From positions 1 through 62,584 of the forward strand of contig NMRA01001055.1 of assembly GCA_002633005.1 (NCBI GenBank): a DNA stretch of 62,584 bases, in the 5' to 3' direction. Shown one piece after another: positions 1-62,584 of the stretch (positions within the stretch are counted from its first letter, which is position 1; each line of letters begins with the position of its first letter). The notes under the pieces were generated by a model, which searched no databases, was not told the DNA's origin, and saw only the letters and a program-made list of their open reading frames with translations. The position numbers were made by a program, and so were the translations under genes. The stretch is from Phoronis australis. Lineage: Eukaryota > Animalia > Phoronida.

Positions 1-1017
1 ATCTGAATGGTTGACCCCCCACCTTGCCGCTTGTTGGCTGTACTGTGGTCGGTGGATCCGTGGACTGATACTTAATGATAGTCTTCATACAGATAGCTGG
101 CTTTCTTCCTCAGTATGTACATTAATAGGATGCAGCTTTTGTAAATACACTGTACATCTAAATACTATACTACTGTACCATACAGTATTTTAAATGCATT
201 ATTTGTTTTCACTTTAAAGAATATCTGATTACTGTACTTTGTGTTACGGCAGGGTCAAATGTTCTGGAAAGAAATTTGTTCTACCTGGGGAAAGAATCCC
301 GCAGCCGCACATCTTGCCTACTAAAATCTGGACAGTGACTGTTCTGCTTGAAACTTTGAAAACGGCCTTTTCAAGAAGTATTCCTGTCTCTTGCGACGAA
401 CACTAACGTTTTCTCTTAGGAGTATCTACATGTACTCCCTCTGCGTTTACCACCGTAGCTGCTATCCGTGCGAAATAGTTTGAAGTAATGGTTCGAGACT
501 TTGTGAGGCGGACGATCCGAAAGTTATTTATTCACTGGCATACAAAAGCACACCCAACGTATCGATATCCTAACTACAAAATTGAAAAGATTATCAAAAT
601 GGTACATGTGCTCGATCGTTATCGCTATTTCTGCGTCAAATGTTTACTAATTTTTGATTGGATACACGGCAATCTTTGTAACTACTTTAAAATTGCTTAT
701 TTTTTTCTCAAATATCCTTGCAGGGAAATTAAGTGATTCATACACTTATATACCTACGGCTGACAGAGGGAGACACATGTTAGGCATATGATCGATTCCT
801 ATGATTGTGTTTGCTTTTTGTGGATAGAAAACTTGTTATGTACAATGTAGGTTCGCTAAGGAAATCTAAATATAGATATAGATATCGCCACGAGAAGGTC
901 AGCCCCATGATGAGATTTATGAGATACAGCTTTATATAGCTTTAAGTCAAGGACTGTAAAATAGGCAGTGGGAAGTCCATTTTGTCGGCTGTTGCTTGGA
1001 AACAAAGAAAAAGACCA

Positions 1018-1645
1018 CATGTAGGTTGAAGTATACAATGTATGACATGTAGGTTGATGTATACAATGTATGACATGAAGGTTGATAAATACGATGTACG
1101 TGTAGGTTGATGTATACAATGTATGACGTGTAGGTTTATGTATACAATGTATGACGTGTAAGTTGATGTATACAATGTATGACATGTAGGTTGATGTATA
1201 CAATGTATGACATGTAGGTTGATGTATACAATGTATGACGTGTAGGTTGATGTATACAATGTATGACATGTAGGTTGATGTATACGATGTATGACATGTA
1301 GGTTGATGCATACAATGTATGACATGAAGGTTGATGTATACGATGTATGACATGTAGGTTGATGCATACAATGTATGACATGAAGGTTGATGTATACAAT
1401 GTATGAGGTGTAGGTTGATGTATGCAATGTATGACATGTAGGTTGATGTGTACAATGTATGAGGTGTAGGTTGATGTATACAATGTATGACATGTAGGTT
1501 GATGTATACAATGTATGACGTGTAGTTTGATGTATACAATATATGACGTGTAGGTTGGGGTATACAATGTATGAGGTGTAGGTTGATGTATACAATGTAT
1601 GAGGTGTAGGTTGATGTATACAATGTATGGCGTGTAGGTTGATGT
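1018..1645. repeat. 28-bp minisatellite, about 22 copies, consensus CATGTAGGTTGATGTATACAATGTATGA
   Basis: Periodicity seen directly (units at 1211 and 1239, etc.). Confidence 0.97.
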
Positions 1646-4533
1646 GAAGTAACGTAGAGAGAAGGTCGGCTACTGAGAGTCGGCGGGGTGTGATGTTCTT
1701 AGTCAAAATATTGTACTAGTTTTTGGAACAATTCCCAAATCCTAAGCAGGACAGTTACTTATTTTAAATAACTTTCATAAACCAGACCTACTGTTGGTTT
1801 AGTTACATTGTTAAAAACAGCAAATGCTCAAATATGACAAAAAGTGTCCTAAAACACTAGAGAATAAAACTGCATTTGTATGCACTTTGTTTTTATTCAG
1901 TCACTATACTTAACAAATTTTAAAATTTCATACTGCTGTCAAAGACAGTACAGCAAAATATTAAGTGCAATTGCTTTAAAACAACACGCATAATAAATAT
2001 CAATACAAACCATACACAAATATATGATTCAATTTTACCAAATGTGCAAGTATTAGCATTTAGAGCAACTTTGTACTTTTCCCACATTTGAAATTATCCC
2101 ATAATCAGGTGGTTGCAGCTATTGTAGCTACAGTGAAATTGTGTCTATTTCGGAGAAAAATAATTGTCAAAAATTACTTAAATTGATTTTCAAGGACATT
2201 TAGCATTGTTGTGAAGACTTTCAATTTTTCAAAATATTGTCTGTCAGCAGGTATGGTACGGACTTGCATATGGTTCGGGACTCTTGTGGTACTACACATT
2301 ATTTATGAAAAAAACAAAATTAAATTTCTCTATTGAATCCTTATATTATTGATTTATGCTTCTAGGGTTATTTTTTATTTTAATCATACTAGCCCAGATA
2401 CATGATGAATTGCTAGGACTGTTTTCAAGGAATGTCTCTTGGAATGCATTAGTGTTTAAGGCCCCTAGGGCTGCTGATTGTTTATTTAAATTATGCTAGC
2501 CCAGCTACATGTTTATCTGGTAGGATTGTTATCAAGGAAAGTATGTGGTTGTCAAGATTACATGCCTGGGAAGTGACCAAAAAGGTTTTCTTTTGAACCA
2601 TATTAAAACGGTTTTGGTACAGCCTAGACTCTACATGGATAACTGAAGAACTGTATGGATGTGAGTTTTGATTTTAAAACTGTATTTATGTTGATGTGAT
2701 TGGTAAGTAACATTACTTGGACTTCATTCACGAATCAGTAGTTTTGGTCAACAAAAGGAAGTTGCTTTTCTTAGTGATTCAGCCAAATTGGAGGTTATAA
2801 TGGTTAGGGAAAAGTACAGCACAGATTCCAAATGACTTAAGAGAGTTGAGACCAGTATCATCTAGTTTCCAAAACGTAGTCAAGTTACATGTAGCCAATC
2901 CTTAAAACAATCACTTAAGTGAGACTGTAAAATTCAATTTTGTGTGAATTTTCACATCGCTCTCTTTACTGTTTGAGGAACAACAGATTTTTATTTTGAG
3001 TTAATGCTTGGTAACTATTGGGCACAAATTAAGATTTGAATATTGTATATTTAACTACTGGTAGGTGTTTTAACTGCCATCATTTTCAGTCATACGCCAG
3101 TCCTCAATCTCTTCGTTCAAATTATTGAACACAAGATCAATTGTCTTTGTTCATACATAAGCAGAAGATCAAAACTACGACTTAAGAGCACGTCCACGAA
3201 TGGACCAGGCAAAAAGTGATCAAGGCTATATCACGGATTTACTCGATTGTTTGCATGATGGTAGGGATTGATGCCCAAACCTTCATACCCACATTAATTT
3301 TTTGCGTGGGCCACCTTGTGGTTGCAATGGGAACGTGTTGTTGCCAATTCCAAGCGTTGTTACAGCTACATTTTGACACTTTTTGTGAACTTACCTTGAG
3401 AACAAGAGTGCAAAATGAAACACTTCAATTTTATCGCTGAATTAAGGTGTCTTTCAACTTGCCAGTCAAAGAAAATATTACAGTTTCAGTTACATCTTAG
3501 CTGTTTTTGAAGCCTACAAGTTTAGCTAGTTTGTGGTGATTTCAAATGTTGTAAATTCCCCTACTTCCTGCCTCAATATCTCAATTGACGTCAAATTTAA
3601 AGTAACAAAACCACAACCAGTGTTTAGATTAATTTTAGCTCTACAAATTAAAGCCATAAAAAGTCTGGCAATCACCCTGTTTCATACCGCGTCGGCTCTA
3701 GAAGTACAGATGTAGGCTACCTCACCAAAATTGTAAAATTAGCCAATGCCTGTATAACATAAATGTACGCGAGGATTCAAAATACAGTTTTGAAATCTTA
3801 AAATAGGCGATCGAACATATCAAATGCATATTTGGTAAGGAATCCAGAAAGCTTTAATTTGGTTACTTGACAGAAAAGAATGAGAAGCACAACAAAGCAC
3901 GTTGGTTTCCTTTGACCCAAACGATAATACTGCCGATATGTGCATGAACTCACTTTTTCAAAATGCATTATGGTTGCGTAAAAAATCTATAAAGTAAGCC
4001 TTCAGTTATACATAACTGCGAACTCGAATTCTGAAATTTTAATGTATGAGTCTAATTGAAATTAAGTTTTCTAATTTTCTCGAAGTCGGTTGATCGTGTT
4101 CCGACACATCTCAATTCAACGAATTAAAAAAAACAATAATGTGCGTGTTGGGCCGCAAGGAGACAACTGCATATCTATATGTCACCAAACGTGAAGAAGT
4201 CAAACAGCACAGTAGTTAGTCAGAAAAAAGATATATTGACACTGTATGGGATAAACTCTGTGAAATGAGGCTAGAGAAATTGATGTTATGAAGACAATCG
4301 ACTACCGGTGAAATTGGCGTTGTTTAATAACTTTACGCTTGTCATTCGGGAAAGTCTCCGAACAGTCACGCCCAGACATCCATATGGAAAACAATTCTTT
4401 TTTACCAATAACGCATAGATGTGTTTGCGGAAGGTTCGCAGATATTTTCATCAAAAATCACAGGAAACCGAGTATTTCACACGCAAGATAGCAGAAAATC
4501 AGTTCAGATGTCTTTTTGCTTCTACCACAGTTT

Positions 4534-4837
4534 CAGTATCGGATTTAGAGATGGGCCAAGGGGGCCATGCCCCCCCCCCCTAAAATTCCACCCAGGACCA
4601 TTTGACAGTTCGAGGTGCAAATTGCTGACCAGCATATGAGCGTACCCAAGGGGGCTCGGGGGGTGAATCCACAATGCACGGGTCTTGATCAAACCCTGTT
4701 TACCATTTTTGGTTATAAATTTCGCGAACCCAAATATTCGAGACCCCTGCATCACTACATTTTAGGGTGGGCGCGCATGTGGCTAAATTCTGGTTATTCC
4801 TGTGCCCTGCAACCCCTGAAAACCCTGGATCCACCCG
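4534..4837. mobile_element. Non-autonomous TIR element (CA...GGAT-type termini), 5-bp TSD AGTTT
   Basis: agttt|cagtatcggatttag ... ctggatccacccg|agttt; body aligns with 17658-17936. Confidence 0.8.
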
Positions 4838-7800
4838 AGTTTAGTATGTAATAATGCTCACTGTTGGGTTTGCAATGGTGTTTGGTGCTTACCATCAGTC
4901 AGACTCCAAAAATTCAGAAGTCTCGAGACTAATACATAAAGTGTCAGCTACTTCATCGAAAAACCATAAGACAATGCATGTGCAGCAAAACAAAAATGAA
5001 ATACACAAACATTCAGACTTCATATAGGTGAACTTGGATAATCCTGCATAAAGATTTTGGAACAAAAGTTGGGCAATATTTAAAAACTGTCCTGATTGTA
5101 ATTATTGTTTACTATGTTAGACATAGAGAACCAGCAGAGCAGGTTATGCTGTACTTATGTAGCAAGACGATAATAAGATAGCCAAACATTATATATATAA
5201 ACCAAAGTAGTTAGTGAATAGTAATACTATATCGACACAGGAAAATTGTACGCCATAACTCAAGCAAATAGAAAAGAACAATTGTGGTCACACTTACAAA
5301 ATGCGAGCAAATTAGGTGTACAATGAGACATCATTGGTCAGCACAGATGATACGTCTAGAAATGGAAATAGCATTTTGTCTGACTACTTTTGACATATTG
5401 TATTTCCAATGAGTTTTGTATACATGAAATGTGCAACGGCGGCAATTCCATCGACTCAACAATCTTTTGTCGCAGTTCAATTTGACGGTCTTCCTTAGCG
5501 ATACTTTTTATTCCAAAGGCATCAAAGTGTGTGAGTTTCCCGGAACGATTGAGTGCTGCTAAACGGGAAAAAATTTGATCTGCTGAGGTGAGAGGCATTC
5601 TTCAGATCATCACTATGACCAGGAGCAATACATTCATGGGTTACAGATAATGCTTTGCTGACTTTTCGTTTGTGATTATGCTAGGAACTTTCGCCAAATT
5701 CATCGGTGTGAGTTAGAAGCTGGGATCTAACAGAGTTGACTCTTGCATGCAGCACTGAGAAACTGATTCAACTGATGTATCTTTGGCATGGGCAGCCAGA
5801 ATGGTGGTTGGTCCCCCTCGTCTCCACTTGAAAATTGTGTCTGTAAATATTACAATTATATGCAGCTTAATCCGTAAACACAAGAATTATATTTTCCATA
5901 AACAGCCTTTCCCCAAAGAATTATTTTTACCATTCAAAATAGCTTGGTACTATGGCCACTCACATATGATGCAGCCCTTTCTGTGTGCAAGCAGCAATCA
6001 AAACAAAAGGTGTCGTCAATTAATCAAAATGTAAGTTAACTACTAAAACCTGGAAAACCATCAATTTCATAATAAAGCATTGCCAGGGCTTCGAAATGCC
6101 ATAAAGTTAAGACAAGATCCAACCTTTCATGCCAAAATGTTGATTGAGAAAAATTTATGTTTTGCATGATTTTCAGGTTTAAAAGAATACAATGCATTTT
6201 CAATGTTTTAGCCAAACGCACCTTTCAAAGTTTGCCTCAGTGGCCACTAACGCAACCCGGAGCAATTATAAAAATCCTGTTATGACCTACATGTACTTGG
6301 AGTACCTAAGCTTTCATCACAAGCAGTCTTCCCTCTCAGAGGAATTTTCAACTGTTGACAGGTGTGGTGAAATAACTGGCACAGAACTAAACAGACTGCG
6401 CACTTACAAACATAGTTCCTCACCATAAACATAGTCCAAGGTCTTTTAACGCTATCAATTGACTCACAAGCTCTGGCCCTAACTCACAAAACATAACATA
6501 TGCACCCAAAAATCACAGTTTGTGGAGCCAAATCCACTTTGACTGAGAGACACGGTTGACAGACAGTAAATGCAGCATACATACACATTGTTTTGTCTGC
6601 AAGTACAAGGACAGTGTTACAGTCCATCAGTAATGTTTCCTAGCTGATGAATTTGTGAGCCAGTCACCAGTTTTTGAGTCAATTTTCAGTTTACATCCCA
6701 CCAGCACTGTTTCTATTTGAGGCAATGTTCGAAACTTACAGTTAGCTACTCCTGTAACTACGAACCACTTGTGCAGTAAAACTTCCGAGACGCAAAATCC
6801 GCAGAATGAACGATGTTGTTATTTGTCTACGAATTTAATAAGCAAACACAATACAATTAAAATAAAAACCTACTACAACTACGGTTATGATATGATTAAA
6901 TATTGATGCACTTAATCCGGGAACAAAGAATCTCAGAAAAAAGTTTCGTGCAGCAACACTCCAATTCATTAGCCTAACTAACTATTTACTAGTATTTTTC
7001 CTGTAGTAAACTCAACAACAGTGGCAAACTTCTTTGGTAAAAGCTTAATATTTCCGCATAGACCTGCAATAGAATTTTATGGAAAGTAGGCATAACAGAG
7101 CTCCCTACAGAATGCTGTATTTTGAATCCTCAAATGTTTTCCCCAGTCTTATTCTTGAGGTTGAATGCTTCAGGTATTAGGGACCCTAACGGTGTTATTA
7201 ATTTAGGCATGTTAAATTAGGCCCCACTGTAATGGGGTTCCACTGCATATGTTGAAATTCATGTATCGCTGGTTATACAGATAGAGCAATGTGGCCAATC
7301 AGAAGTGACAACAGGTCACTTAGATGAGAACTTGGTGTCAGCTAGTAGACATAGGCTCGATTAAATCTTTTGATAATGGAAACAAATTTCCACTACTTAC
7401 TCGTGCATATTCATAAAATGGAATGTATTTCGACACACCCTAACTGATGAGATAAGGAGTATAGTTTACTAATACTGGAAGACGTTACTAAAATTACTAT
7501 AGTACTCGAGTGTCGCTTTACTTCATGTAGGGTTGTGCCCTTCCTGGCGATAGTCAGAATCTTGAGAAAGAAAATATAATAAATTCATTATCAAGAGGTA
7601 TAGACCTGCACTTGCATAAAAACTTATCTGACACAACTGGAATCGATACATTCTGTTCTTCCAGAAATTCTTTGTTGACTGCATTTCTACTTGGGCTTTG
7701 AGCTTGTCTGATGTTGAAGGTGGGCACATATTTCTCTGATTCCAAGCTGAGATCGATGATTTCCACAAACTGGGAGGCCGGGGGGGAGGGAGAAAACTGT

Positions 7801-10329
7801 TGTAAACAAGGCCACTCTGACTCTGTCAAGAATCAGGTGCCACTTTCAGCACTGCCAGTGTCACTTAACGGGACTGGGCTGGCGGTGACTTTAACATATT
7901 TCAAATGCCAATGGCTTGTTATGGACTTGCTGCAACCAGTTAGTGCTTCAATTGCTTGCTGCATGGTTTCGATATTCCTTTGAAGCTCCATAAACCAGAT
8001 TTGAAGGATATTATGATGCCAGCAAATACACTATATAAAATACTTAATCCAACTCAGCACCCATTATTTTCAGTGATATCAGAGACGCCTGAAGGGCTTT
8101 TCATCAAAATGTTACTTCACAGTAAAAAAAACAAAACAAAAATAACAGTTTTATTGAATTTTATTTACTAAGAAATAAACCCAATAATTTAAAAACCATT
8201 TGAACACTTTTAGATCTCAAAAGTCAACATTTTCGATGACTAGTAGCTGTTGTCACAAGTGCTCACTTCGTCTGAGGTGGCTGCGAATAATTGCTCATTA
8301 CTATATACAGACAAGTGTTTGCCTGTGGTTTTGATGCCAAATATCTATTCTACTAAGATTGATAAAAATGGCTTCAGCTGAGATTGAGTCATTCAAAACT
8401 GATCAAGTTATCCAGGTGTTCTGCTCGTATGACCCATGACCCTTCAAACCCAAATGTGGATGTTAAGGTGCAACTTGACATTTTTATTTTTCATTTTTAC
8501 GAAGACAGTGGGTGACTTTATACAAAACAGCAGCTAATTCATTTTCTAGTAGCTTCTGTAATTACTTTCAATGTCATAAAAACTGTGATTATTGGGGTAA
8601 GTTTTGATAGTGTTTTTCAGTGAAAACTGAAGTACCCAACTTCTAACCTACCTAACACGATAGAATTTGTTTAATGTGCATTTTAGTAATTACCATAAGA
8701 AAGTAAACAAAAATGCAGAATATGATCCAAATCCGTCACATAGGGCTTATCACCCCTGTATGGATTTTTGCCTGGTCTGAAGTGTACTGCACTGTTTAAA
8801 CGTAATTGAGATTCTAATAGTGCTATCACAAATGCCTTTTCGTGCAAAGTGAAATAGCATTCATATTATAGGTTTATGAATATTGAGTGACATAATGTAC
8901 TTGATGAAACCCAGACAAACTGCAGAGGTTATGAGGTAACAAGTTTGAGTTGAAAACACCGGAACAAATGACACAGCATCTAAAGGTTGGTTTGAACAAA
9001 CATGGAAGAAAACAGGAACGATCATCCCATATGATCCCTATGGAACACCACTGATTGCTGTAATGCAGATTAGTCTGGAGTAGAATGTGTTTAGAACGTC
9101 CACTAGTATGGTTATAAATGGATAACATCTGTAGTTGTTTTTTCCATAACCATGGTAATATTGTGGAATGGAAAGGTATAATCTATGTTTGATGCCTTGG
9201 ATAAATGAATAATGTTACTGTATGATATCGCTGCGGTCGAAATATTGCAAATTGCATAGGCCCACAAGTTCAATGATAGCGCATTCAGTAGACTGATGTA
9301 TCATGAAACCATGTCGGGAAGCAAAAACAGTAATCGATGAAGTATTCGTCAGTGTTCAAGTATTTTAGATGAACATGGGAAAAATAAAATGTTTTTAATT
9401 GTTTAAGAGAGATTTTTTCCAGTGCACAAGTAATGAGGTAATTTAAAATAAAATGCTTAAATATACTCAACATGGTGTTCTAAGTATACCCTACCACGGG
9501 GGGAGTCAGATTTCACGGTTTTCTCTATTGGCATTCGACATATCTTGCGCCATTTTCAATGCTAATAAACACCCCGTTGGACGCATTTCAACGCTCTGTG
9601 TTCCTGTTGTTATTTTAGTCAGGTAAATACTATCATTGCTGCAATTGTCATAGATTTTGTCGTGCGTTAAGAATAAATCAACTTGGTATATCGTAATTAA
9701 GGCTTGCATACATTCAAGTTGTTCTCTCTAGGCACAATTTTGATTGTAATACAAGCATTATTACTAATTGCCACTGTAGACACATTTTATATATTTCTCT
9801 TATTCATTGTCATGTGATTTTGGTTTCATTTCTAGTCATTATAAATCAGATTGAGAATTATCATGTTAAATCCAGTGTGCATCTGATTCCGTATTTTCTT
9901 GTTATAACAAGCGGCATGCAATGAAAATCATGTATTTGTCAAGGACATTTCTAAATTAAATTATTCGTGCCACAATTCCAGTATGCTGTAGTCTTTCAGC
10001 AATATTTTTCCGGTGGTTCGCAGAAACTTTTATATAACCCAATGGAGATGCTTACGAAAAACTTGAGGCAATGTGTGCGGCTGACTTGCAGGAACTTTTC
10101 CATATAAGGACATACATGTAGGGATGTGTGCAGCAAGCTTGCAGCCGTGTCTAAACTTGTCACCGTTGAGGAACAATATGTACATGTATAAGCTAATGCA
10201 ATAATTGCGGGGAAGTTCCAAAAGTGTTTAAAAGGCACTGGCAAGTGTGAAACAATGGGACGACTCCCTAATTATAGTTCATGTAAACTGTGTGACATGT
10301 AATCCATATTAATTTGCTACTATTTTCAG

Positions 10330-10419
10330 GTTCTAAAATACGTTGAAGATGGTGATATTAAAGCTATCGAGAATGTTATTGACCAAGGACTCCACCTTGA
10401 CCAACAACTTGACAATTGT
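10330..10419 (+). CDS. Exon: N-terminal ankyrin cap-like segment VLKYVEDGDIKAIENVIDQGLHLDQQLDNC
   Basis: ttttcag acceptor, gtaagt donor, 90 nt, phase 0/0. Resembles a first ankyrin repeat (xxGDxxxVxxLIxxGxxxN) and joins in frame to GTTMLH of the next exon. Confidence 0.65.
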
Positions 10420-13400
10420 GTAAGTAGTACATCGGTTAATATTCCCTGTATCTCAAGTGAACTGGAAAATAATGCTTCTTTGCGACCGATGCCTTAAAAA
10501 TTAAATTAATTCATGTTGAATATTTAAGTATCGGCCATCTTAATTGTGAACCATGTCATTGCCATTACAAATAAGATTAGTGGTTTTCGTCCTAGTTACA
10601 ATCAAACACTTTCAAATTCAATCATTTGTTATTGCCTTTAACGTAATAGGTCTCCGATCACTTTGTGGAATTTGCACTTTCACAGAAAGGAAGTCTCAAA
10701 TGTTTCTCTCGGGCACCATCAATTAGGGAAAGAAGTTATGATTCTTTTAAAGCATTATTATGAATTCTATACCGAGCAAAACAGGACTATTTTCTATCAC
10801 TGAGTTTGAATGCCTTCCATAGATACTCGGTTCAGTCACAATCTAAAGCTCCTACAAATACACATGTTATGTGGGTTATATACTTCTGGACTGGTGTTTA
10901 CCTTCAGAACAACCAGATGCTTATTAGAATTGTTATAGTCAGTTTAATCCTTGCACAGACCTCAATCTATGAAGAGCTCGCAAAATTCCCGCTAAATCTT
11001 TTCTGCAGTGTAGGTCAAAGAAACAAAAAATTTGTCAGCAGTCCTGTCTAAGCACAGCCTACTCTAAAAGTACTTGCATGTTCGAACTCAGATGGCGTTG
11101 CTGACCCAAGGTTTCCTTTTACCATTGAGTATATTGGTTGTGTACAGGACATGTTGTCGCAGGATTTCGGAAATTGTACTAGCAACTGATAAGACAGTTG
11201 TGTTATTGACTTCTTCGTCAATACTTGTTTACAGCTTTGTAGCATTCAACAGCTGGAAGTTTTTATATCCAAGTTCTTTTACATACAACTGGTTTCAATC
11301 CCTGTGCGACAGAAACTAAGAGAATGTTCTTGCCAAAGTCACCTAAAGGTGGCGGAATCGGCATCAACAATTTCAGCCACTGATCCCACTTTGCGGTCAT
11401 AATTATCACTTTGGTTAACCATAGAACCCAAAGATGTCTTCAAACCGTTTTGTAACCATAATAATATATTATACGAGGAAGAGATAACCAGGAAGGGACA
11501 ACTGTTTTAGCGCATTTTAACGTGTTTTCAAAAGGGATTTCAAAAGTAAATGTTAAAGTCGTCTGACATCCAAGCATTGTGTTTGAAATCTTAGCTCCTT
11601 AGCTATAAAATGACACCACTTTGGTCCCCAAAGACTGCATATTAATTGCACTGGGATGCTTTGAACATGACTTCTTTACCCTTCCAAAAGATGCCTCTTC
11701 CCTGGCATGTACTCGGGCATGATCCTCTTTTTGGAACCAACAGATGTCACTAATATATGCAAATGAGGTTTGCATCTCCTACGTCATATGACGTCATACG
11801 ACGCGAACTTCCACTTTAAACACTCAGGTGCCTATAGTGAATGATTTGAAACGCAGTTCTACCTGATTGTTCAGATCTATGAAAATTAAGAACTCACACA
11901 AATCAACGTTCAAAGAACATTGAATGGTTTCACATAAAAATACATTTAATTGTATTTGGATACGCTTGCATGTGTGTAAGCGTGGAGTTTGTCATTCTGC
12001 TTAGAAACAGATTTAGAAGCAGGTGTAAGTCAAGAAATTAGCTGCTCCTGCCACGGTGGCCGGTGTCGTGGCGTCCGAGTCGCCGGGAAGTCTGATCCAT
12101 GCATGCGTAATTCGACGAACTAATGCTAGTCGCTGGTCAGCTCCGCTATGATTCATGCGCAATTCGACAAACTAATGCTAGTTGCTGGTCAGCTACGCTA
12201 TGATTCATTTGAGACGTGCGGCTTAACTCGAACCTATACCCGTGTCACTGGTTCCAAGGTGGTTTTCTTTGACTCAGTTTCGCGAATAGTTCCTTTTAAT
12301 ACGGCCATTTCCTGAAGATTTTTTGAAAGATAAGATCCCGAAATATAGAGCTGTATCAAAATTCATTGTTTAAACACAGCCACTGGTCCAGTTTCTGCCG
12401 CCGGGCGGCTGGGGAAAATGCTATGGAACGCGTGTCCCAAAAATGCACACACTTCAACTCCTGCAGTTCAAGTTCTTTTCCCGTCAATCACTGTGCGCGG
12501 ACTCTACGCGGGTAGCGTACTGCATGAATACACCTGATTTTTGACGTGGGTGCGTCACTGTGTTACAACGTGCCCAGTCTTTGCAGTATGCACGGGAATG
12601 TCAAGCAAACAATTCGGTTTAGAAGAACCTAAATTCTTTGCACAATACTACTGGGAACTGTGACAAGCATCAAGGAAATGCAAATACAATCTTTCCAAAT
12701 TGATGAACAATGACTTGAACTACTTTTTCGATCCGATCTACGGTTTGTAAATGTTTGAATTTCTTTAGTCTAGTTTTTAATTCAATAGATTCATGAATAT
12801 CACTGTTATCGTTTAGTGTCCTTCTTTGCGACATGGTGGTGTGATGATGGATCGAATTTTTGCAAGTCCGTCATTCAGCCTTCAACTATGTTCAGTTACG
12901 TATCGCAATTTCTTACAAGACAGCATCGATCTGTGCTGTGCACGAATGTTTTGTGTTTTTGATGAATTTGGAATCTCAACTTCCCCTCGTGAGTAGTTGG
13001 CAGTTTCATGTCGGAGGTGTATAAAGGGCGCAGCACTGAAAAAAGTGGGGGCTAAAGCCCCCTCAGCCCCCCCTGTAGTGCACCGCCTATGGACCACTGA
13101 AAAACTTGGACTGAATTAAAGGACAATGCATCCCGATTTAATTAGTCTTTTTTTGGCTTATTAATCGGTCTATATCCACATCGCCTCGCGCACGGTCGAC
13201 CTTACATTGCCAAGAGGTGTCGCGTTAACCTGTGAGGAAGGTGAGAAACGACGCTAGCGACGTCAATGGTTCATCTGCAGAGTGAATGCCGCTATGTTGC
13301 GGTGCATCCTTCCCGCTTGTGCGAGCTATGCACCTTCGAGGAAAGCAGGTATATCGTTTTTTCGACTTCCTCGAGAGTCCGAAATGTTTAGGAAGTGGAT

Positions 13401-16400
13401 TGCAGTAGTGAAGAATGAAAAGTACGCTGTAAATAGCAAGTATGAGGCCGTGGAACATCTCCTTGTCTGTGGCCTGCAGTCGTCGACAGCTGAGTGAGTG
13501 CCTGATGAATGCCAGCTTGCCAAAAAACTATCCCTACGTTCCGTTGTCTGAGCTTGTTCACGGCGCCTCTTTAGTAGTTCTTCATCACAGTATTCCTGTT
13601 CGAGCTGATAGCCTGTGAAACCTAACGATCCACCTGCGATGTCTTCGTCGGGATTGATGAGCTCTCGTCTAAGACGCGGGGGATTGCGAGTTGCCATGTT
13701 GACGTTTATTACTGAGCGTTCTGTTTCAAAATGAATTATTCTCACCCTAACCAATACTTATATGAAACTGAAACAAAGTCTGTCTCTTTAGATGCAATTT
13801 GTAATGGCTTTGGAGTGCTCCTGAGTGCAAATGATTTGAGAAGCCAGCAATATATAAATGAATGTGTTACCGGCTTTAGGTACAATAAAAATAATTGACG
13901 GGGACACCGAGGCCGTGTGAGCTCATGCTAATTTAGTGTTTGATGGCAGAAACTGTTGTGAAACAACTCGTTTTCCATCCCACGGCCAGGTGTTAGGGGA
14001 ATGTTTATTTATATTTATATTATTCAAATAATGATTGTCAATGTATAACTTCTGCCCTGACCATGTGCGCACCCAGGGGGGCTCGGGGCTTTGAACGAGG
14101 GCAAAGTGGCGAAATGGGAAAGAAGGTCCGCCTCTGGGAAACAAAAAGTCCGAGAAAATGAGACTAAAGTCCTCTAAATAAGCACAGTCGCGCAATTCAC
14201 AGTGGTGCCCCCGATTTTTTTAGCTCACCTGTTATTTTGTTACCAAAAGGTCCACAACGTCAGAAATTCGAGCCCCTCCCTCCATATTGAAAGCTGGGTG
14301 CGCGCATGCTGAGGGTGCTGTGGACAAAACGGAACATGAATTAGCGGCCCGACGAGTAAGTAGATTTGCAATTTCGTGGATAATTCACCAACATAATCAC
14401 GTGCACATTACTTTGGCTCACTCGTATAGTATTTTCCTGACTAGAAGTTTAGTTTCCTTCTTTGGCTGGTTTATGTTCGTGATGTCTGATCAGTTTCCGA
14501 GTCACTGGTCGGGATAACGAGTCAATCCGGCCGGCCGCGACGGGCCTGATCGGGCGAGCCACTGGCCAGGATAACGAGCGTTTTGCGTGTTTAGAACTTA
14601 AAAAATCACAGTTCTAAACAACACAGACTGGGTTCTGCTGTCCGTATCACACGGAAAAATACTTCGAATTTATCTCCGAACAGACCCCAAACTCCTGCTA
14701 CGGACCTTATTGGCTTGCCAAGCCGTTGTAGGCTACGGCCGTGTGCAAATACCAATGAAATCCGTAACAGAGAAATAAAACAACATGTTTTTATAAGAAC
14801 TCGTTGTATTTTTAAGGGTTTTACATCGAAGTTTGATGATTTATTGGTGTAAAACGATGAATTCAAGCGATAAGCTTACACCAGTAACCCGTGTTGTGAA
14901 CTGCTGAACAGACTGCGTGTGAAACCAATTACGTCATTGCATAATTTCAACACTTCCGTCTGCCGTCAGGTGTCAGGTAACGCAACCGTACGTGCCGTTA
15001 TGGAGTAGAATTGATCGATCTAAATTGATACAAATTGGGTTGTTTTTGGGTGGCATGCTCCTTCAATACGCTCCGCAAAATTGTTGCTTTACAAGTTTTC
15101 TCGAATTTTCGAAATACATGTATGAATGATTAAGTGCACATTTTCAAGAGCGCTTAGGTGACCTATGCTGCAAATACAGACACCCTAACGATAGTCCTGG
15201 TCAGGGCCCTCAAACGGTAAACCTTACATTGATACCGAGTTGTCAAAGTTCTCTTGAGCTTTCTCTCTGATCAGTATTCTTAGTCTTTCTTTTTCGTGTT
15301 TCCCCAGCCCTACACCTTTGTCGGTTGCCATGGTTTAACCCTGGGGCATGCAATTTTTTGGGGGTGGCACTCGCCCTCCCCCCCCCCGCTTACTAAAGTC
15401 CCGATGCAAGGAGTCCATCTTTGGTCCAAGGCCAATGTTGCGTTTCAACACGCACTCGTTGTATAGCTTGAGCATGAAATTTAAGGTTTAAGAAATACAG
15501 GAGCAGTTTTGCGCTTTTAATTGTGCGTGTAAAAGGGTTTATGGATTCGTACTGAATTTGTTGCTGCAACTTGTCTCATTGGCCTGTACCGGGCACGTGA
15601 GCACAAATGTGGACACTAATTCGGCTATTGCGCAAGTCGACTGTAGCAAAAAAGCCAGTGAAAATGTAAGGCAGCACCAGGCCAGTGGGCGTGTGTGACA
15701 ACTCGGATTTCTAGTCTCTTATTATGAAAACCATTGAAGGCAATTATCAGCACCTGCAAACAAGAATTTTGAAGTATGGAGAATTTCAACAGGAGTTAGC
15801 TGTAGACTTAGTTTTAAAGCTGCCGACATTCCAGCCACGGTGTCTGCCGGTCCTTTGAAGCAATTATAGCACATAATATACGAATTTTTAAGAATGGCAA
15901 GGGTGCGTTTTGTGTTGACGGAAATGTGCATGGCGTCAAGGAATCTGAGACATTTAATGATGTACAACTGTTGTCAATGGCTTCATTTGGAAAAAACACT
16001 TAGCAAAACTAACTTCCAAGTATGCATACTGTGACGGAATTAAGAAATACGATTATGGCAGTGCTAATTGTAGCAGAGGCACAAAGTGTGCTAAAATGGT
16101 AGAAAATGAGGCATAACATTTCTATAGAAGATAAAAGGTTGATTGGTGCAGGAGAAGGCCGATGTCTTCAATGCTCAGAAAAATTTCGGCAGGCAAGAGA
16201 CTTGCCAAGAAAATGGCACAGTCGAGTCCGGTCATTCTAAAGGAAAGAACTGCAGCCAATTCCAGTTATTCGGGGCAACTTCTCTCACCCGACGATGTTG
16301 TTTCACGATACCGCAACCTCAAACATCGTCAAAGAAACGAAATGCAGAAGGTGAGATATTACAGAGTATTAGTATTTATTCTTGAATACCGGTGTCCACC

Positions 16401-19400
16401 TCAAAATGAATTTTCCACGGTCATTCTTTATGCCGATAGCAATGTTTTCGTCAACTGAAGAACAGGAATCATAGACATCCCGCGCGCTCCGTCTATGGTT
16501 CTGACACTTCAAACTTTTGTCAACACGATAGGTAGCAGCAGAAAGTTCGATGTTGACCTCATTCTAATCTTCTCTGCAATCCATTGTCAGGGGACGAAAA
16601 CAATTCAAAGTCCGCTCCTCGAAATAGGGCATGCTTAGCTAGAATTCAGAACTGCGGTCATGAGAGTGTTTTCACCTCCTGATTGCGAAGCGATCGAGTT
16701 AGCGGTGGTATCTTCATCAGCGCGTGCTCTCAGCGGGAGGTCACCGCTTTATCCACCATAGCGCTCGACAACAACTAAACTGACGACAGTCTCAGAACTC
16801 TCACATGCAAATTTGATATGCAAATGAGGGAGTACTTGACTACTGCGCCATCTGTACATCGACAGAAAAGCTTAAATACCCGTGACTGTGTGTGCGAAGT
16901 TGCGATTGCGTGCACTGAAGTCGATATTTTCAAAGTACAATTACACCACTCTTTAAGGTTGCAAAGTGAGTTTTTCTATAGAAAAAGCCTTAATCTCTCT
17001 AATAAAATTATCTGTTTCCTTTTTAACGAAACTTAAGTCCTGAAATTATTCCGGGGAAGGAGCCCAAAGACGGCAGTTTAGCTAGTTGTCCCTTCCTGGT
17101 TATCTCTTCCTGATTATACCTATACCCAAGCACAGCATCTGGGGATCGAGGTAACACAAATGCAAATAAATTCAAAAAGCACTGAGTTGAATAACTTATC
17201 CAAAAATGTGCAGGTTGTTTGCTGGTGACAGCTGCCATGCAAGGCTTTGCTTTCTTGGAAGCAATAGCTCACTTGCGAGTTTCTTGTTAGTCAATGTGAC
17301 GTCACCGGGAAAGGGTAAAAACCCGTCATATAGACCCTATTCACGCCGACAGGAGGCGCGTTCCAAAACGAGGCTCGCTACGATAGCTCTGTTAGCTTAT
17401 CGGCATAGGAGTCTGTGTCTCAGTCCGTGTTGTTCCCCGAACGGCTAGAAAAAAATACGTACGCGCTTCACAGTCTCTAAAGACGTTTAGATTCGGAAGC
17501 GTTGGGTCGTTGCCATACGCCGACGAAGCAAAATATGTCGGTGTAAAATAAATGTTTTCGAAAAGTTAGATCATATTTTGTCGCATCTCGGTCAGTTGTC
17601 AAGCATCATAGTAACGACCAGAGAATGGGCCAGCCAGGTTGTATTTTCATGACTACGGATTTGGGGGTGGGGCACTAAAATTGTATCATATCCCATTTTC
17701 TAGTTCGGGTGAGGATTGCTGACTAGCACACGTGCTCAACCAGGGGGTCTTGGGGGTGAATAAACAACGCATAGGCGCTGAATGAACCCCGTTTACCGTT
17801 TTTTTAGTCAACAGGTCCGCAAACCCAAGAATTCAAGACCCTGCACCCCCAGATTTTAGGCTGGGCGCGCGCATCTGCCGAAATGTTGCTTATTCATGTG
17901 CCTGCCCCCCAATTCAAAATCCTGGATCCGCCCATGCTACGGGTTGAAACATTACAATTTTTCTCAGTTTCCAAAAAGGACAGAGCCCTCAATCCCTCAA
18001 ATTTAGGGCCCAATATCGGCCCTATTCCCCTCTCAAAAATATTGAAATATCATGCGAAATTCCCCCCACGAAGCACAAAAATTCCCCTAGTGAAAAATCT
18101 GTCTGAGTTCACATAACCTGTAACCACACAGGTGACAATTTTTAAAAGCACAAAAGGCTACTTTGAAATGAGACAGAGCCTATGAGAGCTTGCAACAGGG
18201 CGGGGAGCTATTGATGGTGATTGGGAGGTAGACTGTTCCCGCCCTCATTCGGCGAAAAAATCGCCTCTCAGTAGGCACTGGCACCTTTCCCCTCGGATGA
18301 AAGAGGTTCCTGCAGAAACATGATAACTATGATTTCATTGTCCAGTTAACTGAAATTGAGCTCTAAACGAGGCTACGTTTTGGACGAACGAATTAGGTGT
18401 TTTAATTTTAAAATTCAACTTGGTCCCAATTCAAATCTACCACATGAAATAGATGTAAGAATTATTACAACCAAGAAAGCAGAATTGATGGTCAAATAAT
18501 TTTTATTTTCAATTACGAGTCTGGCTTATTGATTTAATAAAAAATATATTTAATAACATCAATTATTCTTTCAGATCAATGACAAATCAACTGTTAGTCC
18601 CAGGGAATGCATAGGATCAGGCTATGCTTGATTTTTATATTCTTGATCAACAAATTAAACCAGATGTGACTAATTGCACATGACAGCCACCACTGTCGAA
18701 TACGTCTTCAACTCGTCAACAATACGAGCAGATGACCTGGTCCGCGTAGAAAGTATTTTGATCAACAATTTACAAGAAAAAAAGTAACCCTGCATTCAGC
18801 ATAATACCTAATCCGTAACACTACGATCGTCGCAATTTGGTCATATTTACTTTTCATGTTTCGAGTTTTCCGAAAAAAATTAAACCCTTTCGTCAGACAA
18901 TTCTTTGACGCCTTAACATGTTATCTAATGTAATTTTCTACGTCTGTGGTTTAATTGTTGACACATTATTAAAATTCAATATCCAGGTTGGACTCGAAAG
19001 ACCGGCTATTTAACTCACGCAATGTCTGCTTTCGCTTTGTTTATCGCTTTGGATCTTAATGGCCGCCGCGTGAATAGAGTCTATTGCTATTGTTTTGCTA
19101 AACACGTTAAATCTTACTGGTGAATTTTACGCTTAAAACGTTAACACACCTTAAGTGATGGCATATGGACTGTGGAATATTTGTGAATGGACGAAGAAAA
19201 TGTGAACTAATTATACTGTGCGAAGTATTGAACGAACTGAAATTGGAACTCAACCCGGCGTGCGTTCAGTAACTCTAGAACCTAGGCTAGGACGTAGCTA
19301 AAATCTAGCCAAAGTCACGCGATCTTCTTTAAAATATACGGCAATAGCTCACGTAATCTCGCGAAGTCTTGCTTTTTAGCGAGGTCCTGGCGTTACTGAA

Positions 19401-22400
19401 AGGGAAGCCGGTCTAGGCCTGAATGCCGAAGGCATACAGGGGCGATTGTGCATAGGCGGATTTAGGGGGGGCCAGGCCCCCCCTTGGCTGCCGCAAAAAA
19501 TAAAACAGCAAGAGCGTAGGGAAATGTTGAATTTATTAATTAACCCCGGTAATTAAAATTTTACGGCTGAAACAAGATTTAAATGTTTGCAGTTTTAATG
19601 ATTATTTTTCGGGGGGGGGGCTCAGATCGAATTTCATTTGTCAAATTCGGAACACGACGCAATCGTAACGGAACTATGGCTAAATGTAGGCTCTCCCGCG
19701 ATATCTCAGGCGACCGGCAGTGGCTCTGAGCACTACATCCCCGTTTCTGTCGTCTGCTCCATTGTGCAGTTTTTAAAGAAACTGGAATTTGAGTGATGGT
19801 GAAAAAACAGAAGCTGCTGGTAAGATGTCAATTTTAATCGAAGCTTTAGTGAATCACTCAGAAACTCATAATTCTCTCTTTGTCAANNNNNNNNNNNNNN
19901 NNNNNNNNNNNNNNNNNNNNNNNNNNNNNNNNNNNNNNNNNNNNNNNNNNNNNNNNNNNNNNNNNNNNNNNNNNNNNNNNNNNNNNNNNNNNNNNNNNNN
20001 NNNNNNNNNNNNNNNNNNNNNNNNNNNNNNNNNNNNNNNNNNNNNNNNNNNNNNNNNNNNNNNNNNNNNNNNNNNNNNNNNNNNNNNNNNNNNNNNNNNN
20101 NNNNNNNNNNNNNNNNNNNNNNNNNNNNNNNNNNNNNNNNNNNNNNNNNNNNNNNNNNNNNNNNNNNNNNNNNNNNNNNNNNNNNNNNNNNNNNNNNNNN
20201 NNNNNNNNNNNNNNNNNNNNNNNNNNNNNNNNNNNNNNNNNNNNNNNNNNNNNNNNNNNNNNNNNNNNNNNNNNNNNNNNNNNNNNNNNNNNNNNNNNNN
20301 NNNNNNNNNNNNNNNNNNNNNNNNNNNNNNNNNNNNNNNNNNNNNNNNNNNNNNNNNNNNNNNNNNNNNNNNNNNNNNNNNNNNNNNNNNNNNNNNNNNN
20401 NNNNNNNNNNNNNNNNNNNNNNNNNNNNNNNNNNNNNNNNNNNNNNNNNNNNNNNNNNNNNNNNNNNNNNNNNNNNNNNNNNNNNNNNNNNNNNNNNNNN
20501 NNNNNNNNNNNNNNNNNNNNNNNNNNNNNNNNNNNNNNNNNNNNNNNNNNNNNNNNNNNNNNNNNNNNNNNNNNNNNNNNNNNNNNNNNNNNNNNNNNNN
20601 NNNNNNNNNNNNNNNNNNNNNNNNNNNNNNNNNNNNNNNNNNNNNNNNNNNNNNNNNNNNNNNNNNNNNNNNNNNNNNNNNNNNNNNNNNNNNNNNNNNN
20701 NNNNNNNNNNNNNNNNNNNNNNNNNNNNNNNNNNNNNNNNNNNNNNNNNNNNNNNNNNNNNNNNNNNNNNNNNNNNNNNNNNNNNNNNNNNNNNNNNNNN
20801 NNNNCGAATTTCTTACGAAGTCGCCGTAACAGGACACCGTGAATGGTATTGGGAGAAAGAACAATTCTTCATGGTTTGTTGAACCCCTGTTTTGTGCAAA
20901 TTTATTGAGTTTTATGTTTGCTATGGACGGCTGAAGTGAAGCACCCGTGGAATTTCAAGTCCGAAGTGTCATACCTTGTAGTATTATATGTAGTGTATTG
21001 GGGACGATCAGAAGCTGAGGACGCCTGTGTTTGGTGATTGGCTAATAAAAACCACATGATCATATCCACTCGTATTATTGGCTGTTACAATTTGTTCTCA
21101 GAATATTCTAGAATCTCTAGAATACTTTGACCCCAGAACCCAAAGTTGTAAACACCATCTAAAAATAGATTTTGACGTTAAAATACATGTCAACAAGTCT
21201 GACCCCATGATTTAAAAGTACATATGCACAAATTTTGGGCAACTTAAAATGGATCTATTCTTACTAATTACTCAATCAATATTTATTCTGACACCCCCCC
21301 TTGTGATATCCTAGATCCGCCACTGTAGTGGATCACATAAAAAGTTACTCACTTCAGAATGCAGCAAATAAAATCAAATGAAACATGCATACAGTATGTA
21401 CGCATGTAGTTGTAATTTACACATACTCTGACTCTGGATGCAATTTAGTCTACAAATAACTTGAACACTTGAAAACCTCGCGGTTCACCCGAGTTTCTCT
21501 CACTGAGTGGAGAAGTTACGTGGAATCACGCCTGTTGACGATTAAAAAAGTCTAAAGGACACAGATCTTTCAAAGTTCACTTGATATTTTCTCATGCTAT
21601 TTTGCGCCAGGTCTCGCGCTTCGCTCTGTCTCGCGCTAGCCTTTGCCTCATACTCACCTGACTCAGTTTAAATCATGGACATATTATGCGATGTCAATGG
21701 TCGAAATATTTTGTGGTGATCGCGCGCGCGGTCAAAGTTAACGGTAACCACAGAGTGGAGTTGGAATTCTGGGCCAAAGTCAACTGAATTTCCCGTACCT
21801 ATGCTTCCTCGAAAATATGTTTAGAAACAGAGAGGATCACTGAAGAAAGTAAGCGCCTTTTTAGGAAATATTTTTGTGTAGAGTGTATTTTTGCCGAGGT
21901 TAAAACTTAATCAGTGAGCGGATTTCGCCTACCGCCCGTTTGAAATACACTTAAAGGTAATATTACAGAAGGCGATAGAACGTATTGTAGTGCGAATCTG
22001 AATTTCATATGGCATTAAAGCAGTTCTTGATTGGCTTTTTTCGAACTAAACGGCTAAACAGTCGAAGAAAATATCAAAGTACACTGTGCTACCGAATTGG
22101 GCAATTGGCCAAACAACCACCCACAACTTCCCGTGACCTCACATTTAAGTCTCACACAATCTTGCATTATTGTTATTAACTTGCAAAAGGACTATCATAT
22201 CCACGAAATGGCCTAGGCCTACAATATTTAGGCTTTAGGTTATATCGAAATGATGGAGTCCAGGACAATAGCACAGATTTATAGATTGGAAAGAGATCTT
22301 GAACAGAAAAATGGGGTTTTCAGAATATCTTTTGCTCGATTACATTTCAATCTATGCCGTTGTTTGTTGAAGGTGTTTTTGGAGCCGATTGCCCTTAGCA

Positions 22401-25400
22401 CACCACGCATACAGCTTTCCAATATGTTTTTCCAAAAAAATGATATTTTTTGTTTTAGGTCACTGTTAGTTACACGTTACTTAAACAAAGGACTCACTAA
22501 ACCATATTGTCACGGTATAATTACACTTATTCCGGAAAATGAACCTCGACTTCATTACCAGCTAAAATGGAGCTGTTGTAGTTGCTGAACGATTTAAAAT
22601 ACAGTTTATTTGGATTGGCATTTTTAGGAGAAATACACTTGCGGGTTTAAAAGCATCATGTAATATATATACACTATTATTACATGGCGAAGTCATCCCC
22701 CGCATTCTAGAGCCTACGCGGATTTTGGAGAAGTATCGCCCGAGGGGCGTCAGGACCGAGGGCGATGATTCTCCAAAATCCACGAGGGGTCTATAAAAGG
22801 GAGATATCACTGAGAACATGTAATAATCTTTTTATATCACACACTGAACGAGAAACATTGCAATGAATCAATCTACCTTTCTTGACTCGCCTCAACTTTC
22901 TAACTACTTTAAATGTCGGAGCCCGTGGGAGGTGTTCATGACCTTTTCAACAAATAATGCTTTAACTCAAAACCAATTGGAAATTTGAACAATATAGCAG
23001 TACATACGCGGAATAAGGTCGAATGGGATATTATTTCGTGTAAGTCACTCGAGGAACGTTTTCATTTATCCCACACGCATCGAATTCGTGAGTTTCTTTT
23101 GTTTTCTTTCGGCATTTTATAAATACTTCACCCAGTTTGTTTACGTAGCGAATTACAACCTGTTGTGTATGTACGTGCGTGTTATGTTGCTAACATACTA
23201 TAGTAAAAGAAAACGGTATTAAATGTAACAGTTACTTACTTGAAATTGATAAAAAGTGTGAAAACGACAGTTATTGTGCACTGAACTTGTATCATATTTT
23301 GAAAATAAATAAATAACAAGAACATTTATAGTATTGTAAAATCCTTCATCGGGTAGCTGCACTCATTCATGAAACTAGGTCATTGACCCGAGCGGGTAGC
23401 CTACACATCGTCTGTTTTCACGAAGATGTCAAATGCGCCACCGTTAATGACAGCTCCGGCGAATATGCATGTTGTGGCGTTGTGGAAAGTCGAAAAATGG
23501 TTGGATTTTCTACCATAGTGACACAAATCTTTTATGGTAAAGAAATTGCAGAAACATAAATTCAGATCGAATACAGAATTTCATGGAAAAAACATTACAG
23601 TGGTCAGAAATCCTGATACAAAATCTACATGTGGTGGCCACAATAAGAACTCCTGTTAGTCCAAAGAAACCCACTGGCTAGACAAAAAGGATAATGCACC
23701 ATTACAATGTGGCTGTAGAAACTTAATCCACTGTCCCAGAATCTTTATTGGATCCTGGTAAAAAATTCGATCCACGTATATTTTGATTGATGCAGTTGTG
23801 GTGCAAAGAAATCTCGCAACTACACACAAGCCTATTTCCCTTCACAGCTGTGCTGACATGATAATACCACCACTGGATTTAGCAGATCAGCCAGAGTATT
23901 TACAGGTCCAGGCACTGTACTGTTTACTCCCTTTGAATTTTTACAATGCTATACCCTTGACAATTTTAAAGCGCTGATTATCTGTTTCCAATTCATACCC
24001 CTCTCCCTCTGTCTTGTCTCCTACATCCAACTGTCTCAGTTCCCCCATTTGCTGAGAGTGGCCTATCTCAGCAAATTACGTTGGACTAGTTGTGGTATAA
24101 GCCAATAATCTTTGGCAAACGCTTTTTCCCCAACTCATTCGTCAAGTTACAAATTCTCATTGACACATCTTCTGGGAGTAGACTTTTGGGCCCCTCTCCA
24201 TCCCCCTTCTTGCTGGTTTTGAACTTTTCCATACCCAACTTTTACTAATAGTTGCTGGTCTCCAACTTCAAAACGAATCACTTCTTCAGCATCAGCCTTC
24301 CTAATTTCTAAAAATTGAGCATGTTAAATTTAATTTCTCCATTTCGTTTCATGAATACCAAGCTACAGTGAAGTCACCACGGATAAGCCATTCAGATGTG
24401 ATTATAAAAATTTACAAACTTAATTTCTATGTACCTGACTGTAAAAACGGAATAAGACAGAAGTATGTCGCATTACATATAGAAACTAATGAGACCGATT
24501 TAAATTATCTGCGCTACCTATATGTCTGCTTCATTGTGAAATTCATCAGTTGAGCATTATGTTTCTCTTCATAACATTGAAACTTTGTTGCATGTTCACA
24601 GTCATAGGCTATGGAGATCAACCAAATGAAAACAGCTTAGCCTTAATTAATGCGGTTAATCTATTGAGCTTGGGTAGCAGCCACTGAATACTATGTATTT
24701 GTTAAGCAATTTCTAGCAAGACCATCTGAAATCCCCACTGCTACTGTACAATTTTTTCCAAGCCTAGTTCACTACCAATGAATGGCAGCTGATATGACCC
24801 CAAAAGTTGAGCAATACCATTCTGCACTTCACACGAGCCCTCCTTCACTATGAGCACAAAACATTAACCATTTCAACATTAGAGATTTCCAAAAATATGA
24901 TCTGACTTGTGTAATTATATTTTTGTACTTTACAGTCTCTGAGAAAAGAAATAATTTTTGATATTCAGGAATCTTCAGCTAAGGGAAGTTGATTAAATAA
25001 TTAATCACTGAGAGTGAATGTCATCCAATCTGTATGTAACCAACGAACAGTCATATTTGGAAATCCCTAGTATTGGTCCTTAAGAAGCAAGCGAGATCGA
25101 CATAAATTTGTTCCTTAAATTTGAAGCACTATTCTAAACGTCACAGATACAAGCATATTGCCAACTCATTATTATTTTAGCAAAGCTTATCCATAGAAAC
25201 ACAATGTATTCACGTTCCAATAACTGTTCTACTACATGTATGTTGTACTGCATAAGATCTGTAATATATTTGGATAAAACACAAATTTAACTGTTCAATA
25301 TTATTGTCCACAATGTTTAAACGTAAGCATCTGCAGAAATCATTGTTTTCTATAAAAACAGAAGATGGTTATACGCTCAAACTACAAAACAAAACAAAGG

Positions 25401-28400
25401 CAATGGACATTTCTTGTTCATGAAGACGATTTTAAAATTTGGAGTAACAATGTTGTGTCATTTGCAAGCTCAGCTGTGACCAAGACCAAAAAAACACATA
25501 TGTTGGGGAAATCAAAAGATTCAGTGGAACTGGATTCAAAGAACACAAAACGACTCTACCGACCGACAGATGTAGGTGAACATACGTTTGCCTCGGGACA
25601 TTCTGTGTTTCTTTACTCCTCTGTAAAAATACAGGTGGTAAGACTGTAAGGTAAAGGAATCCATCAAAGTCAGGTCCAAACGTCCCATTTTGACTAGGGA
25701 TTTACATTTAGATGTGCAGTTCCCCCTTCCCCGTTCACACCGACATCTTTACAGAGCGAGGTGTAGGAAATGCGTCACCGACAAAGACCTGGTGGTCCAG
25801 GCCGAAACGTCTGCCTCCAACTAAACCAGACTCTTTCAATTCATCGAAAGACCAATGACCAACATATTTTCCCGAGTGCCAGTTTTTGTTTACAATCTCT
25901 TCTTTTTTAAGATCGTAATATCACAAGTAATTTCAGTACTGAGAATTGCAATAACCATTGAGATTTTTGATTTATGCACTTGATTCACTCACTAAGTAAT
26001 CGTGAACTGGAATTGAATCCTAACCGTGTGCTCTAGATACCATAAACAACTTTCAACAATTTTCAAGACTTTCAATACGCTTGGGCAGAAATTTAACTAG
26101 TCAAAACATGCAGAATCAAAATTAGTTGACACATAAAAAATTGGCAAGATGCTTGTTGGAATGTCTTGGTATATGTTCAGTTTTAAAGTTTTGTTATGTT
26201 ATGTAATACTAAGAGGAGTCAAAATCCAGAAGGCATTTATTGACTTTTTCATGAATTACTTCATTTCAATCGTTTATGTTTCGTCTCCTTGTGTTCTATA
26301 TATATATAACATGAATCAAAAGTATGGGTGAACATTCTGGTGCCAGCTTCATCTCGATCAGTGGCCAGCTCGCCAACATTTCTGTACGTTGTAACGCCAT
26401 TCTGGAATGCAACACACATCTGTAACCTTCCCCATCGTGCAGGTGTTAATTCCGATTTTATCGCAGGTTATCTGCCAAAAGTGCACAGGACATTAGCCGT
26501 CTTACATTTCTAGTTTTGGAAGAAGCACCGTTCTCATATGTGGTACATGTGTATCTGCCGTATGGATAAGAGCCTCTATCAACCACATGGTCTGAGGTTC
26601 AACATATTCAGTAATGTTCAAACAAATGATGACAGATCGAGCAGAACACATGAAAACATAGACCAGACACAATAATGCAAATGGCAAGAAGAATGGGCGC
26701 ACAATAACTGCCAGATCCAAGTCAGAGGTCACTCACCATTAATATCATCATAACTGTGTTCAGACATTCATCATTCAGCGAAAGGTACGACAAACGAAAA
26801 AAAGTCAGCGCATGACATTTCGCCCAGGAGTAAAACCAGAGTAGTGTCATGATGAAAAAATCGAAGATCATTAAGTAAAAACACAGGGAAATAACAATTA
26901 AATTTTATTGTCTCTGTGTCAAAGTCACTTGCTGCCAACAGTCCGATGCACCACAGTACACACTAGAATCTTGCGTAAATTGAGTAGCTCATCAGTGGCT
27001 AGAGACGTTTTGTTTGCCTAAGCAGACACACAGATGCTACTAATTTGCATTTCTCTAAACAAACCAGTTCCAAAATATGCCGGTCCTTTGACCGTACTCT
27101 GCGCACGTGATAAGATATTGCAAAATATATTCCGTAGTTTTTAATCCGTAAAGTTTCATAGGGAAAACAGGCCTTCGATGGAGGTCTGTTTGGTTGAAAT
27201 AATTCCTTCGATGGAAGGTTGTTTGATTCTAACTAAACCAGATTAACTACATAGGCGGATTTAGGGAGGGCCAATGGTGCACCCCTCTTGGCGGCTCAAA
27301 AAACTAAACCAGCAAAAGCACGAGGAAATACTGAGTTTATCAATTAACCCTCTTAACTAACATACGGCTGAAAAAAGATTTCACAATGTGTGGAGATTTA
27401 GTTAGTGTGTGCGTGGAGGGGGGGTTCACATCCAATTTCAAATGTCCGATTCAGACAACTGGCGCAATCGTGACGGTAACTATGGCTAAGTAATGCCGAT
27501 CCCAGTCGATAAGTGCGTGACATCCCAGGCGACAGGCAGTGGCGCTGCGCACTACCACTCCGTCTTCGTCGTCTGCTCCACTATGCAATGAAGAAAGAAA
27601 ATTACTTGATGTTTTTCAAAAGAATACGGAAGCTGAGTGATGACAAAGAAACAGAAGCTGCTGGTAAGATGCACATTTTAGTCGAAGCCTTAGTGAATCA
27701 CTCAGACAACCAGGATTTTCTCTTTGTCAAACATTAAAATTAATACGATTTGCAAACCAACCGCATAGTTATTGCCAACACGAAAAATTATTTGGTCTTT
27801 TGGGCAACANNNNNNNNNNNNNNNNNNNNNNNNNNNNNNNNNNNNNNNNNNNNNNNNNNNNNNNNNNNNNNNNNNNNNNNNNNNNNNNNNNNNNNNNNNN
27901 NNNNNNNNNNNNNNNNNNNNNNNNNNNNNNNNNNNNNNNNNNNNNNNNNNNNNNNNNNNNNNNNNNNNNNNNNNNNNNNNNNNNNNNNNNNNNNNNNNNN
28001 NNNNNNNNNNNNNNNNNNNNNNNNNNNNNNNNNNNNNNNNNNNNNNNNNNNNNNNNNNNNNNNNNNNNNNNNNNNNNNNNNNNNNNNNNNNNNNNNNNNN
28101 NNNNNNNNNNNNNNNNNNNNNNNNNNNNNNNNNNNNNNNNNNNNNNNNNNNNNNNNNNNNNNNNNNNNNNNNNNNNNNNNNNNNNNNNNNNNNNNNNNNN
28201 NNNNNNNNNNNNNNNCCCCCCCCCCCTTGTGATACCCTAGATCCGCCACTGAACTATTATGGCTAAATTCACAAAACCTACATATATTTTTCGAATTTGT
28301 TTTGCAAACTGAACACTTCAGCTTGAGCATGAAGGCGTATTGGTACAACTTAACAAAACTGTTTGGATTTGCGTGACAATGGTAACCGCACGGTTGGTTG

Positions 28401-31400
28401 ATTTACTGAACAATCAGAAAAATAAGATTTTGGTAAAATGTGTTTAATCGTAATCTTATTTTCCAGCTTGCATTTTGTTCGATGTTATTGACTGTGTTTC
28501 CCTGAGCTTGTGTTTCTAATCATATCAATACACCATCCGCAAAAGATTGCCTTTATGATTTCTTCCCGAAACAACCTCAATCTTCAGTTGCATTTTGGTA
28601 AAAATCCCATCCAGATGTAACTATGTATTGCAAATCTCTTGTATTTTGTTCCTTACCCAAACTTCTTAGAAACGCTCCTTGGCCTCGGTGAAAACTGGCA
28701 TCCCCCTACTGTTTGTGCCTGGACTTCAAAAGTTTTATCATGGTTTTCAATTGATGTGGTCAACATGGGTTGGATTTGGGTAGACCTACAGTAGACACAA
28801 GGTTTTGGTGATTTATATTCAAAAGTGTTTTTTTCTTTTCAACGTTTTCGTGATTAGTAATTAAGATGTACGGTGAAGTAGTGATTGTGAAGTTTGCTAA
28901 TACATGTTTCTGTAGGGTACGACAATGCTGCACCGGGCAGTAGAGGCGGAGACTACGGAAGTGGCGAGCTTCCTGCTCTCCACTGGGGCCAACGTAGACG
29001 CGCGAGACGAGGTAATAGAAAATAGTTGAAAAGTTATCAGAATTAAAACGATAAAATCTTTGCTAAAGCTGTAGGCTGTCTGATGTTTAACTGAATATGT
29101 TGTGTGGAAATACAATTTAATATTACTCGACATTATCTGTACCTGATGCTTGCAGTAACATTGAGGTTTTGAAGCGTGTCAATAAGATATTCAGCGACTT
29201 AACATTGATGATTTTCTATTCGTAATGGCAATCGTCTAATCAATAGCACAACTTCCTATTGAACAAAAAGCCGGAAAACGATGTATAAACACAGCTAGGA
29301 GGGCCAGGGTCATGCTATGGAGGTGCTCACAAATTTCAAGCTGGCGAAGTTTGCAGCATGTTCTGTTCATTCCAAAGTCACACGAAACGCACGAGTGTTG
29401 AAATCTTAACAGTTATTGTAGCGTCGTAGGTGTGTTAGTAATTTATGCTTATCGTTGATAGACCATTAACCCACATCCATTATAGACAACACAGGGCGGT
29501 TGGACACCGCTCCACTGGGCAGCATTTTGCGGTAGTAAACGTATGGTGGATTTGCTACTAGCCAACAAGGCCACCGTAGATGTCGCTACTAAGGTAATTA
29601 ATGGAAAGTTGGTTGTTGATTTGAATAAGTTCTTGACACAACGATGCCTAAAGCTATTTTTAAATAGCTTAAAAGATCTTTTTCATTGTTATGTCTATAG
29701 TTTATGCTAAATTAAATGTCGTCTCCTATTGACTGTCATCTCATTTATGTATTCCATAGTTGGGCGAGACACCGCTGTGCAAGGCAGCACAGCGTGGTTG
29801 GGCACCCGTGGCAGAGAGTCTGCTCCAACAGGGAGCCAACGTGAATGTCATTATGAAGGTAACTAAAGACACACATGAAGTTTGTTTGAAGCAGTTGTTT
29901 CCACTACGATGATGAACACACAAAACTTGACTAGGCTGGTTTAAATGATTAGTAAACATTGATGATTTCGTTGTAAAAGTTGGAATTTCTTGTTGTACTC
30001 CAGGACTAATGACGTCACGTGCCCGTAAGTGAGTTGTGCACGACTTTAAAATCAGTTTTCACATCAAATTAACTTGGCTCTGTACTAAATTGCTTTTAAA
30101 CAACCCTCAAAAACTGAATGTAGCTCTGTAGACTAGCTGAAGTTTAACTAAATGTTTTCTGTGAAAACACACTTCATATTTCTGCTGAATTCGACATATG
30201 ATATTAAATATGTACTTGGTCCATGCATCTTAAGGAACAGGGAGGTTTTAATCGTGTCAACAAATATTTGTGAGCTTAACGTATATACTTTGCTGTGCTT
30301 AATGGTAATCTTCCACTCAACATTACAACTTTGACGACACAATGGTTTCTTATTTGAATCAGTTGTATGCACAACGATTACTAAAACTGTTTAAGACATT
30401 TCTCATAATCTATTGTTCCTAAACAACAGGATGGTTGGACACCGTTGCACTTTGCAGCAAGCTGCCGTAGTACAGAGATGGTGAGATTGTTACTGGATAA
30501 CAAAGCCACTGTAGATGTCACTACGGAGGTAATTAATGACACATAGTTTAATTGTTTGAATAAATTAACACAACTATGATTCAAGCTGTTTAATCTTATG
30601 TGCTTTGTAACGTCAAATTAAAGGTGATCTTCTTTTAATTGTCATCGCCATTATATTTTACCTTGTGGGGAGACCAAAGACAAAGCTGTGCAATGCAGTA
30701 GAGAGTGCTCATAAATATTGTAAATGAGTGGTACACTGTCTGATTCAACACTGGGCAAATGTGAATATCCATAAGTAGGTAATTAGTGACACACAAGTTG
30801 CTTGGTTGAGGTAGTTGTTTACACATTGACTATGAACGCATAACACATGACTAGGTTTAGAAAAAATAACTAGTCATCGTTTATCATTTGGTTGTAAACG
30901 TCGAAATTACATTTCTTGTTTCACTTCTTCACGCAAGCCGTCATGTTACTTGTGCAATACTGAGGAGTTTAGTGTGAAAAGTCCGCGGAGAGCTGCCTTT
31001 TCCAGACATAAAAGGATACTTTTGTTGAAGCTGCAGTAACAGCAACTTAACTGAGAACCTCTGTGTTCAAATATCCTAAGTAAGTAAAAGTTGCACTGAA
31101 ATTGCATCGGTTTGTGCACCCCAAGAGAAAGTGAAATGTCAGCAGTGTGGAACATGCGTTTGGTGCGCACCGCGGCCAAATCTGATGTTTTCTCTTTGTT
31201 AGAACCGGTTAACTGCTGCATTATTCTTAATACAGTCCCCTTTGATGACTTTGGGAAAGTTCATTTACAGCAACCAAAAATTTGGAAACTCCATCTCACC
31301 GAAGACTTCCGAATGGGCCTCCAAACCCAACAAAACTTAAAAGACCATAAAGTTGACATCGGTGGTCATGTTGTCTAGAAGTTTGTCATGCCCACGTGTT

Positions 31401-34400
31401 TAAAGGCTGGTGAGGGATCTACATTTTCTGGTCTTGAGCAATTCCTCGAAGCTTTCTGCAAGTCAAACACATGAAAGTACGCAAGGAAACTGAGCGTTCT
31501 TTCCGAAATTATCTAAACGATTGTTGGTTTTCAAAACGGGGGGAGAGAATCGTCATCAGATATAAATGTGAATGGCTTATTGTGCGCGTACGTGCTGTTC
31601 ACAGTTATAACATAATTCAACCCATATTACAATATACGTGTACGTATGCCTAAGAACGTGCTCCGAGTCAGTGACCCTGTAACCAGTATGCCGTAAACTT
31701 TGTTTATCTAAATTTTGAAGACTTGCTTTGGACTTGGCCTCGTTTTATTAATGTAGCATCCTGACATCACACCACTCTTAACGCTTTGAAAACGCAACTC
31801 TTTCGTTACGCAGATACGTTTTCTGCCCACGTGTACGCCTACATTTGATGTACGACGTGGGCACCGAATCTCTAAATGCACCAACCAAACATATTAATTG
31901 ATGAAAATGCCCTCGAAAGTGAACTTTTTTAAAACACCGTGTTGGCTGTATTCGTCAGTGTAGAAAAGCGAAATGAACAGTTTGTACACACAGCTCAAAA
32001 CACTTTTCTGGACATACGTAAACACCAACGTCTCTGTCTTACAACGCTGTATGTGCTTGGCATTTCTGCTGAAGCGCTCTCATGCTAGATGTTTTAAGAT
32101 GGAGTGCTGTTTCAAAAAATTGTTGTAGGTCTTCTAACAGATGAGCACAGAAGAATAATTCTCCACCTTGGTTTATTTTTTATCATTTTTTCGATATCGC
32201 AATCGCTTTACCAAAGATTCACGAACATTTGCCGTGTAGAGACAAATACCTCTTCACCACGTATTCATATGTTCCCGTTCAAAATTATTTTATTTCACAT
32301 AATTTGTCAATATGTTGTTGACAGAAAATATTTATTTTTGGAATAACGTGAACGAAGAACTGATACATGTAACTAGAGCAGATTTTAACGTCACCGATCC
32401 ACTAAAAAGGGAATACACAAAGCTAGAATTGACACTCAGTCAGGTCATTAACCAGTCGTGGATCAGGCGTTACAGTAAAACACAACTCCCTTGCTAAGCA
32501 CAAAAACGACATCGTATTTGGCTAATATTTATCGCAATTCTCCTTGAAGAAACTACAATAAAAAAATTCTCACAAAAAGTTCATTTTCGGAAGCCAATTT
32601 AAAAAAAACCCGTTTTAGTCCACAATAGTTTTGTTCATTTCAGCTGGCGTTATATTTACTTGGAGTCATCGCTAATGCAGTAATTGCCCTGCTCCACACA
32701 AAAGGAACAAACCAATGATGTCGATGGGTTCTGTCTACACCTTAGCTGCGAATTACAATTTCTTAGACATTGTGCTGGAAGAAAATAAATTCATGCATTT
32801 ATTTGCCGGCAGGTTGACAGATTTCACGAAATGAACAGCAAAATACCGCATTTAAGATGGTCCGGTCAATAGGTTAAAAAATGGCGGCATAGTATCGTGT
32901 GTTATACTACTTGAAAGCAAAGCTGAGGGAAATATCATTGATCAAATGTGTAAACCTGTCTCAAATAGTGGTGATCACACCAGATCAAACCCTGAGGTGT
33001 GTACGTAAAAATGGGATGCCTGGCTGGGGAAATGGAGAAAATGTTGCACCCTGAAATGAAATGATCGTTTGGCTTAAACCTGGTCTAAGTCTATAGTTTA
33101 AAGGTGTAATAGTCTAAAAAGGTCACTGACGACCTTTCGGTCTATAAAAGCATGCACTTTCTGTTTCTATTAAAATTGCTATTTGCTCATTGTTCGTTAG
33201 CTCGAAGTACATACTGTAGAAATGAAGTCAAGGATTGGACATTCTTTCATTAATGGAGGTGAAATCACTTGTCTCATGAGGGGCCATTTTTTGTGTCGCA
33301 GCTTGGTATATTACCCCTTTCGATACATGAAATTAAGAGCTCATATTAAACATCGCTGACGTTGGCCGTTTTTGTTGCACTTCCATTTAAATCTGTTTCA
33401 AATCACAATGCTAACCAACTAAGAATATTTGGGCCCGTTCCACATAAAACAGTAGCCTGTTTTGTTCGTCCGTTACCAGGTACTCTAATTAACCGGCGAC
33501 CTCAGCCAACTAGTCCTTAGTTCGTGAAAAATGTCTGCCTCCAGAATTTAACTCATTGCACTTTTTGAACTTACACATCACCGTGGAACGATCCCCATTT
33601 CTTTCAAGAGAAATGTTTTCAACAAGAAACAGAATGATTACACGGTGGGTGTCCACCAGTTAAGATTAACTCGGGAGTAAAATATTGCTGCCTGAATTCA
33701 ATTCTTTGTGGCAAACTACAGATGGATATAGTTAAATTTACTTGTATAAACGATACAATGCTTTCCGATAGTGAAGTGAGGTTGGTGCACGTCTGAAGAA
33801 GATTTTAAATCTCAGCCTCCTCCTTTCCAAAAAGTAGGCCTAGTCTGCATCCATAGCTGTCAAGACGTTCCTCATGTTTCGGCTGAAGATAGGAGCACCT
33901 TCAAAATTCTTGTGGAACAGCACTCCTTGTCAATTTTACAAAGCCTAATGAAAACATAGAACAATAAACGGGATGATTTAAAATCTTTGGAAGACCATGT
34001 TGTTTTAGCAATTTGCTAACTATGTATTGTCCTCGTTAAATAAATTTAAAACTGTTAAACACAAAAACGAGCAATAGTAGTGATAGATATAGTATTGATA
34101 GTAATAGTAGTGTGATGCTAATAAAATGATAACATGTAGCCGTATTTCTGTTGTGTCAGAACGGAGGTAATTCCTATAGCAGAGTTTAACAAAAAATGCA
34201 TCCCAAAAGGGTGATTTTTCACAGACAACATACATTCCGAAAACGGTGCCATTTTCGACAAAATTGTTTGTAGAAGGTGCCTTTCCACAATTCCTGGATT
34301 AGAACAGTGCGAATTTTTACCCAAATTAGTCTCTAAATGGGTGACTACTTTGTCCGAGCCCACTCTCTTAATGTGTAGGTATTCAAATTTTTCGGGCTAC

Positions 34401-37400
34401 ATCCCCCATCAAAAATAAACCATTACCACGCGGCTGCGTTATATGACACTTGTTCTTGCTTTTGGTCGCTTTCTTGATGACCTTGAATTCGTAAAATGTA
34501 GCAACGGCACATTTCTTGCATGTGCTTTCGACCTGAAACAGAACAAATTCGTGAAACGTAACAACTTGTTACATTTTAGGAGAATTTTAGCCACGTAAAA
34601 TGATACAATGGCGTAAAATGTAAAATTTTATGAAATTGTTAGATTTTACTGCGTATCACAGCTCACATGTAATATAGATGTACGTGAATTACCATTTTAG
34701 TTGGAGAATCATTCTAACAGCTAGTGACAATCGTAATTAACTGGGTACTTTCTTGCTTTGGCGTATTAAAATCCGAAATTAATACCGAAATATTTTTGCA
34801 CGGAAATTACATGTAGTTGCGTACTTATCATCTCCAGTAACACTTTACCCGGTACTGCAGCACTAAACGCTGATCTGACGGATGACAAGTATTTGTTTGC
34901 AAATCACGTCGCAGATGTAACAGCTGTCAGGGAAGTACGGATTTTGTACAATGCTGGTTCTGCGTTATGATAAGGATGAATCAGGATCGTTTCAATTTCA
35001 TCGTTTTTATTCAGTTGGATTATCCACTCAATTTTTATCAGCATTCTTTCACATTTTAAATAATGCTGTTGCCTCAGCCTTTAAAGTTTATGTTCGGAAA
35101 TCGTGCTGCGTTTGATTACAAATTTATTTTAATTCACGACGTGAATGAAATCCATCCTCATCGTTTCTTTCGGTTTGTATTTTGAACATTTGCTCAGACA
35201 TCTTCACTGAAATTATAACGGCAATATCACGTACACAAACCCGCTAAATCAATGAAAAGTATCTCTGTCTGTTCAACTGCATATTTTAGTCTTACTGTAT
35301 TGTCAATGGTTGTAGCCATTCGGGAATTCAGTGAAGTTTCCTGTAGAGCGTATAAAATAACTGTTGTACAGTGCTGTAGTGGGGGGTAGGCGCACGTAGG
35401 CGCAGCCAACCACCTTTTTGTTTTCTAATTTAGCGCCTACCCACCGAAAATTACGGTATGGTGAGGCGTACGCGCAGGTAGACGCAGCCAACCACCTTTC
35501 TACATTTTAAGGTAGCGCCCATAAACGTGCCGTACGTGACGGTTAAGTGGGGCGTAGTATTGAAACGATTAGGTTACGGCATCAATGCGCTGCTCCGCTG
35601 ACGGCAGCATTGTTGCCGAACTTTTCGGCGGGCGCAACAACCAGCCATGGTTCGATGAGCTATTGGCAAACAACATAAACACCATCAGCCTTACTTTGCT
35701 CTTTGAAAGGCACGCGGTTCCTGCAGCTGGTCATTGCAATGGACTCGTCCAAACGAAACGAACCCATTGCTGCCGAATTATAAGTTTAACTGAGGGCTTT
35801 GAAATTTTGTGCCGCTATGAAACGACAATCAACTGGTTACCAATCGGTACTAAAATATTTTAAGAGGATGCCGAGATCAGAAAGCACGGAACCAAATCCT
35901 CATGCTGAAAGTGAGTCATTTGCTGAAACTAGTATCCTGAAACGGATCCCTCCATGTCTGAAACGGGAATATCTGCAGGTTATCCAGATAATGACTCGTC
36001 ACAGTGGCCAAGCGTGTGGAATTACGGTCAGTGAATGGAATTCAAGAAAAGTATCCCTGGTTGGAAAACAAGGATGGAAAGCTGGGTTGCGTTTCTTTCT
36101 ATAATGTAATAGACCTAGGTTTGATGAAAGAAAGTGGCGTATCAATATATTCGGAGTGGACACAGTTTCTGATAGAAGCAGCTGGAGCTTCCCGACAACC
36201 TAACTTAAGTCGCTCAGGAGTAAAATCAGTTGTCATGTGAGCTCTAAAGCCCTCAACAATGCTCAAAGTATTGACGAAACGAAAAGTAAAAGAGCAATTG
36301 AAAATACATTGCAGCTCATGAGCAGACTACAACGGAAAAAAGTCTTCAGAACAGCATATTCACTTGTTCAAATGAATCGTCCGTTCAAGGATCACGAGCA
36401 TCTCATAAACCTTCAAAAACTGAATGGTTTGATTTTGGGTGTTACGCTCCATTCTTGTATCAGTGCAACGTCCATAATCAAGCACATAACCCAGCGAATG
36501 CGCGAAAAAATCGTCAATACAGTTGTGGCAGAGACAGCAAGATAACTGTGTTAGTCGATGAAGCGACAAGCAAATTAAGAGTGACTCCATATAAAAACCA
36601 ACAGGTGGAGTCTATACCCAAAATCACAGATTATTTTGAAACTTAGAACATGAGTTTGGTTTGTTGAGATATAGAAAAACCTCACTTTTTACGAATTTTC
36701 AATCATTACTTTTCTTTTTATAACCTGTACCTCCATTTTGCAACAATATTGGGCGTCGAAGTAGGCATGTTTGAATGCATTTTACTAGCATGTATGGTAC
36801 GGTCAAAACAAATGAATGATACGAATTGAAAGGGCAATGGCTGAATAATTTAATGGCATAACTTTCAAAATCCATTTTTAAATTGGTACGTTTTGAATTT
36901 GTGAGGCAAAACCGGCTATTTTTCAGGTTTTCACTGAAGCCATTTTCGGCCAAATTTGGCACTCTGTAGCAGCCATAACGCACCTTTCCTGAAATTGACT
37001 TTATAATAATTTGTTCAGTCATTCCTAATCTGTTCATAATCTAAAATAAAAAATCTTGCCTCTAACGTATTTTTTTGCGTACGAAGCATTACACGAACTG
37101 CACTCCGTCCTTTTGCATGTTCTCAGTTGCCTCTGCTACCAATAGGGGGCTATTGGAACATATAATTAGCTTGGGAAACACGACATAAAAACCTTGTATT
37201 TCGGAGAAAAGTCAGGCAGCATTATTAATTACCATTCTCTGAAAACGGCATTGATGATTATTGCTTATTACAAAAAATATGTATGTAAATCAACTGCATG
37301 CGTGCTTCTAGATGATAGATGGCGCTGCTTTTGTTTACGTGGAGACTGAAGACGCATCTAGAATAAGAACAGTAACACGAGGACCTTGCTATAATTCAAG

Positions 37401-40400
37401 ATTTCGCGAGATATTGCCATGCATTTTAAATGAGAACAAATGGTTTTGGATAAATTTTAGAGAGGTTCTAGTGTTACTGAACGCACCCCTGTCTTACTCT
37501 TGTTTTCTATCTGCCTTTTTCGTGCCACAGGCAAAGGAAGGCACCCAAGGTCGATATGGCCCCCAGTGTTCAGTGCAAAAAATCCTTCAACTTGTAAATA
37601 GTCATTGTAACTTTGGGCTCATATTGTAATGTCCCTGCTGGTTGATACAAATTTTAGTCGCCACCAGTCGCCAGAAATCTGGTGTTCCCCCCACACACAC
37701 CGGGCACCCTAACGCTGAATATTTCTGCCAGTGTGATCATCAGCCGGTTAAAAAGGTAAAAATTCACAGTCAATTGAAAATAGTTCACGAGAGACAATTT
37801 ATTAATGACTCATTCATGACTGACATGAAGTAAACAGAAGAAAAGGTCTCGACTTCATATATCACATATATTTGACTGGTTGTTATGCTGCAAAACAAGG
37901 CTAAACGTTGAGCTCATTTACCACATGAAGTAATTCTGACGACGTAACAGCATCTTCACCAGAAATAGCATCGACATAAACATTGCTGCAGACAACCTCG
38001 AAAAAATCCACCAATCTGCGATTCACTTAACATCACAGGTAAACACTTAACCAGGGAGTTCTCGTAATATTTTCTCCATTTTGGCACTTCCGAGTGTGAA
38101 CGTTTTTACCTGACTTATCTCCTTCATCGAATATGTTCGTCAGAAAGTTCTTAACCTTTACTGAAAATCTTGTTGACCTTTTACCTTTGCCTAACCTATT
38201 GCTTCAGCAATCGTCTCATCCAAATAGTACTCTGAGGCTGCCTCAAATGACGCTCCGGTTCTTGCATCTGAAAGCATTTCTGACAACTGTCGTGCCATGA
38301 GGTCATACGTGGTGTCCCTCTATAAATGTTCAGTGCGGTTACCCACACCCAAATGCTGACCTAGTTATGCGTCTGTAGCAAAAAATTTCGAGTAACCTTG
38401 CTGGGTACAAGGGAAATTTTGTTGAGGCTCATCACTAGAAAATCCGCCATGTCTAGAGATGTTAGTGTGTTTTAGAGAAATAGATTTTCCATTTTCTCAG
38501 TATTTATAAGAACTTACCTTCACCTACATGGAATGATTTCCACACGTGAATTCCTTGGGTGGAATAGTGGGAATTGAGGAATGTTCTTACACCAGGAACT
38601 TAATATTTTGGAAAAGACTTTGTTGCATTGACTGAACATGCATACAGATAACATCCCTTCACACGGCCACTGGAAAGTAATGCTTTTTTCAAATCAAGAA
38701 AGTTTATGATATTGTTACCTTCGGCTACAAAGTACTTCACATGTTGTTTGAGTGGAGCGATCTCGCGATCACAGAGATCCTTTCCATTCTGACTTTCACT
38801 AAAGTCATACCTCGAAACAGAAATGCTAGTAGAATTTGACAAGGCTGCTACGTTCAGGAGGAGAGGAGCAGAGTGGTAACATCCAGCATTACCTGACTCT
38901 TCCATGACTGGTCCTGCTCAGTCAGAAATTCACCAACTCGGAGTAGTACGAGTCCGTACTCTGGCACAGGCCTTGCTGTGTGAGGTACTTTCCTGTATCT
39001 CAGTGGTGTATTTGACATAACTCACTAAAGCACAAAGGTTTGTGATCGGATTTGTTGCAGAATAAACTCTAAAGGAACATGAAGGCCCATCGACATCGTC
39101 CGCCATTTTGTCTTTTTAAAATGCACTTGCTTCTCTCAAAACCAGTCATTACAAATATCAATTCTTACTCGTTTAATCTCAAAGGCAATTATTTCCATTT
39201 AAAAGTTCTTCAGAGTGTTTAAATTGACCTGGTAATTTAAAAGAAATGATAGAATATAAGACGGTTACACGTGCATTTTTTATATATCCTCAAGCTTAAC
39301 ATCAACTGAATCCCTCCATGGGCAAAGGTCATCGGGTTCAGTTTTGATACTAGCCACGTAATAAACCCGGAAAACATCTTGTTTTCATTTGAAAGAGTTT
39401 AGACTTGGTTTCTATAACTATTAAAATCAGACTTCTTGCCTAAAAGTTTGTTCAAATGGTCTGTAAACTCTGCTCGTCATTTCCAAACTATGAAAAGTAT
39501 TGCAAGACAATTTTCACTGAAGTGCAAATTTGAGGCAAGATTTTTTATTGCTCAGTCATCAAGACTAACTCTTTAACTGTATGTTAAAAGGTCACATAAG
39601 GCTACAAGGTGTTTTATGGCAGTAAGAAGGTCACAAAAATGGCCACTAAAATTAGCCCCAAAAAGTGGTCTGTGGATTATCTCCCGTGTAAAACACAAAA
39701 CTGTCATATTTTAATGAATAGCACAGAATTATGCACAGTATACTTTGGTTATTTAAGCCACCAAAATATAGCTTTTGATCTATTTTGTATGTTACTCATT
39801 TTTGTTGCTGAAAACATGCGATTTTTGAGACGGCTAATATGCCATATTGTGCCATTTTGTGTCATCGTGCTCCAGCGGCGAAATTAGGGGTCATTGAGTG
39901 CACAAAATTTGGCATTTGGGTTTTTGTTAGGATACCTACCCATGTACAAAAAATGAAGTTGTTTTAAATTTTGACGTATAGACTGATTTTTGAAAATCTA
40001 CTGGTTTTTATATGGACTGCCTCTTAAGTGCTCTGATCATTGACATAAGAGCATCTATTGGTGGTAGCGATCCACTTTTTTATAATGACTGACCATGTCC
40101 AGCTTGAACAACAAACTGCCGAATCCATTGAAGCGTTCCTATTGAACAGTCTACAACACTGTGGTTGTTCGATGGAATATTTACAAGAGCATCTCGTTGC
40201 ATTTGCAAGGGACGGATCCAGTGTCTTGACAAGAAAACGTTCTGGAGTTGCAACAAGATTACGCGAACGCTTCCCTAGACTTTTGAAATGGCACTGCTTA
40301 AACCACAGACTTGAGTTGGCAGTTGGGGATGCCGTGGCAGAGGTGACTGGGTGTGGTCATTTCAGAGTATTTATGGACAAACTCTATTCACTTTACAGCA

Positions 40401-43400
40401 GATTACCCAAAAAACAAGCGGAAGTGAAAGCTGCAGCTGCTGATCTTGAGTGTCAGTTTCTTCGAATAGGTCGCGTGCTTGACGTTCGTTGGGTGGCAAG
40501 CAGTTTCAGAACGGTAAAGGCAGTGTGGAGATCATTGAACGCACTACATCAACATTTCTAGTTAGACAGCGAAGACAGAAACCGTCAATCAACTGATCGA
40601 AGCCTGTTTTTGGGATTACTGCAATACTTGAAAAGTCCCACCTTAATTCAAAATCTTGCGCTGATGCGTGATGTGCCAGAAGCGCTGTCAAAGCCTTTCT
40701 GTGGATCTATAATGCAGAACCAAAACAATGCCGCAAGCAGACAAGCTTATTCGTCGCGTGGTCAAGTCTATGGTTGATAATCCCGGGCAGGCATTCGCCA
40801 TTGAACTGACATGCATTGAAGAGAAGAGGTTTGGGTCGCTGGAACTGAAGGAAACCCTTAAAAGACTACCGTGACCATACGCCCTGGTCAGTTTATTCAA
40901 AGTTTTGTTGTGAAACTGGAACGGCGTTTACTTGACAATGATGAACAGTCAATTTGCTCTTGTAGGGGCATCTTGGAATCCAAAACGCGCCGATGGGATC
41001 CGGGATAACACATGACGAGCACAAAGTCAGGCGTATTTGCGAACGGTTTGGGCTGGTTGCCACAATGGCAATCAGGGGAATGCGCAGTTAGTAGAAATGG
41101 AGGAAACGGTCAGAATAAAGAACCTACCAAGTGCTCTGCGACAACTGGACCTCTGTATTAAGAATCATCCTTGCAGTACGACTGAATGTGAACGAGGATT
41201 TAGCGAAATGAATCGGATGGTAAAAGGTTCTCGCTCTTGTTTGCTATTAGAAATTACTTCCAGCTTCCGTATGCCGAATCTTGGATTCGAAAACACAGAA
41301 CTGCTGATCAATCGAGATCATGTGACTTGGAAAAGAACAAAACTTAGATGAAATAAGTATTTGGACGATTCTGTAACTAAGCACTCTATTTATGGACTGG
41401 CCACTAGTACCTAGTATTTTGCTGACTTTGAAAAATAAGAACAGTTTCTAGCAATAAACCCACACTTCAAGTTTGTGCATTATGCATTAACGCATGCACG
41501 TGTGCGCATTGTACATAGTATTTGTTCGGCTCATTAAAATATCAGTGCTTGTGTAACATCGTGTTCGTGTAATTAGTCTTTGAAGAGTACGAAGTGACAT
41601 AATCTCACCGAGTAATGAAGTTTTTTTATTAATATTTCAAGATAAAGTAACATTTATTGCGTCACACCATAGGATTATAAAGGGAGATCGAAGTGACCCG
41701 AGGACACACCCCACGGGCGACTAAAAATCGCCACCAAATATCATTTCTAGGCGTTACTTTTGCCTTCCAATATGTGTGGTTGGATCCCCTTTCCCCGCCA
41801 TCCTAGATCGGCTAATATATATTCTAAATACCCACTCCTGAGTAAAAAATAGGCCTACATTTTTGTGAGTCGGGCAATGATGTAGTGGGGCGTAGGTGCA
41901 TGTAGGCGCAGCCAAAAACCTTTTTGCATTTGAACGTAGCGCCTACGCACAGTAAGTTACGTTCAGTGCTCAAGGTGATGCGGTGGGTTCTGGGCGCCTA
42001 CTTACCTCTTTACCACTACAGTACTGCTGTTGTATGGGTAACAGTTTTATTGGTTTCCTTATACATGTACAGATTTTGAACGTTTTTCATGTGAGCCATG
42101 CGTAGAATGAAAATTTAAAAAAAAACATACAAAATATGTGGACATACACAACGGACTTCCACCTGTGCCAGTAAGTGAAGCATTACTGCGTCTATACATG
42201 TGTGTAAAACACTTGAGTGGGGCATTTTCCTTAGTTTTCAGGTATACACCTGTACCCGCAAGTGCTTAAATGCAATGGGTTACGATTTCCTTTGTTTACT
42301 CGGAACAGTTGGTTTATTTTTCTTGTTTAGAAGTAAAGTGGATGACTATGTGCAGAATAAAGATACGACATACAGTGTATTCTCAAGCATTTGAATAATT
42401 GCTAATGGCAATCTGATTATTTTTTGTATTATTGGAGTGCTTGAAGTCCCATTAATTTCCACATATGAAGTTTGCCAAAATTGGAATTTTCTGGGATCGT
42501 AAATTCCTAAGAAAAATACGCCACATACAAAGTGATATCCAGAAGTAGGCGCATTGGTACATGGTCACTTTTGAACTAGCATGGATGAAATCAATTTGTA
42601 AAATTTTCAAAATAGAGGACCAAATTGGTTACAATAGCAACTGGTGTCCCAGTTGCTAAGGACTAACCCTTATAATCATGACGACCACGTGTAGCGTACG
42701 TAATGATTAAGATAAATCATGATGATTAACAAAAATCAATTAGAGTACGTTCTGTATCATTTTGTATGCTGCAGCATACTGTCTGTACCGTTCTCACCTT
42801 TCTTACCGAGAGTGTCATATACATGTATCTCTTTTAACACGCACAATTGCTGAACGCAACAAAATATCCGCTGGTTAAAATAAATGTAGTTGCTTCGTTG
42901 GTAAATCTATCTAATTTTAGACAATTTCCTTTCACCCACTGACTTAAAGAGTTCCCACCATGAACCTGTGTCTCAAAAAGAAATTTTATTATTACATCAT
43001 AACAGATTTAATGGCCTTTAGTACACCTGTTGCTACGAAACAATCTACGAATTTTAAAAATATATTTTTCTGTTACCGAGTTTGTACGCAATGGGTGGAA
43101 GACCGCCTCAGCCGTAGTTGTTTTACCAGTGCGATACTGAGGAGTTGTGAAGAACGTCCGCGGAGAGACGCCTTTTTCAGACATGAAAAGCTGCGTTTGT
43201 GGAAACTGTGGTAACAACAACTTGACTGTGAACGTCTCTGTGTTCAAATTTGCTAAATACGTGAAAGTTGCACAGAAATAGCATCGGTTTGTCATGGGCG
43301 GCGCACCATAGGGACCTGGGGTAGGGCTATAGCCCCCACTTTTTCAGGGCTAAGCCGCCCATGGTCTATAGGCGGTGCATAATAATTGTCCAATTCTCGC

Positions 43401-46400
43401 CTAATATTGTCATTGTCTTCTGACCTGCAGTGTTCCGACATTGCAGATGATTGTCAAGCGGCCAACCGTCTTCCACCCATTGCATCATTTGGCGGGAAAC
43501 TTAGAAATAAGTAATTTTTCTTCAAAATTAAAAAAGTTGCCACTATTTGACATAAAAGTGCCTATTTAGCAAGATTTTATGGTATTCGATTCATATTAGC
43601 TAACTGAAACCTGAAAAAGTAAGAAAATGCATGGTGGGAACTCTTTAAAACAGACCACTCGCTTTCATTTACTCGAGCTGCTTAAGCAGCAATTGGTATT
43701 GTCTGCAGTTTCAATACTTGTTGTAGACAGGCAACACTCCCCTGCACATAGCGTCTTCGTATGGCCGGCTAGAAGTTGCAGAACTTCTTATTAAAAATGA
43801 TGTTGATGCCACGGTTCTTAATCAGGTAAGATGACATGGTCAATATTTGTTATTCTACATGTGTCTATCTTTGATTTAGTGAAAGATATTACTGTGTATA
43901 ACGCCGCTGCAAAGCATTGGACATTTGTCAGTGGTGAGGTAACCAGTTATTCCCAATTACATAAAACAATATAATTTTATATGTAAACATTGTTGTTCGA
44001 ATGCTTGTGGAATTTATTACCAAAGTATTTGTATGTTATTTCTGGTATAATGGAACGTCAACTTTTATTGCTGATAAAGTCGTTTTTACTCGTCTCACAA
44101 CAAGAAGAATAAACACCAAACGACTTTTTACACGTAATTTTCAACGAATTTACAATAGTCATTTATGTTGCTGCCGGGTCTTATCGTGTACGCATGGTAA
44201 ATTTTGAGAATTGATAGTTAAAAGAAGTTATTCTTTGCAGTGAATATATCCAATCCATTCTACACTCTGTTCACCTTCTGTCTCTTATTTCTCATTTGAT
44301 TATACACGTAAGTATCCACACTGTATTCAAGTCAAGTGCTTCATAAAGTCCGTGCTTCAAGTAAATTCATATGAATTGAGTTAACCTGCTTAACCCGCAA
44401 GTTGGGCTCTCAATTCTTGTTTTGCAGAATTTGCAAACAGCTATCGATGTCATTGGCACTGAGTGTGACGTGTATTTGAACTATGTCGAACCTGAGATTC
44501 TCCAGCAAATAAGGATAATCCTGGAGGTATGTGGTGTTAAAAACGATGTTACCATGACAATATCACTGTTTATGTCATTCATGTCTTGATCGTCTTGTCA
44601 CTATCCCCATGATGAAGGAATTGTATTAACGTTTCCATTAATCATCGAACCTCCAAGAGCAGCACAACTCTGGTATGGGGTGTCTCACAGTAGGACATAC
44701 ATGTACACGTAGGAGTTACATGTACATGTATGTACTGTGAAAGCGTCAACGCTTAATATTAATTATGCCTATGTAAGACTCTATGTTGAACTTTCATGTT
44801 ATTCTGATTTGGGTTCCAAATTTTGCTCACACTGTAGTCACACACATTATTATGTTGCAGAGGTGACAAACACTTATATCTTCACGCCAGCATTAATGAA
44901 TGGGAATATTGTTGTGTTGTTTCCGTTGGTGGCGTTTAAGAGAAATCATAATTGCCACGCGTAAGGGAAAGTATTCTGTTTGAAACTCCTTGCAGACGGA
45001 GCAGTATTCAGGCTACATGATGAAACCAACAAATGTCATGCACAAAAACTAATAACGCTTCCTTACTGTATTTATTTTATAAACGTTTGAATGGTTATAA
45101 ATATAGATCTGGCGGGTTTGTGGTCTGTCAGTGCCACATATAACATTAATCAGCCCCCAGCTATACTCTAAATCAAGAATATGGTATACAACTGCTATTC
45201 CAAATTAACAATACGATACTGGCAGAGAAAACTTTAGAAACTAGTAAAGCAATAAACCCACAAAGCCTACTGGAATTACATCACAAAATATAATTTCACC
45301 TTCCCAAAGTAATTGTCCAAACAGATTTTACTCTTTCATCAAAAGTCTCAACAATGCATCACCAAATATTGCTCCTTAGAAAAAAGATGGCATCCTATCA
45401 AGTGACCTAAAAACAAAATCAGAAATATTAGACTCACACTTATCGTCGGTCTACACAAAGGACTATGGTACAGATAAACCTGGCAAGGGCACCACCCCCT
45501 ACAAATCCATGCATGATATATCCTTCTCCACTGACGGTACACGCAACAACTCTGAAATGGCTGAACCTCCTAGAAAGACGAGCTGAAAATAAACTGACCC
45601 TCCTGTACAAGACCGTACATAACCTGGTTGCTGTTCCGCAATCATACCTTCCACCCCAACACATCGCTAGATAACGTAAGTAACACTCGTATTACGCAAA
45701 CTCTGTCTTCCCCACTATTTGTTATCTCATCAGAAACAAAAGAGATGTTCACAGTTCCTATCTCGAATATCAATCTCACACAGTAAAACATTGTTTTTAA
45801 TTTGGCATTCAATTTAACCAGCTCTTTGTTTTGTTGTTATTTTCACAGTAATGCACACTTCAGTTGATTACTAACATGCACCAACATGTAAGGATCCATA
45901 TAACCATCGTTTTTCACAGTCGGGAAGAAGCAGAAAATGTAATACCCAACAGTTCAAGAATAACTCCAAGCGTATCAAATCTGAGACTCAAATGTTTTAT
46001 CTCGACAGCAATACGTTCACTAGTTACATTTGTTGACATCAAAACCAATACATACCATAAATATCATAAGATTTTTCTACTAGTACAATCAGTACTATCC
46101 ACGGCAAAGCGTGTATGAAGAAATGCGTCAATTGGCATCAACTAATGTGCTTGCACATAAGGCCCCTCGCAACATCATCAGAACGCTTCCATCAACTAAA
46201 AAGAGCAACTGTAGAGACAGAGTAATCTCATGGGAAAGATCAATCTAGAATGTTATTGTTTACATTCAAATCCAACACCATAACGAAACTCAATAATTTA
46301 TTCACATAAAAGGATAACGATTTGGATCAATGGCAGCAAATTGGTAGGTGTCCTATTTTTCTTGTACCCAATCATAGTGCTGTTTTTAGTTGATCTAAGC

Positions 46401-49400
46401 GTTCTGAAGATCTTGCAAGCGAACTTTTGAGCACGCGGTTTAGTTGATGCCAGTTGGTACATTTTGGGATGTACGATTTGCCGTGAATATTGAGCTAGGA
46501 AATCTGGAGGTATTTCTGGAATTTATTGTTTTCCATGTCATCAAATGTTGCCAGTGAACATGCTGCAGTCGCATAAAAAATGTGGCGCCCGGCCATATTA
46601 AATAGCAGTTGTATATCAGTCTAATTATCTTAGTACATCGTTGAGGGCTGATAAAGGTGCCTGTGGTCAGGGCATAGGTGGTCGCATTACTATTCCGCAG
46701 ACAACGTAGTTACATGTTTGTGAGAAAGTATTATATTATACGTTTAAAGAAAATTCGTTCTCATATCCAGCATGAAGACGCCGCGGCCGATGAGGTAGAG
46801 AATGTTTTGTTAGCAGCACTGAACGGTTATTTGAAGTCAAAAGCCAAAGCCATACCTGATGGTGTGTTAAACGTGGTTGTTCAAGTAAACAGGAAAGACG
46901 ACGGGACAATGGAACTTCTGAAAGTGGATCTTAATCCAAAGGGTATTTTTATGCCGACTTTTACTGTCACTGCTCGAGGAACTCTAGGGAAATCGTCATG
47001 TTTGATTTCCATTAACAAACCCACTCGCCTTATCACAAGTACTGCATTCAGTTTCATAAAGCATATGACAATGCATCCCTATATTCTGTACTTTTTCGGA
47101 TGTTAGTTATCATTCAATCCTTTCATGACCTGGGCCCGGTCTCCAATCTCCGTACTCAGACTTATACTCATACTCGAGATTTCATACTCAAAATCGTGCT
47201 CACTGGAGTCGTACTCAAAAAAGCGTATCTAATGTCGTATTTCGAGTAGACTCCAAACGTACTCAAATCTGACACTCATACTCGAGTTGCTATGGAACTC
47301 TTTATGATGTGAAATGCAAAGCCGCGCTGATTCATCGCTCCCTGTTGGAATAGACCACTCCAAGAACTAGGCCTACATTATCGTCTGCTGTCGCTACAAC
47401 TACAACAGTATGTCTATAACGTGGAATTCTGAGTGTTCTGTAACTGTTATTCATTTTTTTTAGTTTCAATAAATATTCTTATACCATTTCTTTGATACAT
47501 TTGGCATTTATTAAGCTTTACTTCTTGAGTTCCTCACCCAGTCCCGAAAATGTCTTAAGAAATATGTAACGGCTGATCACATCACATCTCTGTTGCTAAT
47601 TTAGTCTTGACATAAAACCCATTACTGTGTAGGCCTACGCTGATGTCAAACTTTGATACTGTATCTTTGTATTTTACCGGGAAGTATTAAGTGAGTTAAC
47701 ATTTGGCACGTGAGTTAAAAAACATTACTTGTGCAGGCATTCAGAGTTCACCAGTGGCAGTGAACGGTGCGAGACTTCTACTTAGAAATCGGCAAACAAA
47801 ATCTGGAATTTCATTTGGGGATTGAGGAATTATAGATGACTAAGTTATGATGAGAAATGTATCTGATAGGGAAGCGAACTGTTTTTAACTTGCCTCGTCT
47901 TTTGGAAACCCTACAAAACGTAGGCACACATACCGAAATAAGGGCAGCACAAAATTCTCACACGACTTTTCCCACAACTGCTTTCGACGCTTGTTATGAC
48001 TCGCCGAGAAGGGATTACAATGCGCCTGTTGCCAGGAAATGTAGAGGTAGNNNNNNGCTGAGATACGGTAAGAGGACTTATTTTTTTAGATTTGCTGTGT
48101 TTCTTGGTTCCCTTTCGATATTTTGTTCTCTGGCTCGTATTTATTTTCGAGTACGATTTCAAGCACACTGCCATAGCAAACTTGAAATTTGAGCATAGAC
48201 TCCGAATTTTTACTCAAAATTGTACTCGAAATATAGATGAGATACACTTCAGTTCGAGTACACTCGAAAACTGAGTACGTGCTCAAAATTTCGAGTACAG
48301 ATTTTTCGAGTATGACATTGAATACACCAAAGCTGAGTCTGTACTAGAGTTGAGTATGTAGTGTGAGTTTGAGCATGATTCGAGTCGTAGTACGGAGATC
48401 GGAGACCGGGCCCTGGTGTGTGGTTTTTTCACACCAAAATATCAAGGATAAGTTGGCAATTTTTGCTAACTTAAATCAACCTTTCTCCCTTGAACTCGGC
48501 TCCCAGGACCTCGATTGTTTCTATAACATTAAGGTAACCCTAACAAATCAACAATACCATTATGGCACATTGCTTGAAGCAAAGACAAACATAAACTAGT
48601 ATCCATGGGAATGTTCAAACTCTGACTACTGCAAGACAGGCTGTTTTACCTGTAAGCGAACAACATGGGCATACACCAAGTGAAACTGTTATTAGAAACA
48701 CATGTGAGAGCGAACTCCATACTGACGTGACTTCCAGGGACTGCTTTGCACGATATACATGTACTTGTAACCGTCGGTTATCAGCTTTTACAAGATTGTA
48801 TGTGATGTGCTTACCCTTCCGCGTAGGGTAATTTTATGTCATTGTTGCAAGTTAGTTTGGCAGTCGTTTATTATACATGTATATTTCACATCTTGCCTAC
48901 TGAGAATGGGTGTGCTTAGCCTGTGTAAATATTTACCAACAAAGACTTGCTCAAGAGTGCTAAAAACAATTCAAATTTCGTCTTCATTTCAAGTCAGAGC
49001 ATTTGTTTTGCAATGTTTATATGAAAATCATCGTGGGTGATTTTCCCGTGACTTTACAAACATATGTGTCTACATTTAAGTTTTTAATGTCAGTACCTGA
49101 TTATTTTCCGAAGTGTTGGGATTTGAAATGAAGAAATATAATTTAGGTCAAACACGTCCGTTCACCGCAATTCAAAACCTGAATGATAAAATCCGTTTTG
49201 GAACGTTCAAAGTGCAGGTATCTTTTTCACACTACCTTTAAACTAACGCACGGAACAACCCAGCTGACGTATTTTGGAAAATAGTCCTGATGCGTTGTGC
49301 TTGTTAATTTAATTCTGGGGAGAAACTTCATTGAGGACCCAGTCAGTGCCATCTTCAGGCAGTGCCGTCTTTCTAAGCCATGCATCACTAAGTTTCCTTC

Positions 49401-52400
49401 TGAGACCAAAGAGTAACTTTGAAGTCTGCCTTGGTCACGGTTTTTTAAACATTCTAAACACAATACCATGATCCAGGCAGGCCTCAAAATCACTCTTTTG
49501 GTCTCGGGAGAAACTTACATATAGCAAATATTGGTTTAGAAACAAGATACTGTATCAAACTTTTTTCATTTTCAGATAACCCTCCTTCCTTTGTACCAGT
49601 GAACCAATCACGCGACAGCGTTATTTCAGTTCACCTCCACAAATCTCTGGCCGATGGAATATCTTCAGTAGTTTTACTTTCACGGCCAGACAGAGGTCCT
49701 GTGGGGACTGGCTTCCGAGTGGGTTCCAAATACGTGATGACGAACTATCACGTGTACGCAATGCTGTGTCAAGAATTCTCCAGTAAGTACAGTCTACGTC
49801 GATAGTCGGTTGACTGACGTAGTGAAATGTACAAATGCAGAGCATATTAGGGGGCGTGAGGGGAAAAAGACTGCGCCTTCTGATTCGAGGAAATTTTTGG
49901 GTTACGGGAAGAAATTACCCTACTCTCCGGTCACCATCGGTAGCACTCCCACTCAGCTTTTGCAAACATCCATAGGCTCTGCCTTAAATAACATGATGCC
50001 TCTAACACGTGTTGTTGCAAATCATCGCCTGAACGAGTTAAAAGTGATTTGAGCCGGCATGGGAAGTTTTATCAGTTAAGGGGACGTTTTGGACTTCATG
50101 AATAGAGTTACGCCGAAGTTCAGAAATATATGGTGTAGCGCGACATGTACTCTCATACGTTCACGGAAGTGCGTAACGACTGCGGTTGTAGTTGTGAGTA
50201 TTTATATTTTTCGCGGTAATAACCAGTTTCAACCATAGCTAGTTATTGGCAGAAATACGACGCATGTTATCGATTTACTGAACAAACAACTCCGTTTCAT
50301 GCAGTGTGACGTTAACAATCCGTGAAACAGCGACATGTACTCTCATACGTTCACGGAAGTGCGTAACGACTGCGGTTGTAGTTGTGAGTATTTTTATTTT
50401 TCGCGGTAATAACCAGTTTCAACCATAGCTAGTTATTGGCAGAAATACGACGGATGTTATCGATTTACTGAACAAACAACTCCGTTTCATGCAGTGTGAC
50501 GTTAACAATCCGTGAAACAGTTACCATTAAAGCTCGCGAAGGTCTGGTTTTGCGAGACTTTTTTCATGTAATTGAGTATTGTAATACGTCGTCGTTACCC
50601 TAATAAACAGGGTACGGATTTTTTATTTCACTATCAAACAACGTTTGCATAAAAATTGGAATTATTTAGGTTTTCTATAAGTTCACCATTCTTTTTACGT
50701 GTATCAGTTGCGTTTCTTTTTAAACCGTAATTTGTTTACAAATACCTTTTTTCATGACCATTTCTGTTCGAACTGTTCTACAGGCAGTCGTCTCATTAAA
50801 TCATAGGTTGATAGTGTTGTAAATTAAAACTGAAAATAGAAGTACACATTGTTTTTTTCAACACACTATTTCACGATTGTTTTCAAAAGAATAAAATATT
50901 CGTGAATTAGTTGCTGAAGTAACTGTTTGGTCTGTCATAGTTTTGTCCACATCTGCCCATATCAAATGTATTCTGTACATCTTTGCAGGCAGAACAGGCT
51001 TAGCTATCTTCAACTTTGACAGAGGTGTCGAGCCATGTTTTCAGAATATTTCTGCCGTACCCATCGGCGCAGTGGTAGCCTACGATGAAGCACTTGACGT
51101 GGCTGTATTGGAACTAGATTTATATTCGCCACTTCCATCAGCATTTACCCACTTCAAACAGATGTCCACACTCCCGCCACCTTTGACAATGTTCAAGGCT
51201 CTAACACATGAACGCATCTTGCATTTTTGTGGACAACCAGACGGTGGTTCGAAAGTTATCAACTTACAGTGTCCTGTTGTCTCCATGGAACCCAGCGATT
51301 TTCAGAAAACGGTAAAGATATCTTAATTTCATGTCAAATAGTCACGTGTTTCTGCATCATCTGTTAAGTGGCTGCACAGCAAAACCATTCATAGTGAAGT
51401 AACTGTCGGTTTCTTTTACAAGTCAAGTCAATAACCCATTCGCAACTTCTTCAACCAAAAAATAAAACTCACAATCAATCTCAAATTACATGTAAGCAAT
51501 TGGTCAGTGAAAATAATGAAGCGGCTCCAAATAAAATTACTCAAGATCGTAAATCTCGTGAGCCTCAACGTGCAGTCAGCCTGCTCTTTTCCGTCAACTC
51601 GCAAGGCCGCCAACCTTCATGTATATGTTCCCATCGACCTACACAAACGTCAACTTACAGCCTCCGTCTACTTACACGCTCTCTATCACCTACAGCCCCA
51701 TACTTTAACTTCTTGATGTCTGTGGCATTGAACTTAAAGATGATTAAGCCGTTCACCGTCTAGAAGTCCATGCCATTTAACTTCAAGAAGTCTGTGATAT
51801 TCAGCTTGGAGAAATCTGTGACATTCAACACTTCTCCCAAAAACTCGATTGGCTTTTGTTTTGCTTTATAACCTATTGGCTTTGCCCTTTTCAGACGGCA
51901 CCCCAGTTCTTCATGACAATTATATTACACATGTACTAATGAACCGTTTTGTTCAGTTTGGTTTTTATAATATCAGTTAAAACATGCCTCTTATGGAAAC
52001 AGGCCAATAGGAAATGGTTCCTCAAATTTCCAAACCATGAGTTTTGATAAAACATGTCATCGTATTTCACACCTCCAATTTCAAAAACATAAAACTACTT
52101 TAAAATCTTTTACAACCGTACGCAATGTGATTTGTTTCTATACTTTCTTCAATCACCACATGCTGGGCTCTTAAGTTCAACACGCCCATTGTCATTAAAA
52201 GGCTCTGTGGATCGGTCCTTACAAGTGGAATATAGTGTGCTGTTATGTTTCTGATTGTTTGCGAGGTATCATCGAATAGTCTTCGTTTTAGCAAATGATC
52301 ATTAACTTTGTTGGCTTCAACTCGGTATATTTTTCTGGAAGAGTATCTGTTGAATGTGATTTTCATCTCAACAATATTTGACAGTAATTGGTGCTTTAGT

Positions 52401-54851
52401 AAACTTTTGTAAGCAGGAACATTTACAACGTTCATGTAGCAGAATCTTCATTAACTCAATGGATTTTTTATTTATTTGCCTCAAACTGATTTGAGTTGTG
52501 ATGTGTTTCATCACTTCTAAAACCTATTGGTCCACTTAAACCAAGCGCTACCCTATTAACATACATTTGTACATAAAGACGCTGTAAATAGACCAAGGGA
52601 TTACCGAAATGGTTTTCACCAAACCATGGAAACAAATACTTCTTTTACACTCTCACCAGTCGTGTTCATGAATAGAAATCATTGTTTTCAATGCACGAAT
52701 AGATTGAAAACAGAAGGTATTTATCAGCAAGGAGACATTCGTGTGTTATGGGTCCCACGGGATTTGCCTGAATTCAGACATTTCTACGGTAAAATCTCTT
52801 GCTTCGCTTGCGACACCTCGTGAATCTCAGTTGCTTTGCCTACCTCAACACTTGTCACATTCGATCGAAAACACCATGCAGTTTTACTTAATTACACCTA
52901 AAGTTGCCGATACTATCGTTTCCTAAACAAGCAGGTCAATCATAAACATACTGGAAGTAACAAAACTAAGTTTTAGTTGCATATTTTAATAACTAATGAA
53001 AAGTGCACCTGATTACAAATTTTCGGAAATTTGGCAACTGATGTGACTTTTGGAAAATTAAAGATGTCTTTTATGTCTCATTAATAATTTCCCACTCTAA
53101 TTCTGCCGGGCGTGCATCATAAATGGGTCAATTATCGACCCACCACACAGAGTTGTATTTTCATGTAAGCCAAGTCTCTTCGGGCAATTCTTAACATAAT
53201 ATCAACTTTTTCTAGAACATGATTTTGATTTTATTGCATGCAAATAAAGTTTTTTTTCATAAATTCACAGAAAGCTTGTTTTTGATATTCATCAATTGGA
53301 AACAGGAGTGAATCCAGAATTGGCAAGTTAGGGGATCTTAGGGCACTGTATTAGCCTGGATTTGTTCGCCAAACATTCTCACCCTCGTACTGCCAAATGG
53401 AATCCATTCCCCCCTTCGCCCCTTCTTAAATCTGCCACTGGGAACACTAAATAAAACAATTCCTAATATCGTTTTGGAAACAATTGAATGAGGGTATAGT
53501 ACGTAAACGTTTCGTATAAATCCGCTTAGCTATTTCCTTGCTGTTCTTAAGTTACCTGAAATTGGATACGGTTACATCTCCTTAAACTTCTCAGTAAAGA
53601 GGAACACTATTCCCAGATGGCTTTGTGCTGTGACTCCATTTCATCATTTAACCATGATAGGGTGCAACAGAGTTTTTCTTACTTGTTTGATATAGCCTCA
53701 AGCATTTGGTATTCGAAATGTCCCCGCATTTTATGTTATATATTTTAAAAAATATTCAGAATTAGATATTTATGGCTTCCTAATAAGCTATAAACGTATT
53801 GAAAAATAGCGAGTTGGATCTGCTTTCTGCTTTGTTAGCCTATCACAAGCACCAAAAGCATGAAGGTGTGAAACTTTTTCAACCTGGCTATAATACGTTG
53901 AATACATTTCCAAACAGTTTCTTTGTATGGTGAGACATATTATTTCGTAGAAAGAACATGGACAATAATCAGTGAATGTTTGAGGAATAGCTCCAGCTCG
54001 ATTCAACTTAATATGTCTTTTATTGAGAACTTTTAAGTCGAAAAATATTTTTATTTCTTAATTTTTCATCGACCCCTTATTATGTATCCTGCCGTAGTTA
54101 GGTTTTATGATTGTCCCCAGATTACACCCTACCCGTTTCTCTGGTATTTACTGAGGACATACATGCGTGTACGTGGATAGTATCGTGTTTTGTTCTTTGT
54201 TAGTCATGATAATTTTAGCATTGTCCGTACCACAATGATCAAATATCTGTTCAGTGATGTGGAATAAATAAACCCCGATGAACTGATGTATTTTGTTGTT
54301 ATGTCTATAATCAAACATCAATATATTTTGGCTGCTTGACAAAGAACTAATCGTCCCAAAGCAGTTTCCAGATCCTACCACTACTATATGTAACATATGT
54401 AGAACCAATTATTTCAACTGCTTGGTTTACTAGATACAGTGCCTAAGGTTCACTCACAGATTTCTGTCTTAACTGCAATCGTGACAAGGTGGTTCACGTT
54501 TACTCATTTCAGTTTTCTGACCTCAAGCAGTGGGCTCGCCAAAACTTTCCTCCATGGCATGATGCATTCCCAGGAATAGACGACTCACGGCGAATACTTT
54601 ACAGAACCAATTTAGCCATGTGCACCTCCGGAAGTCCAGGTTTTGTACGCAACGACCAAGAAGAGGCATGCGTGGCTGTGATACACACACGTGGATTTCC
54701 GTGTGTTCCGTCAGGTCATCATGTGCCTGCAGAGCAAATCAAGTGTCGTGCTGTTGAGCAAGGTGTTAGAATAGAGGCAGTTTATGATTTCCTATTGTCG
54801 AAACACCCAGCATTATGCCAAGATATTTTTCGTGATGTTAGACCAACTTAG
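10330..54851 (+). CDS. Spliced gene (5' partial): ankyrin-repeat protein fused to a FAM111-like trypsin-fold serine protease. Exons 10330-10419, 28916-29011, 29495-29593, 29760-29858, 30430-30528, 43727-43825, 44428-44526, 46771-46942, 49576-49782, 50989-51311, 54513-54851
   Basis: All 11 exons have AG acceptors and the first 10 have GT donors. Intron phases are 0 x7, 1, 1, 0. The joined length is 1722 nt (573 aa plus stop) with no internal stop. Ankyrin GxTPLHxA motifs are followed by GTGFRV..MTNYHV (His), LDVAVLEL (Asp) and TSGSPG (Ser). Linking exon 10330 to the rest across an 18.5-kb intron is inferred. Confidence 0.85.
12102..12207. repeat. 52-bp tandem duplication, 2 copies
   Basis: catgcg(t/c)aattcgac(g/a)aactaatgctag... 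at 12102 and 12154. Confidence 0.9.
13117..13790. mobile_element. Internally deleted Kolobok-like element: THAP 5' fragment on + (13294-13497) converging on a KolX/P2X7-ballast-like 5' fragment on - (ATG 13697)
   Basis: TTAA|AGGACA left end. + strand: MLRCILPAC..FFRLP..FRKWIAVV..LVCGL (THAP). - strand: YQLEQEYCDEEL...SWHSSG resembles YxFEPEYxxEE...WCxCG. Right end not found. Confidence 0.6.
14062..14308. mobile_element. MITE with CATG(T/C)GCGCACCCAG TIRs and 5-bp TSD (CTGAC/CTGAG)
   Basis: catgtgcgcacccag ... ctgggtgcgcgcatg with near-identical 5-bp flanks. Confidence 0.75.
17330..19084 (+). mobile_element. P-like TIR element with a decayed THAP fragment (~17420-17530)
   Basis: atagaccctattcacgc at 17330-17346 versus gcgtgaatagagtctat at 19068-19084 (1 mismatch). 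A frameshifted HSL-KDV*IRKRWVVAIRR resembles the THAP motif FPKD..RKxWxxAIRR. No TSD is visible. Confidence 0.6.
17658..17936. mobile_element. Second copy of the 4534-4837 family; left tip lost, CTACG on both sides
   Basis: Shared internal blocks (gggggtgaat, gtttacc, ttttagg.tgggcgcgc); ends ctggatccgcccatg|ctacg. Confidence 0.7.
19451..21325. mobile_element. Non-autonomous TIR element copy 1 (spans an N gap), 5-bp TSD TTGTG/TAGTG
   Basis: cataggcggatttagg ... cctagatccgccactg; aligns with 27250-28251. Confidence 0.8.
22676..22826. repeat. Imperfect palindrome with a 22-bp core stem
   Basis: ggattttggagaagtatcgccc (22720-22741) pairs with gggcgatgattctccaaaatcc (22760-22781) with 2 mismatches; outer arms ttattacatg / catgtaataa. 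Confidence 0.85.
25440..25830 (+). mobile_element. Penelope-like retroelement 3' remnant: GIY-YIG endonuclease plus hammerhead-like tail
   Basis: Frameshifted TYVGEIKR...FKEHK...VGEH...GHSV...KVKESI...PILTRD, followed by ccgacaa-stem-gaaacgtc at 25778-25811. Confidence 0.7.
26200..26450 (-). mobile_element. Possible Academ-type transposase remnant
   Basis: The - strand frame VGELATDRDEAGTRMFTH resembles the LxxxHEEADTRxxxH motif; short and decayed. Confidence 0.35.
27250..28251. mobile_element. Non-autonomous TIR element copy 2 (spans an N gap), perfect 5-bp TSD AACTA
   Basis: aacta|cataggcggatttagg ... cctagatccgccactg|aacta. Confidence 0.85.
28916..29011 (+). CDS. Ankyrin repeat exon GTTMLHRAVEAETTEVASFLLSTGANVDARDE
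   Basis: ttctgtag acceptor, gtaata donor, 96 nt, matches ankyrin consensus. Confidence 0.92.
29495..29593 (+). CDS. Ankyrin repeat exon GGWTPLHWAAFCGSKRMVDLLLANKATVDVATK
   Basis: acacag acceptor, gtaatt donor, 99 nt, TPLH motif. Confidence 0.93.
29760..29858 (+). CDS. Ankyrin repeat exon LGETPLCKAAQRGWAPVAESLLQQGANVNVIMK
   Basis: ttccatag acceptor, gtaact donor, 99 nt, ankyrin consensus. Confidence 0.92.
30430..30528 (+). CDS. Ankyrin repeat exon DGWTPLHFAASCRSTEMVRLLLDNKATVDVTTE
   Basis: caacag acceptor, gtaatt donor, 99 nt; clear paralog of 29495-29593. Confidence 0.92.
30667..30778 (+). pseudogene. Ankyrin pseudo-exon, decayed counterpart of exon 29760-29858
   Basis: Reads TKLCNAVESAHKYCK*VVHCLIQHWANVNIHK* then gtaatt. 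It has two stops and no good acceptor. The downstream intron sequence aligns with 29859-29990. Confidence 0.75.
36579..40023 (-). mobile_element. Sola3-like DNA transposon inserted at TTAA
   Basis: ttaa|gagtgactccatataaaaacca ... tggtttttatatggactgcctc|ttaa. GAG/CTC ends with a TTAA TSD are the Sola3 signature. Confidence 0.8.
37990..38905 (-). pseudogene. Transposase C-terminal remnant of the nested element
   Basis: SGNAGCYHS...RYDFSESQNGKDLCDR (DDD-type core), then FPCTQQG, RFSVKVKNFLTNIFDEG and SQIGGFF; disrupted. Confidence 0.75.
43727..43825 (+). CDS. Ankyrin repeat exon TGNTPLHIASSYGRLEVAELLIKNDVDATVLNQ
   Basis: ttgttgtag acceptor, gtaaga donor, 99 nt, TPLH motif. Confidence 0.93.
44428..44526 (+). 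CDS. C-terminal ankyrin cap exon NLQTAIDVIGTECDVYLNYVEPEILQQIRIILE
   Basis: tttgcag acceptor, gtatgt donor, 99 nt; TAxD...IxxxL capping-repeat pattern. Confidence 0.85.
45330..45730 (+). mobile_element. Internally deleted LINE ORF2 remnant (CR1/L2-like)
   Basis: KTKSEILDSHLSSVYTK joined to LKWLNLLERR..LTLLYKTVHNLVAV..YL and YANSVFP; the RT core is missing. Confidence 0.65.
46771..46942 (+). CDS. Linker exon HEDAAADEVENVLLAALNGYLKSKAKAIPDGVLNVVVQVNRKDDGTMELLKVDLNPK
   Basis: atatccag acceptor, G/gtattt donor. It supplies the phase 0-to-1 change needed to join the ankyrin and protease exons. Confidence 0.75.
47133..48412 (+). mobile_element. PIF/Harbinger-like non-autonomous element copy A, TSD CTG
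   Basis: ctg|ggcccggtctccaatctccgtact ... agtacggagatcggagaccgggcc|ctg; subterminal (t)actc/gagt(a) repeats. Confidence 0.88.
49576..49782 (+). CDS. Protease exon 1 (catalytic His, codon 49749-49751)
   Basis: ttttcag acceptor, gtaagt donor; encodes SSVVLL...GTGFRVGSKYVMTNYHV, typical of Trypsin_2-type proteases. Confidence 0.9.
50141..50520. repeat. 190-bp tandem duplication (50141-50330, 50331-50520)
   Basis: Units identical except for about 2 substitutions seen by eye. Confidence 0.95.
50989..51311 (+). CDS. Protease exon 2 (catalytic Asp, codon 51096-51098)
   Basis: ctttgcag acceptor, gtaaag donor; encodes AIFNFD, DEALDVAVLEL and HFCGQPDGGSK (compare the FAM111 IIGHPxGxxK motif). Confidence 0.9.
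51711..51830. repeat. Degenerate 24-bp tandem repeat, 5 units
   Basis: Units start at 51711, 51735, 51759, 51783 and 51807; consensus about TCNAGAAGTCTGTGNCATTCAACT. Confidence 0.75.
53303..53440. mobile_element. Old short CA...TG element, 5-bp TSD GGAAA/GGAAC
   Basis: caggagtgaatccag ... aaatctgccactg. Confidence 0.55.
54513..54851 (+). CDS. Protease exon 3, terminal (catalytic Ser, codon 54627-54629)
   Basis: atttcag acceptor; encodes ILYRTNLAMCTSGSPG...VIHTRGF...VEQGVRIEAV then TAG. Parallels FAM111-type SGSPV...HxxGF...IEFG motifs. Confidence 0.9.
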   Translation, partial: FSDLKQWARQNFPPWHDAFPGIDDSRRILYRTNLAMCTSGSPGFVRNDQEEACVAVIHTRGFPCVPSGHHVPAEQIKCRAVEQGVRIEAVYDFLLSKHPALCQDIFRDVRPT

Positions 54852-55513
54852 TTATGCCAACAGCGTCTGTATGCATGCATGTTCTAAGAGTGTATTTCCT
54901 CGGTGGAAAGTAGTGTGAACCTGATGAGCTTACATTCATTATAAATATTACATTAGTAAATACTAAATAACGTTCCGCTACATTTTTGGGGTAACTCTAA
55001 TATTGGGTGATGCCCAGACGACAAAGCCCAAAGATATTTAATCTTTCCAAGTCAAAATCCCGACACAAAAAACTTGCAAAGTATTATATATGCTGCGTGG
55101 AAAAGTTTTTCACAGTGACAAGGATATGCCCTTGTAGAATGGCCGAGTTATCGTTGAAAGCATCTAATTTAGCAGCCCGTGGGGATTTGGACATATTGCA
55201 GTTGCAGGTTCATAGTTATTTGAGTAGTTTGATATTTGTTGAGAATTAGAATGTGAATTTACGATTTAGTAGTGAACAAATTGTGAACTAATTGGGTGCT
55301 TGCGTGCGTGTGTGTGTGTAGAATGGAGAACGTTTGAAGCATATAAGTATCAATGTATACAGATCGTTAATGAAGACGTAATGTGTCCCATGATGGTGCA
55401 GACAAGTATCGATGTAAACTGTACAAAATGTTATTGATCTAGTAGTTGAATATTACAGCTGTATGTATCCCATGATGAACACTTTGTCTTGATCTTAGTT
55501 AGATTCAGACATG

Positions 55514-57734
55514 GATGGCTCGACGCTATTAAATCGCCAGAACGGATTTTGCGACCTAGCCAAAATCCCAGGTTGCAAATTTCAAAATCCAGGTTGCATT
55601 TTCAAAATCCAGCTTGCATTCATAAATGCCAAGTCGCAAAATTTTCCCGCCATTTTTACGCGCCAAAATTAATTTTAGATAATCGAGAAAATGTTTAGGT
55701 AATAAGAACCTACCTGAAGCGTTAAATACTAACAAGTTTCAAACCGCAAAATTGAATTCATTCATGCAGGTACGGTGTTACTGTTCTTAGCCACCGCCAT
55801 TGAAAGGCTATAGAGCGCAAAGCAAATTGCCGACGTGAAAGTTGAATCAGTGTTCCTTAACTGACACGTGCATTCGAGTAGCTAAGTTTGCCATGTGAAA
55901 AGGGTAAAATGCCCGTTGAAAAAGTATCCGCTATTTTGCTAGGCCTGACCTGCTGCTGGCTGTCAACAAAGTCGTTAAAGATGTAAACTAACTCGGCAAA
56001 TTCCCTCTCCTTTTGATTCGCAGACCAGATTTTGAAACCTAACTCGTCGCTTGAAAAGCATCTGTCGAAAAAACCGTGAAGCGATGCTCTAAACGAATGA
56101 TGTATTTGGATGCGCGGGAACAATTCAGTGCAAACTTCGCAACAAAAACGTGGTACGTATGCTGTTCATGTACTCAACAATTAGTTTTCCATAAAATGAA
56201 TAGTATCGAAATAATTCCCGACTCCGTGCGGGTTGCCATCAGGTAATTCAAGTTTGCTCCTCAATACCTGCCAAGAAAAGTAAAAATAGGTCAGTCACAA
56301 AATGACACGCAAGTCACTAGTTTTAACTTTCTTTCGGAGTTATAAAACAAAGCCGGGATTTGGTTTTACGTATTGAGAAAAGATATTTTTTGAAACTCAA
56401 TTTGTTGTGTAGAATGGGAGTGAGGCACTATTTTGGCTTCGTGTCAATTTTAAACCACGCAAGGTTGTTTGTAGTGCGATATGATGGGCGCTTGCCTGAA
56501 CAGTGGGCACTTAATTGGAAATTCTAAAAAGTTGAGGGGGAACGCTTTGCAGTTTACTGAGTGCTTATGAAGCGCTTCAAAGGTAGGGAGTGGGCTTGTG
56601 CGTGAGCGTAGTCGAGTGTTTGCGATAATAAGACATTAAAAGACTGCAATGGTAAGAAACGTTATAATAATATGATTTTGAGAGGAGGACTCCATCTAGT
56701 AGGGGTGACTTACTGGATATCGTTATCACCTACACTGTACCCTACACTGCCTGCTTCAGGGAACATCGACCTCGGGAAACATCGGAACAGGAAAATTTCA
56801 GTTCTGAGTACTATCAGTCCCTGGGAATGTCGTAAAGCACCTGGTCTTTTATGAGCGCCAGGAATATACGAGTTCATCTTCAAATACACCACTGGCATCC
56901 TGGTGCTTAACAGAGCCAAACCGGTATACCCTTTCATTTAGGCCTGTCACTATTCTTCTTTCATGTGTAGTTTTGAAGTGGTGGGCACGCGTGAGTCACG
57001 GACTTGAATCGCTGGACTAGGCCTATGTTTTACGTTGGCAACAACGAATGAAAGACCTATCAGATTTCGCACACGAAGCCCCAGAAACAAGTAAAGGGGT
57101 TTGAAAATTGCTTAGCAACTAAAAGTCGTCTGGCGATTAATAGTTGTCATTTTCACTTCGGGCGGACTTATGTGATAAAAAACGAGACGTAAATCTCCAA
57201 GTCACCATTTTCTGCCGGGACCGCTGTGACGCTATTAACGGGACCGACCAGTGCCGCAGTGCGATATCATTGATATTGTCGTGGATTTTTGGTATATGTA
57301 ATAAGGACATCTTACGCAAAATATAAAGATATTTGTCCACCACAAATTCTAGTAAGTTGACCGCTTAAGAATTAGTAGAAACACCGCTTTGTGACGTTTT
57401 ATCACGTGCTATGAAGTGGCCCTAAATGTTAGTCAATGAAACGCGTCAAAGACCGATTCTGCATATCCCATGTTCACGCGACCTGTGCTTAAACTCATCT
57501 TGAGGGTTATTCTCTGTGTTCTTTTGAATCTGGCAGCAACCAAAAAACGTATGAATTAACAAGAGTTGCTTTATAGTTGCCCGGTATCTACCGAGAAGTG
57601 TAAAAACTCAGCTCGCATACGTTGGAAATTCCAGCTCGCATTTTGAGACTTGATACGAGTTAACAAAAATCTCAGCCCGCATTTCCAAATTTCAGGTCGC
57701 AAATGCGACCAGCAGCTCGTCATGTCGAGCCCTG
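55514..57734. mobile_element. hAT-like non-autonomous element with CAGGGCTCGAC-type ends
   Basis: gatggctcgac ... gtcgagccctg; subterminal caggttgca / cagctcgca repeats at both ends; TSD unclear. Confidence 0.6.
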
Positions 57735-58116
57735 TATGGGCATACAGTTTACATGTAACTCCAAGAGCGGGAAGGAAATCATTTATACCGGTGTTGTGAC
57801 TTTATTGTTGGTGAACTAAAATTCGTCTAAAGCATCGTATACGCCAAACTATTTTATCTCATCCTGTCTAAAATGTTGCCCATAGCACTTCTGTTCACAT
57901 AATTTAACAAAGCAGTATACAAAAGTAAATAAACCAGTTTCAGTTTTATTAAAATCTCAGCTAAAGCAGGAATGGGAATGTATTCTCAAAATATAAGACG
58001 CATGTACACAATTGTTATGCCTAACAATGTTGACCAGTAGCTACTGCATATCACCTGAAATACATTGATATTAGTGTAAACAAGTAAATCTTGTTGCTTT
58101 TCAAACACAACACCAG

Positions 58117-59500
58117 GTCCCGGTCTCCAATCTCCGTACTCAGACTCATAATCATACTCGAGATTTTATACTCAAAATCGTGCTCACTGGAGTCATACTC
58201 AAAAAAGCGTACCTAATGTCGTATTTCGAGTAGACTCCAAACGTACTCAAATCTGACACTCATACTCGAGTTGCTATGGAACTCTTTATGATGTGAAATG
58301 CAAAATCACGCAAAGCCGCGCTGATTCATCGCTCCCTATTGGAATAGACCACCCCAAGAACTAGGCCTACATTATCGTCTGCTGTCGCTACAACTACAAG
58401 AGTATGTCTATAACGTGGAATTCTGAGTGTTCTGTAACTGTTATTCATTTTTTAGTTTCAATAAATATTCTTATGCCATTTCTTTGATACATTTGGCAAT
58501 TACTAAGCTTTACTTCTTGAGTTCCTCACCCAGTCCCGAAAATGTCTTAAGAAATTTGTAACAGCTTATCACATCACATCTCTGTTGCTAATTTAGTCTT
58601 GACACAAAACCCATTGCTGTGTAGGCCTACGCTGATGTCAAACTTTGATACTGTATCTTTGTATTTTACCGGGATGTATCAAGTGAGTTGACATTTGGCA
58701 CGTGAGTTAAAAAACAATACTTGTGCAGGCATTCAGAGTTCACCAGTGGCAGTGAACAGGACGAGACGTCTACTTAGAAATCGGCAAACAAAATCTGGAA
58801 TTCCATTTGGGGATTGAGGAATTATAGATGAATAAGTTATGATGAGAAATGTACCTGACAGGGAAGCGAACTTTTTTAACTTCCCTCCCCTCCTCATCTT
58901 TTGGAAATCTTACAAAACGTAGGCACACAAACCGAAATAAAGGAAGCACAAACTTCTCACACGACTTTTCTCACAACTGCTTTCGACTTGTTATGACTCG
59001 CCGACAAGGGATTACAATGCGCCTGTTGCCAGGATTTGTAGAGGTAGAATGGCGGCCATAACATACAGTGATACGGCGGGTTAATAAGGTGAAGAATACG
59101 AAGATTTAAGATGAAAACTATTATCTCTGAACTGAAATTGAAGTGCTGAGATACGGTAAGAGAAATTATTTTTTTAAATTTGCTGTGTTTCGTGGTTCTC
59201 TTTCGATATTTTGTTCTCTGGCTCGTATTTATTTTCGATTACGATTTCAAGCACACTGCCATAGCAAACTTGAAATTTGAGCATAGATTTCAAATTTTTA
59301 CTAAAAATCGTATTCGAAATATAGATGAGATACACTTCAGTTCGAGTACAACTTAAAACTGAGTACGTGCTCGAAATTTCGAGTACAGATTTTTCGAGTA
59401 TGACATTGAATACACCAAAGCTGAGTCTGAACTCGAGTTGAGTATGAAGTATGAGTTTGAGCATGATTCGAGTCTGAGTACGGAGATTGGAGACCAGGCC
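58117..59500 (+). mobile_element. PIF/Harbinger-like element copy B, same orientation as and nearly identical to copy A
   Basis: Colinear with 47133-48412; has about 100 bp where copy A shows 6 Ns; flanks are CAG and CTC. Confidence 0.88.
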
Positions 59501-60110
59501 CTCAACTACATGTACCTGTAGACATACACACAGATTGGGCAACCGGGGCAGATGGGATGTCGCGGCGTGGCTTTTCCCTGCCGTGTAAGACATTTTTTTT
59601 GTTTTAGTAGACAAAAATGTAATTCCCACCACCCTGAAAAGTTTGCAGCAGTTAACATACCTAAATGTTCCTTAAGATGATTTAAATCCAGTCTCAATTT
59701 CGTCTCATAAACTCGACTTATAACTTCCGTAAAACCGTACTTTGCACATCTTTATATGAGACACTGTACTACCAACATTTCCCCACTGACTCAAATAAAT
59801 CACTTTTCAGGCCTTCTATCGCTTTTTCCTCTTCTTACACGACTTTGTGTTCCAACTAGCAAGAGCATTACTCAGATCTAGGTCACTCTGGGACATCCTA
59901 AATGTTCGAAATATTGTCTTTTATAGTTTCTCATCTCGTTACAATTATTGTCAAACCATGCGAGTCTACATGTTATATTTACATACCTGTCTCGCTTCAT
60001 GAGCACGGCCATTTCACTTGACTGGAGAAAGTCTAATAAGCTTTTGAAACTATCATTTATATCATCACCTCACAATTTTTTCGGTACTTATCATTTCCCT
60101 TACAAAAATG

Positions 60111-60345
60111 AACTTAAGTTTTCATCGAAAAACTTAAGTTCTGAAAATTTAAGTTTTAAAAACTTAAGTTCGTTCGCAAAACTTGTACCAAAATACTTAA
60201 GTTTCAGAAACTTAAGTTTTTGAACAAGTTTTTAGTAACAAACATAAGTCATCAAAACTTAAGTTTTTGAAAACTAAGTTTTCCGAACATAAGTTTTCAA
60301 GGAACTAACTTTTGAAAACTGAAGTTTTCTAAAAGAAATAAGTTT
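60111..60345. repeat. Array of about 13 palindromic AAACTTAAGTTT-like motifs
   Basis: aacttaagtt and variants recur about every 15-30 bp. Confidence 0.85.
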
Positions 60346-61607
60346 CAATAGGACAGACATTCAAAAATTTCGACTTTCACTAAAGCAAGAGTGGAGCACA
60401 GTAACAAATTTAATGATTCTCAAAAAGATTTAACAAACTAGACTTCATTTCATTAGCAGTGATTAATTGCAGAAAATAAAATGCACTTCCTAAAATACAA
60501 TAGTTCCTTAAAATAACTGAACATAAGTGAAATATCAAAGTCTTAAAAACCAGAAACATTTCAAAAATCAGTTCATCAAGTGTCATGCATACAGTGCAGT
60601 GAAAACTAAATGAGGCTAATTATATATTCATTATTTGCATCGTTCTCAGTCTATGACAATTATGCGATNTAATGACACTAATTTTGTGTCATATTTTATC
60701 TGGTCATTCTTTTACCCACATCGGCGCAAAGCTGTATATTTAGTACACAGCTTTGCGCCAAGTCTAGAAGTAAACTGCATGGAAAGTTTTCAACTTTGTT
60801 TTATTTGTATAAAGGCTCAGTGGTCAAACACGTTACCAGGAAATGCCATATATAAAAAGGCACTGCAGGAAATAAGGGTTGTCCTTGTCACAAAAACGGA
60901 AACGATGTGAGTGAAAAACTGAGGGAAATAAAGTCATACATGATTGAGCCCGCGGAACCGGCGAAGCCATTCAAGTTCAGCCCGCATATATGTATAGTGT
61001 GTAGACAACACTTAGAAATCACGAGCATTGAATGTTTGTTAATTGCACGAGCGACACGTTTCTTTTAATCACTCAGTCGTATTAACACCGGGAGAGTAAG
61101 TGAATTGCGTAGATTTATTGAATTGTGTTTGCGTACGTCTCAGACACGTTTCTTGACGCGTGAGGTAACGAATGGTTACGTCGGCATGCATGTTTATTCC
61201 GTACATATAAGATGGACAAGGACTGAGGTAAACAGTTTTTCGTTCACGGACTAATAGCAACAAAGCAATTTTTCACGGAATTAAGGAGAGAATTTGTTTA
61301 TGATGCTCATAGGTCTTCAGCAAATAGTCAAAGAAAACCCGATAAAGCATTCTATGGTAAGCTTATATATTCGAATATTCACGGTCTATTATAGGAACCT
61401 AATTAGTTGTGCAGACACAAAACGCATTGTTGCAAGAGATTTTGAGGTTAGTAGATTTGACAGGAGTTTTAATACAAAACATGCTGCGTTTTTTTGTATT
61501 TCTTTACTTAATAACAATTCTAGTCGTTGTTTGTCACACGCACGCTGAAATCAATTCCGACTTCTACACGATATAAATACGTTTAATATATTCGGCTATT
61601 TAACCTG

Positions 61608-61730
61608 TGGGATTTGGCTCATAGGCAGAGCCTGCTACTGCAAATCTCGTGAGTTCGATTCCATGCTATTGACAGTTTCTGTAAAATTGTCTTTCACGTC
61701 GAGAACGTCCCTTTAAAAATGTGAGCGACC
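61608..61730 (+). mobile_element. Decayed tRNA-derived SINE head
   Basis: A-box-like tggctcatagg at 61615-61625 and B-box-like gttcgattcc at 61653-61662; no intact cloverleaf. Confidence 0.5.
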
Positions 61731-62080
61731 CTGAACTTCATGGTCATTAACTTCGTCNACGTAACAGGTAACTAAAAGTTTATCGACAATGGCCACAGGT
61801 CTGATTTTGGGAAGTACAATCCTTATGCTAGAAACTGTGCCTAGAAATGGCTAGAATCACCTATAATTGTTTGCAACCTTAAAAATATCATTTTAAAGTC
61901 AAAGTTTCGTTTTGTTGACAATCATAATAACAGTAAATCCAATACACTCCATGGTGCAAACAAGTTTCACTCCCTAAGTACAACCTGGTTATAGGAGATG
62001 GAAATTAGAAAACTTAGACCTTTGACCACAAAAATATTTTTTGTTTTAATTTAAAGCTACTGAACTTCATACACATACAG

Positions 62081-62575
62081 GGCCTTTCATACTATCATCG
62101 ACACATCGACGTTTTTAGGAGTTAATGTCAGTATGAACGCTTAAACTTTGGTCCTGTAGGGAAGTTAACAGCACCAGTTAACTTCGCACTAAACACTAGG
62201 ATTTAATTGCTTAGCGTCAATGCTGCCACGCAGTATAAACGATCAACCTCAGTCCTATCGAAGTTATTGCCAGGGGCCACTGTTATCATTAACAATTGCA
62301 TAGTAGTGTGATGGCTAATAGTTGCTTATACCTTGCTATAATAATCACCAATCAATTCAAAAATAAGTTTGATGTCAATTAACACATGTAAATGTTCCCA
62401 AGTTGTCACATCTTAGCGTGCAGTGCTACCTTGCAATGCCTTCGATCACGACAGCGTCACCTATTGTTTACTTCGAAGTTCATTAACTACGGAAGCCAGA
62501 ATGAACGGTCCAGTTAACTTCGCAGTATACGCCGATGCTCCGCTCAGACAAAAGTTAAGTCAATGTGAAAGGGCC
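62081..62575. mobile_element. Harbinger-like MITE, TSD CAG
   Basis: cag|ggcctttca ... tgaaagggcc|cag; internal gaagttaac / gttaacttcgc repeats. Confidence 0.65.
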
Positions 62576-62584
62576 CAGGGGCGG

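Follow-up and report, generated by a model that had tools for sequence, protein, structure and literature searches.

Eleven exons encoding an ankyrin-repeat array followed by a trypsin-fold protease, probably FAM111-like: a candidate intracellular defence factor

FAM111A is a replication-fork protease that also restricts poxvirus and SV40 mutants. What directs and activates this protease is, to our knowledge, only partly understood. FAM111A is an antiviral protease that acts at replication obstacles (PMC9798293, PMC10920703). It becomes active when it dimerises via the helix in front of the barrel, an event that orders the oxyanion loop, and it possesses a narrow cleft that suits linkers and disordered substrates (PMC10920703). 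FAM111 proteins of the vertebrate type contain two UBL domains, plus a PIP box in placental FAM111A, and a review describes FAM111A-like proteins of two invertebrates, Branchiostoma (A0A6P4ZC58) and Paramuricea (A0A7D9LSX1), that have Trypsin_2 with an intact triad and lack UBL and PIP; restriction is proposed there as the older role of FAM111 (PMC9798293). Another source concerns vertebrate UBL domains only (PMC10551639). On the bacterial side, trypsin-fold proteases are combined with EADs, the effector-associated domains of counter-invader systems, and marine invertebrates are documented to have joined ankyrins to immune effectors by lineage-specific shuffling (PMC8195603).

Within the window analysed here, that is, the whole 62.6 kb stretch of Phoronis australis DNA, which is AT-rich (about 38% GC), is eukaryotic in its introns and its transposons and includes 5 runs of N, eleven exons distributed over 44 kb encode an ankyrin array followed by a trypsin-fold protease (Table 1). 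Five ankyrin exons were detected on the + strand by a motif scan combined with a small profile. When joined, the exons comprise 1722 nt, namely, 573 codons and a TAG, with no internal stops; AG is found at each of the 11 acceptors and GT at each of the 10 donors, and the phases are compatible throughout. The first-pass annotation, which had proposed 11 phase-compatible exons yielding an uninterrupted 573-aa frame, was thus correct in the count, the length and the coordinates, and it was also right that the ankyrin half is missing from the list of open reading frames, because these exons are only 90-99 nt long. The order of domains that it had put forward, an ankyrin array, a linker and a trypsin fold with His, Asp and Ser, agrees with the Pfam Ank matches, the bacterial protease profile and the co-folding described below; of the Pfam families that it had expected, the ankyrin family was found, in scans of single exons, on exons 2-6, whereas Trypsin_2 appeared on exon 9 alone (E 0.027).

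Table 1. Exons of the ankyrin-protease gene and an inactivated exon copy (positions refer to the window)
Feature	Positions	Strand	Description
Exon 1	10330..10419	+	30 aa, phase 0-0; strong acceptor, GTAAGT donor; no Pfam match; 18.5 kb before exon 2
Exon 2, ankyrin repeat	28916..29011	+	32 aa; Pfam Ank 26.5 bits, E 7e-6
Exon 3, ankyrin repeat	29495..29593	+	33 aa; Pfam Ank 36.7 bits
Exon 4, ankyrin repeat	29760..29858	+	33 aa; Pfam Ank 28.0 bits
Exon 5, ankyrin repeat	30430..30528	+	33 aa; Pfam Ank 38.9 bits; duplicate of exon 3
Dead duplicate of exon 4, outside the frame	30660..30780 (approximate)	+	acceptor lost, insertions, in-frame stop
Exon 6, ankyrin repeat	43727..43825	+	33 aa; Pfam Ank 36.4 bits; one-stranded reads
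Exon 7	44428..44526	+	33 aa, 99 nt, phase 0-0; strong donor; no Pfam match
Exon 8, linker	46771..46942	+	57 aa; predicted helix and beta-hairpin; no family match
Exon 9, pre-protease helix and first strands	49576..49782	+	catalytic His343 at 49749-49751
Exon 10, start of second barrel	50989..51311	+	catalytic Asp390 at 51096-51098
Exon 11, C-terminal helices, stop TAG	54513..54851	+	catalytic Ser500 at 54627-54629; Cys498 at 54621-54623

Stretches of the same lengths placed at random positions of the window would all be free of stops with a joint probability of ~6e-14, a value that is overstated given that the exons had been chosen, so that tests of content, i.e., domain matches, weigh more. 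The strength of the acceptors is moderate in 6 of the 11 exons (13-35% of AG sites outscore them), and other splice sites close by also preserve the frame, so a few boundaries may move by some codons. The 573-aa frame lacks a start codon: exon 1 is an internal phase-0 exon that begins at an acceptor, and a search of the window for a convincing upstream first exon that would fit it found none. One upstream candidate (~3164-3260, with an acceptor, an ATG and a donor) was rejected because it ends in phase 1 and thereby brings a stop into exon 1; this exon-like stretch may belong to another transcript or precede an unseen intermediate exon. Exons could also hide in the two N gaps, of 918 and 406 nt, that lie inside intron 1, where two related repeats (71%; 19451-19886 and 27250-27730) each run into one of the large gaps.

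Several other repeats and mobile elements were observed in the window. Two copies of a non-coding element of 1.3-1.4 kb (47128-48417, in intron 8, and 58115-59502) are 93% alike, have terminal inverted repeats of 33-35 nt and are densely covered by RNA reads in both directions; the element is likely to be a non-autonomous DNA transposon. Intron 5 harbors nested transposon remnants (35369-41961), with broken transposase-like frames between repeated ends and a weak match to the hAT dimerisation domain (41016-41348, E 0.01), and two elements whose ends are inverted, at 36575-40027 and 37045-39549, break into these remnants. Inside a nested element, an open frame of 105 codons on the minus strand (38603-38917) has no Pfam match and presumably resembles an uncharacterised protein that recurs in the genomes of marine invertebrates. 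In intron 1, a THAP domain (13258-13494, Pfam E 6e-7) is located in a GC-richer stretch (12-18 kb) and is likely to be a remnant of a P-element-type transposon. In addition, there is a 28-nt minisatellite with about 23 copies (1017-1645) and, in intron 9, a near-perfect tandem duplication of 190 nt (50140-50520).

The ankyrin half has a regular organization, with one repeat per exon, in phase 0. Exons 2-6, i.e., 5 of the 11, passed the Pfam Ank family (PF00023) with 26.5-38.9 bits against a cut-off of 21.1, and exons 1, 7, 8, 10 and 11, scanned singly, matched no Pfam family. Judging by length, phase and position, exon 1 is likely to be the N-terminal capping half-repeat of the array, and exon 7 likely is a degenerate C-terminal capping repeat. 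The stretch that contains exons 3 and 4 has been duplicated in tandem (29491-29987 versus 30426-30908, ~500 nt at 66%): the copy of exon 3 survives as exon 5, with 74% DNA identity, and the copy of exon 4 is dead. Thus, duplication of exons has both added repeats to the array and cost it repeats.

The linker encoded by exon 8 was modelled by AlphaFold2 as a helix (residues 3-25) followed by a hairpin (33-56), with a pLDDT of 77. Foldseek retrieved no fold match for this model at E <= 0.001, and comparison of the exon with Pfam, NCBIfam and PADLOC yielded no family match. The exon is coding, as indicated by the codon-position pattern of diverged RNA reads: among the listed read differences, 5 of 6 fall on third codon positions and 3 of 6 are silent. 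It has an acceptor, at 46771, of moderate strength, and no start codon of its own.

Taken one at a time, the protease exons are too short and too diverged for direct searches. For the analysis of the protease, bacterial relatives were collected starting from weak tblastn matches of exon 9 (4 of 12 were fetched, all of them proteases), which led to 80 loci. The profile built from 81 bacterial protease domains matched the joined C-terminal half with 37.3 bits, covering positions 22-236 of 243, compared with 3.8 bits for the best of 1000 shuffled sequences (448 of which were reported by HMMER). Exons 9, 10 and 11 are ordered correctly along this profile, exons 10 and 11 alone scoring 0.8 and 11.5 bits, respectively, and the score of exon 9 being circular because the seed proteins had been found through it; His343, Asp390 and Ser500 fall on the triad columns. 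In the Atlas features, exons 10 and 11 lie near the Trypsin and Trypsin_2 clusters (0.91-0.93). The peptides of exons 9, 10 and 11, supplied as three separate chains, co-fold with an ipSAE of 0.79, versus 0.01 for the best of 3 controls; contact agreement between the runs was at least 81%, the partner pLDDT at least 65, and the catalytic His, Asp and Ser were among the confident interface residues. In calibration, 51 of 78 solved complexes and 2 of 108 mismatched pairs attained the mark applied to such predictions, although this job differs from the calibration set, and fragments of one known fold tend to score well through their likeness to solved structures; the co-folding therefore supports the fold and the set of exons rather than activity or splicing. 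An AlphaFold2 model of exon 11 alone (pLDDT 40) was left out. No second copy of the protease was found in the window.

One position of the active site is unusual in this copy. The glycine of the oxyanion hole, two residues before the catalytic Ser, which corresponds to Gly539 of FAM111A (PMC10920703) and is kept in 79 of the 79 bacterial domains that have the motif, is replaced by Cys498. Because the oxyanion hole is formed by backbone amides (PMC10920703), the side chain of the cysteine need not abolish activity. This copy may be less active than its paralogs.

The first-pass annotation had described the protease as FAM111-like. In support of this, FAM111A is the best-matching eukaryotic solved structure for profiles of this class, but its rank among the PDB matches varies from 1 to 26 depending on the profile. 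A 57-row profile, of which 54 rows are bacterial, matched FAM111A with E 1e-16 at rank 7, SplB and V8 scoring better and HTRA1 worse; with another profile dominated by bacterial sequences, FAM111A ranked 26, and with a profile of the N-terminal half, run only with the window rows included, it ranked 2, with SplE ahead. When part of exon 11 was added to three bacterial C-terminal halves, the score of FAM111A increased from 27.2 to 30.8 bits and its rank improved from 5 to 1, and the same addition lowered the score of SplB from 30.4 to 27.7 bits. Exons 9, 10 and 11, compared singly with the PDB, had no significant match, FAM111A included. The protein from the window and human FAM111A (PDB 8S9K, 8S9L) share a Trypsin_2-class fold with the triad, a helix ahead of the barrel and the C-terminal location of the protease, as well as the motifs E-x-L-D-x-A-V-L, H-x-x-G-[HQ]-P-x-G-x-x-K-x-I, H-x-x-G-F and E-x-G-x-x-x-E. 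With the caveat that the shared motifs were picked after both sequences had been seen and that the bacterial set is a single subfamily, neither P-x-G-x-x-K-x-I-[DN] nor E-x-L-D-x-A-V-L-x-L is found in any of the 81 bacterial domains or the 120 bacterial proteins; H-x-x-G-F and E-x-G-x-x-x-E-x-[IV] are likewise missing from the domains and are found in 1 and 3 of the proteins, respectively, and H-x-x-G-[HQ]-P is found in a single domain but in 24 of the whole proteins. One further FAM111A motif that was tried had no match in the window protein.

There are also differences from FAM111A. An ankyrin array and a helix-hairpin linker occupy the place of the PIP and the two UBL domains: there is no PIP-like motif in the 573-aa protein and no detectable UBL, residues 1-227 being of the ankyrin type and exon 8 a helix and a hairpin, although the unseen 5' end could carry additional domains. 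The spacing of the triad is 47/110, compared with 54/102 in FAM111A, and the motifs on the His side are of the bacterial type (GTGF and TNxHV, versus ATCF and TCRHV in human FAM111A). In addition to the Cys at the Gly539 site, the window protein lacks Phe536-538, which line the S1 pocket in FAM111A, so that its specificity is likely to differ. The segment that aligns with the dimerisation helix of FAM111A is present; it is also common to the bacterial EAD-trypsins. The passages that describe the Branchiostoma and Paramuricea proteins do not mention ankyrins (PMC9798293).

The bacterial relatives carry EAD1, EAD8 or EAD11 adaptors (PF19955, PF19961, PF19964 + PF13365), and their entire protease domain, including the pre-barrel helix, aligns with that of the window protein; in both, a swappable N-terminal interaction module precedes a C-terminal protease. 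The module itself is different, a small EAD adaptor in the bacteria and a repeat array here: no EAD domain was matched by any exon of the window, and a profile made from the window exons detected no ankyrin in the 80 loci or the 120 proteins. Furthermore, the QHPxG motif, found in 77 of 81 bacterial domains, and the NEG motif are absent from the window protein, and the best pairwise score is only 25 bits. The staphylococcal V8/Spl proteases (S1B; PDB 2VID, 1QY6, 5MM8) belong to the same broad structural class and are the top PDB matches of the bacterial profiles; they differ in being secreted, single-domain proteins, and their matches are shorter and lose score once exon 11 of the window is added. 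As for NAL1-like proteases, there was no Nal1 match in Pfam (in single-exon scans, which are insensitive) and no NAL1 chain among the listed PDB matches. Taken by sequence, the protease would be placed among FAM111A, the bacterial EAD-trypsins and V8/Spl and leans to FAM111A, and we consider its membership in the FAM111 clade probable.

Searches of the databases retrieved no animal homolog, be it from the protein sets, the metagenomes or by profiles. Among longer proteins, neither the 36 candidates for exon 11 nor the 16 for exon 9 included a homolog; a metagenome scan with exon 11 gave 128 pattern matches, 0 of which were confirmed; and among the best 120 of the 4182 matches to a profile of exon 11 and three bacterial halves, there was no ankyrin family, those with names being prokaryotic. 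The HMMER search with exon 10 against 1.84 billion representatives returned 2 matches, both rejected as repeat-protein artefacts; similarly, a plasmid tblastn match to exon 10 (H1) was dismissed as a chance match in a non-coding frame, and those to exon 11 as noise. NCBIfam contributed only weak matches to the MarP protease (E 0.019 and 0.2), and PADLOC and Rfam had no matches. Ankyrins and trypsin-fold proteases are each common. No description of an ankyrin-FAM111 fusion and no statement of a kinship between FAM111 and the EAD-trypsins was found in the full-text literature searched, which consisted mostly of titles and the beginnings of abstracts and did not extend to subscription journals; an uncharacterised ankyrin + Trypsin_2 entry may exist in domain-architecture databases such as InterPro.

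Expression was assessed with three raw-read RNA runs from one study, of which ~18-19% each was read, and one set of contigs, all labelled with the same species; the mapping spanned exons 6-11. At 80% likeness, reads that were wholly or mainly one-stranded occurred in the bins of exons 6, 8, 9, 10 and 11. The depth of first-mate-minus reads in the three runs was 0.65/0.61/1.91 for exon 6, 2.5/0.93/2.24 for exon 8, 3.6/2.6/19.8 for exon 9, 1.1/3.4/4.1 for exon 10 and 13.5/11.3/68.2 for exon 11, compared with a depth of at most 0.47 in the opposite direction, except for about 1 in the exon 10 bin of two runs; this direction fits RNA from the + strand, provided that the libraries were made by the common stranded protocol. 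Exons 6, 9, 10 and 11 all have their highest depth in the same run. Exon 7 has a depth of 0, with no reads at either 80% or 90% likeness in 4 of 4 runs. At 90% likeness, exons 7 and 9 have a depth of 0 in their bins, the depth for exons 10-11 does not exceed 1.1, and no exon junctions were seen. At least 2 different contigs map to exon 11, and the consensus of 218 loose-end reads before 54622, which represents a diverged copy, has Gly where this copy has Cys498. Diverged copies are, then, expressed far above this copy, which likely is weakly expressed, and they are more likely to be paralogs than alleles. Of the two junctions that had been proposed for checking, the region of 46942/49576 is bridged by one contig, which joins 46930 in exon 8 to 49701 in exon 9, is defined by these two sides only and comes from a diverged copy and from a run that is merely presumed to be RNA, whereas 44526/46771 has no reads; in these data, no read or contig spans this junction, 43825/44428 or any other link from the ankyrins to the protease.

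The best reading of these observations is that the window encodes one of several lineage-specific paralogs that make up a family of FAM111-like proteases, intracellular, targeted by ankyrins and likely defensive, in other words, one spliced gene in which the ankyrins would aim or switch on the protease, likely in defence against invaders; we assign this a probability of roughly 0.5. A single transcript, a cytosolic or nuclear location, activation in the manner of FAM111A and a role in conflicts are all parts that we infer. Most likely, the groove of the ankyrin array would bind a protein and either deliver it to the active site or cluster the protease domains into an active state. Activation would proceed as in FAM111A, with pairing via the helix ahead of the barrel ordering the oxyanion loop, and binding by the ankyrins could serve as the trigger or determine the location. 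The layout of one phase-0 repeat per exon would allow the binding surface to change through duplication and loss of exons. The protein may be cytosolic or nuclear, given that no membrane span is found in the known 573 aa, although a signal peptide is possible since the N-terminus is missing. The defensive role is suggested by the relatives, which are conflict or antiviral proteases, by the turnover of the paralogs and by the changeable binding array.

One alternative is that two neighbouring genes are present, one encoding only ankyrins (exons 1-7) and the other the linker and the protease (exons 8-11), with the first exons of the latter located elsewhere or unrecognised. The unseen junction between ankyrins and linker, the lack of reads on exon 7 and the moderate acceptor at 46771 would be compatible with such a split, and exon 7 could end a separate gene, since its frame, continued across the donor, meets a stop after 20 codons and AATAAA signals lie at 45251 and 45588. 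However, the strong phase-0 donor of exon 7 fits the phase of exon 8, 2.2 kb away, exon 8 itself contains no start codon, and the reads of exon 6 match those of the protease exons in direction and in the run where they peak; with an identity of only 39-49% between exon 6 and the remaining ankyrin exons of the gene, generic ankyrin genes are an unlikely source of these reads. We regard two genes as unlikely, and from the phase match, the strength of the donor, the lack of another source of exon 8 and the exon 6 reads, it appears highly probable that the ankyrins through the protease are on one transcript.

Even with a single gene, its product might be a fading or catalytically weak paralog, such as a decoy, a pseudo-protease or a young pseudogene, the working members of the family being encoded elsewhere in the genome. 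The Cys at the Gly539-equivalent site, where the 218-read consensus of the diverged copy has Gly, the scarcity of near-identical reads, the abundance of transposon remnants in the introns and the dead exon all point in this direction; on the other hand, all 11 exons are free of stops, with AG/GT ends and the triad intact, the Cys may leave activity, since backbone amides make the oxyanion hole (PMC10920703), and the expression sample is only three raw-read runs from one study, so that we consider this decidedly unlikely. Equally improbable, in our estimate, is that the gene encodes a protease which the ankyrins target to housekeeping or developmental tasks, such as clearing proteins bound to chromatin or the nuclear pore, as FAM111A/B do, and which has no immune role. 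Such a job would be in keeping with the generic nature of ankyrins as binding modules and with the action of FAM111A at replication obstacles (PMC9798293, PMC10920703), but the protein has no PIP motif, no conserved ortholog is detectable in very large protein sets and copies within the species are only 80-90% alike, both of which fit fast turnover better than a conserved job, and the older role proposed for FAM111 is restriction (PMC9798293).

Returning to the reading of a single ankyrin-targeted, likely defensive protease, the match of the EAD-trypsins to FAM111A (E 1e-16, with the pre-barrel helix region included) suggests a link between these proteases. A more far-reaching version, which we offer tentatively and consider doubtful, is that such proteins would be undescribed one-piece immune sensors of invertebrates, in which exon-shuffled ankyrins read an invader protein and fire a FAM111-type protease that is kin to the EAD-trypsins, perhaps representing an ancestral, receptor-coupled FAM111 that preceded the fork role in vertebrates. 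If true, a FAM111-like protease with its own variable array would be a natural test of the idea that restriction came first.
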